Source of the DNA: a bacterium
GTDB taxonomy: Bacteria; Planctomycetota; UBA1135; UBA2386
Length of the DNA: 64,000 nucleotides
NCBI GenBank assembly: GCA_024743115.1
Contig: JANSXC010000002.1
Span: 38,207-102,206, forward strand
Direction of reading: 5' to 3'
Shown here: positions 1-64,000 of the stretch, piece after piece
Layout of the letters: the number at the start of each line of letters is the position of its first letter
Position numbering within the stretch: the first letter of the stretch is position 1
Program-made: the position numbers and the translations under genes
Notes under the pieces: model-generated
Databases searched by the model: none
What the model was told of the DNA's origin: nothing
Seen by the model: the letters and a program-made list of their open reading frames with translations, nothing else

Positions 1-103
1 CGCTCATGGATCCCGTGCGCGCGCTGCGCCACGAGTAGCGTCACCGCGTCGCAGCGGCGCGGGGGCATGGAACGGCAACCACCGCTGCGCTAACTATGCA
101 CTG

Positions 104-1969
104 GTGAATCCCCGCATCGTCGACAAGGTCGCGCGCTTCCCGACCGGGGCGGGGGTCTACATCTTCTCCGATGCCGCGGGCAAGGCGCTCTACGTCGGCA
201 AGGCCGCGAACCTGCGGTCGCGCGTCCGCAGCTATCTGACGCCCGGCGGCGATGGCCGCTACCAGCTGCGATTCCTCGCCGCGGAGGCCGAAGACGTCGA
301 GTTCATCGCGACGGCGAGCGAGACCGAGGCGTTGCTGCTCGAGAACACGGTCATCAAGAAGCGCAAGCCGCGCTACAACATCAAGCTCAAGGACGACAAG
401 GCGTTCTTGCTGCTGCGGCTCGATCGCCGGGAACCGTGGCCGTGGTATCGCCTCGTGCGGAAGCGTGCGGACGACGGGGCGCTCTACTTCGGGCCCTACG
501 CGTCGGCGAAGTCGGTGCGGCGGTCGCTGCGATTGCTGCACAAGATCGTGCCCTTGCGTGACTGCACCGACTCGGTGTTCGACAACCGGTCGCGGCCGTG
601 CATCAAACACCAGATCGGGCGTTGTCCGGCGCCGTGCGTGGACCTCGTCGAGCGTTCGGAATACGACGAGCTGCTCGATCGGTCCATTCGGATCCTGCGC
701 GGTGAGGTCGCGCCGGTGTTGCAGGATCTGCGCGCCAGGATGCAGGATGCCGCGGACGAACTCGAGTTCGAGCGTGCGCAGGCGCTCAAGGAACAGATCC
801 GGGCGCTGCAGTCGATTGCGCAGCCGCAAGCCGTGGTGTCGGCCGTGGGGGACGAGGACGCGATCGGGTTGCACCGGGTCGGTGACGAGGTGACGGTCGC
901 GCTGCTGTCGTTTCGTGGCGGTGCGCTCGAGAACTCGCGGCGGTTCGCGCTGAAGACGCAGTTGTCCGACGCGATGTTGCTCGACGAGCTGCTCAGTCGC
1001 TTCTACGAGGGCGATCGCTACGTGCCCGGCGTCATCCTGTTGCCGCGGCTGCCGTCGGAGCCCGAGATCGTCACCGAGTGGCTGCGCGGTAAGCGCGGAT
1101 CACGGGTTGAGTTCCTGGTGCCGCAGCGCGGCAGCAAGCGACGGCATCTCGAACTCGCGCATCAGAACGCGATGCTCGCGGACGCAATGGCGACCGACGC
1201 CGCGGCCCGTCGGCGGGCGGGCGCTGAACGGCTCGGTCGAAAGCTCGCGCTGGCCGACGTGCCCGAGCGGCTGCACTGCCTCGATGTATCGACCATCCAG
1301 GGCACGAGCACAGTGGCGTCACGCGTGTGTTTCGTCGACGGCACGCCGGCGAAGGGGCAGTATCGCCGCTTCAAGATCTCGGCCGAGAATGCCGGCGACG
1401 ACTTCGGCGCGATGTCCGAAGCCGTGCTGCGCAGTCTGCGGCTGTGTCTCGAGCGCGACGAGGAAGAGCTGCCCGACCTGCTCGTCGTCGACGGCGGGCG
1501 CGGCCAGCTCTCCGCGGCGCGACGAGCGATCGAAGAACTCGGTCTGCAGGACGATCTGCGGATCTGTGGCCTCGCGAAGAGCCGGCTGCGCGGTGTCGGC
1601 GACGCCCGGCGCGAGAGCGGCGAGCGCATCTTCCTGCCCGACCGCGAGGACTCGCTGCCACTCGCGGACCAGGCGCCGGAGACGCTGCTCGTCGCCGCGT
1701 TGCGCGACGAAGCGCACCGCTTCGCCATCACCTACCACCGCAAGCAACGCGGCAAGCTGGGCAGCGAGCTCGATGACATCCCCGGCATCGGCCCGGCTCG
1801 CCGCCGCGCCGTGCTCCGGCACTTCGGGTCCCTGTCCGCGGTTCGGGCCGCTTCGCGAGAGGAGCTGCGGCAGAGTCCGTTGCCCGAGGCCGTCGCGGAG
1901 GCGGTGTGGCAGCGGTTTCACGTGCCGACAGATCGTGAGGGCGATAATGGCGGGGCTCCCGAGGCCTGA
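104..1969 (+). CDS. uvrC: Excinuclease ABC subunit C (UvrC)
   Basis: 621-aa ORF from GTG 104. N-terminal GIY-YIG motif (GVYIFSDAAGKALYVGKAANLRSRVRSY), UVR-like segment (ELEFERAQALKEQIRAL) and C-terminal helix-hairpin-helix (IPGIGPARRRAVLRHFGS). Normal composition, unlike the overlapping Arg/Pro-rich ORFs. Confidence 0.95.
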   Translation: MNPRIVDKVARFPTGAGVYIFSDAAGKALYVGKAANLRSRVRSYLTPGGDGRYQLRFLAAEAEDVEFIATASETEALLLENTVIKKRKPRYNIKLKDDKAFLLLRLDRREPWPWYRLVRKRADDGALYFGPYASAKSVRRSLRLLHKIVPLRDCTDSVFDNRSRPCIKHQIGRCPAPCVDLVERSEYDELLDRSIRILRGEVAPVLQDLRARMQDAADELEFERAQALKEQIRALQSIAQPQAVVSAVGDEDAIGLHRVGDEVTVALLSFRGGALENSRRFALKTQLSDAMLLDELLSRFYEGDRYVPGVILLPRLPSEPEIVTEWLRGKRGSRVEFLVPQRGSKRRHLELAHQNAMLADAMATDAAARRRAGAERLGRKLALADVPERLHCLDVSTIQGTSTVASRVCFVDGTPAKGQYRRFKISAENAGDDFGAMSEAVLRSLRLCLERDEEELPDLLVVDGGRGQLSAARRAIEELGLQDDLRICGLAKSRLRGVGDARRESGERIFLPDREDSLPLADQAPETLLVAALRDEAHRFAITYHRKQRGKLGSELDDIPGIGPARRRAVLRHFGSLSAVRAASREELRQSPLPEAVAEAVWQRFHVPTDREGDNGGAPEA

Positions 1970-2121
1970 GCCGCGGGGGCGAGGGCGCCGAATCAACTCA
2001 CGAGTTCGTCCCCGGCCCCTTCGGGCCATCGCTCGCTTCGGCCTCGCACGGGGGGCGTCGCCGGAAAATCTCGACTCGGGCGTGGGGCGTGTTCTCGCGT
2101 ATCGCGGGCCGGCCGAACGCG

Positions 2122-3597
2122 TCAGTCCGCGGCCGGCTCGGCGTCGCGTTCCGGGGCCTGGTCCACGACGGTTCCCAGGACCTCGCGCAGGATGATGCGC
2201 ACGTTCGGACACGCGACTTCGCGGAGGTCGAACGGTTCGTTGTCGTCCGGGTCGGGATTGTCGCCGTCGCTGTCGCGCAGGATGTTCACGATCGGGTGCA
2301 TCGGATCGTCGGTCTGCTCGGCGACGATGGCAATGGCGCCTTCGGCGAGCTCGACGGTCTGGCCGACGGGGTAGATGCCGTTGATCTCGATGAAGCGCTT
2401 CAGCAATCCCTGATCGAGGCGTTCGCCCATCGCGATCATGATGCGGTAGGCGCGGATCGGGGGCATCGCCGTCTTGTACGGGCGCGCCGCGGTCAGGGCC
2501 TCGTAGATGTCGCAGATCTTGACGACGCTGGTGATCCAGCTGATCGGATGGTCGTGAACGGTGCTCGGGTAGCCGGTGCCGTCGAGCGCGAGGTGGTGGC
2601 CGAATGCGGCGGCGATTGCGAGTGGGTCGGAATCGTGATGGTCCAGCAGGCAGCGAGCGCCGAGCTCGGCGTGCTTGCTCATCTCGCGCTGTTCTTCGGC
2701 ATCGAGCCGCCGGTTGCAGTGCAGCAGCTCGAACGGCACGAGGGACTTGCCGACGTCGTGGAGCAGGGCCGCAGCGCCGATCCGAATCTGCAGTTCGCGG
2801 TCCGCCGTGAGTGCACGCGCGAAGTTCATCGCCAGGATCGCGACCCGCAGCGAGTGGCCCAGCGTGAACGCGTCGTATTGATCCTGCCGGGCGAGCCCGA
2901 GGAGGCCGGCGCCGTCCGTTTCGAGGTGTTTGAGCACCGCCTCGGCCTGGGCCATCACGGGCGAGAAATCGATCTGCCCGCCGCGACAGACCGACACAGT
3001 CGCGGCCTGCAGGGTGTCCATCAGGGACTGGTAGGTCTTGACCGCGGCCCGTGCCTTGGGGTCGTCGCCGGCCGCGGAGCCGCCCTGACCGTCGACTTCG
3101 CTGCCCGGCCCGAGATGCGAACCCTGGTCATCGGCGCCGTCGCCGACCGGGGGCAGCAGTGTCACATGGATGCACTGTCGCTGGGCGGCCAGCGAGTTGA
3201 TTGCCGCATGGTTGTCGTGCATCGGCTCGGGTCGGGCGAGGATGCAGGCGAAGAACACCGCGAGCTGGTCGCGCGATGCCTGGCGCGCGATCTCGAAGCC
3301 GCCGGCGCGCCACGCGTCGAGCACCTCGATCAGGCGGGCGGCTGCGATGCTGGCGCCCAACAGCGGTTTGCCGCCGAAGAACATCATGCCCTCGTGGCTC
3401 GCGATGCGGACGCGTTCCGAGCCCATCGCCGTGGTCAGGGTCTGCACGTGGTCCAGTACCCGGCTCAGCGAGTTCTGCAGGCGCGGGTGTTCGAGCTGGT
3501 AGATTCGGGAGTTGACGAGCGCCGTGACGAACTCGTCGACGAGCAGCGTTGCGGCGGTCGTGATCTCGTGCTGGCGGCGGTTCTCGAGTGCGTTCAT
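2122..3597 (-). CDS. HD-GYP domain phosphohydrolase (cyclic-dinucleotide phosphodiesterase family) with N-terminal sensor-like domain
   Basis: 491-aa ORF. HD motif (LLHDVGKSLVP) and GYP motif (HHLALDGTGYPS) lie in the C-terminal half. The ATG shares one base with the stop of the upstream gene (TGATG at 3597). Confidence 0.9.
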   Translation of the reverse strand: MNALENRRQHEITTAATLLVDEFVTALVNSRIYQLEHPRLQNSLSRVLDHVQTLTTAMGSERVRIASHEGMMFFGGKPLLGASIAAARLIEVLDAWRAGGFEIARQASRDQLAVFFACILARPEPMHDNHAAINSLAAQRQCIHVTLLPPVGDGADDQGSHLGPGSEVDGQGGSAAGDDPKARAAVKTYQSLMDTLQAATVSVCRGGQIDFSPVMAQAEAVLKHLETDGAGLLGLARQDQYDAFTLGHSLRVAILAMNFARALTADRELQIRIGAAALLHDVGKSLVPFELLHCNRRLDAEEQREMSKHAELGARCLLDHHDSDPLAIAAAFGHHLALDGTGYPSTVHDHPISWITSVVKICDIYEALTAARPYKTAMPPIRAYRIMIAMGERLDQGLLKRFIEINGIYPVGQTVELAEGAIAIVAEQTDDPMHPIVNILRDSDGDNPDPDDNEPFDLREVACPNVRIILREVLGTVVDQAPERDAEPAAD

Positions 3598-5537
3598 CAG
3601 CGGCGTTCCCCGAGGGCGTCGAGGACCTCACGGGCCTTGGTGCGGGCGGGGCCGAGGCGGTCGAACAGCTGCTTCCAGCGACTGTTGCCCGCGAAGTCCT
3701 CGAGCAGCTCGCGGGACTTGGCATCGGGTGCGAGCGCGAGATCGGCGATGGCTGCGGTGAGCCGTTGCACGTCGTCGTCCGCGCGGGCACGGTGGACCTG
3801 CCGGCGCAGCAGCTCCGCGGTCTGTCGCCGCGCGGCCTCGGAGACCGTGCCGTCCTGGAGCGTGCGCATCAGTTCTTGCAGGTAGTGGGCGACCCCGTGA
3901 TCGCTCGGGCGCAGGTTCGCGAGCGCGTGGCGTTCGGCTGCAGGCAGTCCGGCGTTGGTCAGGAAGTCGACTACTTCCGTGTAGAGTTCGAGCCGGCCGC
4001 TCCAGGCCACGGCCCCGAGCGCTTCGCGGGCGTGTTCGCCGCCCATCGCGAGCAGCGCCCGTACGACGGTCGGGTCCTGGAGCGAGCGCTCGCGCAGGAT
4101 CCGGATGAACGTCGTGCGGCCGTAGCGCCGGACGAGCCGGTCCACCGCTTCGTGCAGGATCGCGAGGCCGTCCGGGTCACTACCGAGAACTTCGGCTGCG
4201 AGCGGCATGCAATGCGGGAAGCCCGCGACGACGAGGTCGACATCGAGGTAGCGACGATCGCGCACGAGGTCGAGACGATCGGCCTGCCCCGCGAGATCGA
4301 GCAGTTCCAGGCGTTCGACGTCGTCGGAGATCTCACGGAACCCGTCGCCGCCGAGATAGGCGTCGAGCACGGTCGTGCGGTTCCCGCACTGCGCCAGTGC
4401 GCGTCGGATCGGATTCGCGAGTCGTGATCGCTGGGTCGGGTCCGGGTCGGCGACGTAGAGGTAGAGGTAGACCCCGAGCAGTTGCTCGGCGAGGCTCGCC
4501 GCGTCCGTGCCGTTCTGCGCCGGCGACATGAGTGCGGGATTGGCGGCATCGGGCAACGTCTCGATCTCGGCGAGCAGTCCGTCGAGGTCGCATTCGATCG
4601 CGGCATCCTCCGCGCGGCCGCTCGGCAGGCCACTGGTCGGAGTCGAATCGGGCAGTGGTCGACCGAAGTACTTGCGTGCCAGCTCGAGAGTCGACTCGAC
4701 GGCGTCCTTCACGCTCGTGGCGGCGTCGGGTTCCGCATCGATCGCGGTCGGCGCGGGCTTACCGTCGAGGGCCACGCGCAGGTCGTCGATGTCGTCCGGT
4801 GTCGCGGTGTCGCGAGCCAGGGCCGCGATGAGCGCCGCGTGGGCGGCAGCGTCCGTGACGTTCGCCAGCAGCTCCTGCAATCGGGCCTCGCGCAGCGCAT
4901 TCGGATCGCCGCTGGACCGCGCCATCCCGCGCGGCCCGCGAGCGGGGACTCCCACCGAGTCGAAGACGACGCGGGCGCCGCTGTTGTGGCCGAGTCCGAA
5001 CTCGCTCGGGAGCGGCGGGCCGACGAACTCCGGTTCCAGTGTCGTGGCCGCGTCCTGGTCCGGAACGGCAGTCGCAGCCGCCCCGGCGACGCTCGCGCCG
5101 AACGTGCCCGTGAACACCAGGGGTACGGTCTGCAGGCGCGGGTGGTCGGCCGGCCACTCGAAGTCGTTCGTGCCCGGCTTGGTTGCGACGAGGCCCCGCG
5201 CGAGCTCGAGCAGATCGTCGGGTTCACAGGTCGCGCCGATGACGATGCCACGGAGTGCCGCGTTGCGGAGCCGGGTCACCACCCATTCGAACTGGGTGTC
5301 GTCGGCGAGCTCACGACCGTTGCAGGCCAGGGCCGGTCCGTGCGCGGTCAGGATGAGGCCGCCGCGTTCGCGGACGAGGGCGAGGCACTGATCGGCCGCA
5401 CCGCGTGACCGTGGGTGGTCGGCGGGATAGACCGAGGCGTTGCGGAGCGCCAGCGCGAACGACCGTGCCAGACGCTCGGCTTCGTGGGGTGCCGGCGAGC
5501 CCTCTGGCGCCGGTGGCATCGTTGCGAGCGGTTCCAC
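3597..5537 (-). CDS. Hypothetical protein; its N-terminal domain is paralogous to that of the downstream HD-GYP protein
   Basis: 646-aa uninterrupted ORF, translationally coupled to the HD-GYP gene. N-terminal FALALRNASVYPADHPR... aligns with FVTALVNSRIYQLEHPR... of the HD-GYP protein. The remainder is helical with no motif I recognise. Confidence 0.7.
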   Translation of the reverse strand: MEPLATMPPAPEGSPAPHEAERLARSFALALRNASVYPADHPRSRGAADQCLALVRERGGLILTAHGPALACNGRELADDTQFEWVVTRLRNAALRGIVIGATCEPDDLLELARGLVATKPGTNDFEWPADHPRLQTVPLVFTGTFGASVAGAAATAVPDQDAATTLEPEFVGPPLPSEFGLGHNSGARVVFDSVGVPARGPRGMARSSGDPNALREARLQELLANVTDAAAHAALIAALARDTATPDDIDDLRVALDGKPAPTAIDAEPDAATSVKDAVESTLELARKYFGRPLPDSTPTSGLPSGRAEDAAIECDLDGLLAEIETLPDAANPALMSPAQNGTDAASLAEQLLGVYLYLYVADPDPTQRSRLANPIRRALAQCGNRTTVLDAYLGGDGFREISDDVERLELLDLAGQADRLDLVRDRRYLDVDLVVAGFPHCMPLAAEVLGSDPDGLAILHEAVDRLVRRYGRTTFIRILRERSLQDPTVVRALLAMGGEHAREALGAVAWSGRLELYTEVVDFLTNAGLPAAERHALANLRPSDHGVAHYLQELMRTLQDGTVSEAARRQTAELLRRQVHRARADDDVQRLTAAIADLALAPDAKSRELLEDFAGNSRWKQLFDRLGPARTKAREVLDALGERR

Positions 5538-5630
5538 CGCACGGTGTATCGGTAGCCGACGAACCTGTGCTGTGGTCGGGCCGGAGTCGGCCTTGGCAAC
5601 GCGGATTCCGCAGACCCGTCGCCAGCCTCG

Positions 5631-6896
5631 TCAGTCGTCGTCGGCGCTCTCGGCCTCCGCGGGGGCCGGCGTGATCCGCACCCGTTCGACGCGGCGGTTG
5701 TTGGCCTTCGTGACGAGGAAACGGTAGCCCCCGGCGTCGACGTGGGTGCCCGCGACCGGCAGCCCGCCGTGCAACTCAGTGACGAAGCCGGCCAGTGTCT
5801 GGCTCTGGGTTTCGAGGTCGGTGAGTTCGAGCTCCTGGAAGATCTTGCGCGCCTCGGCGCTGCCGCGGCAGAGCAACGAGCGGTCGGCGCGGCGCAGGAA
5901 CTGCGTCTCGGCAGTGTCGAGTTCGTCCTCGATCTCGCCGACGATCTCCTCGAGCACGTCCTCGAGGGTGAGGATGCCGACCGTCGAGCCGTATTCGTCC
6001 ACGACGATCGCGAGGTGGCGCTTCTCGAGCTGGAACCGCCGCAGCAGGTGGTTCAGCAGCGCGCTCGCCGGCACGACGATCACGGGAATGCGAAGCGCGT
6101 CCCAGTCCGGTTCGGCGCTGTCGGGCTCGTCGCGTTCGCGCAGGGAGAACAGCAGCTCCTTGGCGAGGATGACGCCGTTGACCTCGTCCGGCTCGCCCGT
6201 GGGAGTGAACGGGAACCGGCTGTGACCCGAGCGCCGAATGCGTTCGAGGTTGACCTCCATGCTGTCGGCCCCGGAGACGAAGGAGACCCGGTTGCGCGGC
6301 ACCATTACGTCGCGCGCCTTGGTGTCGCGCAGGCGGGTGGCGCCGTCGATGAGCGAAGCCGTGATCGAGCCGAATGCGCCTTCCTTCTCGCCAACGGCCG
6401 TCAGCACCCGGATCTCCTCGATCGAAGTGGTCTCGGCCGAAGCACTGCGGGCGATCGCACGTGACAGCATCCGCGTCATGATCAACGCCGGCTGCATGAG
6501 GATGATCGTGCCGCGCACGAAGTGGGCCACGGGAATGCACAAGCGGTTGCTGTGCACCACGCCGATGGTCTTGGGGACGATCTCGGTAAAGGTCAGCACC
6601 GCGATGACGAAAGCCGCCGCGAACCAGATCTCGCTGATGCCCGGAAACGCATGCTCGAACTGTGCGGTCGCGATCGCCGCGCCGCCGGAGTTCGCGATCG
6701 TGTTGAGCACGAGAATCGCCGAGATCGGGCGATCGGGTTCGCTCTTCCAGCGCTGCAGCAGCTGGCCCGCTTTACTGCCGGAACGGGCGAGGGATTCGAT
6801 GCGCGCGGAACCGACGCTGAGCAGCGTTGCCTCCGCGAGCGAGCAGAGGAACGATGACAGCAGCGAGAATCCGACGGCCAGGAAGAACAGCAGCAT
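5631..6896 (-). CDS. CNNM / HlyC-CorC family transporter (DUF21, CBS pair, CorC_HlyC domains)
   Basis: 421-aa ORF. N-terminal TM region typical of DUF21 ([28 protein letters not shown]...[12 protein letters not shown]), a central CBS pair, and a C-terminal transporter-associated domain. Confidence 0.88.
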
Positions 6897-6984
6897 GGCA
6901 GCTCGGCCCGCAGGCCGCCGCGCAGGTTAGATCAACCCGGCAGCGAGATCCATCGCCGGGCCGCCTCCTTGGGCGCGGCCCGAC

Positions 6985-8340
6985 TCAGACGGTCTGGAGT
7001 TCCTGCTCGTCGGCCGTCGTGAAGCCGAAGCCGAACTCGCCGCGCTGCACGCGGACGCTCACAGTGGAACCGGCGCCGAGCTCGTGATCGAGGATCATCT
7101 CCGTAAGCGGGTCTTCGATGTCGCGCTTGATGAGACGGCGCAGTTCGCGGGCGCCGAACTCCTCGGAGAAGCCGTCGCGCGCGAGCTTGATCTTGACGCC
7201 CTGCGACCAAGACAGCGTGATGCCGCGGCGCTTGAGCAGGTCGGCGACCTCCTTGAGCATGTTGCCCGCGATTCGCTGGCAGACCTTGACGTCGAGCGCG
7301 TTGAAGACAACGACCTCGTCGATGCGGTTGACGAACTCGGGACGGAACGACTCGCGCAGCGCTTCGAGCGTCAGAGTGCGGACGTCGAGGTCCTGCAGGC
7401 TCTGTCGCACGCTCGCGGTGCTGAAGCCCATGCGCGTGCGGACCGCGTCGATCTTCTCGATGCCGAGGTTGCTCGTCATCAGGATCAGCGCCTGGTGGAA
7501 GGAGACCGTATGGCCCTTGCTGTCCGTGATGATGCCCTCGTCGAGCAGCTGGAGCAGCAGGTTGTGCACCTTGTAGTGCGCCTTCTCGACCTCGTCGAAC
7601 AGCACGACGCTGTTCGGCTTCTTCTTGATCGCTTCCGTGAGGAAGCCGCCTTCGTTGTGGCCGATGTAGCCCGGCGGCGAGCCGATGAGCTTGGCGTATT
7701 CGTGCGGCAGCGCGTACTCGCTGCAGTCGACGCGAATCATCGCGGACGGGTCGTCGAACAGGTTGCGCGCGACGGCCTTGGCGAGTTCGGTCTTACCCGT
7801 GCCCGTGCGGCCGACGAGCAGGAACGTGCCGACCGGGTTGGTTGGCCGCTTGAGTCCGACGGCGGCCTTCTTGACCGCGCGGACCAGCGTACCGATGGCG
7901 TCGTCCTGACCGATGATCTGCTGGCGCAGCGACCGGTCGAGCGAGTTGACACGGCGGAACAGCGCCTGGCGCGCGGCGTCGTTGCCCGGGCGCGGCAGGA
8001 ACGGGTCGTCCTGCTCGTCCGCGTTGGCATCACTGCCCTCGGACGGGATGCTGACCTGGTGGATCTCGAGCGACGGGTTGACGTCGATGCAGATCTGGTA
8101 GAGCAGCTCTTCGACGATCTCGAGATCGTAGCCCTCGTCCATGCGTTGCACGACCGAGAGGATCTCGGCCTCGAACGACGGGACGCACGTCTCGACGATT
8201 CGGCTACGATAGGCCGACTTGTTGGTCAGAGTGGCTGCGTGCAGTTCCTGCAGCAGATCCTCCGAACAGCAGCGAACCTTGATGAATTCGTCGATCAAGT
8301 CGAAGTACTTGATCACGAATGCCGCCCCGGGTTGTTTCAC
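6985..8340 (-). CDS. Single-module AAA+ ATPase of the Clp/Hsp100 D2 type with an unassigned N-terminal domain
   Basis: 451-aa ORF. IIGQDDAIGTLVRAVKKAAVGL, Walker A GRTGTGKTELAK, Walker B VVLFDEVEKAH, sensor-1 LILMTSN, sensor-2 GARELRRLI. The first ~130 aa have no motif I recognise. Confidence 0.88.
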   Translation of the reverse strand: MKQPGAAFVIKYFDLIDEFIKVRCCSEDLLQELHAATLTNKSAYRSRIVETCVPSFEAEILSVVQRMDEGYDLEIVEELLYQICIDVNPSLEIHQVSIPSEGSDANADEQDDPFLPRPGNDAARQALFRRVNSLDRSLRQQIIGQDDAIGTLVRAVKKAAVGLKRPTNPVGTFLLVGRTGTGKTELAKAVARNLFDDPSAMIRVDCSEYALPHEYAKLIGSPPGYIGHNEGGFLTEAIKKKPNSVVLFDEVEKAHYKVHNLLLQLLDEGIITDSKGHTVSFHQALILMTSNLGIEKIDAVRTRMGFSTASVRQSLQDLDVRTLTLEALRESFRPEFVNRIDEVVVFNALDVKVCQRIAGNMLKEVADLLKRRGITLSWSQGVKIKLARDGFSEEFGARELRRLIKRDIEDPLTEMILDHELGAGSTVSVRVQRGEFGFGFTTADEQELQTV

Positions 8341-8412
8341 AGCGAGTCCCTCACTTCACGAATCCTGCCGCTACTCTGATCGAACGCATGCGGTCTCGAA
8401 CCTGAGCCGCAG

Positions 8413-9540
8413 GTGGCAAACCGCAGTGTCCTTTTTGCTTCAGTCATGAGCCCTGAAACCAAGTTGCTGGCGACGTTGGTGCACGGCGGTCAGATCCCGG
8501 CCGACGTTGCCCGGGACGCGCTCGCCTCGGGTGACATTGCGCGATATCTCGTGGAGCAAGGGGTTTGCAGCGCCGACGACTGGGCGCGCTGGGTGCGAAC
8601 GGACGGCGACACGCGGCCCGAGCTGTCGCGCTACGACGTAGGGGAACTCCTGGGCGAAGGCGGCGTCGGCCGGGTCTTCGCCGCCGTCGACAAAACGGAT
8701 GATCGCGCGGTGGCGCTCAAAGTGCTGCGGCGCGACAAGCAGGTCGACAAACGTGAGGCCGATCGCTTCGTGCAGGAGGCGCGGTTGCTCATGGAGCTCG
8801 AGCACCCGCATCTCGTGAGGGGTTACCGCGTCGCACGCGAAGGGGAGACGATCTTCTTCGCGATGGAGCAGTTGCCCGGCACGTGCCTGCAGGATCTGCT
8901 CGAGGAACAGGGTCAGCTCGACGAGGAAGTGGCGCTGCAGATCGTCGTCGAGGTCGCGGGTGCGCTCGACTCGCTGCACCAGCGCGGTCTGGTGCATCGC
9001 GACGTCAAGCCGGGCAACATCCTCTGGGCCGAGGAGCGCGGGGCGGTACTCATCGACCTCGGGTTCGCCGTGGAGCGCGGCAGCGAAGGCTCGGGAGAGA
9101 CGACGGCGGGCACCGTGCACTACATCGCGCCCGAGCAAGCGCGCGGTAACCAGGGCCTCGACGTGCGGGCGGACATCTACTCGCTCGGTGCAACGCTCTA
9201 TCACCTGACAACGGGCTCTCTGCCGTTCGAAGGCAAGACGAGTGAGGAGGTCCTCGCCAAGCAGGTGCTCGAATCGCTGTCGGGCGAACGGATCCGCGCG
9301 CTCGAGCTGAGTCCGCAGCTGCACTACTTCCTCGAGAAGATGATGGCGAAGGATCCCGAGATGCGGTTCCAGGATCCCGAGCAGCTGCAGACCGAGATCA
9401 ATGCGTTCCTGGCGCAGCGTCGCCAGCAGCGCGAACTCGAAGAGCAGAGCGAGCGGTCGAGGCCGCGGTTGGGTTCGCAACGTTCGGGCTCGCGGCGATC
9501 CGGCTCGCGTAGTTCCGGCTATCGGCGACGGCGGCGCTGA
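8413..9540 (+). CDS. Serine/threonine protein kinase
   Basis: 375-aa ORF (GTG 8413; alternative ATG 8446). Hanks-type motifs GEGGVGRVF, AVALKVL, HRDVKPGNIL, DLGFA, YIAPEQ. Arg/Ser-rich C-terminal tail. Confidence 0.92.
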   Translation: MANRSVLFASVMSPETKLLATLVHGGQIPADVARDALASGDIARYLVEQGVCSADDWARWVRTDGDTRPELSRYDVGELLGEGGVGRVFAAVDKTDDRAVALKVLRRDKQVDKREADRFVQEARLLMELEHPHLVRGYRVAREGETIFFAMEQLPGTCLQDLLEEQGQLDEEVALQIVVEVAGALDSLHQRGLVHRDVKPGNILWAEERGAVLIDLGFAVERGSEGSGETTAGTVHYIAPEQARGNQGLDVRADIYSLGATLYHLTTGSLPFEGKTSEEVLAKQVLESLSGERIRALELSPQLHYFLEKMMAKDPEMRFQDPEQLQTEINAFLAQRRQQRELEEQSERSRPRLGSQRSGSRRSGSRSSGYRRRRR

Positions 9541-9541
9541 C

Positions 9542-9910
9542 GTGGCGGACCCGGCGGACTTCCCGTTCGAGTTCGCGTGTCGTCGGTCGGGCAACTGCTG
9601 CGCGATCCCGGGCGGTGTCGTGCGTGTCGACGACGCGGACGTGCGAGCGATTGCCGCGTACCTCGGGATGAGCGCAGAAGCCGTGCGCAGCCGCTTCGTG
9701 CACCGGGACGGCGACCGGTTGCTGGATGGCCTCGGTTCGCGTTGCGTGTTCCTCGGCGAGGGCGAACGCGCCGGCGAAGCGCACTGCACGGTCTACCCCG
9801 TGCGGCCGCAAAAGTGTCGCGACTGGCCGTTCTGGCCGGAAGCGCTCGAACGGCCCGAACTACTGGCCGCCATGCAGCGCCGCTGTCCGGGCATCACCGA
9901 ACGGGCATGA
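9542..9910 (+). CDS. YkgJ-family cysteine-cluster protein (UPF0153)
   Basis: The ORF is open from 9401, but the in-frame GTG at 9542 lies 1 nt after the kinase stop. Motifs CRRSGNCC ... CVFL ... CTVYPVRPQKCRDWPFWP match the YkgJ Cys-cluster pattern. Confidence 0.8.
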   Translation: MADPADFPFEFACRRSGNCCAIPGGVVRVDDADVRAIAAYLGMSAEAVRSRFVHRDGDRLLDGLGSRCVFLGEGERAGEAHCTVYPVRPQKCRDWPFWPEALERPELLAAMQRRCPGITERA

Positions 9911-9943
9911 GGCGGGCGCGCCGACGAAATCAGATCGGACGAA

Positions 9944-11461
9944 TCAGATCAGCCGCAGGGACAGCAGGTCGACTTCGCACTCGCCGTCGACCGGGTCGAT
10001 GCGCAGCCACTGGATCTCGTCGGGCAGGGCCGGGTTGCTCGTGAGCGCAACGCGATGCTTGTGCACCTGGCCGTCGTTGGGCACCTCGAAGAGCACGCTA
10101 TGGGCTTCGAGGAACGTGTCGTCGGCCGGCCCCTTCCAGAAGATCTGGCCGGTGCCGGCCTTGACCGGGTTGTCGGGCGCGTGGATACGCAGTTCGAGCT
10201 CGACTTCGCGAATCGGGCGCTGCAGGCACGGCGTGACGAGCCACGGGTCCGGCCCGGTCGCGTGCCAGGCGAACCCGGGCTCGCTGCCTGGGTCGTTCTT
10301 CCGGGGCCGCAGCTGGTCGTTTGGCCAGAAGCCGCGGCGGTCCTCTTCGCGCCGCAGGTCGAAGTGATCCTGGGTCCAGCGATCGGGCAGGAAGAGCCGA
10401 TCCCGCAGCGCGAGCATCGCGGCGCCGTTGTCGGGGTGGTGGGCATCGAGGTGATCGGCGAGCGCGATGCGAGATGGCGCCGGGCGCTGGAGTCGCACGA
10501 AGTCGGGCACGCCGTGGCGCACCTCGTAGTGCGGACCGTCTGCCGAGACGAGCACCTCGTCGTGGGGGCGGAGTGGGGCGCGCGAGACCGGATCGCAGAG
10601 GTGCGTCACGCACTCCGTGAGCGCCTTCGGCTGCGACGGTTGGGGCGCCGCGGCTTTGTCGATCCGCACGGCGAGGAGCCGATCGAGCAACTCGGGGTCG
10701 CTGTGGCGGCGATCGCGCGTGGCGTCCGGATCCTGCAGGTCGGTGACGAGAATGCCGATCCGTCCGGGCTCGAGCGCGGTGCTCTGCGTATGCGCGAGCA
10801 CCCAGTCGCGCGTGCTGGCCGGATCCTCGACGTCCTTCGGTGGGCGTGAGTCGAACTGCGGTTCGAGCTGCGCACCCGGGAAGCAGGTCCGCAGGTCGTC
10901 GGGGTGGAACAGATTGCGTTCCATGTGCGGCCAACCCGGCCGCCGGAACAGGTACTGGTCGATGAAGCCGCGATCGTAGTGCAGTTCTTCGGTCGTCAGG
11001 ATCACGGCGCGCCTGGCGACGCGCTGGAGCTCGAGGATCGTTTCGATCGGGTGTTCGACGTGTTCGATGACCTCGCTGCACACGACGACGTCGAACTCGT
11101 CGTCGGGGAACGGCAGCTGGTGGCTCTCGACCGCGGCGGCCGGCAGGCCGAAGAGTTCGGTCGCGCGGCGGCAGGCTTCGTGCGACAGATCCGTCGTGAA
11201 GCCCTCGACCCCGTGGATCGCGTTGGCAACGTGCGGCAGGAAGCCCTCGGCGCCGCCGATGTCGAGCAGCGACTCGTACTCGAGGGCATCGAGTTGCCGC
11301 AGGATGCGGAACATGCGCGCGATGCGGCGCGGTTGGTCGACTTCGCAGTCGCCATTGCCGAGGCCGTAGATCGGCATGTGGGCGAGGTAGACGCCGGCGT
11401 CGGACCGCTTGCGAAAGCGGTTCTCGAGCCAGTCCCGCGTGATACGAGTGTAGAGGCCCAT
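9944..11461 (-). CDS. Class I SAM-dependent methyltransferase with Trm112-like segment and extra C-terminal domain
   Basis: 505-aa ORF. Motif I LLDIGGAEGF and post-I VVVCSEVIEHVEHP. A mid-protein Trm112/YcaR-like stretch (LCDPVSRAPL...YEVRHGVPDFV). A ~170-aa C-terminal beta-rich domain. Confidence 0.85.
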   Translation of the reverse strand: MGLYTRITRDWLENRFRKRSDAGVYLAHMPIYGLGNGDCEVDQPRRIARMFRILRQLDALEYESLLDIGGAEGFLPHVANAIHGVEGFTTDLSHEACRRATELFGLPAAAVESHQLPFPDDEFDVVVCSEVIEHVEHPIETILELQRVARRAVILTTEELHYDRGFIDQYLFRRPGWPHMERNLFHPDDLRTCFPGAQLEPQFDSRPPKDVEDPASTRDWVLAHTQSTALEPGRIGILVTDLQDPDATRDRRHSDPELLDRLLAVRIDKAAAPQPSQPKALTECVTHLCDPVSRAPLRPHDEVLVSADGPHYEVRHGVPDFVRLQRPAPSRIALADHLDAHHPDNGAAMLALRDRLFLPDRWTQDHFDLRREEDRRGFWPNDQLRPRKNDPGSEPGFAWHATGPDPWLVTPCLQRPIREVELELRIHAPDNPVKAGTGQIFWKGPADDTFLEAHSVLFEVPNDGQVHKHRVALTSNPALPDEIQWLRIDPVDGECEVDLLSLRLI

Positions 11462-11541
11462 GAGGAGGGAGGCGGCAGAAGCCTACCGAACGATCGGGCT
11501 CAGGGAACGGCGGACTTCGATCGCTCGACGCGGACGGCGAA

Positions 11542-13245
11542 TCAGTTCGATTCGACCCGGCGCCACTCGCCGTCGCGCAAGTTGAACGAGCGCGACGACA
11601 GATCGCGCGCGAGTTCGACGTCGACCCGCCAGTGCTTGCCACGGCGATGGACCCGCGCAACGCAGCAGAGCCCGAACTTGCGCGTCTCGAGCCAATCGCC
11701 CCGTCGCACCGGGGCTTCGCCCGTGCCCGCCGTGGCGCTCTGAATTCCGCGTGGTGTCGGCAGGTGGTCGGACTGCCATTCCGCCGTCGCCGTACAAAGA
11801 TCGCAAGTGCCGCAGCGCCACTCTTCGGTCGGCGTGCCGTCCGCCGATTCTTCGAAGCCGAAATGCGCGTGGATCGTGCGCTTCCGGCACTCGGCCTCGC
11901 TGGCGTAGCGCACCATCGCGAGCAGCCCCATGAGATCTCGCTGCTTCTTGTCGTCGGGCAGCCATTCCGCGAGCTCGGCGGCCGTTGGCATGCGGACGAA
12001 CTGCAGGTCGCGGCCGATCTCGCCCTCGAGGCAGCCGCCCGTGCGCAGAAGACGCAGGACAGTCTCGACGCGACCGTCGTGCCGTTGCTTGGTGAGGAAG
12101 GTGTCGCGCAGCGTGTCGAGATCGAGCGCGTGCAGCCGATCGCCCTGGCCCTGCATGTAGAGCGCGATCTGCTCGGCGAACTCGGCGGTCGGGTTGGCCC
12201 ACTCCGTGAAGTTGCGCTGGATCACGAGGTCCTCCTCGCGGTAGAGCAACTCGCAGAACGAGCCCTGGCCGTCGCGGCCGGCGCGGCCGACCTCCTGGTA
12301 GTAAGCCTCGAGCGTGCGCGGGATCTGCCAGTGCACGATGGCGCGGATGTCGGCCTTGTCGACCCCCATGCCGAACGCATTCGTCGCGAGGATCAGCGCG
12401 TCGTCGCGCTCCTGGAACGCGGCCTGCTGCGTGCGTCGCTCGTGCGCCGACAGATCGCCGTGATAGACCAGCGGTTTGATCCCTTCGCGCAGCAGTTCGC
12501 TCTCCAGCCGCAGTAGGTCCTTGATGAGCGCGCAGTAGACGATCGCCGGACCGCCAGTTTGCCGCAGGACCTCGAGCAATCGGTCGCGCTTGTCGTCGTC
12601 GGTGTGGCACGGCGCGACCGACAAGAACAGGTTGTCGCGCTCGATGCCGGTGCAGAACCGCTGCGCGTTCTCGAGTCGGAGTGCCGTGCGGATGTCGGAC
12701 TGTACAGTGGGGGTGGCCGTCGCCGTCAGCGCGAGGCACGGCGGGTTGCCGAGCTGCTCCCTGACTTCACCGAGGCGGCGGTACTCGGGCCGGAAGTCAT
12801 GGCCCCAGTGGCTGACGCAGTGCGCTTCGTCCACTGCGAGCCGCGCGATCTTCACATCGTTCAGCGCGGCGAGGAAACCCTTCACCCGAAACCGCTCCGG
12901 CGTCACGTAGAGCAACCGGATCTCGCCGCGCTGCACGGCGGCGAGGCGGCGTTCACGTTCCTTGCGCTCGAGCATGCTGTGGATGCACGTCGCCGGCAGG
13001 TCGCGCGCCTGCAGCGCCTGCACCTGATCGTCCATGAGCGCGATCAGGGGCGAGACGACGAGCGTGAGGCCTTCGCCGACGAACGCGGGCAGCTGGTAGC
13101 AGAGCGATTTGCCTTCGCCGGTCGCCATCAGGACAAGCGCGGAGCCGCCGCCCAGGTGGTGCTCGATCACGGCCTGTTGCAGGCCGCGGAACCCGTCAAA
13201 GCCGTAGAGCCGGTGCAGTTCGGAAGCGAGATCGACGGTAGCCAA
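11542..13245 (-). CDS. recQ: RecQ-family ATP-dependent DNA helicase (short form, no obvious HRDC)
   Basis: 567-aa ORF. Walker A MATGEGKSLCYQLPA, DEAH box DEAHCVSHWGHDFRPEY, RecQ zinc-binding cysteines (ECRKR...CGTCDLC). Confidence 0.92.
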   Translation of the reverse strand: MATVDLASELHRLYGFDGFRGLQQAVIEHHLGGGSALVLMATGEGKSLCYQLPAFVGEGLTLVVSPLIALMDDQVQALQARDLPATCIHSMLERKERERRLAAVQRGEIRLLYVTPERFRVKGFLAALNDVKIARLAVDEAHCVSHWGHDFRPEYRRLGEVREQLGNPPCLALTATATPTVQSDIRTALRLENAQRFCTGIERDNLFLSVAPCHTDDDKRDRLLEVLRQTGGPAIVYCALIKDLLRLESELLREGIKPLVYHGDLSAHERRTQQAAFQERDDALILATNAFGMGVDKADIRAIVHWQIPRTLEAYYQEVGRAGRDGQGSFCELLYREEDLVIQRNFTEWANPTAEFAEQIALYMQGQGDRLHALDLDTLRDTFLTKQRHDGRVETVLRLLRTGGCLEGEIGRDLQFVRMPTAAELAEWLPDDKKQRDLMGLLAMVRYASEAECRKRTIHAHFGFEESADGTPTEEWRCGTCDLCTATAEWQSDHLPTPRGIQSATAGTGEAPVRRGDWLETRKFGLCCVARVHRRGKHWRVDVELARDLSSRSFNLRDGEWRRVESN

Positions 13246-13314
13246 GCGGGCAGGCTAGGGGACGGTTAGACTCGGTGCGACTACCGTTCTCCTCGCTGCC
13301 ACCAACGCCAACCC

Positions 13315-14451
13315 ATGACCCGAGCTATCGCCAACTGTTCTCTTGCTCTCGCCGCCACGCTCGCGACCCTCGCCGCCCTGCCCGGCCAGAACGTCGGCCT
13401 CGCGCTCACGAACGGCATCGACGGCTACGTCGAGATCCCGTACGACCCAGCGCTCGTGCCCGCGACCGGCATCACGCTCGAGGCCTGGATTACCTATGAC
13501 GACAGCACGCTGCCGGCCGGTTGGCGCTATCCGACGGTCGTGCGGCAGAACATTACGCCGCAGCAGGAGGCCTACTTCTTGCGTATCGAGGCCGGCAACT
13601 CGGGGCAGCGGACGTTGCGCTGGAAGGTCGTGACCCAAGGCAACGGTGCGGCGGTCTGTGACTGGTCGTTCACGCCCGGCCAGCTCCTGACCTGGACGCA
13701 CGTCGCGGCGACCTACGACGGCAACACTGCGGCGCTCTACATCGACGGCAATCAGGTCAGCACCGCCCCGGCGAACGGCCAACCCCTCTGGGATCGCGGT
13801 GGCGAGCTGCGCATCGGCAAGGGCGATGACTCCGGTGGCCCGATCGAGGTCTGGAACGGCGAGATCGACGAGGTGCGGCTGTGGCCGTTCGCGCGGTCGG
13901 CGGCCGAGATCCAGCACGACAAGGACTTCGCGTTGGCGCTCGTGCCGGGGGCGGTTTCGACGTGGAACCTGGACGGTCACACGCTCGACACCTCCAACAA
14001 CCTGTTCGGCAGTGCGATCGGTGCTGCGAACTTCCTGAACAACTCGCTCGTGCTGCCGTTCTTGCCGCTCGCATCGGGCGTCGAGGTCGGCACCGGCACC
14101 GCCGGCTGTGGCCCGTTCCACATCACGTTCGGCAGCCTGCCGCAGGCGGGCAACCTCGACTTCCAACCGGTGTGCACCGGGGCGCCGCCCAACGCGCCGA
14201 CATTCCTCGCGATCGCGTTCCAGACCGCGGCGACGCCGCTGGCGATCGCGGGCATCGAGTTCTGGCTCGATCAGGGCTCCTCGGTGCTCGTGCTGTCGAC
14301 GACGGACGGCGCCGGGGTGTCGCGCCATCCCGCACCGTTGCCCGCCTGGTTGCCGGTCGGCCAGCAGCTGGCGTTCCAGTACGGCTTCGTCGATGGCTGT
14401 GGCAGTCAGGGAGTCACGGCGAGCGCGGCGCTCGAAACCCTGTGTCAGTAA
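13315..14451 (+). CDS. Secreted LamG (concanavalin A-like lectin/glucanase) domain protein with shared C-terminal module
   Basis: 378-aa ORF with a signal peptide (...LATLAALPGQ). LamG pattern (LEAWITYDD...WTHVAATYDGNTAALYIDG...GEIDEVRLW). The tail belongs to the shared C-terminal module (see findings). Confidence 0.85.
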   Translation: MTRAIANCSLALAATLATLAALPGQNVGLALTNGIDGYVEIPYDPALVPATGITLEAWITYDDSTLPAGWRYPTVVRQNITPQQEAYFLRIEAGNSGQRTLRWKVVTQGNGAAVCDWSFTPGQLLTWTHVAATYDGNTAALYIDGNQVSTAPANGQPLWDRGGELRIGKGDDSGGPIEVWNGEIDEVRLWPFARSAAEIQHDKDFALALVPGAVSTWNLDGHTLDTSNNLFGSAIGAANFLNNSLVLPFLPLASGVEVGTGTAGCGPFHITFGSLPQAGNLDFQPVCTGAPPNAPTFLAIAFQTAATPLAIAGIEFWLDQGSSVLVLSTTDGAGVSRHPAPLPAWLPVGQQLAFQYGFVDGCGSQGVTASAALETLCQ

Positions 14452-14497
14452 CCCCGCAGCGGTTACTCCGACCCAGAAGCTGCGCGCGGCGGCGTGA

Positions 14498-16630
14498 TCA
14501 GTTCTGAGTCAGCGTGACCTGGCGAACCGTCCACGGCAGCTTCACGGCGGGCCCGGCGCGCACGACGATCCTCCCGGCTTCGATCGTGCCGGTGACGCCC
14601 GCCGTCGCCGGCGTGATCTCGACGTGCCACGTGGATGCCGCGGCCTCGACGTCGCCGAGCAGGTCGGGCCCGAGGTCGAGCGTGACCTCCTGCTGCGCGC
14701 GGACCTGTAGTGCGAGTTCACCGGACGGCAGCGCGATCACGCCGTGGCGGCGGTTCTCGAGGAGCGCGTCGGCGAACTCCTTCGTTGCGAGGAGCCGTTC
14801 GGTGGTCATCGGTTCGTTGCGCACCATGATCGCTCGCGATGGGCGCAATGCGCCGAGCAGGTGGCCGGGGACCTCGATGCGGTTCTCGGTCACCGCGATC
14901 CCGGCGCGACCCTGGACCCGAACCCAGACGTAGCTCGTGATCGGGCCCATCAGGCCGTGAGCCCAGGGGCGCTTGTCGAGGTCGAGCACCATGAGTCGGT
15001 AGTCGGCGAGGAATCGTGGGTCGGTCTCGAGCTCGAGTCCGCTGAGGAACACCGGCAGCGGCATCCCGGGAGGTTTCGCGAACTGGATCAGGTCCGGTGC
15101 GCGATCGAGCACATAGCGGCCGTTGCCCCGCATGTGGCCCTGCGTGCGAACGAGGCCGCCGCGTTGTGCTGCGGCCGCGGCCCAGTCCGGCGTCGCGGTC
15201 GTTGCAATCGTGCGGTCGCAGAGCCCGAGCATGTCGAGGGCGGGCAGTCGCGAGTAGAACGGCACGGCGCCGGCGGCATCGACCGCGATCGTCGGCTGCT
15301 CCGCGTCGAACGCCTGGCCGAGCACTTCGCCGATCACCTTGCCCTGCCATTCCCACGTCTCGCTGCGGTTGAAGACACACAGTGGTTCGCGGCGGGTGAT
15401 CGCGACGTTGCCGGCCGTGCCGGCGGCTGCGAGCAGCACCAGACCACCCGCGAGCATGCGGTGGGCGGGGAGTCGGCGCGCGGCCCAGGCGATGAGCAGG
15501 CCGAGCGGCGCGAGTGCCGGCTGCATCAGGCGGTAGCCGGCGAAGTGGTCCCCGCCGACGCTCGCGAGGTAGAGCAACCAGGCGAGCAGCGGCAGGACCA
15601 GAACCGGGACTGCTGCCCGAGTCGAGCGCCGGCACAGCAGGCCGACCGCGGCCGCGAGCGCGAGCCAGCCCAGGCCCTGGACCGTCCACAGGCCGTCCTT
15701 GATGTAGATCCAGCCCGCACCCCATGCCGTGCCGTCGAGGTCGACCTTGACGTGCGCGGTGTTGGGCAGCCAGTCGCCGTAGTAGACCAGTCGGAACGCG
15801 ACCTGGAGCGCGAGTGCGAGCGCCGGCAGCGCGCCGAACGCGAGGATGCGCGAGGCGGTTGCGCCCGCGCCGTGCCGCCAGAGGGCGGGAGCCAGGGCTG
15901 CCCCGGCGGTCAGGGCCCAGAGCGGACCGTCCGGCCGGGTCCAGACCAGCAGCGCGAATGGCACGCCGCAGGCCAGCAGCCGGCCGGTCGCCGGAGGCGG
16001 AGAGTCGATGGGGTTGGACCGTTCGAGCAGGTGCAGCAGGCCGCGCAGGCCCCAGGCGAGCAGCAGCATCACGAGCGGGCCCTCGAGCCCGCTTGCGGTC
16101 CAGCTCATGACCTGGGGCGAGCTGGCTACGAGCAGCGGAGGCAGCGCGGCGAGCAGGGCGCCGGTCGGGGTGCGGGGCCGAGCTGCTGCGGCGAGGAGAA
16201 CGAAGGTCGCGCCGGTGGCAACGAAGCCCAGCAGGCGGGCGGCGGCGACGAGATCGAGCCCGATCGCTCCAAGTCCGGCACAGAGCAGGACCCACAGCAG
16301 GTTGCTGTAGCCCTCCACCGCGGCACCTGGGCTCCACGTCAGGCCATCACCTGACAGCAGGCGGGCGCTGAACCGCAGCGAAATGAACGCGTCGTCGCTG
16401 AAGAATGGCCAGCACCAGGCGATCTGGATGGCGGCGAGCGCCACTGCCGGGGCGGTGGCAAGGGCCAGCAGGCCGGCCGAGAGGCGGCTTTCGAGCGGTG
16501 GCGATGCGTCCAACGTGGGTAATGTACGGCAACCAGCGAGACGCCGCGACGAAACTTCGCGACGGTTCGGCGCGGATTCCGTCCACTTGTTCCCGTGGGG
16601 CGGGTTCCTATGTTCCCGTCTCTGCACCAT
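14498..16630 (-). CDS. Polytopic membrane protein, GT-C-like glycosyltransferase candidate, with soluble C-terminal domain
   Basis: The ORF is open to 16969, but its first 113 codons are low-complexity. ATG 16630 precedes many hydrophobic helices. The first loop, DDAFISLRFSARLL, resembles the DD motif of GT-C enzymes. The start is uncertain. Confidence 0.65.
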   Translation of the reverse strand: MVQRREHRNPPHGNKWTESAPNRREVSSRRLAGCRTLPTLDASPPLESRLSAGLLALATAPAVALAAIQIAWCWPFFSDDAFISLRFSARLLSGDGLTWSPGAAVEGYSNLLWVLLCAGLGAIGLDLVAAARLLGFVATGATFVLLAAAARPRTPTGALLAALPPLLVASSPQVMSWTASGLEGPLVMLLLAWGLRGLLHLLERSNPIDSPPPATGRLLACGVPFALLVWTRPDGPLWALTAGAALAPALWRHGAGATASRILAFGALPALALALQVAFRLVYYGDWLPNTAHVKVDLDGTAWGAGWIYIKDGLWTVQGLGWLALAAAVGLLCRRSTRAAVPVLVLPLLAWLLYLASVGGDHFAGYRLMQPALAPLGLLIAWAARRLPAHRMLAGGLVLLAAAGTAGNVAITRREPLCVFNRSETWEWQGKVIGEVLGQAFDAEQPTIAVDAAGAVPFYSRLPALDMLGLCDRTIATTATPDWAAAAAQRGGLVRTQGHMRGNGRYVLDRAPDLIQFAKPPGMPLPVFLSGLELETDPRFLADYRLMVLDLDKRPWAHGLMGPITSYVWVRVQGRAGIAVTENRIEVPGHLLGALRPSRAIMVRNEPMTTERLLATKEFADALLENRRHGVIALPSGELALQVRAQQEVTLDLGPDLLGDVEAAASTWHVEITPATAGVTGTIEAGRIVVRAGPAVKLPWTVRQVTLTQN

Positions 16631-16693
16631 GCCTTCGGCCTGGTCCACGCCGGTCCGAAAGCCTGCCAGCTGCTGCGATTCCGCAGACCGACC

Positions 16694-16732
16694 CCGCAAC
16701 TCGCTTCCGCAACTCGCTTCCGCAACCCGCCG
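16694..16732. repeat. 13-bp tandem repeat, about 3 copies (CCGCAACTCGCTT x2 then CCGCAACCCGCCG)
   Basis: Read directly in the divergent intergenic region between the genes starting at 16630 (-) and 16788 (+). Confidence 0.8.
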
Positions 16733-16787
16733 TCCCGCCGCCCACTGTCCCCCAGGGCCGGGCCCGACAGCCAGAGATCGAAACCCG

Positions 16788-18104
16788 ATGCGACGAACGA
16801 CCCTGCTGCTTCTGACGACCGCGCTCGTGCCCCTCGCCCCGGCGCAGGAACCGGCCGAGTCGGAGCGACCGGGGCAGCAGCAGACGGCTGGCCAAGAGAC
16901 GGCTGGGCAGCAGGGGGAATCGCCGGTGATCCGGGTGCGGTCGGCCTCGGCCGGGACGATCCTCGACATCGCGGGGGGATTCGGGTTCCGCGACGATCTG
17001 CCCGACCTGCCTGAGGACGGGCACTACGAGCTGGTCGTGGACGCGGATCGCGAGGTGGCGGTCCGCGCCGGCTCGGGCGCGGTCGGCTACCTCGAGTTCC
17101 GGGTCGATCCGGGCGCGGTGATGGAGCTGTTCGCGGATGAGATCAAGAGCGTCAAGGGCATCGCTCAGGGTGTTGCGGTCATGGCGATGACCCAGCAGGG
17201 ATTCTCGGCGAAGGAGGCGACCGGCATGATGCGGTCGCTGTTCGAGTTTCCGTACCTGCTCGAGAGCGCCGAACTCGTGCTGCCGCGGAACCCGAAGCAG
17301 TTCGAGGACCACGGGCTCGAGATGCGGGTGGCGGTGACGGCGCAGCCGGGCACCCAGGTCGCGGCACTCTTCGAGCGGCTGGTGCCTGCTGGTGAAGGTG
17401 CACCGGCGCTGCCGCGGGACGACGAGCGGCTGCTCGGAATGCAGCTCTCACTCGCGAACGATGCACTCGGGCCGCTGATGGGGCCGTTCCTCGACTTCGG
17501 CCTGTCGTTCAGCTACACGGACCCGGAGGCGCGCAAGCAGGCCAAGAAGCTCTCGAAGGAACTCGTCGAGCTCTACGACGGTGGCTTTGCGTTCGCGATC
17601 TCGAAGGGCATGCAGATGGAAGCGCTCTACGGCTTCTTCGATTCCGACAAGCTCGCGACCAAGCTTCACAGCGACGAATACCATCAGATGATGGTCGCGC
17701 AGCAGCCCGGCCGTGACATCGAGGTGGAGATCGAGCGGTCGGCGTTCGAGCACCGGGGTTCGAAGTTCATGCGCATGACCATGTACAACGACGGACCGCC
17801 GAACCCGATGATGCCGAACGACGAGATGAATCAGTTCTTCGGTGCGGTCGGTCGCTACCTCGTGATGGGCGGTTCCAAGGAGCGGGCGCAGAAGCTCGCC
17901 GAGACGATTGCCGAGCAGCAACTGAAGCGCGGCGCCCTCGCCGGTGGCGCGATCATGACGCTCGAGATGAACCTCCTGGGCTGGCTCGACGCGATGAAGC
18001 AGGCGATGCCCGTCGGGCGTGCAGCCAAGAAGATGCCGAAGCGCGTCAACCTGCAGCTGTTCGCGAAGCAGCGCACGCTCAGTGCGGTGATCCGAGCGCA
18101 GTGA
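16788..18104 (+). CDS. Secreted hypothetical protein
   Basis: The ORF is open from 16383. ATG 16788 yields a signal peptide, MRRTTLLLLTTALVPLAPAQ. Balanced composition (K, E, F, M-rich). No family recognised. Confidence 0.7.
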   Translation: MRRTTLLLLTTALVPLAPAQEPAESERPGQQQTAGQETAGQQGESPVIRVRSASAGTILDIAGGFGFRDDLPDLPEDGHYELVVDADREVAVRAGSGAVGYLEFRVDPGAVMELFADEIKSVKGIAQGVAVMAMTQQGFSAKEATGMMRSLFEFPYLLESAELVLPRNPKQFEDHGLEMRVAVTAQPGTQVAALFERLVPAGEGAPALPRDDERLLGMQLSLANDALGPLMGPFLDFGLSFSYTDPEARKQAKKLSKELVELYDGGFAFAISKGMQMEALYGFFDSDKLATKLHSDEYHQMMVAQQPGRDIEVEIERSAFEHRGSKFMRMTMYNDGPPNPMMPNDEMNQFFGAVGRYLVMGGSKERAQKLAETIAEQQLKRGALAGGAIMTLEMNLLGWLDAMKQAMPVGRAAKKMPKRVNLQLFAKQRTLSAVIRAQ

Positions 18105-18156
18105 TTCGGTCGCAGTTATCCGGTCGCAGTGATTCGGTCGCAGTGATTCGAGCGCG
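18087..18156. repeat. 14-bp tandem repeat, 5 copies (consensus GTGATTCGGTCGCA)
   Basis: Units at 18087, 18101, 18115, 18129 and 18143. The array fills the convergent spacer, and unit 2 supplies the TGA stop (18102-18104) of the upstream gene. Confidence 0.85.
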
Positions 18157-18160
18157 CTGA

Positions 18161-19318
18161 TCAGCTCGTTGCCGATCCGGTGGCGGCGAGGATGGCCGGC
18201 AGTTCGTCCCAGGCCAGCTCACCGTCGACGAAGGCACGGAGCGCGGGGCTGCCGCTGAGGATGTCGATCGGCGCCTTCTCGGCCTCGTACTCGTAGGGCG
18301 GCGGCAGCCACTCGAAGCGGTCGGGCCAGAGTTCGCGGACGGTGCGCAGCAGCACGGCCGTCGTGCGCACCGGCCGGAACGTCGCGGGGTCGGTGACGTG
18401 CAGGAAAAGGCCGCCGCAGGGTTCGCCGGCGTGTTTCTGGAACGTCGACTCGAAGCGAACGGGGCGCAGCGCGACGCCGGGCAGGTCGTGTTCGAGTGCT
18501 GTGTCGCGCAGCCGGAACGGGTCGATGAACGGGGCGCCGAACTGTTCGAACGGCGTCGTCGTGCCGCGGCCTTCGCTGAGGCGCGTGCCTTCGAGCAGCA
18601 CCTGGCCCGGGTAGACGAGGGCGCCAGCGAAGCGCGGCAGGTTGGGTGAAGGCGGGATCCACTCGCGGCCGAGTTCGGGCCAGAGCTGGTCGCGGGCGAC
18701 GCCGTTGCATGGGACCACGTGCAGGTCGGTGGCGAGACCGAGCAGGTCATTGCACCGGTGTGCGAGTTCGCCGAGCGTCAGGCCGTGCCGCAGCGCGATC
18801 GGCGCGCCGCCGACGAAACTCTCGAACGCCATGTCGAGCATGGGCCCCTCGACCTCTTCGCAGCCCAGTGGGTTGGGGCGGTCGAGCACGAGCACCGGCA
18901 GGCCCGCCGCGGTCGCGGCGGCCATGCAGTTGGTCAGCGTCCACGCGTAGGTGTAGACCCGCGTCCCGACGTCCTGAAGGTCGACGACGAGCAGGTCGAG
19001 GCCGCGGAGCATCTGCGGCGTCGGCCGGCGCGTCTCCGAGTAGAGGCTGTGGACCGGGATGCCGAGTCGCGGATGCACGCCGTGCGCGGTCTCGACCATG
19101 TTGTCCTGCTCGGTCGACCACAGGCCGTGCTGCGGGCCGAACAGGGCGGCGAGGCGGTCGCCTAGCACCGCGTGCAGGCGATCCGCGGCGTGCACGAAGT
19201 CGCGATCGACCGACGCCTGGTTGCAGACGAGGCCGACGCTGCGACTTTGCTGCAGGATCGCGGGCGGAGCCTCGCAGCAGGCTTCGAGCCCGATCCAGAT
19301 CGCGGTGGTTGCGGTCAT
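18161..19318 (-). CDS. DUF1343 / NamZ-like exo-beta-N-acetylmuramidase family protein, apparently cytoplasmic
   Basis: The ORF is open to 19378, but that start would overlap the upstream gene, so ATG 19318 is preferred. Family motifs LVVDLQDVGTRVYTYAWT and LDRPNPLG. No signal peptide from ATG 19318. Confidence 0.85.
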   Translation of the reverse strand: MTATTAIWIGLEACCEAPPAILQQSRSVGLVCNQASVDRDFVHAADRLHAVLGDRLAALFGPQHGLWSTEQDNMVETAHGVHPRLGIPVHSLYSETRRPTPQMLRGLDLLVVDLQDVGTRVYTYAWTLTNCMAAATAAGLPVLVLDRPNPLGCEEVEGPMLDMAFESFVGGAPIALRHGLTLGELAHRCNDLLGLATDLHVVPCNGVARDQLWPELGREWIPPSPNLPRFAGALVYPGQVLLEGTRLSEGRGTTTPFEQFGAPFIDPFRLRDTALEHDLPGVALRPVRFESTFQKHAGEPCGGLFLHVTDPATFRPVRTTAVLLRTVRELWPDRFEWLPPPYEYEAEKAPIDILSGSPALRAFVDGELAWDELPAILAATGSATS

Positions 19319-19325
19319 GGCCGGA

Positions 19326-20564
19326 TCACTCGTAGAGCAGGAACGGCTTGCGCCGCATCTGGAACACGCGCAGGTCACTGCGCCAGCTCGCGATGATCTC
19401 TTCCGCGGCCTTGCCGGCGAGGATCGCGCTCGCGGCGTCGGCGTCGCGCAGCAGCCAGTCGAGGCGCTTGGTGTCCCAGTCGTCGCGGTAGAGCTTGCGC
19501 AGCGCGCACAGCAGGTGGATGCCAGTGCGCACGGGTTGAAACGCGCGCCAGTTCGTGATCGCGATGTCGACGCCGCCGCACTTGGTACCCTTGTGCTTGC
19601 TGCTGTTCGGCGTGAAGCGGATCGGGACGAACGTCACGCCCGGGAGGTTCTGCGCGCGCAGTTCGGCGGCGAGCTCACGGCCGTCGATCCACGGTGCGCC
19701 GACGACCTCGAACGGCGTGTCGGTGCCGCGGCCGACGGACACGTTGGTGCCCTCGACGAGGCCGATGCCGGGGTAGAGCAGCGCCTGCGTCAGGCAGCGC
19801 ATGTTCGGTGACGGATTGACCCACAAAAGACCGGTGCGATCCCAGAGGTCGGCGCGGTGCCAGCCCGTGCACTGCACGACCTCGAGCTCGGCCTGGATGC
19901 CGTCCTCGCCGGCGATCATGCGCGCGAGTTCGCCCGCGGTCATGCCATGGCGCAGCGGCACGCGGTGGGCGGCGATGAAGCTGCGGCGATCGTCCGCGAG
20001 GACGGGGCCGGCGATCGCGATGCCGCCGATCGGGTTGGGGCGATCGAGCACGACGAAGCGCAGATCGTGCTTGGCGGCGGCCTCGAGCGCGTTCCGCATC
20101 GTCGAGACGTAGGTGTAGAACCGGCAGCCGATGTCCTGGATGTCGAACACGAGCGTGTCGACGCCCTGCAGGGATTCCGGGGTCGGCGTGCGGTGCTTGC
20201 CGTAGAGCGAGAACACGCGCAGGCCGGTCGCGCGGTCGCGCGAGTCGCCGACCTTCTCGTCGAGGATGCCGTCCCAGCCGTGTTCGGGCGAGAAGAGCGT
20301 GACGACCTCGACGCCCTTGGCGTTCGCGAGCACGTCGACCGTGCGCCGACCGTCGATCGTGCGGCCGGTGTGGTTGGTGATGATGCCGAGCTTGCGGCCG
20401 CGCAGGCGGGCGCAGTCCTCGGCCGCGAGCACGTCGATGCCGGTCTGCACCTGGGCAGTCGCCTGGTCGGTCGCGAGGGCCGACACGGCGAGCAGCGTGC
20501 ACGCTGTGGCACTGGCCCGGCGTGCGAGTCGGTTCGAGAGTTGGCGGAGGGCTGGCAGCTTCAT
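19326..20564 (-). CDS. DUF1343 / NamZ-like exo-beta-N-acetylmuramidase family protein, exported paralog
   Basis: 412-aa ORF with an N-terminal signal peptide (...CTLLAVSALATDQATAQ). Motifs LVFDIQDIGCRFYTYVST and LDRPNPIGG. The ATG overlaps the stop of the SSS gene (ATGA). Confidence 0.88.
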   Translation of the reverse strand: MKLPALRQLSNRLARRASATACTLLAVSALATDQATAQVQTGIDVLAAEDCARLRGRKLGIITNHTGRTIDGRRTVDVLANAKGVEVVTLFSPEHGWDGILDEKVGDSRDRATGLRVFSLYGKHRTPTPESLQGVDTLVFDIQDIGCRFYTYVSTMRNALEAAAKHDLRFVVLDRPNPIGGIAIAGPVLADDRRSFIAAHRVPLRHGMTAGELARMIAGEDGIQAELEVVQCTGWHRADLWDRTGLLWVNPSPNMRCLTQALLYPGIGLVEGTNVSVGRGTDTPFEVVGAPWIDGRELAAELRAQNLPGVTFVPIRFTPNSSKHKGTKCGGVDIAITNWRAFQPVRTGIHLLCALRKLYRDDWDTKRLDWLLRDADAASAILAGKAAEEIIASWRSDLRVFQMRRKPFLLYE

Positions 20565-22015
20565 GGGTTGCTACTGGGCAGGATACGGGCAGCGAGCGTG
20601 CCGACGAGCGCGGTGACGCCGCAGCTCGCGACGCCGTACCACGGCCAGGAGATGCGAGTGTCGTACTCCGGCAGCACGAAGATGACGATGATCGTTGTCG
20701 CGATTCCGGCTACGAGGCCGATGAGGGACGCCGCCGGTGAACGGCGGCGGGCCATTGCCAGCACGAACAGCCCGAGGATCACTCCGGTCGTGATCGTTGC
20801 AATGCCGAGCACCTGGCCGACGATCGGACTCTTGCGGTCGATGTCGCTCATGCCGACGGCCATCTGCAGCGCGGCGAAGATCACGGTCGCGATACGTGAG
20901 GCGCGGAGTGCGAACGGTGAATCGGCGGCGTGTTTCGTGATCGGGAGCACGAAGTCGTTGACCAGTGCTGACGCCGACGCGGCGAGCGAGCTGGACAAGG
21001 TCGACATGGCGGCGGAGAACACGGACCCGAGCACGATGCCGATCAGGCCGACCGGCAGGTGCTGCACGATGAAGTCCGCGAAGACTGCGTCGGGCGTGTC
21101 GAACTCGCGCCCTGCGTAGAACACCGCGAGGCCGAGTCCGAGGACGAGGAACAGCGCGAACTGCACGAGTACTACGGGCCCACTCCACGACAGTGCTCGC
21201 TGGGCCTCGCCGAGCGAGCGCGCGCTGAGATAGCGTTGGACGATCAACTGGTCGACGCCGTGGCTTCCGATCGAGAGGACGGCGCCGCCAATCAGCCCGG
21301 CCCACAGCGTGTATGGTTTGGCGAAGAACTCACGCAGCGTGTCGCCGCTGCCTAGGTCGAAGTACGACTCGGTCGTGAGGTCACTGAGCGCCCCGAGCAT
21401 GCCGTCTTCGAGTCGCGAGTCCAACACGGCCAGTGCGACCATTGCCCCGAGCATGTAGACCACGAACTGGATTACGTCGGTCCATACGACCGCCTTGATG
21501 CCGCCGAGCACGGTGTAGATCACGGTCGCGACGCCGACGACGGTCACGGCGACCCAGGTCTCGCACCCGAGCATGATCTCGAGCACGAGCGCGGCGAGAA
21601 ACAGTCGCAGTCCGTCCGACAGCGTGCGCGTGACGAGGAAGAGCCCGCTCGCGATCGTGCGAACCGCGGGGCCGCTGCGCTGCCGCAACACTTCGTAGGC
21701 CGTGAACAACCGACCCTGGAAATAGAGCGGTAGCAGCACGCCCGTCGCAATCGCGCGCCCGATCAGGTAGCCGAGCGGTAGCTGCAGGAAATGCAGGTTG
21801 CCGCTGCCGTAGGCGATGCCGGGCACCGACAGGAACGTCGCCGTGCTGGTCTCGGTTGCGACGATCGAGATCAGCAGCGCCCACCACGGCAGGTTGCGGC
21901 CGCCGAGCAGATAGTCCGAGGCGTTCTTCTGGCCGCGGCTGATCCAGATCCCGAACGCGATCGTCGCGAGGACGTAGACGATCAGGATCGCGAGGTCGAC
22001 GGAGCCGATGTTCAT
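20561..22015 (-). CDS. Sodium:solute symporter (SSS) family transporter
   Basis: 484-aa polytopic ORF with the SSS signature region LGGIKAVVWTDVIQFVV. Confidence 0.88.
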   Translation of the reverse strand: MNIGSVDLAILIVYVLATIAFGIWISRGQKNASDYLLGGRNLPWWALLISIVATETSTATFLSVPGIAYGSGNLHFLQLPLGYLIGRAIATGVLLPLYFQGRLFTAYEVLRQRSGPAVRTIASGLFLVTRTLSDGLRLFLAALVLEIMLGCETWVAVTVVGVATVIYTVLGGIKAVVWTDVIQFVVYMLGAMVALAVLDSRLEDGMLGALSDLTTESYFDLGSGDTLREFFAKPYTLWAGLIGGAVLSIGSHGVDQLIVQRYLSARSLGEAQRALSWSGPVVLVQFALFLVLGLGLAVFYAGREFDTPDAVFADFIVQHLPVGLIGIVLGSVFSAAMSTLSSSLAASASALVNDFVLPITKHAADSPFALRASRIATVIFAALQMAVGMSDIDRKSPIVGQVLGIATITTGVILGLFVLAMARRRSPAASLIGLVAGIATTIIVIFVLPEYDTRISWPWYGVASCGVTALVGTLAARILPSSNP

Positions 22016-22090
22016 GGGCGCGCCGCAAGCTACCGCCGCGGCGCGGGCGAGAACAGGATCCGGCGATTCGGCGAGCCGACAGTCGACGTC

Positions 22091-23083
22091 TCAGTAGAGC
22101 CGCAGTCGCAGGGCGTTGCTGGTTGCGAACGGCAGCGGCGAGGTGGCGTTGAGGTCGAGTGGCACCATCTGGATCGCGAGGAAGACGTTCGCGAGCCCCG
22201 TGGAGTTGGGGATCGCGAAGCCGAGGCGCGCGTGGCCGGCGTAATCGGGGCCGCGGGTGTCGCCGTTGCCCGCAAACAGCAGCAGCGTGCTGATCGAGTC
22301 GGTGTTCTGCATGCAGGCCGGGTTGAGGCCTGGAACCGCGAGGGGGGTGAAGTTCGGGTTGCCGCCGATCACCGCGAACACTGCACCGCCGGGCGGATTG
22401 CCGCACGTCTCGTAGGCGAACCGGGAGTTGCCGATCGTCGGTGGCTCGTTGGTGAAGGCGGTCGGAACTTCGCCCGTCGACAGCGGGCAGCCCTGCCCTT
22501 GCGTCGTCACGCCCTGATCGTCGAGCAGATTGCAGAACAGCTGGAACTTCGGCGCGCTCGTCGTGGCGGCGCTCCAGGCGCCGGTGCCCGCGCGGCTCAC
22601 GTGAGTGAGGTTGAAGGTGCCGTTCGGTTCCGTGATGAGTTGGGTGAAGCCGGGCTCGACGAACACGAACCAGGTCGGGACGCCGGGCTGCAGGGTGACG
22701 GCGCGATCGAAGTTCGCGCCGCGCCAGCCCGCGGCTCGTGTGTTGTCGATCTCCCAGACGCCGCCGCCGAGGCGGCTACCCGGTTCGCCGTTGACCTCGT
22801 CCCAGAGTTCGACGGCGAGGAACGCGTCGCCCGGATAGGAGGCGTTCCTCGTGAAGACCTTGGCGGCCTGAACCGTGAAGTTGGCGTTGGCCGGCGGCGT
22901 GAACCGCCAGGCGAAGTAGTTCTGACCGGCGAGGCTGTACGACGACACCGCGGTCGACGAACTCGTCGTGGTAGCGTTCGCAGCCAGGCACGGTGCGGTC
23001 TGGGCGCTGAGCGCGGCCGGCGTCGTGGCTAGCAGGACGGTCAGGAGGGACAGGCGGATCTCGGGTCGCATCGAACTTCTCAC
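22091..23083 (-). CDS. Secreted hypothetical protein with shared C-terminal module
   Basis: 330-aa ORF with a signal peptide (...LLATTPAALSAQ). The C-terminal ~125 aa end in ...FLAIQMVPLDLNATSPLPFATSNALRLRLY, matching the shared module. Confidence 0.75.
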   Translation of the reverse strand: MRSSMRPEIRLSLLTVLLATTPAALSAQTAPCLAANATTTSSSTAVSSYSLAGQNYFAWRFTPPANANFTVQAAKVFTRNASYPGDAFLAVELWDEVNGEPGSRLGGGVWEIDNTRAAGWRGANFDRAVTLQPGVPTWFVFVEPGFTQLITEPNGTFNLTHVSRAGTGAWSAATTSAPKFQLFCNLLDDQGVTTQGQGCPLSTGEVPTAFTNEPPTIGNSRFAYETCGNPPGGAVFAVIGGNPNFTPLAVPGLNPACMQNTDSISTLLLFAGNGDTRGPDYAGHARLGFAIPNSTGLANVFLAIQMVPLDLNATSPLPFATSNALRLRLY

Positions 23084-23242
23084 GGGTTGTGCCGCGCCGC
23101 CAGGCTGCGCGGTGAGGGGACTGGGAAGGTTGCGTGGGCGCCGACGCTGGTTCTGACGCGGTAGTTAGTCCCGAGCCCGTGGCGGGTCACACCACCTTCG
23201 CCATGGGGTGGCGGCCGGGCGTCGCTATACTCGGAACGCAGC

Positions 23243-24145
23243 ATGGACCGACTCGACCTCAGTGCGCTCACGACGGAGGCGCGCAACCCCCGCACGGAAG
23301 AACTCGACGCAATGTCGACGCTGGACCTCGTGCGGGCGATGAACGACGAGGATCGGGGCGTCGCCGATGCGGTCGCGGCCGCGTTGCCGCAGATCGCGGC
23401 GGTCGTCGACAAGATCGCGGTCCAGATGCGCAAGGGTGGCCGATTGCTCTACGTCGGCGCCGGTACGTCGGGGCGGCTCGGAGTGCTCGACGCGGCGGAG
23501 TGCCCGCCGACGTTCTCCGCGGATCCGCGCGCGGTCGTCGGGCTGATCGCTGGCGGTTCGGATGCGTTCTTGCAGGCGGTCGAGGGCGCCGAGGACGATC
23601 CTGCGCTCGCGGCGGCGGACCTCGAGCGCATCGACGTACGCGAGAAGGACATCGTCGTCGGGATCGCCGCGAGTGGGCGCACGCCCTACGTGATCGGTGC
23701 GCTGCGGTACGCCGCGAAACAGAACGCCACGACGGTTTCGATCACGTGCAACCCCGGCAGTCCTTTGGCGGCAGCCGCGCAGCTGCCGATCGAAGTGCCG
23801 ACGGGTCCCGAGGTCGTCACGGGCAGCACCCGCCTGAAGGCCGGCACCGCGACGAAGATGGTGCTCAACATGCTCACGACCGGCGCGTTCGTGCGCCTCA
23901 ACAAGACGTACGGCAACCTGATGGTCGACCTGCAGGCGAGCAACGAGAAGCTCGTCGCGCGCAGCATCAACATGGTGGCGACCGCCACGGGCTCGGACCA
24001 TGCCACCGCCGAGCGTGCGCTCGCCGATTGCGATGGCGAGGTCAAGACCGCGATCGTGAGCCTGCTCAAACGGGTCGATCCGGCGCAGGCGCGCACGCTG
24101 CTGTTCCATTGTGTCGGCAGCGTGCGGGACGCGCTCGACTCGTGA
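23243..24145 (+). CDS. murQ: N-acetylmuramic acid 6-phosphate etherase (MurQ)
   Basis: 300-aa ORF. SIS-domain motifs GRLLYVGAGTSGRLGVLDAAECPPTF and TGSTRLKAGTATKMVLNMLTT. Confidence 0.93.
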   Translation: MDRLDLSALTTEARNPRTEELDAMSTLDLVRAMNDEDRGVADAVAAALPQIAAVVDKIAVQMRKGGRLLYVGAGTSGRLGVLDAAECPPTFSADPRAVVGLIAGGSDAFLQAVEGAEDDPALAAADLERIDVREKDIVVGIAASGRTPYVIGALRYAAKQNATTVSITCNPGSPLAAAAQLPIEVPTGPEVVTGSTRLKAGTATKMVLNMLTTGAFVRLNKTYGNLMVDLQASNEKLVARSINMVATATGSDHATAERALADCDGEVKTAIVSLLKRVDPAQARTLLFHCVGSVRDALDS

Positions 24146-25380
24146 GCGCGGGCGCTGCCGACGCCGCGCCCGCGGGCGGCGACGCTGCTGCCGGGCGCTG
24201 GCTCGGGCTCGATGCCCTGCGTGGGTTGTCGATCGCCGCGATGATCCTCGTCAACAACCCGGGGCGCTGGTCGTCGGAGTGGCAGTACTCGCAGCTACGG
24301 CATGCGGCTTGGCACGGTTGCACGTTCACGGACCTCGTCTTTCCGACGTTCCTGTTCTGCGCCGGTGTGGCGATCGCGCCCGCGCTCGGCAAGCAGCTGG
24401 CGCGCGGGGTGGACCGGTCGGCTCTGGCATGGCGGATCGGCAAGCGTGTCGTCGTGCTCGTCCTCCTCGGGATGATGCTGTCCGCGTTCCCGTTCGTGCG
24501 ACTCGACGTGGGAGAGAACGGCGGCTTCGTCGAGCACTTCTCGCCGCTGCTCGGCACCCGGTTTCCCGGCGTGCTGCAGCGGATCGGGCTGTGCTATGGC
24601 GCCGCGGCGCTGCTCTTCCTGTTCTGTTCGCGGCGCATGCAACGGCTGGTGCTGGTGCTCAGTCTGCTGCTCTACTGGCCGCTCATCACGCTCGTGCCGG
24701 TGCCGGGAATCGGTATGCCCGACATCGACACCGCGGCCATGACCCTGCAGGGTTGGCTGGACTGCGCGGTCTTCGGCGACCACATCTGGGTGAAGGGCAA
24801 GTATGACCCCGAGGGGCTGCTGAGCACCCTGCCGGCGCTCGGGACCTGTCTGCTGGGGCTCGAGGCGGGGCGGGTGCTCGCTGCCCGGAGTTCGAGCGGG
24901 TTGCCGGGCGCCGGCGCGACCGCGGCCAACCGCCTGCTACTGTTCGGCCTCGGGTTGATGGTCATCGGCTGGCTCTGGAGTTTCGCGTTGCCGTTCAACA
25001 AGCCGATCTGGACCAGCAGCTACGCGGTCTGGACGGCGGGAATCGCGATGATGCTGCTCGGTGGGCTGCAGCACGTCGCGCGCTCGGGCCTCGGTCGCGT
25101 ACTGCTCTGGCCGCTGCAGGTCTACGGCGTCAATGCGTTGCTCGTGTTCGTCGGCAGCAGCCTGCTCGGCCAGACCATTGCCCGCTACTGGACCGTCGAG
25201 ATGGTCGCGGCCGATGGCGCGCCGCGGACGGTCAGCTTCAAGTATTGGATCTTCGAGAGCGTGTTCGTCCCGGCGTATGCCCCGAAGGACGCCTCGCTGG
25301 CGTTTGCACTGACGTGGATCGCCGGGTGGTTCGTCGTGTTGGTCGTGCTTTACCGTTTCCGAATCGTGTGGAAGGTCTGA
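24142..25380 (+). CDS. HGSNAT-like (DUF5009/DUF1624) transmembrane acyl/acetyltransferase
   Basis: This is the C-terminal part of the 748-aa ORF 23134..25380. In-frame GTG 24142 overlaps the murQ stop (GTGA). The N-terminal motif RWLGLDALRGLSIAAMILVNNPG is followed by many TM helices. Confidence 0.8.
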   Translation: MSAGAADAAPAGGDAAAGRWLGLDALRGLSIAAMILVNNPGRWSSEWQYSQLRHAAWHGCTFTDLVFPTFLFCAGVAIAPALGKQLARGVDRSALAWRIGKRVVVLVLLGMMLSAFPFVRLDVGENGGFVEHFSPLLGTRFPGVLQRIGLCYGAAALLFLFCSRRMQRLVLVLSLLLYWPLITLVPVPGIGMPDIDTAAMTLQGWLDCAVFGDHIWVKGKYDPEGLLSTLPALGTCLLGLEAGRVLAARSSSGLPGAGATAANRLLLFGLGLMVIGWLWSFALPFNKPIWTSSYAVWTAGIAMMLLGGLQHVARSGLGRVLLWPLQVYGVNALLVFVGSSLLGQTIARYWTVEMVAADGAPRTVSFKYWIFESVFVPAYAPKDASLAFALTWIAGWFVVLVVLYRFRIVWKV

Positions 25381-25381
25381 C

Positions 25382-26314
25382 GTGATCCAGCTCCGTCCTC
25401 GTGATCTCCCGAGTCTCCTCGCCCTGATCAGCACCGCCATCACCTCGGCGACGGCCCAGGTCGAGATCCACGATCCCCGCGGGCGAGAACTCGTCGTCGC
25501 CGACGCGAAGATCGAACGCCTCGGTGCCGGCATGAAGTTCGTCGAGGGGCCGGTGTGGCTGCCGAACGAACGTGCGCTCGTGTTCTCCGATATCCCGCGC
25601 GGCAAGCTGATGCGATGGACCGCCGCGACCGGCGTAGCGGAGTGGCGTGACAGCGAACAGAGCAATGGCAATACGCTCGATCGCGAGGGACGCCTGCTCT
25701 CCTGCGAGCATCGCGCGCGGCGCATCGTGCGGTACGGCGCCGATGGCGAACCGACCGTGCTGCTCGAACGCTTCGACGGCAAGCGGCTCAACTCGCCGAA
25801 CGATCTGGCGGTGCGGTTCGACGGCAGCATCTGGTTCACGGATCCGCCGTACGGACTGCGAGGTCGCGCGCCCGAGCAGCCGGGGAACTTCGTCTACCGG
25901 CTCGAGCCGAAGACCGGCGCCGTGACCGTCATGCAGCGCGAGTTCGACAAACCGAACGGCATCTGCTTCGCGCCGGACCACGTCCGGATTTACATCGCGG
26001 ACAGTGGCGAGAAGCAGCGGGTCGGGGCGTTCGCGGTGCAGGCGGACGGCGCGCTGAGCCGGCCACTGTTCTGGCTGGCGGGCGGAGCGGACGGCATGCG
26101 GTGCGACCGGGCCGGCAACCTCTGGCGCACGACGCGTTCCGGCGTGCTGGTGCATTCGCCACGCGGCGAGCTGCTGGCGACGATTCGGTTGCCTGAGGTG
26201 CCCGCAAACTGCGCGTTCGGAGGCGCCGATGGCAAGAGCCTGTTCGTCACCGCGCGGACCTCGCTCTATCGCGTGCCGGTGCAGATCACTGGCGCTGCCT
26301 GCCCGCCCCGCTGA
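25382..26314 (+). CDS. SMP-30 / gluconolactonase / LRE-like beta-propeller protein, exported
   Basis: 310-aa ORF from a GTG 1 nt after the previous stop. Signal peptide ...ISTAITSATAQ. SGL-domain pattern (GNTLDREGRLLSCEH...NSPNDLAVRFDGSIWFTDPPYG). Confidence 0.85.
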   Translation: MIQLRPRDLPSLLALISTAITSATAQVEIHDPRGRELVVADAKIERLGAGMKFVEGPVWLPNERALVFSDIPRGKLMRWTAATGVAEWRDSEQSNGNTLDREGRLLSCEHRARRIVRYGADGEPTVLLERFDGKRLNSPNDLAVRFDGSIWFTDPPYGLRGRAPEQPGNFVYRLEPKTGAVTVMQREFDKPNGICFAPDHVRIYIADSGEKQRVGAFAVQADGALSRPLFWLAGGADGMRCDRAGNLWRTTRSGVLVHSPRGELLATIRLPEVPANCAFGGADGKSLFVTARTSLYRVPVQITGAACPPR

Positions 26315-26373
26315 GGTGGCCTCGCGCGGCCTCCCGGCAGCCGCAGGCTCACGGTCTTGCCTGCCGTGCAGGC

Positions 26374-27156
26374 TTGGCGCAAAGTGCCGTCATGTCCGTG
26401 CCGGCACCCGAGATCAGGATCCTTCCGAGCGCCGAGGCGGCGGTGCCGCTGCTGCTCGACGAGCTGCGTCGTACCGTGACCAGGTTCGAGCGGCCGCTCG
26501 TCTCGTTCGCGACCGGGGGCACGTTCACCGCCATGCTGCGCGCGCTCGTGCGTGAGTTCACCGTCGGCAAGCCGGGAACGATCTTCGGCCGCGAGTTCTC
26601 GGCGACGCACCTCGACGAGTACGCCGGGTTCGATCCGACGCGCGATGGTGGCATGGTTCACGAACTCACGACGGCTTGCCCGCCACTGTCGGCGATGCTC
26701 GCGGCGGAACGGTTCCTGCCCGTGCCTCACGTCGAGGATGCAGCCGCGATCGGGCGGCACGCGGAGCGGCTGCGTGCGGCGGGCGGCGTCAAGCTGCAGT
26801 TCCTCGGCATCGGTCGGAACGGGCACATCGCGTTCAACGAGCCGGGCACCGATCTCGACGGTGGGTTCCACGCGACCGATCTCGCCGAAGCGACGCGGCG
26901 CGACGCCCGTGCGCGGTTCGCGCCCGCGGAACCGCCGCGCCGCGCGATCACTTCGGGAGTCGGCACGATCCTCGGGGCCGAGCGGCTGGTCCTCTGTGCG
27001 TTCGGTTCGGCGAAGGCGCCGGCGATCGAAGCGATGCTGCGCGGCGACGTCTCGCCCGCGTGCCCCGCCTCGGCGGTCAGGCGCCACGCCGACGTTCTCG
27101 TGCTGCTCGATGCGGCCGCGGCCGCGGGCATCACGGACGAATCCGTCGCGCCCTGA
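26374..27156 (+). CDS. nagB: Glucosamine-6-phosphate deaminase (NagB family)
   Basis: 260-aa ORF (alternative ATG 26392). Signature GIGRNGHIAFNEPG. Confidence 0.85.
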   Translation: MAQSAVMSVPAPEIRILPSAEAAVPLLLDELRRTVTRFERPLVSFATGGTFTAMLRALVREFTVGKPGTIFGREFSATHLDEYAGFDPTRDGGMVHELTTACPPLSAMLAAERFLPVPHVEDAAAIGRHAERLRAAGGVKLQFLGIGRNGHIAFNEPGTDLDGGFHATDLAEATRRDARARFAPAEPPRRAITSGVGTILGAERLVLCAFGSAKAPAIEAMLRGDVSPACPASAVRRHADVLVLLDAAAAAGITDESVAP

Positions 27157-27247
27157 TCGCTGGTGGGGCGCCGGTTCGGCCCTCCGATCGAGCTGGCGAA
27201 TCCTGCTCCGACGCGCCTTCCAGACCCGCGAACTGTACGCTGCGCGC

Positions 27248-30073
<2,826 letters not shown>

Positions 30074-30074
30074 G

Positions 30075-30385
30075 TCAGCGATGCACGGAGCTCGCGGGAT
30101 TGCTGACGCGGAACGGCGTCCCCGGAGAGAACGTGGCGGCTTGCCATACGATCTGGACGCCGAGTACCCAGGCGGGGCGTTCGGCGCCGGTAGTTGCCGG
30201 TGACGATCGGTGTGCTGCCCCGAGTCTGAACGGTGGCCTCGGCGAGCCAGAACGGGTCCTGGATACCCGGAAAGAACTTGGGCGCGTCCGGGAAGCCGAT
30301 GACGAGGGCACCGACTCACCGTTAGTCAGCTGGAGCGTAATCGTTGCCGAGCTGGCCGGTGAAGGCGTCGACGAACGGACCCCGG
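30075..30385 (-). pseudogene. Decayed tandem copy of the C-terminal module of the adjacent gene 30394..31530
   Basis: Revcomp translation gives ITLQLTNGES / VGALVIGFPDAPKFFPGIQDPFWLAEATVQ / LPAPNAP / WVLGVQIVWQAATFSPGTPFRVSNPA in different frames. These are collinear with NLGLQPGEMGVLFVGFPDQPEFFAGIPDPFWLESAAVQ...FPVPNLPWVLGVQIMWQGATYGLGTNLVRVSNPA of the intact gene. There are at least three frame changes and no start codon. Confidence 0.8.
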
Positions 30386-30393
30386 GTTCTCGA

Positions 30394-31530
30394 TCAGAAG
30401 AGCACGAGTGGCGCGGGGTTGCTGACCCGCACGAGGTTGGTGCCGAGGCCGTATGTGGCGCCCTGCCACATGATCTGCACGCCGAGAACCCAGGGTAGGT
30501 TCGGCACCGGGAACGAGCTGGTGAGCGCGGCGCCGCTGCCCGTCACCTGCACGGCTGCGGACTCGAGCCAGAACGGATCCGGAATGCCCGCGAAGAACTC
30601 GGGTTGATCGGGGAAGCCGACGAACAGCACGCCCATCTCGCCGGGCTGGAGGCCCAGGTTGCCGAATACGTTGCCCGTCGCGGGGGTCCTCCCGGTGGTG
30701 AGGGGCGGTACCCGGCGGGTCTCGACGGTGATGCCGGGTTCGACGGGGCCGGTCGAGCCCAGCAACTGGACGCTCGGATCGAAGACCGCGACACCGTCAC
30801 CGACCAGGCCGGGCTGAACGGTCGAGGCGTGCGATTGCAGCGTGGTGTCGAGGTTGAGAACGAGAGTGCTCTCGATCATGAATCCGACGCCGGTCGGGAA
30901 GGCGCTCGCGGGATTGCTGTCGAGGGTGCAGTCCGTCATGTGGACTCGGCTGCCGCCGATCCGGAAGCAGAAGTTTTCCGACGTCAGGTTGCAGTGATGC
31001 AGTGCGACGTTGCTGTTGTAGCTCTCGAGCGGCGACACGAAGAATCCGGCGCCGCGCAGGTCGCAGGCGCGGAGGTAGACGTGTTCGCAGTTCGTCGCCC
31101 GGACTCTGCCGCGTTGGATCGTCGAGGGCGAGTTCGTGCTGCAGTCCTCGATGAAGATCGGTCCGGCGGAGTCGCGGCAGCTGATCGCGACGCTGCCGAA
31201 CACGATGTCGAACCGGAAGCCGCGGATGCTGACGAACTGGGTCGGGCCGAGGTCGACGACTTCGATCGGCGGAAACTGGAACAGGTTGCCGAGCACGGAC
31301 ACGCCGGCCTCGGCGTCCACGGTGAGGCTCTTGCCGACGACGCGGAAGTTGTCGTAGGTGCCGGCGCGGACCCGGATCACGGCGCCATCCGGTGCGGCCG
31401 CCGTGGCCGTCGCGATCGAGGTGTAGTTCGTGCCGGGGCCGTTGCTGGCGTCGACGATGAACACCTGGGCGGGCAGGAACGCGGCGAGGAGCATTGCCGC
31501 CGCGAACGGGGAGACTGGGGGGCTGACCAT
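30394..31530 (-). CDS. Secreted right-handed beta-helix (pectin-lyase-fold-like) protein with shared C-terminal module
   Basis: The ORF is open to 31572. Internal ATG 31530 gives the signal peptide MVSPPVSPFAAAMLLAAFLPAQ and avoids overlap with the divergent gene. Repetitive beta-helix-like segments. C-terminal module ...WVLGVQIMWQGATYGLGTNLVRVSNPAPLVLF. Confidence 0.75.
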   Translation of the reverse strand: MVSPPVSPFAAAMLLAAFLPAQVFIVDASNGPGTNYTSIATATAAAPDGAVIRVRAGTYDNFRVVGKSLTVDAEAGVSVLGNLFQFPPIEVVDLGPTQFVSIRGFRFDIVFGSVAISCRDSAGPIFIEDCSTNSPSTIQRGRVRATNCEHVYLRACDLRGAGFFVSPLESYNSNVALHHCNLTSENFCFRIGGSRVHMTDCTLDSNPASAFPTGVGFMIESTLVLNLDTTLQSHASTVQPGLVGDGVAVFDPSVQLLGSTGPVEPGITVETRRVPPLTTGRTPATGNVFGNLGLQPGEMGVLFVGFPDQPEFFAGIPDPFWLESAAVQVTGSGAALTSSFPVPNLPWVLGVQIMWQGATYGLGTNLVRVSNPAPLVLF

Positions 31531-31547
31531 GTCGTAGAGTCTAGCGA

Positions 31548-32423
31548 ATGTTGCAGATCGTACGTTTGGCACTGGCCCTTGGCATGGTCGCTGCGTTGCT
31601 CACGGCGCAGGGCGAGGACTTCCGGATCCACGTGATCGGTGCGAGCGTGAGCGGTGGGTTCCGTGACGGGCCCGCGTTCGGTGCCAAGGAGCAGGGCGAC
31701 TCGGTGACCTTGCAGAAGGTGCTGCGCGGCTGGGCCGACGGTGAGGCGCGGGTCACGTCCCACAACACGATCGAGATGACGGCGTTCTTCACGAAGCCGC
31801 TCGCGATCGGGCGGCGGCAGGTCGATACGTTGAAGCGTCGCAAGCCCGGCCTGGTCGTAGCCGTCGACTTCCCGTTCTGGTTCGCCTACGGCTACGTTCG
31901 CGGTGAGGAACGTGAGGCTCGCCGCGAACGGCTTGCGGCCGGTCTCGCGATGCTCGCGGAGATCGAAGCGCCCGTGGTCATCGGCAACCTGCCCGACATG
32001 ACCGGCGCGGCGCGGCGAATGCTCAGTCCGCGCCAGATTCCCGGGGCGAAGCTGCTCGCCGAACTCAACGCGGACCTCGCGAAGTTCGCGGCCGAACGTG
32101 ACAACGTGCACGTGCTGCCGCTCGGCAAACTCGTCAAGCAGATGCGCGATGTCGGTATCGCGTTGCCGCTGGCGAGCGGGCCGCTACCGACGCCCAAGGG
32201 GGCGCTGCAGCAGGAAGATCGCCTGCACGCCAACCGGCTCGGGATGGCGTTCCTCGGTCACGAGCTGCAGCCGGTGTTGAAGAACCTACTGCCGAAGAAG
32301 CACGTGCTGCGCCAGGCGGACTGGAAGTTCGAAGACTTCGTCGAGGCGGCGGGGGCCGACGACGAACTCGAAGTGCTGGTCGAGGCGGCGAAGGCCGAGG
32401 CCAAGGCCGCCGGCGGCAAGTAG
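31548..32423 (+). CDS. Exported SGNH/GDSL-type hydrolase candidate
   Basis: 291-aa ORF with signal peptide ...MVAALLTAQ. Block I-like IHVIGASVSGGF and block V-like D-x-x-H (EDRLHAN). Confidence 0.65.
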   Translation: MLQIVRLALALGMVAALLTAQGEDFRIHVIGASVSGGFRDGPAFGAKEQGDSVTLQKVLRGWADGEARVTSHNTIEMTAFFTKPLAIGRRQVDTLKRRKPGLVVAVDFPFWFAYGYVRGEEREARRERLAAGLAMLAEIEAPVVIGNLPDMTGAARRMLSPRQIPGAKLLAELNADLAKFAAERDNVHVLPLGKLVKQMRDVGIALPLASGPLPTPKGALQQEDRLHANRLGMAFLGHELQPVLKNLLPKKHVLRQADWKFEDFVEAAGADDELEVLVEAAKAEAKAAGGK

Positions 32424-32427
32424 CCGG

Positions 32428-34500
32428 TCAGCTGCGTCGCCGTAGCAGTTCGAACCAGGGTTCGAGTTCGAGGAGCGGGGCGAGCTTGTCCGCGAGTAGG
32501 TCGCGTTGCCACTCGGGCAGCGCGAGATCGGTTTTCAACGCGCGGTTGCCGGTGTCGATCGCCGACTCCAGGTCGTCCAGTTCGACCGCGTGCAGGGCCG
32601 CGATCACGTACGGGCGCAGATCCGTCCGCAGGCGGTTGCAGTCCTTGGCGTGGACGAGAAGCTCGCGGACCAGCTGTCCGTTGTCTTCCAGTCGCTGCTT
32701 GTAGTCGCCTGCAGCTTCGTCGCCCCGTCGCGGCGTGTTGATCGTCTCGAGCGCGCTGAGGAACGTATGCTCCAGGCGACAGCGCGCCGCGCCCACCGGA
32801 TCGCCGCGCTGCTCCACCACGCGTTCGAGCCCCTTGAAGTGGCTCACGAGCTGCGCGCGGAGCACCTCGTGCGGTTGCACGGTCACGGCGGTGGTGGCTT
32901 CGTCGTAGCGGCGCAACATCATCAGCGAGATGCTGCGCAGGACCCGGAGTTCGGGGTGGTGGGGGTCGACGCGCAGGCCGGCTTCCGCGACCTGGCGCGC
33001 GTCTTCGAACTTGTCGTCGTTGGATAGGTTCGTGCCGAGCAGTCGCAGCAGCTCCGGGTCGTGTGGTCGCAGCTCGAGGGCCATCGCGGCCGCCTTCTGC
33101 GCGGCCTTGGCATTGCCCATCGCGGCGTGCTCCATCGCGAGCACCTGCAGCCAGCGAGGTTCCCACCACATCCATTGGTGCGCGGTCGCTGCATGCTCGG
33201 CCCGCGGAGTCTCGCCATGCTCGATCGCAGCCAGATAGGGGGCGAACGCCATGTGTGCGGCGATCGGCAGGGTGCCGAGGGTCAGCAGGAGGAGGCCGAG
33301 CGCTCGACGCAGCCAGAGTCGCCAGCTCTCGTGGTGCTGGGTCGAATGCGCGGTCGCGAGCGGCAGCAGTGCTGTCGCGATCGCCGGCGCGTTGCCGAGC
33401 GGGGAGCGCACGAGCATCAGCAGCAGCAGCACGAACAGCGGCACCAGCCGTTCCTTGTCGCGCTGGCCGCGTTGCAGCGCGAAGAGCATCGCGGCGAACA
33501 CGAACACGAGCGGCAGTCCTCCTTCGACCAGCAGTTCGAGCCAGTCGTCGTGCGCGGTGCGTACCTCGGAAGCGAACTTGCGGTGCTGACTCGAGAGGTC
33601 GATCTCTTCGGCCGAGCGGACACGTGGGTACTGCACCTGGAACTGGCCCGGGCCGAAGCCGAACAGCGGGCGTTCCTTCAGCAGCTCCGTGCAGCCTCGC
33701 GCGATTTCGTAGCGCACCTCGAGCGTGTGCGTGGCCCGCTTCTGCATCGCCTGCTCGGCCGTGAAGTCTTCGGCTGGCGGGCGGTCCGCCGTCGAGTCGA
33801 TTGCGAGCCCGATGCCGGCGCCGAGCAGCAGGATACCCGGCGCGATAACCGCGGCGATCCGGCGCCGCATGAGTGTCAGCAGCACGAAGCCGATCGCGGC
33901 GGCGACCATTCCCGAGCGCGAGCCGTTGACCACGAGGTAGCAGCCCGCGAGGCCGATGGCGGTAAGCGTGAGTCGCTGCCTGCGGGTCGGCAGCACCGCG
34001 ACCGCGATGACCGCGATCGCCATCCACTCCGACGCGACGTTGAGGTTGCCGAGGACGGCGACCGGTTCGAGCGCCGTGCCGTACCAGCCGATGTTCGCGA
34101 GGTCGAGTCGTTGGGTGATACCGAACACGGCGGTGGCGATCACCAGCGCGGCGAGCGGCGTCGCCAGGCTCATCGCCCCAGCCGCGCCGAGCCGCAGCAC
34201 GACGAACAGGCTGCCGAAGTGCGCGATGCGATACCACGCCTCCCAGGGCTGCAGCGATCGGGTGCTGATGAGCGCCGCGACGCCGAGGAACGCGAGGAAG
34301 GCCCAGACCGCGGGTTCGCCGTGCACGCGGGGCAGGCGCGGCAGCGCCAGCAGGACGGCGCCGGTGAGCGTGAGCAGCAGTCCGCGTCGGACCTGCTCGA
34401 AGTCGACCCAGTGCGGCGAGAACGGCAGGATCAGCAGCGCGAGGAACGCACCAACGAGCCACTTGGGGGCCGAGCCGATCGCCGCGCCGGGATCGCTCAT
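32428..34500 (-). CDS. O-antigen ligase (Wzy_C)-like polytopic membrane protein with C-terminal TPR-like repeats
   Basis: 690-aa ORF. Many TM helices plus a periplasmic loop (FGFGPGQFQVQYP...RTAHDDWLELLVEGGL) typical of Wzy_C/O-antigen-ligase proteins. The C-terminal ~270 aa are helical TPR-like repeats (ALELRPHDPELLRLLGTNL..., GLRVDPHHPEL...). Confidence 0.75.
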   Translation of the reverse strand: MSDPGAAIGSAPKWLVGAFLALLILPFSPHWVDFEQVRRGLLLTLTGAVLLALPRLPRVHGEPAVWAFLAFLGVAALISTRSLQPWEAWYRIAHFGSLFVVLRLGAAGAMSLATPLAALVIATAVFGITQRLDLANIGWYGTALEPVAVLGNLNVASEWMAIAVIAVAVLPTRRQRLTLTAIGLAGCYLVVNGSRSGMVAAAIGFVLLTLMRRRIAAVIAPGILLLGAGIGLAIDSTADRPPAEDFTAEQAMQKRATHTLEVRYEIARGCTELLKERPLFGFGPGQFQVQYPRVRSAEEIDLSSQHRKFASEVRTAHDDWLELLVEGGLPLVFVFAAMLFALQRGQRDKERLVPLFVLLLLMLVRSPLGNAPAIATALLPLATAHSTQHHESWRLWLRRALGLLLLTLGTLPIAAHMAFAPYLAAIEHGETPRAEHAATAHQWMWWEPRWLQVLAMEHAAMGNAKAAQKAAAMALELRPHDPELLRLLGTNLSNDDKFEDARQVAEAGLRVDPHHPELRVLRSISLMMLRRYDEATTAVTVQPHEVLRAQLVSHFKGLERVVEQRGDPVGAARCRLEHTFLSALETINTPRRGDEAAGDYKQRLEDNGQLVRELLVHAKDCNRLRTDLRPYVIAALHAVELDDLESAIDTGNRALKTDLALPEWQRDLLADKLAPLLELEPWFELLRRRS

Positions 34501-34549
34501 CGCGGCGTGACGGCTGGGCGATAAGGGCGGGCGGACCGGAGGCGACGCA

Positions 34550-35464
34550 TCAGGAGTCCTCGAAGCGCAGGATCGCGTCGATGTAGCTTTCGACGTCGAA
34601 CGGCTCGAGATCTTCCATGCCTTCGCCGACGCCGAGGAACTTCACCGGCACCGGCAGCACGTCGCGAATGCCGAACACCGCGCCGCCCTTCGCCGTGCCG
34701 TCCATCTTGGACAGCACGAGGCCGGAGATCGGTGCGGCCTTGGCGAACTCGCTGGCTTGCCGGATGGCGTTCTGGCCGGTCGTACCGTCGATGACGAGCA
34801 ACGTCTCGTGCGGCGCGTCGGGCAGCTGCTTCTGCACGACCCGCACGATCTTCTCGAGTTCGGTCATCAGGTTCTTCTGCGTGTGCAGGCGACCGGCCGT
34901 GTCGAGCACGAGGTAGTCGACGTTGCGGGCGATCGCGGCGGCGACGGCGTCGAATGCCACCGCTGCGGGATCCGCGCCCGTGCTCTGCTTGATGATCGGG
35001 ATCTCGAGGCGGTCGGCCCACGTCGTGAGCTGCTCGACCGCGGCGGCGCGGAACGTGTCGCCGGCGCCGACCATGACCGAGTTGCCCTGTGACTTGAAGT
35101 GGCAGGCCAGCTTGGCGATCGACGTGGTCTTGCCGGAGCCGTTGACGCCAACGACGAGGATCACGGTCGGCTTGCTCGGAGCGCGCGTGAGCGGCGCCGA
35201 GGCGCCCGCGAGGATGGTCTGCAGCCGTTCGCGCAGGAAGCCGGGCACCGCCTCGGTGTCGCGGATCTCCTTCTTGCGATAGGCCGCCTTGAGGTCGTCG
35301 ACGACGCGCGTGCCGAGCGGCCCGAGGTCGGCCTGGTAGAGCAACTCCTCGAGCTCGTCGAGCAGATCCTCGTCGAGTTGACGGCCCGAGAACAGGCGGG
35401 ACAGGCCCTTTGCGAGAACCTCGCGCGTCTTCTTGAGCGCGCCGAACAGCTTGCCGAACACCAT
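34550..35464 (-). CDS. ftsY: Signal recognition particle receptor FtsY
   Basis: 304-aa ORF. NG-domain motifs VVGVNGSGKTTSIAKLA, DTAGRLH, SKMDGTAKGG. Confidence 0.95.
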   Translation of the reverse strand: MVFGKLFGALKKTREVLAKGLSRLFSGRQLDEDLLDELEELLYQADLGPLGTRVVDDLKAAYRKKEIRDTEAVPGFLRERLQTILAGASAPLTRAPSKPTVILVVGVNGSGKTTSIAKLACHFKSQGNSVMVGAGDTFRAAAVEQLTTWADRLEIPIIKQSTGADPAAVAFDAVAAAIARNVDYLVLDTAGRLHTQKNLMTELEKIVRVVQKQLPDAPHETLLVIDGTTGQNAIRQASEFAKAAPISGLVLSKMDGTAKGGAVFGIRDVLPVPVKFLGVGEGMEDLEPFDVESYIDAILRFEDS

Positions 35465-35481
35465 GGGGTCGGCGACAGGTC

Positions 35482-36000
35482 TTACGCGCCCGCGCTGCTG
35501 GAATCCATGTCGCCCTGCTCAGGCGGCGGGGCGGGCGAGTTCGCGGCCGGTTTCGCCTGCTTCTGTTCCTGCTCCAGATCGATGCGCACCCGATCGAGGA
35601 TGCCGTTCACGAAACCGCCCGAGTTGGCGGTCGAGAACTTCTTGGCGAGGTCGATCGCCTCGTTGATCGCGACCTTCGGGGGCACCTCGTTGCAGTGCGC
35701 CAACTCGAAGATTGCCATGCGCAGCACGTTGCGGTCGATGTTCGCCATCCGCCGCAGGTCCCAGTTCCGCGTCACCGACTGCAGCCGGCTGTCGATCTCC
35801 TCGCGGCGCTCGACCGTGCCCTCCACGAGTCGCGTGGCAAACTTCGCGACGTCCGCGTCGCCCTGGGCCTCGTCGAGACACAGATCCGCGACGGGGCGAC
35901 CGAACTCCTGCAGATACTCGGCGCCGCGCAGGTCGACCTGGAAGAGAATCTGCATCGCGATTTCGCGAGCGCGAGTGCGTCGGCGGGTGGGGGCGGTCAT
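35482..36000 (-). CDS. nusB: Transcription antitermination factor NusB
   Basis: The ORF is open to 36099. ATG 36000 precedes RTRAREIAMQILFQVDL. C-terminal INEAIDLAKKFS...GFVNGILDRV is typical of NusB. Confidence 0.9.
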   Translation of the reverse strand: MTAPTRRRTRAREIAMQILFQVDLRGAEYLQEFGRPVADLCLDEAQGDADVAKFATRLVEGTVERREEIDSRLQSVTRNWDLRRMANIDRNVLRMAIFELAHCNEVPPKVAINEAIDLAKKFSTANSGGFVNGILDRVRIDLEQEQKQAKPAANSPAPPPEQGDMDSSSAGA

Positions 36001-36054
36001 GGCAAGGAACGGCCGGTCGGGGCGACCGGGAATCGGAAGCCTAGCACGTTCGGT

Positions 36055-36140
36055 GGGGGAGGCAACTGCTCCCACGCGCTTGCGTGTGGGGGCAGGCAAC
36101 TGCTCCTGGACGCATGAGGCCAGGAGCAGGCAACTGCTCC
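36055..36140. repeat. Three copies of GGCAACTGCTCC spaced exactly 34 bp apart, each within a hairpin-forming ~18-mer
   Basis: Copies at 36061, 36095 and 36129, in the 147-bp ribH-nusB spacer. Copy 3 is a perfect 7-bp stem (GGAGCAG GCAA CTGCTCC, 36123..36140). An alternative stem, CTCCTGG (36103-09) / CCAGGAG (36120-26), bridges copies 2 and 3. Confidence 0.8.
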
Positions 36141-36147
36141 GGTGCGC

Positions 36148-36621
36148 TCAGCTGCCGTTCGCCAGCTCGCTCCGCAGATTGCCCATTGCCAATGCGGCTT
36201 GGGCCGCGTCGATCCCCTTGTTGCCGGCGTCGCCGCCCGCCCGAGCGAGCGCGAGTTCCATCGTGCCACACGTCAGCACCCCGAATCCGACCGGCACGCC
36301 GGCTTCCCCGAGCCGCATCGCACCGTCGCTGACCGCGTGGCAGACGTAGTCGTAGTGGTCGGTCTCGCCGCGGACGACGGCGCCGAGCATCACGACGGCG
36401 TCGAAGCGCCCCGTGCGCCAGAGCATGCCGCAGGCCGCCGGCAGTTCGAACGCACCCGGCACCCAGACGGCCTCGATGTCGGCCTCGGCCACGCCCGCTG
36501 CGGTCAGCGCCTGGTTGGCACCGGCCAACAGCTGCTCGGTCACGACCTCGTTGAAGCGCGCCACTGCGATTCCGATGCGCCGGCCGCTCCCCGCCAGGGA
36601 GCCACGGTTTTGGTTGACCAT
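36148..36621 (-). CDS. ribH: 6,7-dimethyl-8-ribityllumazine synthase (RibH)
   Basis: The ORF is open to 36678; ATG 36621 is preferred. Motifs RIGIAVARFNEVVTEQLLAGA, VPGAFELP, VVRGETDHYDYVC. Confidence 0.92.
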   Translation of the reverse strand: MVNQNRGSLAGSGRRIGIAVARFNEVVTEQLLAGANQALTAAGVAEADIEAVWVPGAFELPAACGMLWRTGRFDAVVMLGAVVRGETDHYDYVCHAVSDGAMRLGEAGVPVGFGVLTCGTMELALARAGGDAGNKGIDAAQAALAMGNLRSELANGS

Positions 36622-36661
36622 GCGGGGCACGGTAGCGTGAAATCCCGCCGGCTCCACTGCG

Positions 36662-37084
36662 TTGCCGCCCGTTCTCATGCTGGTCCAGACCCCCGTCGAT
36701 TCGCCGTCCGCCGTGCCGTTCTGGATCGCGTTCGTGGCGACACTCGTTTGCGTGGTCGGAGCGTTGGTCTCGGGCTATCGGTGCCGCCGGCGGTTGCACC
36801 TCGTGTTCGGCCCGGCTGCCATGGTCGCGCTGGCGTTCGCGATCGTCTTCACCGAGCAGCTCGTGCGGCGATACGAGTTCCCGCGCGAGAACCTGGACTT
36901 TCACCTGGTCTTCGCGAAGTCGGCCGCGGCGCTGGCGTTGCCCGTCATCATCACGGGCATCGTGCTGCTGTTCCGCCCGAAGGTGCGCAAGTTGCACCTC
37001 GTCTGCGTCTGGGTCTGGCTCGCCGCGACGCTCGTTGCGACGGGAACGGGCTTTTGGATGTTTTCGACGGGCACGCTGCGCTGA
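36662..37084 (+). CDS. Small integral membrane protein, function unknown
   Basis: 140-aa ORF (TTG 36662 or ATG 36677) with about four hydrophobic helices. No overlapping better-supported gene. Confidence 0.55.
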   Translation: MPPVLMLVQTPVDSPSAVPFWIAFVATLVCVVGALVSGYRCRRRLHLVFGPAAMVALAFAIVFTEQLVRRYEFPRENLDFHLVFAKSAAALALPVIITGIVLLFRPKVRKLHLVCVWVWLAATLVATGTGFWMFSTGTLR

Positions 37085-37115
37085 GTTGCGCAGCGGATCG
37101 GGCGCCCCGAGAACA

Positions 37116-38357
37116 TCAGCGCACGAGCGTGTGCAGCCCGTTCGTCGCGGACACGCCGAATGCGCCGCCGTTGTCGAGGTAGAAGCTCTGCGAGTAGATG
37201 TTGAGTCCGTTGAACACCGGGTCCAGCGGCAGGAACAGCGGCAGGTTCCAGGCGCCCGTGCCGTCGAGGATGTGGAAGTAGCTGTTGGTGACGTCGATCA
37301 GTAGCTGACCGTTCAGGAACGGGATCGAGTTGGGCGTGAAGCCGACGGCGAGCAGGCCCGAGGCGCCGGCGGGGCCGTTTTGGATGTCGATCGCCATCAG
37401 GTTGCCGCGGCCGGCGCAGCCACTGCCCGTGATCGTCGGCACGCCGTTCGTGCCCGGGATGCCGTTGCCGTAGTTCACGAAGCTGCCGCAGACGCCGAAG
37501 CCCGTTACGCGCACGACGCGGTTGCCGGCACCGAACGTCGAGAAGAACAAGTCGCCCGTGACCGGGTCCGTGCAGGCGCCCTCGGTCTGGCTGAGGCCTG
37601 TGAGTAATGGACGGCGAGTGTTGGGAATCGGGTTGCCGGCCTGATCCAGGTCGTAGAGCGCCACCGTGCCGGCGCTGTACTCACTGACGATCACCGTCGT
37701 GTAGTCCGGGATCAGCGCGGAGCCGGGTGGCGCGTAGAGGTAGCCCTCGGGGCCACCCTGGATCGTGACCGGGCCGTTGGCGGCTGTCAGATCGAAGGTG
37801 CCGTTGCCGTCCGGGGTCACCGTGAAGCCGTACACCGCCGAGAAGTTGTACGACACCACCTTGAGTTGTCCGGCGCCGGGGAAGTTGGCTGGCACGAAGT
37901 TGCCCGTGCCGGTCGAGGACAGGACCCCGAAGCTGCTCAGGGTGATCCATTTATCGGGGCTGCTGCTACCCGGCTTGATCTGGCCGAGTCGGTTGTCGCT
38001 GTAGGTCGTGAAGCAGAGCACGTTGCCTGGCCCGTAGAACAAGCCACCGTCGATCCGCGGCGCGGTTGCGACCATCGTCGCGGTGCCGGAGAACCCGGTC
38101 ACGAAGCCGGAGGCATCACGGACGACATCGACCTCGTAGATCGCGGCGCCGCTGCCGTTGGCATTGCCGCCGATGAGGAGCTTCGACGGATCGCCGGCCT
38201 TGAAGACGATGCCCCCGTAGTTCGTCGGCACACCCGGAACCGAACCGAGGTCGGTCCAGGAGTAGACCGTGTCGTAGGGCGGTTGCAGTTGCTGAGCAGT
38301 GAGCGTGGAGGCCAGCAGCAGCGTGCCGGCGGCGAGGGTCAGGGGATGGCGCGTCAT
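37116..38357 (-). CDS. Secreted beta-propeller-like protein with shared C-terminal module
   Basis: 413-aa ORF with signal peptide ...LLLASTLTAQ. Gly/Thr/Asn-rich beta-repeat body. The tail ...FNGLNIYSQSFYLDNGGAFGVSATNGLHTLVR matches the shared module. Confidence 0.75.
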   Translation of the reverse strand: MTRHPLTLAAGTLLLASTLTAQQLQPPYDTVYSWTDLGSVPGVPTNYGGIVFKAGDPSKLLIGGNANGSGAAIYEVDVVRDASGFVTGFSGTATMVATAPRIDGGLFYGPGNVLCFTTYSDNRLGQIKPGSSSPDKWITLSSFGVLSSTGTGNFVPANFPGAGQLKVVSYNFSAVYGFTVTPDGNGTFDLTAANGPVTIQGGPEGYLYAPPGSALIPDYTTVIVSEYSAGTVALYDLDQAGNPIPNTRRPLLTGLSQTEGACTDPVTGDLFFSTFGAGNRVVRVTGFGVCGSFVNYGNGIPGTNGVPTITGSGCAGRGNLMAIDIQNGPAGASGLLAVGFTPNSIPFLNGQLLIDVTNSYFHILDGTGAWNLPLFLPLDPVFNGLNIYSQSFYLDNGGAFGVSATNGLHTLVR

Positions 38358-38489
38358 GGTTGGGAAGCTTGGGTGCAGAGATCAGCCTAGCAGCCGAACT
38401 CACGCGATGTCCGGCAGGGTTGTGCGGCAGGTCCCCGAGCGAACCGCCGGAGTTTTTCCAGTTTTCCGCCGATCGGCTATGACGCTCCC

Positions 38490-40511
38490 ATGCGATCGCG
38501 TCTTGGCATCCTGTTCCTCGGTCTCGCGGCAGCCCTGGCGCCTGCCCAGGCGTCGCCCGAATCGACCCGCGCGGCGATCGAGTTCCTGCGCCGGCACATG
38601 CCCGCCGGTGACGTCGGCGTCGTGACCCCCGAGTTCCTCGCCGCCGAAGTGCAGCTCGCACTGGCCGCGCGCGCGGCGACACCGTGGGGCGCGCAGCTCA
38701 CCGACGCGATGTTCCACAACTACGTCCTGCCCTATGCACAGGCGAACGAGACCCGCGAGAGCTGGCGTGCCGACTTCCAGCGCCGGTTCCTGCCGCGCGT
38801 TGCCGACTGCCAGACGCCGGGCGAGGCTGCGCTCGTCCTCAACCGAGTCGTGTTCGACGAGCTGAACGTGCACTACTCGACGAAGCGGCGGCGGGCCGAC
38901 CAGTCACCGAGCGAGTCGATCGCGCAGGGTATGGCAAGTTGCACGGGCCTCTCGATCGTGCTGGCCGATGCATGTCGGGCCTGTTGTGTGCCGGCGCGTC
39001 TCGTCTCGGTGGCCTGGCCACACAAGCGTGGCAACCACACGTGGGTCGAGGTCTGGGATGGCGAGCGCTGGCGCTTCTGCGGTGCGGACGAGCCGGACCC
39101 GAAGGGCCTCGATCGGGCGTGGTTCGTTGGTGACGCCAGCAAGTGCGCGGGTGCACAGCGCAAGAACCGTATCTGGGCCGTGTCCTTTGCGCGCACGGGA
39201 GAACGGTTCCGGGTCGGGTGGGGGCGTGACATCGAGTTGTGGGGCATCGATGTCACGGCGCGCTACACGAAGCAACCCCAGGGCGGCGGTGGCGGTGACG
39301 AGGCCCTCGCGGCGCAGCTCGACCGGTTCTACGCGGCGACGCCCGAAGCACGGGCGAAGTTCGCGTTCGATCGCAACCTCGACGCCGAACTCGCAACCAA
39401 AGCCGGGGACGCGCGGCTGCGGCGGTTGGTGTTCGAGGCCTGGCGCCGCAGCGAGCGGCCGAAGCTCGACACCGATCACGGCCAGCGTGTCGTGCACGCG
39501 GGCGGTAAGGAGAGTCCGTTCACGGTCAAACAGGTCGGGCAGCGACCCGCGACCGGTTGGCCGCTCGTGATCGCGATGCATGGTGGCGGCGGCGTGCCCA
39601 AGAAGTTCAACGACTCGCAGTGGCGCCACATGCAGATCTACTACCGCGATCAGCCGCAGGCGTCCGGCTACCTCTACTGCGCGCTGCGGGCGCCGACGGA
39701 CGAGTGGAACGGGTTCTACACCGACTACTTCTACCCGGTGCTGGAGAAGCTCATCCGGCAGTTCGTCGTGTGCGACGGCGTCGATCCGGACCGCGTCATC
39801 GCGATCGGCTACAGCCACGGTGGCTACGGTGCGTTCGCGCTGGGCCCGAAGCTGCCGCATCGCTTCGCGGCGGTGCACGCGAGCGCCGCCGCGCCGACCG
39901 ACGGCCAGAGCCTGCCTGACGGCCTGCATTCGCTGAGATTCTCGTTCATGGTCGGCGGCAAGGACACCGCCTACGGTCGCCGCTCACGTTGCGAGGCCTT
40001 CGCCAAGTCGCTGACGCGGATGCAACGTGCGCGGCCCGAGCTCTACCCGACCGAGTTCACGCTCGTCGAGGGCAACGGGCACACGGGGCTGCCGGACCGC
40101 GACCTGCTGCGGGAGCTCGTCCCACTGCGGCGGAACCCGATCCCTGCCACGCTCTATTGGCGGCCGACGGATGGAGTCGTGCGCGACCACTACTGGCTGC
40201 ACAACTCCGAGCCGCGACGGGATCAGCGACTGCATGCGGCGATCAACGGCCAGCGGGTCGACTATCACCTCGGGGGGGCGACCGCGGTCGAGGCGTGGCT
40301 CGATGCACGCCACGTCGATCTCACCGCGGCCGTGACGTTTCGCGACGTCGGGGAGGGCTGGCAGTTGAACGGTCTCGATCCGAAGCTCGAGGAGCAGCGT
40401 GAGCCGCCCTTCGAGGTCTCACCGAGTCCGAGCCTCCGGACGCTGGCCACCACGATGGCCGAGCGCGGTGATCCGCGTCTCGCGGCGAGCTGGATCGTCG
40501 GGCTGCGCTGA
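38490..40511 (+). CDS. Exported transglutaminase-like cysteine-protease-fold domain fused to an alpha/beta-hydrolase (esterase/peptidase) domain
   Basis: 673-aa ORF with signal peptide ...GLAAALAPAQ. Transglutaminase core Cys...His...Asp (MASCTGLSIVLADA...GNHTWVEVWDGERWRFCGADEP). C-terminal HGGGG, nucleophile elbow GYSHGG and GNGHTG. Confidence 0.8.
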   Translation: MRSRLGILFLGLAAALAPAQASPESTRAAIEFLRRHMPAGDVGVVTPEFLAAEVQLALAARAATPWGAQLTDAMFHNYVLPYAQANETRESWRADFQRRFLPRVADCQTPGEAALVLNRVVFDELNVHYSTKRRRADQSPSESIAQGMASCTGLSIVLADACRACCVPARLVSVAWPHKRGNHTWVEVWDGERWRFCGADEPDPKGLDRAWFVGDASKCAGAQRKNRIWAVSFARTGERFRVGWGRDIELWGIDVTARYTKQPQGGGGGDEALAAQLDRFYAATPEARAKFAFDRNLDAELATKAGDARLRRLVFEAWRRSERPKLDTDHGQRVVHAGGKESPFTVKQVGQRPATGWPLVIAMHGGGGVPKKFNDSQWRHMQIYYRDQPQASGYLYCALRAPTDEWNGFYTDYFYPVLEKLIRQFVVCDGVDPDRVIAIGYSHGGYGAFALGPKLPHRFAAVHASAAAPTDGQSLPDGLHSLRFSFMVGGKDTAYGRRSRCEAFAKSLTRMQRARPELYPTEFTLVEGNGHTGLPDRDLLRELVPLRRNPIPATLYWRPTDGVVRDHYWLHNSEPRRDQRLHAAINGQRVDYHLGGATAVEAWLDARHVDLTAAVTFRDVGEGWQLNGLDPKLEEQREPPFEVSPSPSLRTLATTMAERGDPRLAASWIVGLR

Positions 40512-40539
40512 GTCGGTCGGCGTTCGGGCCGCGGGCGTG

Positions 40540-42543
40540 TCAGGTGCTCAGCATGGCCAGGATCGCGTTTCCGAGTTCGCTCGGCAGCACGGGCTTGGCC
40601 AGGGTGCGATCGACGCCGACCTTGGTGGGGTCGTCGATTGCCGTGCCGGGCAGGAACCCCGAGCACAACAGGATCGGTAGCTCGGGGCGTGAGCGGCGGA
40701 CGGCGCCTGCGAGCTCCACGCCGGAGATCTCCGGCATGTCGTGATCGGTGACGAGGAGGTCGCAAGTGAGGCCGTCCTCCAACGCCGTGAGGGCCGCGAT
40801 GGGGCTCGTGTGGGCGGTGACCGTGAAGTCGCGGCGCTCGAGCCCGCGTCGCAGGGTATCGAGCAGGCTGGGTTCGTCGTCGACGAGCAAGACGTGTGGT
40901 GTCGCGCGTACCGTGGTGTCGGCGATGACCGGTGCGGGTTCGAGCGTGGCCCGCGGCAGACCGATGCGGAAAGTCGTGCCCTGACCTTCGTTGCTCTCCA
41001 CCTCGATGTGGCCCTCGTGACTCTCGATGATGCCGTGCACGACGGACAGGCCGAGGCCCGAGCCCTGGCCCTTCGGCTTGGTCGTGAAGAACGGTTCGAA
41101 GACTCGCTCTCGCGTCTGCTCCGATATCCCGCGGCCGTCGTCGGCGACAACGAGCTCGATCTCGTGCTCGTCTGCAGCTGCGGCCCGGATCGTGATCGTC
41201 CCGGGGCCTTCGCCGATCGCATGCCAGGCGTTCGTGCCGAGGTTGATGATGACCTGCACCAGCTGGTCTGAGTCGGCGCGCGCCGCGAGCTCCGTCGTTG
41301 GCGCGTCGAGCACCAGATCAATCGAACGCGGGATCGTGCCGCGCAGCAGGCGAACGGCTTCCTCGAGCAGGGGCCGCAGTTCTACCGTGGCCAGCTGTGG
41401 GGCCTCGTTGCGGCTGAAGGCGAGGACCTGACGCACGAGTGCTCGCGCGCGTTGGCCGGCCTGAGCGATCTCGTCGAGCGCAGATCTGGTCTCGGGCGGC
41501 GGTTGATCCAGCAGCGCGAGCTCGACGTTGCCCGAGATGATTGCGAGGATGTTGTTGAAGTCGTGCGCGATGCCGCCAGCGAGCGTGCCCATGGCCTCGA
41601 GTCTCTGCATGCGGCTCATGCGTTCCGATACCTCGGTGCGTTCTCGCTCAGCGAGTTTCTGCGCGGTGATGTCGATGTGACAGCCGACGAGCCCGGTCAT
41701 CCGGCCGCCGTCGGCGGTGACCATCTCGCCACGCGCGAGGATCCAGCGGTACTGGTCGTCCGCGAATCGGAGTCGGTACTCGGTGGAGTAGTCCGGGCTG
41801 TTGCCGTCCAGGTGGCGTCGAATGGCGGCCAGCGCGAGCGGTAGGTCGTCGGGATGGACGCGGTTGGCCCAGGCGTCGAACGTCTCGCCGGCCGGGCCGT
41901 CGCCGAAGCCGACCGTCTCCTGCCATTTGGGGTTGTAGGTGATCCGGCCGGAACCGAGCTCCCAGTTCCAGAAGCCGACCCTGCTGGCCTGTGCCGCGAG
42001 GGTCAGCTGGACCTCGGTGGCTCGCAACTGCGCGGCGACCCGGTTGCGTTCCGTGATATCGCGATTGAACGAGACGATGCACTTACGACCGCTGATGTTG
42101 GCGACGCGGGCGTGGACTTCGACTGGAAACACCGAACCGTCCCGCCGGCGATGGGTGACCTGGAAGCAGAGGTTGCCCCGCTGGCGGAGTGCGGCGATCC
42201 GTTCGCCGACGCGGATGGCATCTTCTCGGCTGTCGAGCAGGCCGATCGAGCGCCCGATCAGGTCTTCTCGCTCGTAGCCGTGGCTCGTCGCGGCCAGGGT
42301 GTTGGCGTCGAGAATGCGACCTTCTTCGTAGCCGTCGAACCCGATGAGCAAGACGGCGTCGGGCACGGCCTCGAGCAGTTCGCGGCGGATCCGGCGCTCC
42401 GCCAGCCATTGGCTGGTTGCTTCGGGCAGCGACTCGACAGCGGTCTCCGCTGCAACCACGGAGTCCCGGCCGTCGTCGCCCCTCTCTTCGCCTGGGCTCG
42501 AAGCGTTCATGGCACCGACTCCAACCGGCATCGGCCAGCCCAC
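40540..42543 (-). CDS. Hybrid sensor histidine kinase / response regulator with multiple PAS domains
   Basis: 667-aa ORF. PAS-like repeats, H-box GIAHDFNNILAIISG, ATPase boxes NLGTNAWHA / DDGRGI / GSGLGLS, and a C-terminal receiver (HVLLVDDEPSLL...LLVTDHDMPEISG). Confidence 0.92.
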   Translation of the reverse strand: MGWPMPVGVGAMNASSPGEERGDDGRDSVVAAETAVESLPEATSQWLAERRIRRELLEAVPDAVLLIGFDGYEEGRILDANTLAATSHGYEREDLIGRSIGLLDSREDAIRVGERIAALRQRGNLCFQVTHRRRDGSVFPVEVHARVANISGRKCIVSFNRDITERNRVAAQLRATEVQLTLAAQASRVGFWNWELGSGRITYNPKWQETVGFGDGPAGETFDAWANRVHPDDLPLALAAIRRHLDGNSPDYSTEYRLRFADDQYRWILARGEMVTADGGRMTGLVGCHIDITAQKLAERERTEVSERMSRMQRLEAMGTLAGGIAHDFNNILAIISGNVELALLDQPPPETRSALDEIAQAGQRARALVRQVLAFSRNEAPQLATVELRPLLEEAVRLLRGTIPRSIDLVLDAPTTELAARADSDQLVQVIINLGTNAWHAIGEGPGTITIRAAAADEHEIELVVADDGRGISEQTRERVFEPFFTTKPKGQGSGLGLSVVHGIIESHEGHIEVESNEGQGTTFRIGLPRATLEPAPVIADTTVRATPHVLLVDDEPSLLDTLRRGLERRDFTVTAHTSPIAALTALEDGLTCDLLVTDHDMPEISGVELAGAVRRSRPELPILLCSGFLPGTAIDDPTKVGVDRTLAKPVLPSELGNAILAMLST

Positions 42544-42578
42544 CGGGCCGACTTGATCGGATCCTGCCGGCCGGTTCG

Positions 42579-43367
42579 TCAGGCGCGAACGAACTCGATG
42601 ACGCGATCGAACGCCGCTGCCGACTCGAGCAGCAGGCTATGTCCGGCGCTGGCGATGCACTCGAACTGCGCGTTCGAGATCAGCGTGGCGGTGGCCTCGA
42701 CCTCCGCGGGCAGCGTCAGATGGTCCTCGGCGCCCGCCAGGCACAGGGTCGGCCACTGCACCTGGTCCGCGAGTCCGGCGCCGTCGAAGGCCAGCAGCGC
42801 GCGTACCTGGGCACGCATGAACGCGCGCGATTCGGGGCTCGGTTTCGTGCTCCGGACGATGTTGTCGACGACGTCGGGCTTGTTGTTGAGGAACGTCTCG
42901 CCGAACAGAAACGGCGCCGTGAGGTCGCCGAGCAGGTCGCCGGGCACGTCCGTGCAGAGCCGTTCGAACCAGCGATAGATCCGCTGACTGCGCGGCGTCT
43001 GCGGCGCGGCGCTGCAGAGCATCACGAGGCGGCTGGCGTGTTCGGAGTGGGTCGCCGCGGCCTGGAGTGCGACTTTGCCGCCGAGCGAGGTGCCGACGAG
43101 CGTGACGGGTTGCGGCAGCTCGGCCGCGACCGCGAGGACGTCGAGCGCTGCCTGCTGGAAGTCGTAGATGCCGCCCGGCAACGGGCCCGACGGGTCGAGG
43201 CCGACGGGGTCGATGGCGCAGCACGTGAAGCCGGCACGGACGAACCGGCGCGGCAGCGTTCCGAACAGGCGGGCGCCGGACCCCAGGCCCGGCACGAGCA
43301 CGATGCCCGGGCCGTCACCGTCGCGGCTGTAGTGGATCGAGCGCGAAGCACGCGTGAGGTTCGGCAT
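42579..43367 (-). CDS. Alpha/beta-fold hydrolase
   Basis: The ORF is open to 43454, but that start overlaps the upstream gene, so ATG 43367 is preferred. Motifs VLVPGLGSG and nucleophile elbow GTSLGG. Confidence 0.8.
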   Translation of the reverse strand: MPNLTRASRSIHYSRDGDGPGIVLVPGLGSGARLFGTLPRRFVRAGFTCCAIDPVGLDPSGPLPGGIYDFQQAALDVLAVAAELPQPVTLVGTSLGGKVALQAAATHSEHASRLVMLCSAAPQTPRSQRIYRWFERLCTDVPGDLLGDLTAPFLFGETFLNNKPDVVDNIVRSTKPSPESRAFMRAQVRALLAFDGAGLADQVQWPTLCLAGAEDHLTLPAEVEATATLISNAQFECIASAGHSLLLESAAAFDRVIEFVRA

Positions 43368-43398
43368 GGTCGAGCCAGTCGGGTGGCAGTCCGTGGTT

Positions 43399-44487
43399 TC
43401 AGCGCTCGAGGATGTAGGCTTTCTCGACCTCCGGCAGCATCGTGAGCACGACATCCGCCGTGATCTCGAAGCTCCTGGGGTCGAGGTTCTCGAGCGTGTC
43501 GGCGGGGGTGTGCCAGGTCACATTGCCGTTGAGGTCAATGAGGTCGACCGCCGGGATGCCCACCTCCATGAACGGCACGTGGTCATCGGCGGCACCCTCC
43601 GCCCGCTGGAAGAAGTGCTTGTCGTGGCCGCTGGCGACCGCGGCGCTCCAGAGGATCTGACGCAGGCGGGTCGTGGAGTAGAGCTCGTCCTGAATGTGCA
43701 GATTCTTGCCGCCGACCATGTCGAGCAGGATCAGCGCCGAGATGCGACCTTCTTCGCCGAGGACCTGGGCTTCGCGGTGGCGTTTGACGTAGCGCTTGCT
43801 GCCGAACAGCGCGCGCGCGGCTTCGTTCCAGTTCCAGTCGAGGCTCTCTTCGCCGTCGAAGAACACGAGCTCGATCGTGGCCTCGCGCTTCGTTGCGAGC
43901 AACGTCGGCACGAGCTCGAGCAGCAGCGCGACCGCGCTCGCACCGTCGTTGGCGCCGACGAAGTCGAAGTTGTGTCGTTGGTCCGGATGCTCGATCGTGC
44001 ACTTGGTGTCGTGATGGCACGCGAGCAGGATGCGGTCGTCACGTTTGCCGGGGATCGTCGCGCGCAGGTTCGTGAACGTGATCAGCTCCTTGCGATCCGT
44101 CCACGTGTCGCGGATGACCTTCAGCCCCGCGGCCTGCAGCTCGGTCTCGATGTAGCGCAGCTGCTGCGTCCACCCGGGCATACCCGCGGGCTTGGCGGAG
44201 TAGCGCGGGCCGAATCCCACGATCTTCTCGGCGCGCGCGAACGCGCGTTCGCCAAACCCTTTCGGCGCGCGGATCGCGGTCATCGGCAGTTTGACCCGGC
44301 GGTCGATCGCGGGGTGGCTGCGAAGCTGACCGGGCGACTGGCCGGATTCCTGGGTGCCGTTCTGTGGCGTGCCGGCGGTGCCCGTGCCGTCCTGGGGCGT
44401 GCCCCATGAGTTCTGCGAGGCTGCGGCCCCGAAGCAGGCCGCGAGCACGGCCGCGATCGCGATTCCGACGACGACACTCGTGCGCAT
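43399..44487 (-). CDS. M28-fold glutaminyl-peptide cyclotransferase-like lipoprotein (paralog 1)
   Basis: 362-aa ORF with a lipobox (AAVLAAC). Motifs LLACHHDTK, FVGANDGASAVALLLEL, VFFDGEES, LFGSKRY, LILLDMVGG, DDHVPFMEVGIPAVDLID and WHTPADTLENLD are collinear with mammalian-type QC. Confidence 0.8.
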   Translation of the reverse strand: MRTSVVVGIAIAAVLAACFGAAASQNSWGTPQDGTGTAGTPQNGTQESGQSPGQLRSHPAIDRRVKLPMTAIRAPKGFGERAFARAEKIVGFGPRYSAKPAGMPGWTQQLRYIETELQAAGLKVIRDTWTDRKELITFTNLRATIPGKRDDRILLACHHDTKCTIEHPDQRHNFDFVGANDGASAVALLLELVPTLLATKREATIELVFFDGEESLDWNWNEAARALFGSKRYVKRHREAQVLGEEGRISALILLDMVGGKNLHIQDELYSTTRLRQILWSAAVASGHDKHFFQRAEGAADDHVPFMEVGIPAVDLIDLNGNVTWHTPADTLENLDPRSFEITADVVLTMLPEVEKAYILER

Positions 44488-44517
44488 GATGAGCTCCAGC
44501 GTTGGGTGATGCGGCGG

Positions 44518-45645
44518 CTACTTGCCGCGCTTCTTGCGCTTGCCCTGACAGAACTCCGCGAGCGCCGGGAGCGCGGCGACGACGAGGTTCCCCGCGGTCG
44601 CGAGCGCTTCGGGGTCGACCGCGTCGAGGTTGTCGTCGGGCGTGTGCCACCAGCGTTCGTAGCGATCGTCCTGGGGTTGGCCGTCCTGTGGGATGCGGCG
44701 CGCGAAGTCGATCAGCAGCACGGAAGGAATGCCGTAGTTCTGGAAGATCTCGTGGTCGTCCTTGGTGCCCCACTTGAGCCCGCGGCGGGCGAACTCGGCG
44801 ACCTCCTCCTTCTTCGGAAACTCGTAGAGCAGCTGTCCGGGCCCGACGCCGTAGCCGATCGCCTTTGCGGCGTCGGCGAAGATGTCCTGCAGCGCAGGCA
44901 CGGAGTTACCGTCCTTGTCGATCTTGAAGTTCTTGCTGCCGATCAGATCGAGCAGCACGAACGCCTTGACGCGCGGCTTGATCTTCTTCTCGTGAAGCAT
45001 CTGGCAGAACGCCTTGCTGCCGAGCAGCGCCCGCTCGTCGTTCCACGTCCAGTCGATCGATTCCTCGGCGTCGATCCAGTAGAGCCAGACGTTGACGTCG
45101 GGGCGGTTCTTCGGGTCCGAGAGATGGCGCGCGAGCTCGATCAGCACGGCCGGTCCGCCGCCGCCGTCGATGGCGCCGACGAACGGGAAGTTGTGCGCTT
45201 CGTCGCTGTGGCCTATGGCGACCTTGGTGTCATAGTGAGCGCCGATCATCAAGATGGGGCCCTTGACGGGATCCGGCCCGTCGATCGCGACGTAGAGGTT
45301 GCGGATGAGCTTCTTCTCCTTGTCGTGCATGAGCTCGTGCCGCTGCGGCTTCAGGCCCATGGCGGAGAGTTGGCCGGTGATGTAGTCGGCGGTCTTGCCG
45401 AGCGCATCCGATCCGAACGGACGCGGTCCGATCTCGACGAACTTCTGCACGTGGACGTATGCCTCGCTGCCGGAGATCGGGCCCGACGGGCCGCTGCAGC
45501 ACGGCATGAGTGCCAGGCTGCCGAGCGCGAGCGTGGAGAGCAGGGCCGGCAGGACATGCCGCCGGCGCTGGGTTGGCGAAGAGGAACGATTCGCTGCATC
45601 ACGACCGGACATGCTCGCACCGTAACCCAGCACGCGGTTCGCCAC
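44518..45645 (-). CDS. M28-fold glutaminyl-peptide cyclotransferase-like lipoprotein (paralog 2)
   Basis: 375-aa ORF with a lipobox-like LALMPCC. Motifs IGAHYDTK, FVGAIDGGGGPAVLIELA, WIDAEES, LLGSKAF, VLLDLIGS, DDHEIFQNYGIPSVLLID, WHTPDDNLDAVD. Confidence 0.78.
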   Translation of the reverse strand: MANRVLGYGASMSGRDAANRSSSPTQRRRHVLPALLSTLALGSLALMPCCSGPSGPISGSEAYVHVQKFVEIGPRPFGSDALGKTADYITGQLSAMGLKPQRHELMHDKEKKLIRNLYVAIDGPDPVKGPILMIGAHYDTKVAIGHSDEAHNFPFVGAIDGGGGPAVLIELARHLSDPKNRPDVNVWLYWIDAEESIDWTWNDERALLGSKAFCQMLHEKKIKPRVKAFVLLDLIGSKNFKIDKDGNSVPALQDIFADAAKAIGYGVGPGQLLYEFPKKEEVAEFARRGLKWGTKDDHEIFQNYGIPSVLLIDFARRIPQDGQPQDDRYERWWHTPDDNLDAVDPEALATAGNLVVAALPALAEFCQGKRKKRGK

Positions 45646-45797
45646 AGGCGCTTTTCGCCCGGTGGCCCGCGCCGATTGGCTCGGAGATCGGGGCCGGACT
45701 TTGACTCATGCCAGCCCTTCGGAGCTCCGATACCATGGGCTGATACGGTAACGGCGCCCAAGTTCGCAACTAGCCGTAGATACAGGCAATCGAAGTC

Positions 45798-47828
<2,031 letters not shown>

Positions 47829-47840
47829 GAGAACCGAACC

Positions 47841-48944
47841 TTGTCCGTTCGCAGGATCGACCAGGACCACACGCGGTTCCGCAACATCGTCCGCGGCAAG
47901 ATCAAGCACGACCTCAAACGGTTCGTGAGCTCGGGCGAGTTGATCGGCAAGCAGGGCCAGCGCTACGTCAAGATCCCGCTCCCGCAGATCCAGCTGCCGC
48001 GGTTCCGCCACGGCCAGAACGAGGGCGGCGTCGGGCAGGGCGAGGGCGAGGACGGTCAGGGCGTGCCCGGTCAGGACGGCGAGGGCGCTGGCGAAGCTGG
48101 CGAGGATCCCGGGCAGCACATGCTCGAGGTCGAGGTTTCGCTCGAGGACCTCGCGAAGATTCTCGGCGAGGAACTCGAGCTGCCGAACATCGAGCCGCGT
48201 GGGCGCAAGAACGTGCGGACCTACGCGGGGCGCTACACCGGCATCTCGCGCACGGGGCCGAACTCACTACGGCACTTCAAGCGCACGTTCCGCGAGGCGC
48301 TCAAGCGCCAGATCGCGTCGGGCACCTACGATCCCGAGCACCCCGTCGTCGTGCCGATTCGCGAGGACATGCGTTTCCGTTCGATGGAGACCCGCGAGAT
48401 CCCGCAGGCGAGCGCGGCGATCATCTACATGATGGATGTCTCGGGCTCGATGGGGCGCGAACAGAAGGAGATCGTGCGCATCGAGGCGTTCTGGATCGAT
48501 ACCTGGCTGCGGCATCAATACAAGAATCTCGAGGTGCACTACATCGTGCACGACGCGGTGGCGCACGAGGTCGACCAGCACACGTTCTTCCATCTGCGCG
48601 AAAGTGGCGGCACCAAGATCAGTTCGGCCTACGAGCTCTGCACGCAGCTCATCCGCGACAAGTATCCCGCGCAGGAGTGGAACATCTATCCGTTCCACTT
48701 CAGCGACGGCGACAACTGGAGCGCGCGCGACACCGAGCACTGTGTATCGCTGCTCAAGGACAGCATCCTGCCGGTCTGCAACCAGTTCTCGTACGGGCAG
48801 GTCAAGAGCGCCTACGGCAGCGGGCAGTTCAAGAAGGACCTCGACGGCGCGTTTCGCGGCACCGAGAGAGTGGTGACGACCGACATCATGGATCGCGAAG
48901 GCATCCTGCCGAGCATCAAGACGTTCTTGAGCAAGGGGCGCTGA
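47841..48944 (+). CDS. YeaH/YhbH (DUF444) family protein with VWA-like MIDAS motif
   Basis: 367-aa ORF from TTG 47841, preceded by AGGAG (47827-47831). Motif [12 protein letters not shown]. Conserved position after prkA. Confidence 0.88.
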
Positions 48945-48948
48945 CAGC

Positions 48949-50508
48949 ATGGGCAACCTCACCCCGGAACTCGCGGCGCTCCGCGACGAGACCCGTGACC
49001 TAGCGAAGAGCTACGGACTCGACTTCTACGAAGTGATCTTCGAACTCGTTGACTACGACGAGCTCAACATGATCGCGAGCTACGGCGGCTTCCCGACCCG
49101 GTATCCGCATTGGCGCTTCGGGATGGAGTACGAGCAGCTCAGCAAGAGCTACGCCTACGGGCTGTCGAAGATCTACGAGCTCGTGATCAACAACGATCCG
49201 TGCTATGCGTACTTGATGCGTAGCAACGCGATCACGGAGCAGAAGCTCGTGATGGCGCACGTCTACGGCCACTGCGACTTCTTCAAGAACAACGCGTGGT
49301 TCTCGCACACGTCGCGCAAGATGATGGACGTGATGGCGAATCATGGCTCGCGCATTCGGCGCTACATGGATCGCTACGGGCAAGAGCGGGTCGAGAACTT
49401 CATCGACCTCGTGCAGTCGCTCGAGAACCTGATCGATCCATACTCGCCGTACATCGATCGCGGCACGGACCGCCGCAGGGCGCCGCCGAGGAAGGACGAC
49501 CAGGATTCGCGTGAAGTGCAGAAGATCGCGGCCAAGGACTACATGGACCGCTACATCAACCCGCCCGAGTTCCTCGAGCGGGAGCGGGAGCGTCTGGATC
49601 AGGAGGATCAGCAGGCGCGGCAGTTCCCGGCGCGGCCCGAGCGCGACGTGCTCAAGTTCCTGCTCGACTACGCGCCGCTCGAGACTTGGGAGCAGGACGT
49701 GCTCGCGATGTTGCGCGAGGAGGCCTACTACTTCGCCCCCCAGGGCATGACGAAGATCATGAACGAGGGCTGGGCCGTGTTCTGGCACAGCCACATGATG
49801 ACGCGGCATCTATGTGACGCGTCCGAGATCGTCAACTACTGCGACACGCATAGCGGCACGCTCGGCACGAGTCCGGGCCAGCTCAATCCCTACAAGCTCG
49901 GCGTCGAGCTCTTCCGCGACATCGAGGAACGCTGGAACACCGGCAAGTTCGGCGTCGAGTACCAGTCGTGCGACGACCCGGAGGTGCGCAAGAACTGGCA
50001 TCGACCGACCAACGAGGGGCGGGCGAAGGTGTTCGAGGTGCGGCGGATCTACAACGACATCACGTTCGTCGATGAGTTCATCACGCCGGAGTTCGCGGAG
50101 GCGCAGAAGATGTTCGTCTACGGTCAGGATCCGCAGACGGGCGAGATCGTGATCCTCGACCGCGACTACACCAAGGTGAAGACGCAGCTGCTCGAGGCGC
50201 TGACGAACCACGGCAACCCGATCATCAAAGTGGTCGATGCGAACCACAAGAATCGCGGCGAGCTCTACCTCGTGCATCAGTGGGTCAAGGGTGACCTGCA
50301 GCTCGATGAGGCGATGCTGACACTGCAGGGGCTGTTCCAGCTCTGGAAGCGACCGGTGCACATCGAGACCGTCCAGGACGGCAAGGGGCGGCTGCTGAGT
50401 TTCGACGGCGAAGAGGCGTCGACCCAGGAGGTTACGAGTTCCCATCCGGTGACCGGCAGGGTCGGTGTCGGCTCCGAGAAGCAGTCCGAGGCCGAAGCCG
50501 AGAACTGA
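48949..50508 (+). CDS. spoVR: SpoVR/YcgB family protein
   Basis: 519-aa ORF. Motifs [15 protein letters not shown] and [18 protein letters not shown]. It starts 4 nt after the DUF444 stop. Confidence 0.9.
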
Positions 50509-50646
50509 TCTTCACCGTCGGAGCCACGACACTCGCCGTCGGAGGCGCGACAGGGTGGTGACGGACTCGGGTGTTCGGGCGGCGTCGGCGGTGGTCTGCC
50601 TGCTGGCACGTCACTTGCACGGCGGTGTGCCTACACTGGAGCCGCC

Positions 50647-53148
50647 ATGCCGAAACCACTTGTCCGTTGGGCGACGAAACCGCTCGCACGGATCGCTCTC
50701 CCGCTCGTGCTCTCGACGACCGCACTAGCTGTCCTCACACCGCTCGCAACCTCCCAGTGCGCGACGGACTGGGTCCCGGGCGATGGCTACCCCGGCGTCC
50801 ACGGCAACATCTACGAGGCGGTCTGGTGGGATCCCGATGGTGCGGGTCCACGCGGTGAAATCCTCGTCGTCGGTGGCAACTACCTGCGGATCTTCACGGT
50901 TGCCGCGGCCAACCTGGCGAGCTGGGACCCCACGACGGGCGAGTGGGCAGCGTGGCCGCCGGGGCCGAGCAATGACGTGTTCTCGCTGGCCGTGATGCCG
51001 AACGGGGATCTCGTTGCCGGAGGGTGGTTCACGCACATCGCGGGGCAACGGGTCACGAACATAGCTCGCTTCAACGGTGCGACCTGGTCGCCGCTCGGGG
51101 GCGGAGTCACGGGCCCGGCGAACGCCTTCGTCAACGCGATCGTGCCGTTGCCGAATGGTGACCTCATCGCGGCAGGCAAGTTCGACATGGCGGGTGGCGT
51201 GCCGTGCAACTCGATCGCGCGCTGGGATGGCTCCAGCTGGTCGCCGCTCGGGGCCGGCATCAACGGCACGGTGCAGGCCGCGGCGCGCGCGCCGAACGGC
51301 GACCTCTTCGTCGGCGGCAACTTCTTCATGGCAGGCGCGCTTGTGGTCAACTCCGTTGCGCGCTGGGACGGTTCGCAGTGGCATACGCTCGGGACCGGGG
51401 TCGGCAGTGGCGGGGTCGACCGGCTGCTCGTCGAGCCGAACGGTGACGTCCTGGTCGGCGGTGGGTTCACGACCGCCGGCGGCCAGGCCATTGGCTACCT
51501 GGCGCGGTGGGACGGCAGTGGTTGGAGCGCGCTCGGGGCCGGTCCGGGCCAGCGGGTGCGGAGCCTGCGGCCGCTGACGAACGGTGATCTGCTGGCGGGC
51601 ACGCAGGCTGGCGCCGTGATGCGTTGGAACGGGCAGGCGTGGTCGCCCCTCGGCGGCGGGCTCGGTACGGCCCCGCCGACCGCGTTGGCGGAGCTGAGCG
51701 GCGGCGACGTGCTGGCGCTCGGCTATCCGTTCCCGCCCTTTCGCGGCGCCGCGCGCTGGAACGGTGCGACCTGGCGTTCGCTGCCAAGAGGGTTCGACGA
51801 ACGGATCTATACCATCGGGCATGACGCGGCCGGCGACCTGGTCGTCGGTGGTCACTTCTTGAGCTACGACAACGACCCGTCCACTTCGTTCCTGGCTCGG
51901 TTCGACGGGGCCGCCTGGTCGGGGATCGGTGGCGGTGTCCGAGGCCCGGTGCACGCCACGGCGGTGCTGCCCAACGGCGACCTCGTGGTGGCCGGGGACC
52001 TCTCGTCCGCGGGCGGGCGCGCCGTGCAGAAGATCGCCCGGTGGGATGGCGCGGCCTGGCATCCGATGGGGAGTGGTTTCGGTTTCCGCGTCAACGATCT
52101 CGCGGTGCTGCCGAATGGCGATCTCGTCGCGGCGGGCGCGTTCGTCACGAGTGGCTCGCGCTCCATGCGGCGCGTGGCGCGCTGGGATGGCGTCGATTGG
52201 CGGTCCATGGCGGGCGGTATGGACGCCGAGGTGCGCGATCTGACCGTCATGCAGAACGGGCACCTGCTGGCAGGGGGCTACTTCTCCCAGGCCGGCGGCG
52301 GCTTCGCGCCGTTCGTTGCGGTCTGGGACGGCACCGCGTGGGGGCTTCTGGGAAACAACAACGGCAGCTGGCCCGCGTGGGAGGTGGACACGGTCACGCA
52401 GCTTCGGAATGGCGACGTGATCGTCGGCGGTCGCTTCCAGTCGGCCGGTGGCGTGTCGTGCAACAACGTCGCGAGGTTCGACGGCGCGAACTGGTCGTCG
52501 GTCGGTCCGGGTGTCGGCTACCGCGCGGTCACCGTTCAGGAACTGCCCAACGGCGACCTGGTGCTCGCCGGATCCTGGGAGACGATCCGCTGGGACGGCG
52601 TCCAGGCCACGCCGTTCGCGACCATCGGGATTCAGGCGATGGCCATGACGAAGTCCGGCGACCTCGCGGTTGGGGGTTCCTTCGTCGTCGACCACCCCAA
52701 CGTGTCGGCCTACTTCGGCCGGATCCGGACCAGCTGTCCCGCGGATGTGCGGTCGCTGCCGACCGGCTGTGTCGGCAGCACGGGTCCCGTTGAACTGGCC
52801 GCGGTTGGACTGCCGTGGGTCGGGGCCGACTTCACGTCGCGCGCCACGGGCTTCACCCCCGGTTCGATCGGTGTTGCGCTGCTCGGGCTGACGTCACCGG
52901 ATATCCCGTGGACCTGGCTCTGGCCCAATACGGGGCCGGGCTGCCAGCAGCTGGCGAGTCAGGAGGCGATCCTGCTGACCTTGCCGCAAGGCTCTGCCGC
53001 GGGCTTCTCGTTCACGATTCCGAACGATCAGGCGTTCGTCGGTCTGCAGCTGTATCACCAGTTCCTGCACTTCGAGGTCGACGTCAACAACCACCTCGGT
53101 CGGCTGAGCGCTTCGAACGCGCTCGAGCTCGTGATCGGCGCGTTCTAG
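50647..53148 (+). CDS. Secreted repeat (beta-propeller-type) protein, about 13 x ~47-aa ARWDG..W..LG repeats, with shared C-terminal module
   Basis: 833-aa ORF with signal peptide ...LTPLATSQC. Repeats such as LPNGDLIAAGKFDMAGGVPCNSIARWDGSSWSPLGAGINGTV. The tail is ...FVGLQLYHQFLHFEVDVNNHLGRLSASNALELVIGAF. Confidence 0.85.
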   Translation: MPKPLVRWATKPLARIALPLVLSTTALAVLTPLATSQCATDWVPGDGYPGVHGNIYEAVWWDPDGAGPRGEILVVGGNYLRIFTVAAANLASWDPTTGEWAAWPPGPSNDVFSLAVMPNGDLVAGGWFTHIAGQRVTNIARFNGATWSPLGGGVTGPANAFVNAIVPLPNGDLIAAGKFDMAGGVPCNSIARWDGSSWSPLGAGINGTVQAAARAPNGDLFVGGNFFMAGALVVNSVARWDGSQWHTLGTGVGSGGVDRLLVEPNGDVLVGGGFTTAGGQAIGYLARWDGSGWSALGAGPGQRVRSLRPLTNGDLLAGTQAGAVMRWNGQAWSPLGGGLGTAPPTALAELSGGDVLALGYPFPPFRGAARWNGATWRSLPRGFDERIYTIGHDAAGDLVVGGHFLSYDNDPSTSFLARFDGAAWSGIGGGVRGPVHATAVLPNGDLVVAGDLSSAGGRAVQKIARWDGAAWHPMGSGFGFRVNDLAVLPNGDLVAAGAFVTSGSRSMRRVARWDGVDWRSMAGGMDAEVRDLTVMQNGHLLAGGYFSQAGGGFAPFVAVWDGTAWGLLGNNNGSWPAWEVDTVTQLRNGDVIVGGRFQSAGGVSCNNVARFDGANWSSVGPGVGYRAVTVQELPNGDLVLAGSWETIRWDGVQATPFATIGIQAMAMTKSGDLAVGGSFVVDHPNVSAYFGRIRTSCPADVRSLPTGCVGSTGPVELAAVGLPWVGADFTSRATGFTPGSIGVALLGLTSPDIPWTWLWPNTGPGCQQLASQEAILLTLPQGSAAGFSFTIPNDQAFVGLQLYHQFLHFEVDVNNHLGRLSASNALELVIGAF

Positions 53149-53240
53149 TGCGAACATCGGGCCCGCCAGCGTCTGGGCACGGGGTCTCCGTGCCGGCGCG
53201 AAGCTTGCTGGCCCGCAATCCTGATACCTTGGAAGTTGCC

Positions 53241-55739
53241 ATGCCGAGACCTGTCGCCGTTCGTCTGATCGCTGCCACGATGCTCTGTCTGCCGCCGGCC
53301 ACCGCACAGTGCACGACGGGATGGGCCGTGGGGAATACGCCGGGCACTGGCCACGCCGTCGACGATGCCGCCTGGTGGGACCCGGACGGCAGCGGCCCGC
53401 TCGGTGAGGTGCTCGTGGTGACCGGCCGCTTCTCGGTGGCCGGCAACCAGTCGGTGCAGGGGCTCGCCGTATGGGATCCGGGCGTGGGGGAGTTCGTGCC
53501 GTTCGCGGGTTCTACGAGTCCGTCTCCCCACGGTGGTTCCCTCAGCGTCGGCCCCGCAGGGGAGCTCGTGTTCGGTGGGCGCTGGCAGTGGACCGGGAGT
53601 GGCTGGCAGGACTTCGGCGCGCCGCCGTGGTTCCTCGCGCCGGGCCTCGCGGCGCACCTGCCGAACGGCGATGTGGTCACGGCGCACACCTACTTCTACC
53701 CCTACTGTGGACTGTGCGGCCTGGTCACGTATGCCGACGTGCAGGTATGGAACGGCACGACCTGGACACGTCTGCCGGGGTTCCCCGGTTACCGCTACAA
53801 CCAGGCGACCGTTTCGGATCTGGCGGTCTTGCCGAACGGCGACGTAGTCGTCGTCGGCGCCTTCGCCGGCGGTAACGTAGCCGTCTGGGACGGGACGTCG
53901 TGGAGTAGCCTCGGCAGCGGCCTCAACGGCTATGTCCGAGCGGTCGACGTGATGAGCAACGGTGACCTGGTGGCCTGCGGTTCGTTCACACTGCCTGGTG
54001 GCGACGGCGTCGCGCGCTGGAACGGTACGAGCTGGGTGCCGGTCGGGGGCGGCGTCACCGGTTCGCCGTTGGGCGCCGTGGACCTCGAGGTGATGCCATC
54101 CGGCGATCTCGTGGTCGCGGGTTACGTGACGACTGCGGGGGGCGCGCCGGTGCAAGGCATCGCGCGTTGGGACGGCGCCTCGTGGTCGTCGATCGACGGC
54201 ACGGCGCGTGACCATTTCGGCGTGCGCAAGGTTCTGGCCGCGGCCAGCGGCGAGCTCTTCGCGGGCGGGTCGTTCCGATCGATCGGCGGCGCGGCCGCGC
54301 TCCACGTTGCGCGCTACGACGGTTCGGCCTGGCATGCGTTGGCGCCGGGCTTCGACGGCGCGATCTACGGCGCGCTCACGCGCAGGAACGGCAATCTCGT
54401 GGTCGCTGGCCGGTTCGAACTCGCCGGCACCCAGGCCTGTCGTGGCATTGCCGAATGGGACGGGACGAATTGGTCTCCGCTCGGTAGCGGCCTCGTCGAT
54501 GCCAGCGCCGTCGTGCCCGAGTTCGCGCTGCTCGAATTGCCGAGCGGCGATCTGCTCGTCGGTGGCGACGTGTCGCAAGCCGGTGGTGTCGCGGTCAACC
54601 ACATCGCGCGCTGGGACGGGGCGGCGTGGTCGGCGGTCGGCGCGGGCTTGCCGTACGCCGTGCGTTCTCTGAGCCTCGCCCAGAACGGCGACGTCATCGC
54701 CGGCGTTGGCGACTACCCGGGTCCAGGTGAAGTCTGGCGTTTCGACGGTGTCGCGTGGACGCGGCTCGGACCGACCGCCGACGGCGTCGTCAATGTGGTT
54801 CTGCATCTGCGGAACGGCGATCTGCTCGCGGGTGGGCGTTTCATGAACTTCGGCGGGGCGCCGGTGAGCCATCTCGCGCGGTGGGACGGCACCGCCTGGA
54901 GTGCCTACGCGGGTGGCCGATTCGCCGCCGTGACGGCGTTGCTCGAGGCCGCGAACGGGGATCTGATTGCGGGCGGCGAGTTCCCGGTCGCGGGCCTCAT
55001 CTCGCGCTGGGACGGCACTGCATGGTCGCGTTTCGGGCTCGGGCTCGAGAACTCGTCGGGACCGGCGGCCGCGGTGAACGGGCTGGTCGAGTTGCCCAAC
55101 GGCGATCTGCTGGCCACGGGATCGTTCGAGCGCAGTCCGGGCGCGAATGCGTGGACGCGAGGGGTCGCCCGTTGGGACGGCACCGAGTGGCTGCCGGTTG
55201 ACGACGGGCTCAACGACGACTGCGAGGCGGTGACCGTGATGCCGGACGGCAGCGTGGTCGTGGGGGGCAGGTTCACCGCCACGGTCACCAAGCCCGCGGC
55301 GTTCCTGGCGCGTCTCGCGACGGATTGCCCGGCGTCCGTTGCAACGTTGCCGACTGCCTGCGTCGGTCCGGCGGGCCCGGTCGAACTCGCGGCGGCGGCA
55401 TTGCCGTGGGTGGGCACGACCTTCCGTTCGACGGCTACCGGCTTCGCAGCCAACTCGCTCGGCGTCTCGCTGCTCGGGCTCGGCTCACCCGGCGTACCCT
55501 TGAACTGGCTGTGGTCGAACACGTTGCCCGGTTGCGAGCAGCTCGCCAGTCACGAAGCGATTCAGCTGGTGTTGCCGCAGGGCGGCGCAGCGAACTACGC
55601 GTTCACGATTCCGGCCGATCCCGTGTTTGCCGGGCTCGAACTCTTCCATCAGTTCTTGCACTTCGACCTCGACGCCAACAACAACCTGCTCACGCTGAGT
55701 TCGTCGAACGGTCTGCAGCTGGTGCTCGGCGCCTTCTAG
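53241..55739 (+). CDS. Secreted repeat (beta-propeller-type) protein, tandem paralog of 50647..53148, with shared C-terminal module
   Basis: The ORF is open from 52815. ATG 53241 gives the signal peptide MPRPVAVRLIAATMLCLPPATAQC. Same repeat architecture as its neighbour. The tail is ...FAGLELFHQFLHFDLDANNNLLTLSSSNGLQLVLGAF. Confidence 0.85.
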   Translation: MPRPVAVRLIAATMLCLPPATAQCTTGWAVGNTPGTGHAVDDAAWWDPDGSGPLGEVLVVTGRFSVAGNQSVQGLAVWDPGVGEFVPFAGSTSPSPHGGSLSVGPAGELVFGGRWQWTGSGWQDFGAPPWFLAPGLAAHLPNGDVVTAHTYFYPYCGLCGLVTYADVQVWNGTTWTRLPGFPGYRYNQATVSDLAVLPNGDVVVVGAFAGGNVAVWDGTSWSSLGSGLNGYVRAVDVMSNGDLVACGSFTLPGGDGVARWNGTSWVPVGGGVTGSPLGAVDLEVMPSGDLVVAGYVTTAGGAPVQGIARWDGASWSSIDGTARDHFGVRKVLAAASGELFAGGSFRSIGGAAALHVARYDGSAWHALAPGFDGAIYGALTRRNGNLVVAGRFELAGTQACRGIAEWDGTNWSPLGSGLVDASAVVPEFALLELPSGDLLVGGDVSQAGGVAVNHIARWDGAAWSAVGAGLPYAVRSLSLAQNGDVIAGVGDYPGPGEVWRFDGVAWTRLGPTADGVVNVVLHLRNGDLLAGGRFMNFGGAPVSHLARWDGTAWSAYAGGRFAAVTALLEAANGDLIAGGEFPVAGLISRWDGTAWSRFGLGLENSSGPAAAVNGLVELPNGDLLATGSFERSPGANAWTRGVARWDGTEWLPVDDGLNDDCEAVTVMPDGSVVVGGRFTATVTKPAAFLARLATDCPASVATLPTACVGPAGPVELAAAALPWVGTTFRSTATGFAANSLGVSLLGLGSPGVPLNWLWSNTLPGCEQLASHEAIQLVLPQGGAANYAFTIPADPVFAGLELFHQFLHFDLDANNNLLTLSSSNGLQLVLGAF

Positions 55740-55794
55740 CAGGATTGGCCGTTTCGCGGCCAACCCTGCTCAGGACCTGAGTGTAGCGGCGCTC

Positions 55795-57675
55795 CTACCG
55801 ATCGCCGATCAGGGAGCTGATGGGCACCGCGCCGCCTACGAACCAGAATCCGCGATCGTCGCCGAAATTGTAGCCGCCGCCGACCTGGATCCAGTCGCGC
55901 AGGATCGAGACCGTCGCAGCGACGCCGAGTTCGGGTTGGTCGTCGCCGTTGAAGTCCAACGCGGCGAACGAGAAGCCGATGCCGGCGTCGATGAATCGGT
56001 TGTAGAACGACGAACTGCGGCTGCCGCGTTTGAGCAGCACGCTGTAGGCGGGCACCGTTGCGAAGTCCGTCTGCTGATTCGCCTGTCCCGAGGGATTGGC
56101 GAACATCAGCAAGGGGGTCGACGTGACGTGTGCCAGCACCTGGTACATCGCCAGTTCGTTCTCTTCGACGATCTTGCGGCTCTTCGGGTCGTCGCCTCTT
56201 CCGATCGCGATCCGGAAGAGGAGCTTGTCGCCCGGTTCGCGCGCGCCGGTCCGCAACAGGTTGAGCTCGGTTTCGTCCGGGACCTGGTCGATAGATAGGC
56301 GCTTGACCTCTTCGCCCATCGTCAGCACGTCGCGGTTGATCTGTCGGCCGGCGAGCAGGAGCCGGGCCTGCAGGCCCATGGCGTTTACCAGCTCTTCCGC
56401 GAGGGAGCTCAGATCGTTGGCCGACTTGGCGAGGGTGCCGGCGGCGGACTTCAGCTCTGCGCCGATCTGCTCGATGTCGCCCTGGACTCCCGCGACCGTC
56501 GCGGCGAGCTGTTTCGTGCGTTCGACGACAGCGGCGAAGTCGGCTCGCACGTCACTCAAGAATGCCAGCGGGTCCTGGGTTGCCGTCGCGTTGGATCGGT
56601 ATTTGGCCTCGAGCTGGCCGAGGTATTCACGGTAGTCGTCGACGGCAGCGCTGACCTTCGCGATCCGCGCCTTCACCGTGGCGACGGCGGCTCGGACGTT
56701 GGCATCGGCGCTCGCTTCTGCGGCCTGCACCGTCGCTCGGGCGTCGGCCGCGATCTTCTGCAGGTGCTTTTCGAAATCGGCGCGAATCGAGTTCAGAAAG
56801 CTGCGCGCGACGCGCTTGGCGGCGGTGGCAGGCTCGACGCCTTTCTGTTCGATCTCCTTGGCGGCGTTGGCGTAGCCCTCGAACTGCTTCTGCTGCTCTT
56901 CGTCGAGGTTGACGACGACGCGGTCCACGCGGAAATAGTCACCTTCGGGGTAATCGTCGAAGCCCGGCAGGTGAACGGGCGTCGTGCCGCCCCCGGTTGC
57001 GATCCAGGCGCCGAGTTGGACGAAGATTCCCTTGGCCGCCAGGGAGCGGGTCAGGTCGGTGCGCAGTTCCTCGGCGCGCCTGGCAGCCAGCTGCAGGTAG
57101 AACGCGTATTGCTCCGCGACGGACGGGAAACCGTCGTAGCTCGCGATGAACTCGTTGAACGCCGCCTTCGACCCCAGGAACTCGAACTCGTCGAGGGCCT
57201 TCTTGATGGTCTTGTATTCGCTGGTCACGGGCTTCATGCCCTCAGCGAGCGCCTTCTGCGCGGCGTCATCCTTGGTGCTCTCGGCCCAGACCTGCAGAGC
57301 CCTGGTCATCGCCGGCAGGTGTTCGAGTCCTTTCTGCGCCGCATCGTGAATCGCGAACAGCGCGGCGATCTGCTTGTCGTCGAGCTTGTCGGCCCCGAAG
57401 CGCTGCGCCGAACGACGCCGCAGCTCCCCTTGGTCGATGCGAACCACGAGCCGGCTGTTGACGTCGACGATTCCACCGAAGCGCGGAACCCGGTGTCGGC
57501 CACCGTCCTCGTCACGCTCGTCGATCGTGAGTACGGGCTTCCTGGGGCCGTCCTTGCCGGTCTCGGCCCCGAGCACTTCGCCGAGCCACGCCGAGCCCTC
57601 CGTCAGGTGTCCGAACGAGCTGCAACCGTGGCCGACGAAGAGCAGCAGGACGCAGGCGATCTTGGCGCAATGCAT
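55795..57675 (-). CDS. Lipoprotein candidate with long helical (coiled-coil-like) region and beta-rich C-terminal domain, function unknown
   Basis: 626-aa ORF with lipobox-like LLLFVGHGCSS. Ala/Glu/Lys/Gln-rich helical middle. The C-terminus is ...GFSFAALDFNGDDQPELGVAATVSILRDWIQVGGGYNFGDDRGFWFVGG. Separated by 3 nt from the upstream small gene. Confidence 0.7.
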   Translation of the reverse strand: MHCAKIACVLLLFVGHGCSSFGHLTEGSAWLGEVLGAETGKDGPRKPVLTIDERDEDGGRHRVPRFGGIVDVNSRLVVRIDQGELRRRSAQRFGADKLDDKQIAALFAIHDAAQKGLEHLPAMTRALQVWAESTKDDAAQKALAEGMKPVTSEYKTIKKALDEFEFLGSKAAFNEFIASYDGFPSVAEQYAFYLQLAARRAEELRTDLTRSLAAKGIFVQLGAWIATGGGTTPVHLPGFDDYPEGDYFRVDRVVVNLDEEQQKQFEGYANAAKEIEQKGVEPATAAKRVARSFLNSIRADFEKHLQKIAADARATVQAAEASADANVRAAVATVKARIAKVSAAVDDYREYLGQLEAKYRSNATATQDPLAFLSDVRADFAAVVERTKQLAATVAGVQGDIEQIGAELKSAAGTLAKSANDLSSLAEELVNAMGLQARLLLAGRQINRDVLTMGEEVKRLSIDQVPDETELNLLRTGAREPGDKLLFRIAIGRGDDPKSRKIVEENELAMYQVLAHVTSTPLLMFANPSGQANQQTDFATVPAYSVLLKRGSRSSSFYNRFIDAGIGFSFAALDFNGDDQPELGVAATVSILRDWIQVGGGYNFGDDRGFWFVGGAVPISSLIGDR

Positions 57676-57678
57676 GGG

Positions 57679-58041
57679 CTACTCCGTGCTCGCGAAGGCA
57701 TCGAACAAGCGCGAGAAGTCCGTGTCGTCGGTCTCCTTGATCACGTCGCAGACCTTGTCCGCCATCGAGATGGCGATCCCGAGAGCGGTATCGCCGACCT
57801 GGTCACCGCCCTTCAGAGCGGCGATGTCTTCGGCGATGTGGTCGCGCTTGCGTGCCCAGATGACGTACCGCGGATCGTTCTTCTTCCCGGCGAGCTTGGA
57901 CGCCCGGCGGACCAGGGCTTCGGTTTCTTCGCCCTTGCCGAACACGACGAGTAACGCGTACGGCTCGTCACGGACGAACTCGACGAAGAGCTTGCGGGCC
58001 AACTTCTTCTCGTCGGTCGGCAGGATGAGTGTCTTCCACAT
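57679..58041 (-). CDS. Small hypothetical protein (120 aa)
   Basis: ATG 58041 is preceded by AAGGAG at a 6-nt spacing (CTCCTT 58048-58053 on the + strand). Balanced composition. No family recognised. Confidence 0.65.
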   Translation of the reverse strand: MWKTLILPTDEKKLARKLFVEFVRDEPYALLVVFGKGEETEALVRRASKLAGKKNDPRYVIWARKRDHIAEDIAALKGGDQVGDTALGIAISMADKVCDVIKETDDTDFSRLFDAFASTE

Positions 58042-58235
58042 GGTTTTCTCCTTCGGCTTCGCGGTGGGCTGCTGCGCAGTCCCGACCGCACTGCTCGATC
58101 GGACCTCGCGACGGACTCGATTGCAAGTCTTCGCGCCGGCGGTGCCCGTTCTCGCGGAGCGCCTCGTCGCGAGTCGTCGAGTTGGAGGACTACGCTGCGA
58201 TGACGCAGCTCACCATGCCCCGCGGTCGCCTTCGT

Positions 58236-60095
58236 TCAGACGAGGCAGAAGCGCTTGCCGTCCTGCGAGTGCACGAGTGGATCGCGATGCAGCAGTTCGG
58301 CCAGGCAATCGGCGAACTCGGCGAGGTCCGTGCGCTGACGAAGGATCTCGTCGACGGTGAGCTGGACCCCGGCCTCACGGAGCGCGGTGCGCGCGAGCCG
58401 AGTCAGGGTCTGGCCGAGTGCGAGGCCGTGCTGTGCCACGATCTCGCCGGGCAGCACGTCGACCCAGCCGTGGCGGCGCACGATCTCGGCCAGGAGCAGC
58501 GGGCTGAGCCACTCGCCGCCGAGATCCGTCGCATCGACCTCGGACTTGAGCACTGCGAGGGTGACGTAGCCGCCACGGTCATCGAGCACGCGCTGGGTGA
58601 GCTTGCGCAGTCGGCGCAGCCGTTGCTCGTTGAACGGGTAGTTCGTCAACGTGTCGACGCGGTCGGGCTCTGGCCGGACGAACATCCGGTTCTCCTGCAG
58701 CAGGCGTTGCACGAGTCGACGCCTGGTGGGCGGCTGGTTCTCGACGAACATGCTCTCGACCACGTCGCCGGAGGCCCGCCGGAAGTCCGCGAGCAACTGC
58801 ACCATGACCTGTGAGCGGCGTTGGGTGGCCGGGCAGGCTTCGCCGCGCCCGAGCAGCCGCACGCGCTCGTCGCGGCGGATACAGTCCATGACGAGCCAGG
58901 ACGTTGCTTCGTCACAGCCGTCGCTGGCGAGCCAGCGCAAGACGTTCTGCTTGCCGCCCTCGGCGCAGATCCAGCGGGCGGCGCGGTCCGCGATCAGAGC
59001 CGCAGCTTCGAGGTCCTCCTCGTGCCAGCGCCGGAGTGCGAACCGGCGGGGGCCGACGAGAACGAACGTCGGCTCGCGGCGCAGCACCTGTTCGACGTGG
59101 TTCGGCGTGACGCGGCGGTAGCGCTCGCGATAGGCGAAGAACAGGTCCGTGAGAGTCATCGGACTACCCTCTTCGTCGAGGAGCTCGGCGAGGCGGGACG
59201 CGGGCGAGCGTGGATCGGGGACGATGACTTCGCCCGACTCGTGAATCGCGAACGACAGCCGCAGTTCCGTGCGCAGCACGTGCGTCAACAGCCCGAGCGG
59301 AATCGGTCGACGACCGTTGCCGAGATCGTCGAACAACTCCGCGAGCGGCAGCGGCAGGCGGTGGCGCGCGACCGCCGTTCGTAGCTGGTCGATCAGGCGA
59401 CGAAGGCCGCGCGGTGAGATCCCGACCAGCAGGCCCTGGTGCAGGTGGTATTCGTGCGGGAAGCAGAACGCGGCGAGACGCACCGGGAAGTGCACGTCCT
59501 CGTTGGCCTCGGCCATCGTCGCCATCATCGAGCCCCGGGCGACGCGGCGTGGATCCACGACGCCGTCGAACGTCCGCAACTCGAACGCGAGTTCCTCGCG
59601 GAGCTTCGGCAGCAGGGAGCGCGAGCGCTCGTGCAGGCGAGTTCGGGTGCGTTCGGCGAGGGCCTCGGCGGAACGCAAGTCGAGGCCGGTTCGGCGCGCG
59701 AACTGCACCAGGGTTACGGGCGCCTCGTCGATCCCGATCAGGCCCCGGAGGAGTGTGCGCTGATTGTCCTCCAGTGGCAGGAGCAGGTGGGCCTGCAGCG
59801 CGGGCCAGTCGCGCGGATCGAACGGGATGGTCGGCGCGAGATTCGGCAGTCCGCGTTCGATCGCGTTGCCGATCGCGGCGCGGAGCGTGGCGACCGTGTT
59901 GTCGTCCAGCCAGGTCTCGCCGGGTGCATCGGCGATCGCCAGCAGATCGCCGAGGGTCGTTGCGTCCCGTTCGTGGAGCGCGGTGTTGAGCAACGGCGAG
60001 AGCCCGAGATCACCGACCGGTAGCCGAAGCAGTTGCGTGGGCAGCAACTGCATGGCGATCGTCGCGGTCGTCGTGGTCTCGGAGTGGGTGGTCAT
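58236..60095 (-). CDS. Hypothetical 619-aa protein with RpoA-alpha-CTD-like HhH and sigma-70 region-4-like segments
   Basis: Uninterrupted ORF. N-terminal LRLPVGDLGLSPLLNTALHERDATTLGDLL resembles the alpha-CTD pattern (L.LS.R..N.L....I.T.GDL). LEDNQRTLLRGLIGIDEAPVTLVQFARRTGLDLRSAEALAERTRTRL resembles sigma region 4. The rest is unassigned. Confidence 0.65.
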   Translation of the reverse strand: MTTHSETTTTATIAMQLLPTQLLRLPVGDLGLSPLLNTALHERDATTLGDLLAIADAPGETWLDDNTVATLRAAIGNAIERGLPNLAPTIPFDPRDWPALQAHLLLPLEDNQRTLLRGLIGIDEAPVTLVQFARRTGLDLRSAEALAERTRTRLHERSRSLLPKLREELAFELRTFDGVVDPRRVARGSMMATMAEANEDVHFPVRLAAFCFPHEYHLHQGLLVGISPRGLRRLIDQLRTAVARHRLPLPLAELFDDLGNGRRPIPLGLLTHVLRTELRLSFAIHESGEVIVPDPRSPASRLAELLDEEGSPMTLTDLFFAYRERYRRVTPNHVEQVLRREPTFVLVGPRRFALRRWHEEDLEAAALIADRAARWICAEGGKQNVLRWLASDGCDEATSWLVMDCIRRDERVRLLGRGEACPATQRRSQVMVQLLADFRRASGDVVESMFVENQPPTRRRLVQRLLQENRMFVRPEPDRVDTLTNYPFNEQRLRRLRKLTQRVLDDRGGYVTLAVLKSEVDATDLGGEWLSPLLLAEIVRRHGWVDVLPGEIVAQHGLALGQTLTRLARTALREAGVQLTVDEILRQRTDLAEFADCLAELLHRDPLVHSQDGKRFCLV

Positions 60096-60120
60096 CTCTG
60101 GTTGGTCGAACGCTCCACTG

Positions 60121-61131
60121 TCATCTCGCTGCCGGGGTGCTCGGTGTCGGGCGAATCGAGCGGAACCTGGCTGCGCGGGTACGGCGCTTGGCGAGTTCGA
60201 GGATCGAGGACGGCACCCGGTTCTTCAGCGAGCCGGCCGAGTGGCCGGCGGCGAGGAGTCCCTCGACAGCGCAGAGCTTCACCTTCGGGCACGAAGTCGA
60301 GCCCAGCAGGTTGGCCAGAGCTGGCGCGCCCTGGGCCGCGGGCAGCGCACGCAGCAGTTCGGCGGCTCGCAGCTCGACGGCCGGATCGCGTTTCAGGCTG
60401 ACCGGGAGGCGCGCCGTCACACGCGCCGGATCCGTGCGGCTCAAGCCCGAACGCAGCAGTCGGGCGCGGTCTTTGTGCGACTCCGCGAGGTAGAGCGCGA
60501 GGGCGCGGTCGAGCAATGCCGGGTCACGGGTCTCGAGCGTGACATCGAGCAGCGCGGCGGCGGTCGTGTGACCGCGGGCGACGGCGCGTTCGAGTGCCGT
60601 CACGACCCGCTGCTTGTCGGCCGCGGCGAGCTGGACGCCGCGATACTCTGCAAGTGCATGCGCGGCGTCGAGCGCGATACGTTGGTTGCTGTGGTCCAGG
60701 TGCCGGGCCAGCAGCGTGGCGCGCGTTTGTTGCGTCGACGCGGACAGCAGCGCCGCGACGTGTTCGCGGAGTTCGAGGGTCGGCTCGAGGACGCCGCGGC
60801 CGCCGCCAAACGGATGCAGGCCCGTGGAACGGCGCTCGAGGAACAGCAGTCGGCGCTCGCCGGCGCTGAGCGCGAACAGGCTGCGGCCGCAGCATGCGCC
60901 GGCGGGTTCGAGTAGCGCGAATGTGTTACCGATCGTGCCTCGCAGGCGCGAGTCCGTCTGCCAGGCGACGCGTTTGAAGCCTGGTACCGGTTCGGTCACG
61001 CTCGTGACCGTGGCGACGACGATGACCGCCGCCCGTTCGCTGGCGCGAGCGAGCGTCGTGGCCTGTTGTTGCGGGTTCGCGGCCGCCGCGAGCGCGAGGC
61101 CGGTGAGAACGGCGAGGTGCGCGTGGTTCAT
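60121..61131 (-). CDS. Exported helical-repeat (HEAT-like) protein, function unknown
   Basis: 336-aa ORF with signal peptide MNHAHLAVLTGLALAAAANPQQQ. Leu/Ala/Arg-rich helical repeats. The ATG overlaps the stop of the upstream gene (ATGA at 61128-61131). Confidence 0.6.
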   Translation of the reverse strand: MNHAHLAVLTGLALAAAANPQQQATTLARASERAAVIVVATVTSVTEPVPGFKRVAWQTDSRLRGTIGNTFALLEPAGACCGRSLFALSAGERRLLFLERRSTGLHPFGGGRGVLEPTLELREHVAALLSASTQQTRATLLARHLDHSNQRIALDAAHALAEYRGVQLAAADKQRVVTALERAVARGHTTAAALLDVTLETRDPALLDRALALYLAESHKDRARLLRSGLSRTDPARVTARLPVSLKRDPAVELRAAELLRALPAAQGAPALANLLGSTSCPKVKLCAVEGLLAAGHSAGSLKNRVPSSILELAKRRTRAARFRSIRPTPSTPAAR

Positions 61132-64000
61132 CTCAGGAGGATCCGTTGGCGAAGGTAGGCGAGGTCGATGTCGCGGAAGTGGTAGTCGAGCGTCAGCATC
61201 GCTTCGTAGCCGACGGACGGTGCCATGACTTCCGCGGCGCCGGCGTAGGTGTTGTGGAGCGAGCTGTCACCGAACAGGCCGCCGGGCGCCGGGCCCGGGG
61301 CGACGAGTCCGACCGAGTGGCCGACCTCGTGAGCGAGGATGATGCCCATGACCGTCGACCAGTCATCCGCGGCCTGCATGATCGACAGGTAGCGGGCCCG
61401 TTCCGACGAGTTGGCATTGGCGAAGTCGAAGTTCTCGGCGAGGACCGTCGCGTCGAGCGGGCCGGCACCTGCGGGCACGCCGCCCATGTCGGGCGCCAGC
61501 GGGCGGAAGCGTTGCGCGAACGTTGTCTGGTAGGCGGGCCAGACCTGCTGGTGGATGTGGGTCTGGTAGAGCCACATCTCCGCCGGGAACACGCCGAGAC
61601 CGGGGCTCTGGCCGGTGTTGCGCTCCGTGAAGTTGCCGTTGCGATAGTCGTAGTAGGCGCGCCCGAGCACGCCCGAACTCTCGTCTCCGTAGCCGCGATC
61701 GCCTTCGCCTTCCGGATCGAAGCCACCCAATGCGATCTGCATGTGTGGGATCGCGATGGGCGCGCGTTTCGTGAATCGCAGCCAGACGGAACCGCTGTCG
61801 AGCGGTTCGCCGCGACTACCGCGACCGTAGAGTTCGTTCGCTTTCGTGATGATGCCGTCGAGCACCAGATCGCGCATCCGGGCGTTCGAGCCACTCGGGT
61901 CACCGGCGGCCTGGAGGCCCAGGCGCACGAGGTCTTCGCTGAAGTCGTCGGTGCCCGTGCCGTCGCGATCGAGGTCGTGGCGGACCCAGACGACCTGGAT
62001 GCGTTCGAACGGTTGCAGGCCGGCATCGGCGTCCAGTACCGTGAACGCGAGTGGTGCGGACAGCGCCGCATTGCCGCTCAGGTCGGTGGCGCGGACGGTG
62101 AGCTGCCAGTCACCGGCGGGCAGTGCCGCGGAGCTCGGGACCCGGACCTGGAACGTCGAATAGTCGACTTCCGCGATCGCGAACAAAGTGCCGCTGCCAG
62201 GGCCCGGGTTCGATCCCGTGAGCTGGACCTCGACCGAACTCATGTCGATCGACTGATCGCCGGGGTCGGTCACGTTGACGTCGACCGTGAAGCCGAACGG
62301 CGGCAGCACGAGCCCTTCGGCGCGCGACGCGTCGGTGCCGTTGACGGTCGCGGTCACGATCGGCGCGGTGCGGTCCCGGGCGAACCCGGTCCGAAAGCGG
62401 GCGTCCCGGTCCGTCGAGAACCAGTTGCCGCTGAGTCGCCTGACGCCGGCACTGCCACCCTCGACGCGCACCCGGTAGTAGGTCGACGGCAAGAGCTCGG
62501 TCGCGGGGGTGAACCGCGCGATGCGGTTCTGGCCGAGGATCTCGAGGGTGCCCGCGATCGGCTGGAACAGGTCGTCCATGACCCGGATCGTCGACGAGTT
62601 CATCGTCGAAGGGTCCATCGGCGCGTCGAACACGATGCTCACATGGGCGCCGATCGGCACACCGGTGGAGCCGTCCGCCGGCATCATCAGGGCGCGCGGC
62701 AGCGCGGCGTCGTCCGCCGTGCTGAAGGTGATCGTGTGATCCGCCGCCATGATGTTGCCGGCGACATCGTGTAGCCCGGTATGACCGCCCTGGAGCGTGA
62801 CCGTGCAGGTCGCGTTCATCGGCAGGTCGAGTACGGGCGTGATTCGAATCGTGTCTGGCGTGGAGTGCGCGACGATCGCGGTGAGCTGCTCGCCAGCGGT
62901 CGTCAACCGGACCGTGCTCGTGTCGACCCAGCTCGGATCAAGGTCGTCGTCGAACGTGATCTCGAGGATCGCGTTGAGGGAGACGCGGGTTTCGCCGGGT
63001 GTCGGCGTGCTGCTGATCACCGCGGGCGGAGTGGCGTCGGTTCCTGTCGTGAACTGCAGCGCCTGAGTCGCGGACAGGATGTTGCCGCTGACGTCGGTCG
63101 CCGCGGCAGCCCCGAGCAGGAACGCGAGCGTGTAGGTGCGGTTGTCCTGGAGCGTTACGGCCGGTTCGACGCGCAGCGTGCGCTGGTCGTCACTCGCGCG
63201 GATCGCAAACGGCACGATGCTGCCGAACTGGTCCTGGAACGACAGCGACGACGGCTCGACGGTCCCCGGATCCATCGACTCGCTGAACGTGTAGGTCGGC
63301 ACGACCTCGGGGGAGACGCCGGTGCTGCTCTGCGGCGGCCACATCGTGAGGACCGCCGGCGTGAGGTCGTCGCTCGTCGTGGTGAACGTGGTCGACGAAG
63401 TGGTTCCGAACGGGTTGCCCGCGCGGTCCGTGACCGTGCCGAGCAGGTCAAGCGTGAACTGCCGATTGCCGGGCAGGTCGGCATGGGGCGAGAACACGAC
63501 GGTGTTGCCCGTCGCCGTTCGCGAGCCGTCATAGGTCGCGCCGAAGACGTCGCGCAGGCGCAGCGAGCCGGCGTCGAGACTGCCTTGGGCGATCGCCTCG
63601 GAGAAGGTGAATGTGAAGTCGCCGGTGCGCGGATGACCGTTCGTATTGTTGACGACACTGACGCCTTGCATGGTCGGCGGCGTGACGTCGAGCGTGCGGA
63701 ACGTGAACTCCACGTTCTTGTCGAGCAGTCGGCCCGTGTTGTCGCACGTCAGGCCGGAGAGCTGGACCTCGTAGTCCGTTTCGACCGCGAGTGGTGCCGT
63801 CGGCTGGAACGCGACCGTGCGACCGTCACCGCTGACCGAATAGCTGCCCGCGATCGGCTCGGTCGTGCCGGCGCGTCGCAGCCAGGTGTCCTCGTCTCCG
63901 AGGCTGTCGAGTGCAACCGCGGTGTCGAACTCGAACGTAATGGCCGTGTCCGGGTCGATCTGCACCGCACCATCGGCCGGCAGATGACCGAGGAGCTGAA
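61128..64000 (-). CDS. Large protein with tandem bacterial Ig-like (Big_5/SbsA-type) domains and a C-terminal HExxH metalloprotease-like domain; 5' end probably outside the window
   Basis: The first in-window start is GTG 63965, but the frame stays open to position 64000. Repeated modules such as PADGSTGVPIGAHVSIVFDAPMDPSTMNSSTIRV and PPQSSTGVSPEVVPTYTFSESMDPGTVEPSSLSF. Zinc motif ILAHEVGHSVGL near the C-terminus. Confidence 0.8.
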   Translation of the reverse strand, partial: QLLGHLPADGAVQIDPDTAITFEFDTAVALDSLGDEDTWLRRAGTTEPIAGSYSVSGDGRTVAFQPTAPLAVETDYEVQLSGLTCDNTGRLLDKNVEFTFRTLDVTPPTMQGVSVVNNTNGHPRTGDFTFTFSEAIAQGSLDAGSLRLRDVFGATYDGSRTATGNTVVFSPHADLPGNRQFTLDLLGTVTDRAGNPFGTTSSTTFTTTSDDLTPAVLTMWPPQSSTGVSPEVVPTYTFSESMDPGTVEPSSLSFQDQFGSIVPFAIRASDDQRTLRVEPAVTLQDNRTYTLAFLLGAAAATDVSGNILSATQALQFTTGTDATPPAVISSTPTPGETRVSLNAILEITFDDDLDPSWVDTSTVRLTTAGEQLTAIVAHSTPDTIRITPVLDLPMNATCTVTLQGGHTGLHDVAGNIMAADHTITFSTADDAALPRALMMPADGSTGVPIGAHVSIVFDAPMDPSTMNSSTIRVMDDLFQPIAGTLEILGQNRIARFTPATELLPSTYYRVRVEGGSAGVRRLSGNWFSTDRDARFRTGFARDRTAPIVTATVNGTDASRAEGLVLPPFGFTVDVNVTDPGDQSIDMSSVEVQLTGSNPGPGSGTLFAIAEVDYSTFQVRVPSSAALPAGDWQLTVRATDLSGNAALSAPLAFTVLDADAGLQPFERIQVVWVRHDLDRDGTGTDDFSEDLVRLGLQAAGDPSGSNARMRDLVLDGIITKANELYGRGSRGEPLDSGSVWLRFTKRAPIAIPHMQIALGGFDPEGEGDRGYGDESSGVLGRAYYDYRNGNFTERNTGQSPGLGVFPAEMWLYQTHIHQQVWPAYQTTFAQRFRPLAPDMGGVPAGAGPLDATVLAENFDFANANSSERARYLSIMQAADDWSTVMGIILAHEVGHSVGLVAPGPAPGGLFGDSSLHNTYAGAAEVMAPSVGYEAMLTLDYHFRDIDLAYLRQRILLR

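Follow-up and report, generated by a model that had tools for sequence, protein, structure and literature searches.

A Gln-first rule at signal peptide junctions and a tandem of type II glutaminyl cyclase homologues suggest N-terminal pyroglutamylation in an uncultured Planctomycetota clade

Is the Q-rule, by which proteins exported via Sec expose Gln as the first residue after removal of their signal peptide, a peculiarity of the Bacteroidetes? The question is raised by a 64,000-nt stretch of an NCBI MAG (hereafter the window), for which a sequence-only reading had listed 12 signal peptides with Gln after a small residue and had pointed to a comparable rule, together with a lipoprotein M28-fold glutaminyl cyclase, in the Bacteroidetes. 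Both are indeed described for this phylum (PMC5837995, PMC10653852, PMC7948796), and a 2023 paper states that the Q-rule is found 'exclusively in the Bacteroidetes phylum' (PMC10653852). In our analysis, the genes of the window were called by a self-trained codon-usage caller, which resulted in 44 genes, and every N-terminus was read. On this rebuilt gene map all 12 N-termini were found as claimed.

The window had been described as unlike a classical Bacteroidetes locus, and its proteins agree with this description. The best matches of PrkA (77-88% identity), UvrC (66-84%) and the cyclase homologue QC1 discussed below (58-72%) are MAGs named Planctomycetota by their submitters, and the same is true for the best matches of the transglutaminase-like protein encoded at 38490. 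Placed by these four marker proteins, all of which lead to Planctomycetota, the window is assigned to this phylum and thus outside the Bacteroidetes, as far as the names given to MAGs by submitters can be relied upon. Moreover, no Pfam or NCBIfam match to a T9SS C-terminal sorting domain was obtained for any secreted protein of the window, again in line with the earlier impression. With the window proteins as queries, nothing but short Logan contigs (SRR18498042) was obtained, and no further sequence from the same genome.

All 12 listed proteins begin with an n-region and a hydrophobic core, followed by an [A/L]-x-A-type motif and then Gln. Several of these secreted proteins resemble known families. 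A LamG/concanavalin-like protein (13315..14451, plus strand) has the junction LAALPG|QNV, and a NamZ exo-beta-N-acetylmuramidase (19326..20564, minus strand) has DQATA|QVQ, with ALG|QALAGVDVL in its orthologue from locus L136. An SMP-30/gluconolactonase-like protein (25382..26314, plus strand; TSATA|QVE) keeps A|Q in its orthologues from L089, L091 and L094. The fusion of a GH3 domain with a beta-lactamase fold (27248..30073, plus strand; GTG start; RTATA|QAP) keeps A|Q in the orthologues from L088, L090 and L136, and it has lipoprotein-type N-termini in those from L089, L091 and L094. To these are added a transglutaminase-core plus alpha/beta-hydrolase protein (38490..40511, plus strand; ALAPA|QAS) and a beta-propeller repeat protein (50647..53148, plus strand; PLATS|QCA) with its tandem paralogue (53241..55739, plus strand; PPATA|QCT). 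The other secreted proteins are without family match. They are encoded at 16788..18104 (plus strand; signal peptide MRRTTLLLLTTALVPLAPA|QEP with the junction PLAPA|QEP), 22091..23083 (minus strand; AALSA|QTA; start either ATG 23071 or GTG 23083), 30394..31572 (minus strand; AFLPA|QVF; start either ATG 31530 or GTG 31572), 31548..32423 (plus strand; ALLTA|QGE) and 37116..38357 (minus strand; STLTA|QQL). Gln occupies the same junction in six orthologues of the 31548 protein (L088, L089, L090, L091, L094 and L136). The L088 copy has a lipobox-like AVGC besides the Gln.

A further protein (60121..61131, minus strand; MNHAHLAVLTGLALAAAANPQQQ) had been set apart as ambiguous, rightly so, since Pro precedes the Gln run in AAAANPQQQ and its n-region is without Lys or Arg; its orthologues read AIA|QQGATTLA in L004 and LPA|QRE in L006. 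Besides this case, no SPI-type exported protein without Gln was found among the 44 genes of the window. All other hydrophobic N-termini are those of multi-pass membrane proteins or of the three lipobox proteins (43399, 44518, 55795) that had already been recognized as the only other exported ones.

How strong is this pattern? Anchored on Gln, the 12 junctions have Ala (10), Gly (1) or Ser (1) at position -1 and Ala (7) or Leu (5) at position -3, which is the motif of signal peptidase I (SPI). Gln represents 3.4% of the window proteome, and it is found at the junction in 12 of the 13 SPI-type candidates. When the same pipeline was applied to control loci and any permissible cleavage site followed by Gln was counted, 21% of 95 candidates from other lineages were positive; against this lenient null the window gives a binomial p=8e-8, which confirms that 12 of 12-13 is very unlikely to be chance. 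The lenient statistic was added because our cleavage predictor, crude and blind to +1, hits the Gln site in no more than roughly every second clear case. The predictor alone agreed in part with the proposed cleavage position: for 6/13 candidates of the window it proposed cleavage immediately before Gln, compared to a background of 7% (p=1.7e-4), but for the other 7/13 it did not, because alternative AxA-like sites exist upstream. Indeed, about half of the window cases have a second such site a few residues before the Gln-adjacent one. Hence, the value of 12/12 depends on taking the site next to Gln, a choice that is supported by its conservation among orthologous sequences. Base composition was rejected as a cause; other loci at 65-72% GC gave background values.

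The pattern extends to relatives of the window. A permissible site followed by Gln was found in 29/40 signal peptides of the clade compared to 20/95 of other lineages, both obtained with one crude pipeline (Fisher p=3e-8), and in 18/27 compared to 20/95 when the window was omitted (p=2.5e-5), whereby the clade sample comprises less than 0.5 Mb and is to a large part syntenic with the window. In the hold-out loci, roughly 10/12 secreted proteins non-orthologous to those of the window obey the rule, including a secretin, a thioredoxin-like protein and a BNR protein. Furthermore, among the homologues of the 38490 protein (56-69% identity), 112/120 have Gln directly after a diverged hydrophobic core, and the remaining eight are truncated or over-extended gene calls. 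A curated logo of 38 junctions has Ala (35), Gly (2) or Ser (1) at -1 and mainly Leu (16), Ala (16) or Val (3) at -3. The exceptions to the rule are the 60121 protein of the window and the junctions AVA|NVD in L165 and VAA|EDA in L171. Judging from these orthologous and non-orthologous proteins, the Gln rule is a property of the clade. It does not appear to be phylum-wide in Planctomycetota, with 9/31 in other Planctomycetota loci being only slightly above the 11/64 of the remaining control loci and the sample being too small to set a phylogenetic boundary. Two side observations may be added. Hints of a raised +1 Gln exist in some other Planctomycetota and in Polarisedimenticolia loci. Within the clade, P|Q junctions recur, and Leu and Pro are often found at -3 and -2, respectively.

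Two candidate cyclases had been pointed out at 43399..45645. The corresponding genes, QC1 (43399..44487, minus strand) and QC2 (44518..45612, minus strand), encode M28 proteins with 34% identity to each other and Pfam Peptidase_M28 scores of 1.9e-33 and 8.9e-30. In phmmer searches against PDB, the best matches of QC1 and QC2 were cyclases, first those of an Acidobacteriales bacterium and of Fimbriiglobus ruber and then PgQC and human QC (7d18 4e-30, isoQC 2e-21, PgQC 3e-21), while aminopeptidases reached only 1e-9 to 1e-7. The AF2 model of QC1 (pLDDT 87) gave exclusively cyclases among its top 28 Foldseek matches, with those of an Acidobacteriales bacterium and of Fimbriiglobus ruber first, and the target-normalized TM-score to PgQC and TfQC was about 0.8. 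Invariant among 120 QC1 homologues are H158, D181-G182, E213-E214, D256, D301-D302-H303 and W325-H326. These include the predicted triad of ligands for a single zinc (D181, E214 and H326, corresponding to human D159, E202 and H330), the equivalents of which are also present in QC2, as well as the catalytic Glu and the two Asp of the acid network (E213, D256 and D301, corresponding to human E201, D248 and D305). The QC2 counterparts of the catalytic residues lie in DAEES, LLDLIG and DDH, and these motifs are kept in its orthologues. A role of D305, and of the acid network as the discriminator, was reportedly described by Huang et al. in 2021. E201 and D248 are named as catalytic residues of human QC (PMC7948796). 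The same study gives Gly or Ser instead of Asn or Asp after the zinc Asp and Trp instead of Tyr before the zinc His as markers of cyclases versus aminopeptidases (PMC7948796), and both markers are present in QC1 (D181-G182, W325-H326) and QC2 (D-G, W-H) and conserved in the orthologues. The position of human Phe325 and PgPhe294 is, in a simple register, Gly in QC1 (four residues before Trp325) and Tyr in QC2, although the loop may align differently. No NCBIfam model was hit at its curated cut-off by QC1 or QC2, only weak matches to aminopeptidase and deacylase families were obtained. On the grounds of sequence, marker residues and predicted fold, we regard both proteins as homologues of the type II (animal-type) glutaminyl cyclases; a corresponding activity is suggested by 25-30% identity to characterized enzymes.

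Both proteins seem to be tethered to the membrane. In QC1, about 35 disordered residues connect an N-terminal hydrophobic helix, which contains a lipobox (LAAC), to the M28 catalytic domain. The anchor of QC1, LAAC or LGAC followed by a conserved hydrophobic [LI]GAA, could make it a lipoprotein or, instead, a protein with an uncleaved signal anchor. QC2 starts with a lipoprotein-type signal, which is an atypical LMPC-C in the window and a canonical FAGC, LAAC or LSAC in orthologues. Such lipobox or anchor N-termini are conserved among QC1 and QC2 homologues. The sequence AAAS|QNS of QC1 itself was considered as an SPI site with Gln and rejected, because this Gln is not conserved in the homologues but the Cys is. 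The QC2-QC1 tandem is kept in the loci of eight relatives (L002-L005, L165, L166, L168 and L170), one copy is found in L006, and none of the other 75 PrkA loci has the tandem. Wherever the M28 pair occurs, prkA is its divergently oriented neighbour. Directly downstream of QC1, an alpha/beta hydrolase without signal peptide is encoded (42579..43367, minus strand); it has the same position in L002, L004, L005, L166 and L168 and lies few genes away from QC1 in L165 and L170.

Taking these data together, we consider it likely that in this uncultured Planctomycetota clade the substrates of Sec and SPI follow a Q-rule and become cyclized by membrane-tethered QC1 and/or QC2. Sec substrates of SPI would have evolved to expose Gln first, with the consensus [A/L]-[P/T/S]-A|Q. 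After export by Sec, SPI would cleave directly before the Gln, and QC1 and/or QC2, as type II, M28-fold, mono-zinc enzymes facing the periplasm, would convert the N-terminal Gln into pyroglutamate. The blocked N-terminus may then protect exported proteins from aminopeptidases, as it was shown for P. gingivalis. Very probably, the rule that was called exclusive to Bacteroidetes thus also operates in a distant phylum.

Nevertheless, other explanations have to be weighed. Gln at +1 might be selected apart from cyclization, for example by a P1' preference of SPI or by a need in export or sorting, with the N-terminus staying unmodified or undergoing slow spontaneous cyclization. The Gln is all that is seen in the sequence data, and the unusual preference for Leu at -3 and Pro at -2 together with the recurrent P|Q hint at a peptidase specificity that is not of the E. 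coli type. We regard this as unlikely, given that two conserved, membrane-anchored homologues of cyclases were present at each locus of a relative that had been sampled around the M28 pair or a closely related PrkA (with the single copy in L006), and that in Bacteroidetes, the sole system studied experimentally, the same pattern goes along with complete cyclization (PMC5837995). Alternatively, the Gln may be cyclized spontaneously or by a type I (beta-propeller) cyclase encoded elsewhere, while the M28 pair represents aminopeptidases or partners of a PrkA/DUF444/SpoVR module. Such a role would fit the constant divergent neighbourhood to prkA and the weak, sub-cut-off NCBIfam matches, and our survey for cyclases in this genome covered the window only. 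The probability of this explanation appears small to us, since the cyclase-specific markers are all present and invariant, the solved structures that come closest belong to proven or deposited cyclases and not to aminopeptidases, and anchoring in the periplasm suits exported substrates, whereas PrkA is cytoplasmic. Finally, the assumption that the pattern is due to chance or to start codons and cleavage sites chosen by eye in a GC-rich sequence rich in Ala and Gln codons, which could draw on several proteins with more than one possible site of which the Gln-adjacent one was picked, is effectively refuted by the low p-value under the lenient null, by the recurrence in independent relatives and non-orthologous proteins, by the 38490 homologues that retain Gln while flanking residues vary, and by the missing of such a pattern at other loci of similar GC.

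With cyclization by QC1 and/or QC2 as the preferred reading, the claim of Bacteroidetes exclusivity appears too narrow. The sequence-only reading had supposed that the rule acts in a lineage where it was not documented. This holds insofar as nothing usable linking Planctomycetes to cyclases or pyroglutamate, nor the paper on PDB 7D18/7D1B, was found in the literature searched; however, scattered high Q-values outside Bacteroidetes were already noted in 2018, namely 77% in Ignavibacterium album, 55% in Chloroherpeton and 40-45% in few cyanobacteria (PMC5837995), and the F. ruber cyclase has already been solved. The Q-rule papers discuss, and partly reject, a link to T9SS and propose shielding against strong periplasmic proteolysis in oral pathogens (PMC5837995, PMC10653852). 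A free-living Planctomycetota clade with an equally strict rule, two cyclases and no T9SS signals would provide an independent natural replicate, with which possible reasons for the evolution of the rule can be tested by comparison, be it aminopeptidase load, envelope architecture or cyclase gain. As a serious possibility that we do not quite favour, proteome-wide N-terminal pyroglutamylation arose or was retained in a lineage of the PVC group independently of Bacteroidetes and T9SS, via a duplicated type II cyclase. If so, the Q-rule would be a strategy to which bacteria turn again and again, whenever they have a type II cyclase anchored in the membrane, and the recurring Pro|Gln junctions would speak for pyroglutamate also halting the trimming of the N-terminus when cleavage has been imprecise. 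In practical terms, the findings bear on signal-peptide predictors and on the annotation of the numerous genes labelled 'M28 family peptidase' in MAGs of Planctomycetota, and metaproteomic searches for these taxa should include pyro-Glu as a variable N-terminal modification.

Compared to known systems, di-zinc M28 aminopeptidases (S. griseus SGAP, Bacillus YwaD, Aneurinibacillus AP 2EK8) share the M28 fold and the active-site scaffold with QC1, but they are much weaker matches in phmmer and appear in Foldseek at rank 29 or lower; in them, the zinc Asp is followed by Asn or Asp and the zinc His is preceded by Tyr, the corresponding residues of QC1 and QC2 being Gly and Trp. Human QC and Golgi isoQC (2AFM, 3PB4) share the fold, the Asp/Glu/His zinc triad, the catalytic Glu, the equivalents of Asp248 and Asp305 and W-H with the cyclase homologues of the window. 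'WHTPADT' is common to QC1 and isoQC, and isoQC also has an N-terminal membrane anchor. However, the identity is about 24%, Ser follows the zinc Asp in animal cyclases instead of the Gly found in QC1, QC2 and bacteroidal cyclases, and the substrates of animal cyclases are hormones and chemokines rather than the entire set of exported proteins. The closest match of QC1 is the cyclase of the Acidobacteriales bacterium (PDB 7D18; Foldseek E 2.5e-24), followed by that of F. ruber (PDB 7D1B; phmmer 2e-23, Foldseek E 5.6e-21), with an identity of only 25-30% to QC1. Because F. ruber is a planctomycete, a type II cyclase was already known in this phylum; a link of these two enzymes to a proteome-wide Gln rule was not found in the literature searched, which does not comprise the paper describing them. 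The high-Q outliers of 2018 likewise have a high +1 Gln outside Bacteroidetes, but sporadically; they belong to the FCB group or its vicinity, or their values are intermediate, no specific cyclase genes were linked to them, and Planctomycetes were not part of that analysis. The Q-rule of Bacteroidetes with PgQC (PG2157) is the most similar system. In both, most SPI substrates have Gln at +1 and lipoproteins are exempt, and a type II M28-fold cyclase is situated at the periplasmic face of the membrane, here as a prediction. The Bacteroidetes system includes pyroglutamate and the essentiality of the cyclase, whereas that of the clade is known from sequence. The Gln fraction found here equals or exceeds that of Bacteroidetes (71% on average and up to 88%; PMC5837995, PMC10653852). 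The differences are that our clade belongs to Planctomycetota, i.e. to the PVC and not to the FCB group, that no T9SS C-terminal domains were detected, that position -3 is often Leu and position -2 often Pro, and that the zinc-ligand motif has the E-E of animal cyclases instead of the bacteroidal E-D. Moreover, QC1 differs from PgQC by its long disordered linker and the conserved GLGAC[LI]GAA anchor, and the clade has two tandem cyclase paralogues where Bacteroidetes have one.

The gene map of the window (G+C 68%), built from codon-position composition first and then with a self-trained codon-usage model, comprises 44 genes. All twelve N-termini for which the sequence-only reading had proposed a Q-rule, i.e. 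Gln as +1 residue directly after the signal peptidase I (SPI) site, were recovered in this map at 13315, 16788, 19326-20564, 22091-23083, 25382, 27248, 30394-31530, 31548, 37116-38357, 38490, 50647 and 53241. Each of the 12 runs from a short and mostly basic n-region through a hydrophobic core and a small-x-small motif into Gln; aligned on this Gln, position -1 is occupied by Ala (10), Gly (1) or Ser (1) and position -3 by Ala (7) or Leu (5), as would be expected for SPI substrates. The thirteenth case at 60121-61131 (...AAAANPQQQ) is ambiguous, as it had been judged before. Where other N-termini are hydrophobic, the protein either spans the membrane several times (CNNM, sodium:solute symporter, Wzy-like and others) or is one of three lipobox-like proteins containing Cys, hence no clear SPI substrate without Gln was found among the predicted genes of the window.

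Several of these proteins lie in a gene cluster at 18161-30073 resembling peptidoglycan/MurNAc salvage, which includes two NamZ exo-muramidase paralogues, one with (19326-20564, minus strand) and one without signal peptide, a sodium:solute symporter, a MurQ-like SIS protein, a membrane protein (24232-25380), a secreted gluconolactonase-like protein (25382-26314, plus strand), a NagB-like deaminase and a secreted GH3 plus beta-lactamase-fold fusion (27248-30073, plus strand). Two others are tandem paralogues (50647-53148 and 53241-55739) of about 830 residues each with beta-propeller repeats (Rax2 / DUF5122 / delta-60); both have the predicted mature start Gln-Cys-[AT]-Thr-x-Trp, with Cys immediately after the putative pyroglutamate.

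For quantification, a signal-peptide detector (n-region, 8-residue hydrophobic window, -3/-1 rule), blind to the +1 residue except that Pro was excluded, was applied identically to the window and 170 fetched loci (L-numbers). A lenient statistic accepted Gln after any permissible site, a strict one only after the best site picked blind to +1. The lenient statistic gave 11/13 window candidates in the filtered pipeline and 12/13 by hand, because NamZ was dropped on a spurious lipobox match and two atypical lipoproteins were kept, compared to 21% of 95 candidates in unrelated lineages; under the strict statistic Gln followed in 6/13 against a background of 7%. The exact cleavage point is a prediction, since approximately half of the window proteins offer an alternative site that is also acceptable, a few residues upstream.

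The window proteins correspond to MCR92437xx-38xx (locus tags NXI31_), and the same sequences occur in run SRR18498042. For PrkA, UvrC, the cyclase homologue QC1 and the transglutaminase-like protein, the best matches are MAGs named Planctomycetota or Planctomycetes, with 88, 88, 82, 81 and 77% identity for the nearest genome matches of PrkA and 66-84% (UvrC), 58-72% (QC1) and 56-69% (transglutaminase-like) for all named matches. Furthermore, a T9SS C-terminal domain was detected in none of the secreted proteins of the window; the genome is not from Bacteroidota, as had been suspected. Close-relative loci were collected via PrkA (five genome loci), via the GH3 protein (21 metagenome loci, identity at least 59%) and via QC1 and UvrC homologues (further loci). 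With a single pipeline, the lenient statistic reached 29/40 in this clade vs 20/95 elsewhere (Fisher p=3e-8), and 18/27 when the window was left out (p=2.5e-5, same pipeline); clade candidates failing the rule are mostly atypical lipoproteins or membrane anchors.

Among orthologues of the secreted window proteins, signal peptides have diverged and Gln is kept (counts with the window copy included): in 7/7 for a protein without family match (31548-32423, plus strand), in 4/4 for the gluconolactonase-like protein and in 4/4 copies of the GH3 protein that are not lipoproteins. Three GH3 fusion orthologues (L089 5373, L091 9992, L094 9905) begin like a lipoprotein (e.g. LFAAC↓A) and lack the SPI signal with Gln, so that the same protein switches between two export classes within the clade. 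In the transglutaminase-core plus alpha/beta-hydrolase protein (38490-40511, plus strand), the hydrophobic core leads directly to Gln in 112 of 120 cluster representatives (-1 residue A86, G9, S9, P6, T2) and the residues past Gln are variable; the eight remaining gene calls are either truncated or overlong, and Gln is visible in two of them. Recurrent Pro↓Gln junctions (AANP↓QQQ, LALP↓QDP, LPLP↓QAA, ALLP↓QEP, ATLP↓QDA) occur in the window protein at 60121-61131 and in homologues P0320, P0328, P0362 and P0365 of the 38490 protein. SPI does not normally accept Pro at -1; such junctions would reflect either upstream cleavage with trimming back to Gln or an unusual signal peptidase of the clade.

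In hold-out loci, approximately 10/12 secreted proteins non-orthologous to any secreted in the window obey the rule, including secretin, thioredoxin-like, BNR-repeat and alpha-2-macroglobulin-like proteins; AVA↓NVD (L165) and VAA↓EDA (L171) are clear exceptions. Judged from the predicted signal peptides, the Q-rule is a property of the clade. It does not appear to be common to all Planctomycetota, because the lenient statistic gave only 4/27 for GH3 homologues at 35-45% identity with their neighbours and 9/31 for other Planctomycetota loci (other phyla 7/37). Small numbers of clear signal peptides with A↓Q ends (e.g. AGLA↓QED, APRA↓QDL, TLFA↓QPV, TVAA↓QDE, SSSA↓QQP) were also seen in Polarisedimenticolia of the Acidobacteriota (L036 3336, L040 3281) and in other Planctomycetota (L012, L033, L047, L051, L063), which hints that elevated +1 Gln may extend to more lineages.

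The two genes put forward as candidate cyclases at 43399-45645, QC1 (43399-44487, minus strand) and QC2 (44518-45612, minus strand), held up as type II glutaminyl cyclase homologues. Both match Pfam Peptidase_M28, and their first phmmer matches in the PDB are type II glutaminyl cyclases (for QC1: 7d18 4e-30, 7d1b 2e-23, human isoQC 2e-21, PgQC 3e-21, human QC 9e-16), with true aminopeptidases reaching only 1e-9 to 1e-7. In the AlphaFold2 model of QC1 (pLDDT 87.3), residues 3-26 form a helix at the N-terminus, which a disordered linker connects to the catalytic domain; in Foldseek against the PDB, glutaminyl cyclases fill the top 28 positions, led by those of an Acidobacteriales bacterium (7D18) and Fimbriiglobus ruber (7D1B) and followed by those of Parabacteroides, Porphyromonas, Tannerella, Bacteroides, Drosophila and human, and the first aminopeptidase ranks 29th. 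Invariant across 120 QC1 homologues are H158, D181-G182, E213-E214, D256, D301-D302-H303, W325-H326 and D330, corresponding to the human zinc ligands D159/E202/H330, the catalytic E201, D248 and D305; these motifs are likewise conserved in QC2 and its orthologues. Cyclases are distinguished from aminopeptidases by Gly/Ser instead of Asn/Asp after the zinc Asp and by Trp instead of Tyr before the zinc His (Taudte et al., PMC7948796), and both markers are in the cyclase state in QC1 and QC2.

QC2 orthologues have canonical lipoboxes. In QC1 homologues, a GLGAC[LI]GAA segment is almost invariant and may represent a lipobox or belong to a signal anchor; in both cases, the enzymes should be tethered to the membrane at its periplasmic face. 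The lipobox of the window QC2 is atypical with two adjacent Cys (LALMPCCSGPSGP), and one QC2 gene call on Logan contig L084 begins at an internal Met, by which the signal peptide is lost (329 residues). Residues ~24-60 of QC1, between membrane anchor and catalytic domain, form a linker of low complexity in which Gln, Gly, Thr and Pro abound (SQNSWGTPQDGTGTAGTPQNGTQESGQSPGQ); it is predicted as disordered (pLDDT <50) and varies in length and sequence among homologues.

In the loci of eight relatives (L002-L005, L165, L166, L168, L170) the QC2-QC1 pair and prkA are divergently arranged; L006 has a single copy, and none of the other 75 PrkA loci contains the pair. Wherever downstream genes are readable, an alpha/beta hydrolase follows directly or within few genes. 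The window copy (42579-43367; Hydrolase_4 / S33-like) has no signal peptide; it stands directly after QC1 here and in L002, L004, L005, L166 and L168, and few genes off in L165 and L170. The prkA-DUF444(yeaH)-spoVR operon (45798-50508), whose orientation within the clade is divergent to that of the cyclases in every case, is highly conserved (PrkA 88% identical to relatives) and has a G+C content of 63.5% vs ~68% around it (GC2 0.32-0.40).

The best-supported reading is that the Bacteroidetes mechanism would also be at work in another phylum. Proteins exported by Sec would be cut by SPI after [A/L]-x-A at the predicted position, the exposed Gln would become pyroglutamate through the action of one or both tethered cyclases, and the blocked N-terminus may resist aminopeptidases, as was demonstrated for P. 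gingivalis (PMC10653852). The comparisons document the rule, its conservation in the clade and the cyclase-like nature and predicted anchoring of the enzymes, which supports the sequence-only reading of a Q-rule outside Bacteroidetes, with pyroglutamate as putative product. Two less probable alternatives, neither of them favoured by the data, are that Gln is selected for peptidase specificity alone, or that a different enzyme performs the cyclisation and the M28 pair has another function. Chance, considered unlikely from the outset, is not favoured either and is very improbable, given the enrichment over background in both statistics (binomial tails 8e-8, lenient with 12/13 by hand, and 1.7e-4, strict) and a Gln content of 3.4% in the predicted window proteome.

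The definition of the Q-rule dates from 2018 and concerned Bacteroidetes (mean 71%), with outliers in Ignavibacterium (77%), Chloroherpeton (55%) and some cyanobacteria (40-45%), in an analysis that did not cover Planctomycetes (PMC5837995); a 2023 follow-up placed it "exclusively in the Bacteroidetes phylum" (PMC10653852). In the literature searched, no link of Planctomycetes to cyclases, pyroglutamate or the Q-rule was found, in line with the earlier suggestion of a lineage in which the rule had not been documented. The enzyme type itself is not new for Planctomycetota, because the Fimbriiglobus ruber structure has been in the PDB since 2021. A Q-rule in this clade contradicts the published exclusivity and provides an independent lineage, without T9SS signals, for testing why such a rule evolves. 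Periplasmic-face tethering, as predicted for QC1 and QC2, is likewise found in PgQC. In the zinc-ligand pair, QC1 and QC2 share E-E with the animal enzymes, where bacteroidal cyclases have E-D. Distinctive for the Planctomycetota clade are the two tandem cyclases, the animal-like E-E motif, the long QC1 linker and, at the junctions, frequent Leu at -3, frequent Pro at -2 and occasional Pro↓Gln.

Follow-up and report, generated by a model that had tools for sequence, protein, structure and literature searches.

Several described systems join one constant C-terminal tag to many different secreted proteins. The T9SS C-terminal domain is an Ig-like beta-sandwich of seven strands which serves as an export signal, one tag for many cargoes, and can dimerise through swapping of its C-terminal strand (PMC4804311). 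It is represented by Por_Secre_tail (PF18962/TIGR04183) and, for type B, by CHU_C/TIGR04131, and is found in Bacteroidota. Their T9SS core comprises PorU, PorV, Sov and PorKLMN, and PorU removes the tag. PEP-CTERM with exosortase, LPXTG with sortase and GlyGly-CTERM with rhombosortase likewise combine a constant C-terminal tag with variable secreted heads in large paralogous sets. Exosortase and rhombosortase were found by phylogenetic profiling. Dockerin and PPC are terminal accessory modules common to many secreted proteins, and PPC-type extensions occur on secreted enzymes. Outer-membrane beta-barrel proteins carry a C-terminal beta-signal with a final aromatic residue that BAM recognises. 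Outer-membrane export and surface display are poorly understood in Planctomycetota.

The window is the whole 64-kb stretch of DNA that was analysed. Six of its proteins, A to F, end in a tail that was compared to these systems. Like the T9SS C-terminal domain, the tail lies at the extreme C-terminus of unrelated heads exported by Sec, has a compact Ig-like beta-sandwich fold (predicted for the tail) and occurs on many cargoes per genome, dispersed on the chromosome. Conservation is largely fold-defining in both (PMC4804311). The tail differs in its length and strand number (approximately 125-135 residues and eight strands compared to 70-100 and seven), its conserved Cys pair, its G-x-F end and its hosts, which are Planctomycetota and not Bacteroidota. 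The six proteins and 26 aligned tails gave no match to PF18962, TIGR04183 or TIGR04131 at E <= 1. No T9SS C-terminal domain was among the top 50 PDB fold matches, all of TM <= 0.48, and no PorU, PorV, Sov or PorKLMN genes were found in the window.

In the PEP-CTERM, LPXTG and GlyGly-CTERM systems the tag is a short motif, then a transmembrane helix, then basic residues at the very end. The tail, by contrast, is a predicted soluble, folded domain of ~130 residues that does not finish in a hydrophobic helix and matched no NCBIfam model. In contrast to dockerin (PF00404) and PPC (PF04151), neither of which was matched at E <= 1, it has no Ca-binding repeat pattern and its heads are mostly non-catalytic. 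As in the outer-membrane beta-signal, the last residue is F, Y or W (122 of 151 members) and follows a beta-strand of alternating hydrophobic residues. This likeness extends no further than the final residues, and the tail is predicted to be a soluble sandwich, not a barrel.

Features of the six proteins

The tail strings and coordinates of all six proteins agreed with the translations (Table 1). All six reading frames were supported by a GC3 of 0.84-0.89 across the genes. The start of gene C is the ATG at 31530 and its product is NCBI protein NXI31_02190 (P0004). Protein D was an exact match to a recorded protein. By eye, an n-h-c signal-peptide layout ending in A-Q was seen in all six proteins, and 13 NGD repeats were counted in the propeller of E. 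Many full-length propeller homologues were found for both E and F. An orthologue of E is located in OZ245838.1 downstream of prkA-DUF444-spoVR.

The earlier note had described the six proteins as having different heads, two of them 13-repeat propellers. Domain searches bore out its descriptions of the heads. There are five distinct head types and not six, because E and F are paralogues.

Table 1. Location of genes, signal peptides and C-terminal domains in the window. A hyphen before Q marks the putative cleavage site; ~ denotes approximate positions.
Feature	Coordinates	Strand	Description
Gene A	13315..14451	+	Laminin_G_3 head; C-terminal domain ~14071-14442
Gene A signal peptide	~13315-13386	+	By eye, ...LAALPG-Q
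Gene B	22091..23083	-	Head without family match; C-terminal domain ~22097-22510
Gene B signal peptide			By eye, ...ALSA-Q
C-type tail remnant	30078..30315	-	Frameshifted; between gene C and convergent GH3/beta-lactamase gene
Gene C	30394..31530	-	Beta-helix-like head (weak Beta_helix); divergent Cys-less C-terminal domain ~30400-30774
Gene C signal peptide			By eye, ...AFLPA-Q
Gene D	37116..38357	-	Small propeller-like head (weak SGL); C-terminal domain ~37125-37490
Gene D signal peptide			By eye, ...STLTA-Q
Gene E	50647..53148	+	13-repeat DUF5122/Rax2 propeller; C-terminal domain 52726-53145
Gene E signal peptide			By eye, ...LATS-QC
Gene F	53241..55739	+	13-repeat propeller (Rax2/DUF5122), tandem paralogue of E; C-terminal domain 55314-55736
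Gene F signal peptide			By eye, ...PATA-QC

Homology of the C-terminal domain

A profile was built from ~145 tails, all from outside the window, and searched against the 780 window ORFs. The six tails took ranks 1-6, with E-values of 2.4e-58 (F), 2.6e-54 (E), 2.9e-11 (B), 2.5e-6 (D), 3.8e-3 (C) and 4.1e-3 (A). The next ORF had an E-value of 0.3. The B and D tails aligned to this profile over model positions 9-137 and gave hhalign values of 96.8 and 93.6%, respectively. BLASTP aligned the B tail to tails of outside propeller proteins at ~1e-5. When the profile excluded A and had B, D, E and F added, the A tail matched at full length (E 9.4e-5, model positions 7-134), and hhalign of the A tail against a profile excluding A gave 92%. 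Full-length C-terminal matches to an outside-built profile were found for E, F, B and D, and for A once B, D, E and F had been added to it.

C was weak as a single sequence and joined the family at the profile-profile and reciprocal level only. A profile of C and 18 homologue tails aligned to the main family with an hhalign value of 80.5% (P 1.3e-5). It also matched the tails of D, F and two outside proteins, which are ORFs in the related loci L003 and L006. On these profile matches the C tail is classed as a divergent Cys-less subfamily of the main domain family.

Chance or composition could in principle produce such likeness among proteins rich in Ala, Gly and Leu when the genome has 68% GC. 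BLASTP between the tails was weak, with E-values of 0.005-1 for all but E and F (64% identity), as would be expected on that explanation. Leave-one-out HMMs, in which each tail was sought with a profile built without it, found the A, B, D and E/F tails as the best non-training match (E 1e-3 to 4e-6) and missed the C tail, which also fits. The explanation is hardly credible and was refuted by the ranking of the six tails with an external-only profile, by 915 outside matches at E <= 1e-10 and by an alignment that yields a model of pLDDT 97. In addition, the A, B, C and D tails outscored 1000 of 1000 shuffles of themselves. The profile ranking and shuffles rule out a purely compositional likeness, which the earlier note had named as grounds for rejecting its proposal. 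Its proposal of a common collinear module was confirmed for all six proteins by the external profile, shuffles and profile-profile matches. Judged from sequence comparison, the six tails are one homologous, collinear C-terminal domain of ~125-135 residues carried on different heads.

Family size and distribution

The domain matched 7,361 representative clusters (50% identity) at E <= 1e-3, of which 915 matched at E <= 1e-10. The large family predicted from the window was therefore found. A word-indexed protein search was insensitive, with one match for the E tail and five for the 26-sequence profile, and a genome scan with a closer alignment gave four loci only. All named sources were Planctomycetota MAGs or an unclassified "bacterium", with no cultured member among them, and all the proteins were annotated as hypothetical.

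The domain ended within four residues of the protein end in 150 of the 150 matches listed, plus P0001, and was present as a single copy per protein in nearly all matches. One outside copy had a 35-residue extension after the domain, an observation at odds with a targeting tag. Of 104 full-length members, 94 had an N-terminal hydrophobic, signal-peptide-like run. The heads were unrelated, both within the window and beyond it, and included Laminin_G_3, beta-helix and SGL-like heads as well as DUF5122 propellers of 6 to 13 blades. PKD with propeller, Laminin_B, FG-GAP and BNR/Sortilin heads were found outside. Propellers were the dominant head class among the matches listed, so the head diversity of the 7,361 clusters was only sampled.

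Copies were dense and dispersed among housekeeping genes, with six in this 64 kb and four in 12 kb of L003. Three consecutive copies were located in L008 and two in each of L009-L011. The same MAG encodes further copies on its other contigs (NXI31_18695). In the favoured reading, the domain is specific to one uncultured Planctomycetota lineage, where it is joined in modular fashion to a wide range of Sec-exported heads, which are binding or enzyme-like.

Predicted fold and conserved residues

Residues 699-833 of E were modelled using AlphaFold2 with a 69-sequence alignment. This replaced a six-sequence run which had a pLDDT of 72 and generic fold matches only. The earlier note had raised the idea of a common beta-sandwich, and an eight-stranded beta-sandwich was predicted for the E tail with a pLDDT of 97.2 and a pTM of 0.90. 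Ig-like beta-sandwiches very often act simply as spacers or serve in binding, which is a general point against a targeting tag.

Cys16 and Cys74 of the domain were 98-99% conserved and co-occurred, which points to an extracytoplasmic disulfide. Most members probably contain this one Cys16/Cys74 bond. D is without both residues at the aligned positions. The Cys-Gly opening that had been ascribed to all six tails stood in part; C is without it and the "VCGSF" of D does not align with the homologous Cys. The end of the domain was stereotyped, with Gly at -3 in 142 of 151 members and F, L, Y or W as the last residue in 145 of 151. The tails have no helix at the end: they finish with a beta-strand followed by G-x-F, or with LVR, LRLY or LCQ. 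By the strand register of the model, invariant Q107 and N126 belong to the hydrophobic side of the two final strands, so their conservation looks fold-defining and does not suggest an obvious ligand pocket.

Propeller members had no long linker ahead of the domain. They had a conserved "CPA" Cys directly before it, which may tie the domain to the propeller head. Together these argue against simple cleavage. No conserved linker or cleavage motif was seen before the domain in the tail alignment outside the propeller subgroup.

Comparison with domain and structure libraries

The six proteins and the 26 tails of alignment A2 (six from the window and 20 from outside) were searched against Pfam and NCBIfam. 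The tails matched no described domain or sorting family, as the earlier note had anticipated. The best match of the tail profile among PDB sequences had an E-value of 0.55, to unrelated proteins. Foldseek with the pLDDT 97 model against PDB gave only generic Ig, VHH and FN3-type folds in the top 50, with TM values of 0.35-0.48. Nothing was matched in the viral fold library BFVD at E <= 1e-3. No described Planctomycetota C-terminal sorting domain was found in the literature, and nothing relevant was found in the literature on DUF5122/delta-60 repeat proteins. The tail domain is absent from Pfam, NCBIfam and PDB and is an undescribed domain family. It would be a new and confidently modelled family for Pfam/InterPro.

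Proposed role of the domain

The tail may be a cell-surface targeting tag. The Sec signal peptide, strict terminal position, conserved Cys pair and G-x-F end make a sorting or anchoring role plausible. The best explanation, held tentatively and with a little less than even confidence, is that the beta-sandwich tail is recognised by a common envelope component which sorts or anchors the cargo. The protein would cross the inner membrane via Sec and its signal peptide would be cut at A-Q. Head and tail would then fold in the oxidising periplasm. One common envelope component would recognise the shared tail and either carry the protein through the outer membrane or retain it at the cell surface. 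In this way each genome could have tens to hundreds of cargoes served by a single tag, which would work like the T9SS C-terminal domain but be unrelated to it. A more specific version is doubtful: that the tail marks cargo for a novel outer-membrane export or surface-attachment pathway in an uncultured Planctomycetota lineage, as an independently arisen functional analogue of the T9SS C-terminal domain with its own translocon and/or processing enzyme and ~100 proteins per genome.

The tail could also be an ordinary extracellular Ig-like module for binding, adhesion or spacing (lectin- or CBM-like) which is last by happenstance and has no dedicated machinery. The generic sandwiches found in the fold searches fit this role, as do the LamG, PKD, propeller and BNR heads, of a kind characteristic of adhesins and of glycan-binding proteins, in which accessory beta-sandwiches are frequent, and the finding of no machinery in the window and related loci. 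Such domains are usually variable in position and tandem, however, whereas this one is single and terminal in the listed matches and has a stereotyped G-x-F-COOH end. From the strand register of the model, its invariant polar residues appear to be buried and not to make up a surface site. A plain binding or spacer role is a serious rival, rated as less likely than a targeting tag.

A dockerin-like assembly module would build a multi-protein surface complex, either by binding a scaffold or S-layer-like protein or by exchanging strands with other tails. It would account for the pairing of many heads with one constant module at the end, a layout known from cellulosomes. The strand-swapped dimers of the T9SS C-terminal domain (PMC4804311) and the conserved last strand with its aromatic end are compatible with it. 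No dockerin or cohesin model was matched, and the surroundings of the examined copies held no candidate scaffold with receptor domains in repeats. This role is improbable. Slightly less probable again is a PPC-like propeptide at the C-terminus for folding or protection, which would aid export or folding and then be removed without directing localisation. A strictly C-terminal position on secreted proteins and an independent compact fold (predicted) would suit a propeptide. Neither PF04151 nor any other Pfam model was matched, and the alignment gave no cleavage motif outside the propeller subgroup. A shared folding aid is unlikely for heads that have no structural relationship and, for the most part, are not enzymes.

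If the tail is a targeting tag, the surface and secreted proteome of these organisms could be read directly from sequence, with thousands of unannotated proteins, and the domain would be a display tag for Planctomycetota. A single recognisable tag would also be a handle for finding the machinery by phylogenetic profiling. Should its role be limited to spacing or binding, it is still a large new domain family, of routine interest.

Neighbouring genes and remnant copy

The window was reported earlier to hold no known sorting motifs and no sortase, exosortase or T9SS gene. Searches of the 64 kb agreed and found no other secretion or sorting genes. Across ~140 kb of related loci, the analysis turned up no partner, no processing enzyme and no conserved neighbour; this lack of a genomic link to machinery runs counter to a targeting tag. 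A Wzy_C/TPR (O-antigen-ligase-like) gene adjoins C and was considered as an attachment enzyme. It was dropped because it does not neighbour the C homologues in L010 and L011. The peptidoglycan-recycling cluster around B was rejected as a functional link as its context is shared by no other copy.

The remnant copy claimed in the earlier note was real, a frameshifted C-type tail. It had 71% nucleotide identity to the 3' end of C over 172 nt, with the reading frame switching part-way, and matched the C-family profile with an E-value of 3.8e-8.

Six genes of the window and their C-terminal tails

Genes A to F encode proteins with different heads joined to a common C-terminal module of about 125-135 residues, the tail. 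F is a tandem paralogue of E. The coordinates and tail strings quoted for the six in the earlier note agreed with the translations, and its head types were confirmed by Pfam scan. The window has a GC content of 68% and is ordinary chromosome, carrying uvrC, ftsY, nusB, ribH, a recQ-like helicase, a prkA-DUF444-spoVR operon and a MurNAc/peptidoglycan-recycling cluster. GC3 in the reading frames of A-F was 0.84-0.89, and the genes, as first named from the sequence, are real. Protein C has the same sequence as NCBI 'MAG: hypothetical protein NXI31_02190 [bacterium]' from a 562-kb contig, and protein D is present in a Logan assembly. All six proteins have, as judged by eye, an N-terminal signal-peptide layout ending at an A-Q junction, and no lipobox was found in them. 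Three further large ORFs with good GC3 had no Pfam match; two of them, as listed, share about 590 nt, so one or both of their starts must be wrong.

Positions of tail genes and neighboring features in the window
Feature	Position	Strand	Description
ORF	3597-5537	-	646 aa, no Pfam match
A	13315-14451	+	head Laminin_G_3 (E 4e-27)
ORF	14498-16969	-	823 aa, no Pfam match
ORF	16383-18104	+	573 aa, no Pfam match
Recycling cluster	18161-30073		MurNAc/peptidoglycan recycling
NamZ	18161-19378	-	exo-muramidase
NamZ	19326-20564	-	exo-muramidase
SSF	20561-22015	-	sodium:solute symporter
B	22091-23083	-	head without family match
MurQ-like	23243-24145	+	SIS etherase
SGL	25382-26314	+	lactonase-like protein
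GH3 (NagZ-like)	26552-30073	+	fusion with beta-lactamase fold, 1173 aa
Remnant	30078-30315	-	broken C-type tail
C	30394-31530	-	head beta-helix, weak match
ORF	31548-32423	+	291 aa, unannotated
Wzy_C/TPR	32428-34500	-	membrane protein, O-antigen-ligase/O-OTase-type
D	37116-38357	-	head SGL, weak match
prkA-DUF444-spoVR	45798-50508		operon, DUF444 yeaH-like
E	50647-53148	+	head Rax2/DUF5122/delta-60 propeller
QC of E	50755-50760		start of mature chain
F	53241-55739	+	head Rax2/DUF5122/delta-60 propeller
QC of F	53307-53312		start of mature chain
ORFs	55795-61131		three to four, no family matches
Big_5 protein	61128-63965	-	945 aa, five Ig-like domains

Homology of the tails

BLASTP between tails was weak (E 0.005-1) except for E and F (64% identity), and non-circular tests were therefore used. 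When each tail was left out of the profile and the 780 six-frame ORFs of the window were searched, the omitted tail was the top non-training match for A (1.3e-3), B (4.3e-4), D (8.4e-6) and E/F (4e-6 and 1e-4); that of C was not. A profile built from about 145 outside tails, taken from the library matches described below, and no window sequence placed the six tails in the first six ranks among the window ORFs (F 2.4e-58, E 2.6e-54, B 2.9e-11, D 2.5e-6, C 3.8e-3, A 4.1e-3), the next ORF being at 0.3. The tails of A, B, C and D each outscored 1000 of 1000 of their own shuffles. Once the profile had been extended by B, D, E and F, still with A omitted, the A tail matched at 9.4e-5 over the whole model, and hhalign gave it 92%, again with A left out.

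For C, 18 homologues were gathered, sharing a beta-helix-like head and an N-terminal 'AQxFxVDASNGPGT' motif. The tail profile of C and these homologues aligned to the rest of the family over 97 columns (hhalign 80.5%, P 1.3e-5). It also matched the tails of D (1.8e-4) and F (5.9e-4) and those of two outside proteins, L003 975-3641 (1.7e-8) and one in locus L006 (5e-4). Together these tests show that all six tails are homologous, bearing out the single module proposed earlier, and C represents a divergent, cysteine-free subfamily. The remnant reported near C is likewise real. It is a copy of the 3' end of C, lying in the gap that separates C from the convergent GH3 gene, with 71% identity over 172 nt and its sequence divided between two frames.

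Family size and distribution

The large family predicted from the window was recovered when the six-tail profile was searched against 1.84 billion representative proteins, which gave 7,361 proteins at E <= 1e-3, of which 915 reached E <= 1e-10. In all 150 matches listed, and in protein P0001, the domain ended no more than 4 residues from the protein end, behind heads of 0 to about 870 residues. Nearly all matches had one copy per protein. The only non-terminal case seen, L003 8156-9523, has 35 residues beyond the domain and an aromatic last residue (LGPHGAQPVSRIFLSGSLAANGTVSGSSYLVTNFY). An N-terminal hydrophobic run was present in 94 of 104 full-length members. Outside heads included Laminin_B, FG-GAP, PKD plus propeller, 6- to 7-blade and 13-blade DUF5122 propellers, BNR/Sortilin and unknowns.

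Every named source labeled the protein 'hypothetical', with one 'PKD domain-containing', and the named organisms were all Planctomycetota MAGs or unclassified 'bacterium'. The 7.19-Mb MAG chromosome OZ245838.1 has at least five members besides the E orthologue, and the window's own MAG has more copies on other contigs (NXI31_18695). Copies were dense at several outside loci, with four in 12 kb in L003, three consecutive in L008 and a pair in each of L009, L010 and L011. At L003 975-9523 and L008 10001-15958, in other Planctomycetota MAGs, tail-bearing genes with differing heads (propeller, propeller, beta-helix-like and one more) stand in tandem arrays, which suggests local duplication and head swapping.

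Conserved residues and predicted fold

The consensus of 69 sequences reads L-x-x-x-C-P-A ... C-x-G-x-x-G-P ... L-P-W-x-G-x-T-F ... G-(F/L) ... P-L ... G-C-x-L-L ... I-P-N-x-P ... G ... H-Q-x-L-Q ... S-S-N-x-L-x-L-T-x-G-x-F. In it P94 and Q107 do not vary, and C10, G15, P25, G28, C68, G101, N126, L128 and G133 are at least 90% conserved. Among 151 tails, position -3 was Gly in 142, and the C-terminal residue was most often F (99 tails), followed by L (23), Y (18) and W (5). The common beta-sandwich raised in the earlier note was returned by AlphaFold2 from the 69-sequence alignment, with eight strands (mean pLDDT 97.2, pTM 0.90). As inferred from strand register, Q107 and N126 point to the same side as the hydrophobic core residues in the two final strands, so the strongest conservation looks structural in kind.

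Two cysteines, each 98-99% conserved, co-occur (pattern CCC in 128 tails,.CC in 18). The pair putatively forms a disulfide, which would imply folding outside the cytoplasm. The Cys-Gly opening described for all six tails stood except in C, where the cysteines are absent, and D, which lacks both at the aligned positions. The mature chain of propeller members begins with QC, a dipeptide found inside the first 60 residues of 69 of 104 full-length matches. Propeller members also have a 'CPA' Cys (domain position 5), 87% conserved, just ahead of the tail. The QC and CPA cysteines might form a disulfide closing the propeller and linking the N-terminus to the first strand of the tail.

Comparison with known families and proposed function

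At E <= 1 none of the six tails matched any model in Pfam or NCBIfam, 26 diverse tails scanned against both gave zero matches, and PDB sequences searched by profile yielded none below E 0.5, in line with the earlier proposal of a candidate novel domain. Foldseek with the high-confidence model returned only generic Ig-like, VHH or FN3-type sandwiches (TM 0.35-0.48); the single match at E < 1e-3 was a fungal effector (TM 0.40). A fold search of a viral structure library gave no match, and no description of the domain was found in the literature searched. The domain is real, forms a large family and is absent from the libraries searched.

The best-supported reading, a tentative one with architecture only as its basis, is that the tail may be a shared envelope-targeting module for export and/or anchoring. 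Sec would export the tail-bearing protein, oxidative folding would follow in the periplasm, and one common component would recognize the constant tail, leading to outer-membrane export or surface retention. The closest known system in logic is the T9SS C-terminal domain, an Ig-like beta-sandwich of seven strands with which Sec-exported cargo proteins end; it serves as their signal for export across the outer membrane and is taken off by PorU (PMC4804311). Both have a terminal position, a folded sandwich and many unrelated cargoes. In contrast, the tail matches no model, has eight strands and a larger size, carries a Cys pair and a G-x-F end, and comes from a different phylum. No T9SS genes were seen in the window. 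PEP-CTERM, LPXTG and GlyGly-CTERM, which are short motif-plus-helix signals, are ruled out by the tail sequence itself.

The main rival, a plain Ig-like domain for binding or spacing, is less likely, mostly on account of the strict single terminal position and stereotyped chain end. A folding propeptide and a dockerin-like assembly module are also possible and less probable again. No partner for the tail came to light: as the earlier note had said, the 64-kb window contains no secretion or sortase-like gene, and nine outside copies had no shared neighbors. The interpretation in the earlier note is supported in part, with a sorting role for the tail as a reasonable hypothesis.

Genomic neighborhoods

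B lies in the middle of the recycling cluster. The Wzy_C/TPR gene adjoins C, with the 291-aa ORF beside both; it was dropped as a candidate attachment enzyme as it is not beside the C homologues in L010 or L011. The prkA operon is immediately upstream of E, and GC falls to 0.635 in the 44-48 kb composition bin over its start. OZ245838.1 has prkA-DUF444-spoVR (L002 1-2886) in the same order, followed by the E orthologue. Downstream of F come the unmatched ORFs and the Big_5 protein. In OZ245838.1 the E orthologue is followed by a Big_5 protein of 982 aa and by unannotated genes of similar size, and the block downstream of E/F is therefore syntenic.

Follow-up and report, generated by a model that had tools for sequence, protein, structure and literature searches.

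A tandem pair of type II glutaminyl-cyclase-like genes in an uncultured Planctomycetota family with a glutamine bias after signal peptides

Two adjacent genes in the 64,000-nucleotide stretch of Planctomycetota DNA that we analysed (the window) probably encode a family-specific tandem pair of type II glutaminyl cyclases (QCs), that is, M28-fold, zinc-dependent enzymes of the animal and Bacteroidetes type, which would face the periplasm and cap N-terminal Gln. One copy is derived (up-QC) and the other appears canonical (dn-QC). In the explanation that we propose, both QCs would leave the cytoplasm and stay anchored to a membrane, oriented towards the periplasm; signal peptidase I would expose an N-terminal Gln on most Sec substrates, and the two enzymes would turn it into pyroglutamate, a cap that would probably shield exported proteins from the organism's own exported aminopeptidases. 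dn-QC would be the canonical QC, anchored through a long, flexible tether. up-QC would be kept near the membrane by a short one; as the rim of its active site and its second shell are remodelled, it probably differs in substrate range, in pH or kinetic behavior, or in site of action.

Both open reading frames were found on the strand and at the coordinates at which a sequence-only reading of the window had placed them (Table 1), and each of the QC motif blocks quoted in that reading was located in their translations. The up-QC frame spans 375 aa from a GTG at 45645, but an alternative ATG at 45612, giving 364 aa, is the likelier start. The dn-QC frame has 362 aa, and a GGAG sits 6 nt ahead of its ATG, inside the spacer. 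The two genes are probably co-transcribed, judging by their arrangement; a scan of the minus strand from 42300 to 46000 for promoter-like and terminator-like sites returned none and was uninformative. A gap of 31 nt separates dn-QC from the next gene downstream, an alpha/beta-hydrolase gene (PF00561, E 8.8e-20; PF12146, E 8.4e-19). This synteny is conserved: the hydrolase gene lies 3' of the QC pair at 8/8 loci of related MAGs and also in 4 family genomes.

Table 1. Positions of the QC pair and its neighbor in the window
Feature	Position	Strand	Basis
up-QC, derived paralog	44518..45645	-	ORF; PF04389; QC signature residues; AF2; Foldseek
dn-QC, conservative paralog	43399..44487	-	ORF; PF04389; QC signature residues; AF2; Foldseek
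Spacer between up-QC and dn-QC, 30 nt	44488..44517	-	Sequence
Alpha/beta-hydrolase gene, 262 aa, without signal peptide	42579..43367	-	PF00561, PF12146

Assignment to type II QCs or M28 aminopeptidases

The resemblance to mammalian-type QCs that had been noticed from the letters was borne out by structure matches, signature residues and phylogeny. Both proteins match Pfam PF04389, Peptidase_M28 (E 1.9e-33 for dn-QC and 9.8e-30 for up-QC), and the two share 31% identity (E 4e-46). By sequence, their best matches among solved structures are QCs, namely 7d18 (4e-30 and 3e-20), then 7d1b, human QC/isoQC, PgQC and TfQC; di-zinc aminopeptidase structures match at 1e-9 to 1e-6 only. AF2 models (pLDDT 84.8 for up-QC and 86.8 for dn-QC) gave QCs as the top Foldseek matches for both proteins (7d1b, 7d18, PgQC, TfQC and BtQC; TM 0.80–0.86), with 7d18 and 7d1b the best for dn-QC, and the Streptomyces griseus aminopeptidase came at rank 9 for up-QC and rank 44 for dn-QC.

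The signature residues are H126, D128, K130, D149-G150, E183, E184, D222, D285, W322 and H323 in up-QC, and H158, D160, K162, D181-G182, E213, E214, D256, D301, D315, W325 and H326 in dn-QC (numbering cross-checked against the 2afm alignment ranges). Equivalents of the human zinc ligands D159/E202/H330 are D149/E184/H323 in up-QC and D181/E214/H326 in dn-QC, and are invariant in 19/19 orthologs (9 up, 10 dn), as are the equivalents of human QC E201, D248, D305 and W329. The idea that one paralog might be non-catalytic thus did not hold up, and a pseudoenzyme reading was rejected on the same invariance of the catalytic residues (9/9 up and 10/10 dn orthologs). Nor is the DAEES block of up-QC, which had been contrasted with the DGEE of QCs, an anomaly: Tannerella forsythia QC (6qro) has FFDAED, and Ala also occurs there in 2/23 other QCs.

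Scoring mono-zinc against di-zinc ligands had been suggested as the decisive comparison. Counting ligands cannot decide, because all five aminopeptidase metal-ligand positions, present in up-QC and dn-QC, are conserved in genuine QCs and aminopeptidase-type M28 proteins alike. The human Golgi QC can bind a second Zn (PMC13424184), and the zinc stoichiometry of our two proteins is something we infer. The positions that do discriminate, named in PMC7948796 and listed as a hydrogen-bond network in PMC10435661, lie elsewhere: Asp305, Trp329 and the residue that follows the bridging Asp. This residue is Ser in animals and Gly in bacteroidal QCs, not Asn or Asp (PMC7948796); it is Gly in both window paralogs and Gly or Ser across the 19 orthologs. 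The genome's 9 other M28 proteins have Asn or Asp there and Ser, Ala or Gly at the 305 position, and 6/9 have Tyr at position 329, where all up and dn orthologs have Trp. In the maximum-likelihood (ML) tree, rooted on aminopeptidases, QC-like sequences (including 7d18, 7d1b and 6qro) split from aminopeptidase-type M28 with support 97/93, and up-QC and dn-QC fall in a clade with four crystallised QCs and not with the nine M28 proteins of aminopeptidase type from this genome. Phylogeny hence places neither in a di-zinc aminopeptidase clade, the five ligands being nonetheless intact. Together these results support the assignment of both genes as type II (mammalian-type) QC-like and not aminopeptidase-like.

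We consider it highly improbable that both are ordinary di-zinc M28 aminopeptidases to which the Gln bias described below is unrelated. Such a reading would draw on the five ligand positions, on the Streptomyces griseus enzyme among the fold matches of both, on a Gln bias in two QC-less genomes and on database names, most of which are "M28 family peptidase" or "Zn-dependent exopeptidase". Against it, the three aminopeptidase-specific positions are all wrong (Gly where Asn/Asp would be expected, Asp for Ser at 305 and Trp for Tyr at 329), and both proteins lie inside the QC clade, away from the organism's own aminopeptidase-type M28. Two Bacteroides entries with the same signature, 3tc8 and 4fuu, were called "leucine aminopeptidase" and have since been re-annotated as QCs (PMC7948796), and recombinant PgQC showed no aminopeptidase activity (PMC5837995). 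Most such genes go by "M28 family peptidase" in databases; the signature of three positions parts them cleanly from aminopeptidases.

Origin, anchoring and divergence of the pair

A single duplication, placed at the base of one uncultured Planctomycetota family, gave rise to the pair. In the ML tree the up and dn orthologs form sister clades (100/100 and 100/99), joined with support 95/91. At least two copies occur in 5/5 family genomes and one copy in 11/11 genomes of the same order, and the tandem order with the downstream hydrolase is kept in all other family genomes examined. Orthologs are ~60% identical. The stem branches are longer for up (0.63+0.60) than for dn (0.38+0.34), while the within-clade rates of the two are now similar.

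Both proteins look membrane-tethered and facing the periplasm, in agreement with what had been proposed from the sequence alone. In dn-QC, a signal peptide whose lipobox reads VLAA-C18 (Cys codon 44436-44434) is followed by ~60 residues of low-complexity tether (19–77) and then by the M28/QC domain (78–360); the AF2 model of dn-QC has a helix at 3–26 and is disordered from 27 to about 75. up-QC carries Cys38/Cys39 (45501-45496) in its signal peptide; its G/S/P tether is 9 residues long, and its M28/QC domain starts near residue 48. The claim that both begin with lipobox-like signals stands for dn-QC, which is a canonical L-A-A-C, and for the up orthologs, which are also canonical (L-T-S-C, M-A-S-C, L-S-A-C and I-S-G-C), but less well for the window's up copy, which is an atypical L-M-P-C-C. 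The lipobox Cys is conserved in both clades, and lipidation of both is predicted from it. In dn orthologs the hydrophobic stretch runs past this Cys and ends in Ser or Thr at a putative cut before Gln ([ST]/Q), so a signal peptidase I site or a signal anchor is an alternative to lipidation, and the membrane assigned to each protein is likewise provisional. Tat export of up-QC, considered for its RRR motif, was ruled out, as up orthologs have no twin-Arg motif. Across orthologs, tethers measure 9–13 aa in up and 32–72 aa in dn.

The two copies also differ around the active site. dn-QC departs from the QC consensus at one remote site and otherwise retains the ancestral QC consensus. up-QC departs at five active-site-shell sites and has two insertions, at residues 265–281 and 304–320, which flank the substrate pocket and active site. 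Its five second-shell substitutions (N180I, S184G, F209W, G212A and D315L in dn numbering) are conserved and adjoin the metal ligands. The last of these falls at the human His319 position, which with D305 belongs to a listed hydrogen-bond network (PMC10435661). All other QCs have Asp or Asn at this position, and Asp is found in 10/10 dn orthologs; among up orthologs 8/9 carry Leu (L299 in up-QC numbering), the basal family member alone keeping Asp. Leu here could lower or change up activity. Aminopeptidase-type M28 proteins are mostly hydrophobic (Phe) at the same position, but the four other changed up sites have not shifted towards aminopeptidase states. Taken with the tethers and insertions, this pattern suggests the split roles that the sequence-only reading had raised for two diverged copies.

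A more radical form of divergence, which we regard as unlikely, is that only dn-QC is a working QC and that up-QC has taken on a new function at protein N-termini with its metal site kept; it might, for example, cyclise glutamyl instead of glutaminyl termini, act on one narrow class of substrates, or serve as a weak peptidase or a binding protein. The longer up stem, the five conserved departures beside the metal ligands, the two insertions at the pocket and D315L, at a network position that is mostly hydrophobic in aminopeptidase-type M28, would all suit such a change. However, none of the 9 up orthologs varies at E201, D248, D305, W329 or the three Zn ligands, Gly and not Asn or Asp follows the bridging Asp, up and dn now evolve at like rates within their clades, and the four other changed sites are not moving to aminopeptidase states.

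Glutamine after predicted signal peptides

The Q-rule, under which a Gln is exposed after signal-peptide removal and then converted to pyroglutamate, has been published as exclusive to Bacteroidetes, whose QC is essential and a drug target (PMC5837995, PMC10653852). In the source genome, Gln is the first polar residue in 390/776 signal-peptide-like N-termini and in 327/467 sites (70%) when residues -3/-1 are small, so the +1 Gln pattern reported from the window is real genome-wide. After [ALV]xA, Gln is 5-fold enriched in signal-peptide-like N-termini over protein interiors. These counts come from a home-made heuristic predictor, not SignalP or LipoP, and up to 36% of the Gln calls could reflect an A-Q-A register with the cut after the second Ala, as in E. 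coli OmpA; Gln therefore follows about 45–70% of predicted signal-peptidase-I sites, the lower bound discounting all ambiguous A-Q-A registers. An E. coli negative control (200 kb) yielded 8 signal-peptide-like N-termini, too few to calibrate, but it was here that the ambiguity of the A-Q-A register came to light.

In three other family genomes Gln occurs at 26/37 sites (70%), compared with 48% in same-order single-copy genomes. Of the groups sampled, the two-copy family is the most uniform in its Gln bias; statistical support for the contrast is weak (Fisher p 0.04 and 0.11, from related genomes that are not independent). The contrast would favor a reading in which up-QC and dn-QC are redundant isoenzymes of the same activity and place, retained for dosage as the secretome is Gln-rich, as would the complete first-shell catalytic residues of both copies and their probable co-transcription. 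We give redundancy very little credence: the two are only 31% identical, and each clade consistently has its own tether length, loop insertions and second-shell residues, fixed across the family, differences that dosage duplicates would not be expected to hold.

Among 13 other sampled Planctomycetota genomes, in small samples with a mixed outcome, QC presence and Gln bias showed no clean correlation. Two genomes without a detectable type II or type I QC are still Gln-enriched (7/13 and 4/9), and three with a clear QC show little Gln (0/8, 1/7 and 4/18). Type I (beta-propeller) QC, PF05096, had no match in genomes G000, G001, G008, G070 and G190, of which G001 and G008 are the two QC-less, Gln-enriched ones. 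The coherent N-terminal maturation system that had been drawn from the window is therefore one that we infer, Gln enrichment and QC presence not being cleanly linked across these small samples. Protection against exported aminopeptidases is the current idea for the Q-rule (PMC10653852), and a protective role here would fit that rationale, since at least 4 of the nine aminopeptidase-type M28 proteins are themselves predicted to be exported behind signal-peptide/Gln sites.

A further step, which we put forward tentatively and hold to be rather doubtful, is that this family evolved a Bacteroidetes-like Q-rule independently and serves it with two enzymes, a canonical QC on a long tether and a membrane-held derived paralog to which its remodelled active-site shell, with Leu for Asp at the His319 position and two pocket insertions, gives a distinct job. 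This paralog might handle another class of substrates, cyclise Glu or work where signal peptides are cleaved. If so, duplication would have let the Q-rule become near-universal across the family. Finding a Q-rule in a second phylum, unrelated to the first, would mark the trait as convergent and give a comparative system on why it evolves.

Comparison with known systems

The lipoprotein type II QCs of Bacteroidetes (PgQC, PG2157 of Porphyromonas gingivalis, TfQC and PiQC; PMC5837995, PMC7948796, PMC10653852) share with our pair the M28 fold and a QC signature of the single-copy type, and their secretomes likewise have signal-peptidase-I sites mostly followed by Gln. An N-terminal lipobox and a periplasm-facing location would probably be common to both as well. 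Our proteins differ in their Planctomycetota host and in forming a diverged tandem pair where those species have one gene. The third zinc ligand differs too: it is Glu in up-QC and dn-QC, as in animals, and Asp in bacteroidal QCs (Glu-Asp in TfQC). Having Glu-Glu, the pair does not belong to the bacteroidal QC subfamily.

By sequence and fold, the closest solved structures to up-QC and dn-QC are a Fimbriiglobus ruber QC (PDB 7D1B) and an Acidobacteriales QC (PDB 7D18), both reportedly from Huang et al. 2021 (J Mol Biol 433:166960). Type II QCs in Planctomycetes and in other non-Bacteroidetes bacteria are thus already known. These two are single genes as far as known, and in the part of the literature that is searchable we found no report linking them to a Gln-first secretome. 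7d1b falls in a different QC sub-clade (with L035–L037 and TfQC) and is at most 25% identical to up-QC and dn-QC in fold alignments.

The di-zinc aminopeptidases SGAP (Streptomyces griseus), AAP (Vibrio proteolyticus) and YwaD (Bacillus subtilis) share their fold and all five metal-ligand positions with up-QC and dn-QC. Their distinguishing residues (Asn/Asp after the bridging Asp, Ser 305 and Tyr 329) are absent from up-QC and dn-QC, and it is the genome's nine other M28 proteins that fit this pattern.

The planctomycete pair parallels the animal QC/isoQC split. Human QPCT and Golgi QPCTL, and Drosophila QC/isoQC, are likewise a duplicated type II QC pair, the human one comprising a secreted form and an N-terminally anchored form that carry out the same reaction (PMC10435661), and the tether difference between up-QC and dn-QC is analogous to this difference in anchoring. 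The human pair arose by an independent, eukaryotic duplication, is more than 45% identical and keeps His319 in both copies, whereas ours is 31% identical and one copy has lost the equivalent residue. A diverged QC pair fixed in this way offers a natural experiment on the second-shell residues and loops that set QC specificity.

Two M28-fold genes with a glutaminyl cyclase signature

Both members of the tandem pair, up-QC and dn-QC (here up and dn), were recovered on the minus strand exactly where the sequence-only reading had placed them, and every motif block it quoted for them is present. The host genome, G000, comprises 6.95 Mb in 53 contigs, and its relatives are uncultured Planctomycetota MAGs; the window (C1:38207-102206) has a G+C of ~68%. 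The two genes are 30 nt apart, with GGAG 6 nt ahead of the dn ATG. Their products share 31% identity (E 4e-46), and no other close copy occurs in G000. G+C is reduced in the upstream prkA-yeaH-spoVR block (0.62-0.63, vs ~0.68 around it), where the AT skew is positive relative to the surroundings.

Features discussed in the text (window positions, except for the last row)
Feature	Position	Strand	Description
up-QC	44518..45645	-	ORF of 375 aa from GTG; likelier ATG at 45612 gives 364 aa
dn-QC	43399..44487	-	ORF of 362 aa
Part of the dn N-terminus	44380-44436		hydrophobic stretch runs past the lipobox Cys
alpha/beta-hydrolase gene	42579..43367		31 nt downstream of dn; PF00561/PF12146; without signal peptide
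prkA-yeaH-spoVR triad	46001-50000 (block)		upstream of the QC pair, divergent
Exported 673-aa protein	38490-40511	+	transglutaminase-like core plus alpha/beta-hydrolase domain
Examples of Gln-first sites	13315-61131
Third copy in G157 (L020)	G157:C1:2691826-2692785		dn-like; elsewhere on the chromosome

Both paralogs matched Pfam Peptidase_M28 (E 1.9e-33 and 9.8e-30), and none of the NCBIfam models fitted either. Compared by sequence with solved structures, both came closest to type II glutaminyl cyclases (QCs), namely 7d18 (4e-30 and 3e-20), 7d1b, human QC and isoQC, Drosophila QCs, PgQC and TfQC. Aminopeptidase structures of the di-zinc kind scored more weakly (1e-9 to 1e-6). The AlphaFold models were confident (pLDDT 84.8 for up and 86.8 for dn; pTM 0.84 and 0.83). 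Using Foldseek, the closest structures to both were the Acidobacteriales QC 7d18, 7d1b from Fimbriiglobus ruber (itself a planctomycete), PgQC, BtQC and TfQC, at TM 0.80-0.86 (target).

As M28 proteins, up and dn could instead be aminopeptidases. Scoring mono-zinc versus di-zinc ligands, the check suggested by the sequence-only reading, cannot discriminate between the two, because true QCs keep all five aminopeptidase metal-ligand positions; in human Golgi QC a second zinc can be bound as well (PMC13424184, citing Huang et al. 2021). Three positions do separate the two classes. Directly following the bridging Asp, aminopeptidases have Asn/Asp, animal QCs Ser and bacteroidal QCs Gly; the His ligand is preceded by Trp in QCs and by Tyr in aminopeptidases (PMC7948796). 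The third position is Asp305, part of a hydrogen-bond network of Ser160/Glu201/Asp248/Asp305/His319 in human numbering (PMC10435661). Our alignment comprised 19 up/dn orthologs, 20 homologs present as single copies in Planctomycetota and other PVC phyla, three PDB-derived QC sequences and the nine other M28 proteins of G000 taken from a Pfam search. All QC-like sequences, including both paralogs, carried His, Asp, Lys/Arg, Asp-[Gly/Ser/Ala], Glu-Glu, Asp, Asp(305) and Trp-His. In the rest of the M28 set of G000 (nine open frames of 486-1262 aa on contigs C19, C5, C26, C42, C23, C4, C27, C21 and C25), the bridging Asp is followed by Asn/Asp, position 305 is Ser/Ala/Gly, Tyr mostly precedes the His, and the Lys144 position is mostly hydrophobic. 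In the ML tree, up and dn fell within the QC-like group, which split from these aminopeptidase-type proteins with support of 97/93. The DAEES block of up, which had been read as a departure from QC, gives no cause for concern, as crystallised TfQC reads FFDAED. Judged by signature residues and tree, up and dn are both predicted type II QCs by every testable sequence criterion, the exception being position 315 of up.

Duplication and divergence of the pair

A homolog was present in 50 of the 301 Planctomycetota genomes searched. Every genome in the window's family (n = 5) carried at least two copies, each of the 11 same-order genomes outside the family carried one, and the distribution elsewhere in the phylum was patchy. 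The up clade (100/100) was sister to the dn clade (100/99), with joint support of 95/91 and members from one family only, and the order up, dn, alpha/beta hydrolase was kept in 8/8 related MAG loci and four family genomes. By these sister clades, copy distribution and gene order, the pair goes back to one duplication at the root of the family. The copies have been retained since under comparable constraint: within-clade path lengths of up and dn are similar, and per-copy identity within the family is mostly 57-64%, falling to 42-49% for the basal G119. A third, dn-like copy occurs in one family genome, G157; its N-terminus has a hydrophobic anchor (…GLALVLQQLRQ…) but lacks a lipobox Cys.

Each paralog has an N-terminal signal peptide and, with it, a conserved Cys. 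In up orthologs this reads L-T-S-C, M-A-S-C, L-S-A-C or I-S-G-C, followed by a Gly/Ser/Pro linker of 9-13 residues; in dn orthologs it is L-G-A-C or L-A-A-C, and the tether behind it, low in complexity and 32-72 residues long, varies and is disordered in the AF2 prediction. Single-copy relatives have an intermediate tether (15-35 residues). With the Cys conserved in orthologs of both copies, the two may be lipoproteins, but the window's own up is atypical (L-M-P-C-C) and dn allows other readings. In dn orthologs (L001-L008 and the window's), the hydrophobic stretch runs 6-10 residues beyond the Cys and ends in ...[ST] followed by Gln (CFGAAAS|QNS in the window). Because of this, and of the Cys-less third copy, dn may alternatively be a signal-peptidase-I (Gln-first) substrate or a signal anchor.

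The two copies differ around the active site. Five sites that are conserved in dn and also in ≥75% of all other QCs are altered and fixed in up (N180I, S184G, F209W, G212A and D315L, dn numbering), all of them beside metal ligands or second-shell. Position 315 corresponds to human His319 of the hydrogen-bond network and is Asp/Asn in bacterial QCs; it is Leu in 8/9 up orthologs, with Asp retained in the basal family member. Two insertions are also found in up: an extra helix (residues 265-281) just ahead of the Asp305 equivalent, and a low-confidence loop (residues 304-320) just ahead of Trp-His. Departure from the QC consensus in dn is limited to a single, remote site. The stem branches are longer for up (0.63+0.60 vs 0.38+0.34 for dn), which fits a post-duplication burst of change. 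From these comparisons, dn is the conservative QC and up the derived one.

Gln after signal peptides in G000 and across the phylum

A simple model of codon usage gave 4584 genes in G000 (88% coding). Among their N-termini we selected those in which a charged n-region precedes a hydrophobic stretch, leaving out those bearing a lipobox. The first polar residue past the stretch was Gln in 390 of 776 (50%); across the proteome, Gln accounts for ~11% of the seven polar residues. With small residues at -3/-1, Gln came next in 327/467 (70%), and the site logo was that of classical signal peptidase I (-3 Leu/Ala/Val, -1 Ala 83%, +1 Gln; [LAV]-x-A|Q). In a test independent of where the stretch ends, Gln followed [ALV]-x-A in 14.2% of cases in these N-termini vs 2.8% in protein interiors, and was the sole polar residue enriched there. 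Ala/Gly/Ser stands at +2 in about 36% of the Gln calls, which could instead be in an A-Q-A| register, a pitfall seen in E. coli OmpA, so we take 45-70% as a cautious range for the fraction of predicted signal-peptidase-I sites with Gln at +1. The exported 673-aa protein in the window has this register (APAQA|SPE) and is not Gln-first. Published Gln +1 fractions are ~71% for Bacteroidetes and mostly <20% in the comparison phyla, and the trait has been called exclusive to Bacteroidetes (PMC5837995, PMC10653852); Planctomycetes were outside the phyla examined, and our literature search for Planctomycetes and pyroglutamate found no paper linking them.

From each of 15 other Planctomycetota genomes, a sample of 60-340 kb was put through the same heuristic, counting sites with small -3/-1. 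Gln followed in 26/37 sites (70%) in three other family genomes with the tandem pair, in 12/25 (48%; range 3/11 to 6/7) in five same-order genomes with a single QC, and in 12/43 (28%) in five genomes that are more distant and have a clear QC. Among these five, little or no bias was seen despite a clear single QC in G070 (L076-L085), G118 (L146-L151) and G190 (L096-L105), at 0/8, 1/7 and 4/18; the QC profile gave 1e-80 and 1e-104 for G070 and G190, and G118 is known by its match to dn-QC only (E 9e-30). Possession of a QC does not imply the Q-rule (Gln at +1 after most signal-peptidase-I sites). Two QC-less genomes, G001 (L046-L055) and G008 (L056-L065), were nevertheless enriched in Gln, at 7/13 and 4/9. 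Their best M28 matches bear the aminopeptidase signature and score at background M28 level against the QC profile (1e-19 to 1e-26, vs 1e-80 to 1e-104 for true QCs), and a search of both for a type I beta-propeller QC found none. Either they have an unrecognised cyclase, or Gln stands at +1 without need of one.

The Gln bias is strong and uniform in the pair-bearing family and, in these small samples of related genomes, not cleanly tied to QC across the phylum. This limits the claim of a coherent N-terminal maturation system. At least four of the nine aminopeptidase-type M28 proteins of G000 have a signal peptide ending ...A|Q and are predicted to be exported; exported aminopeptidases behind such sites speak for the protective role that has been put forward in Bacteroidetes.

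Proposed roles and relation to known cyclases

In the scheme that we consider most likely, where the cyclase activity, zinc stoichiometry, lipidation and membrane of residence of up and dn are what we infer, signal peptidase I would cut Sec substrates to expose Gln, which two membrane-tethered zinc cyclases would turn into pyroglutamate in the periplasm. The general enzyme would be dn, on its long flexible tether. With its remodelled pocket held within ~10 residues of the membrane, up would serve a different place, substrate set or condition.

Type II QCs are already well known in bacteria, among them a crystallised planctomycete enzyme and the lipoprotein QCs of Bacteroidetes. What is new is a fixed, diverged tandem pair conserved throughout one family, specific second-shell and loop changes in one copy, and the co-occurrence of the pair with a Gln rule of Bacteroidetes strength in another phylum. 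By analogy, the pair resembles the split in animals between a secreted QC and an anchored isoQC (PMC10435661).
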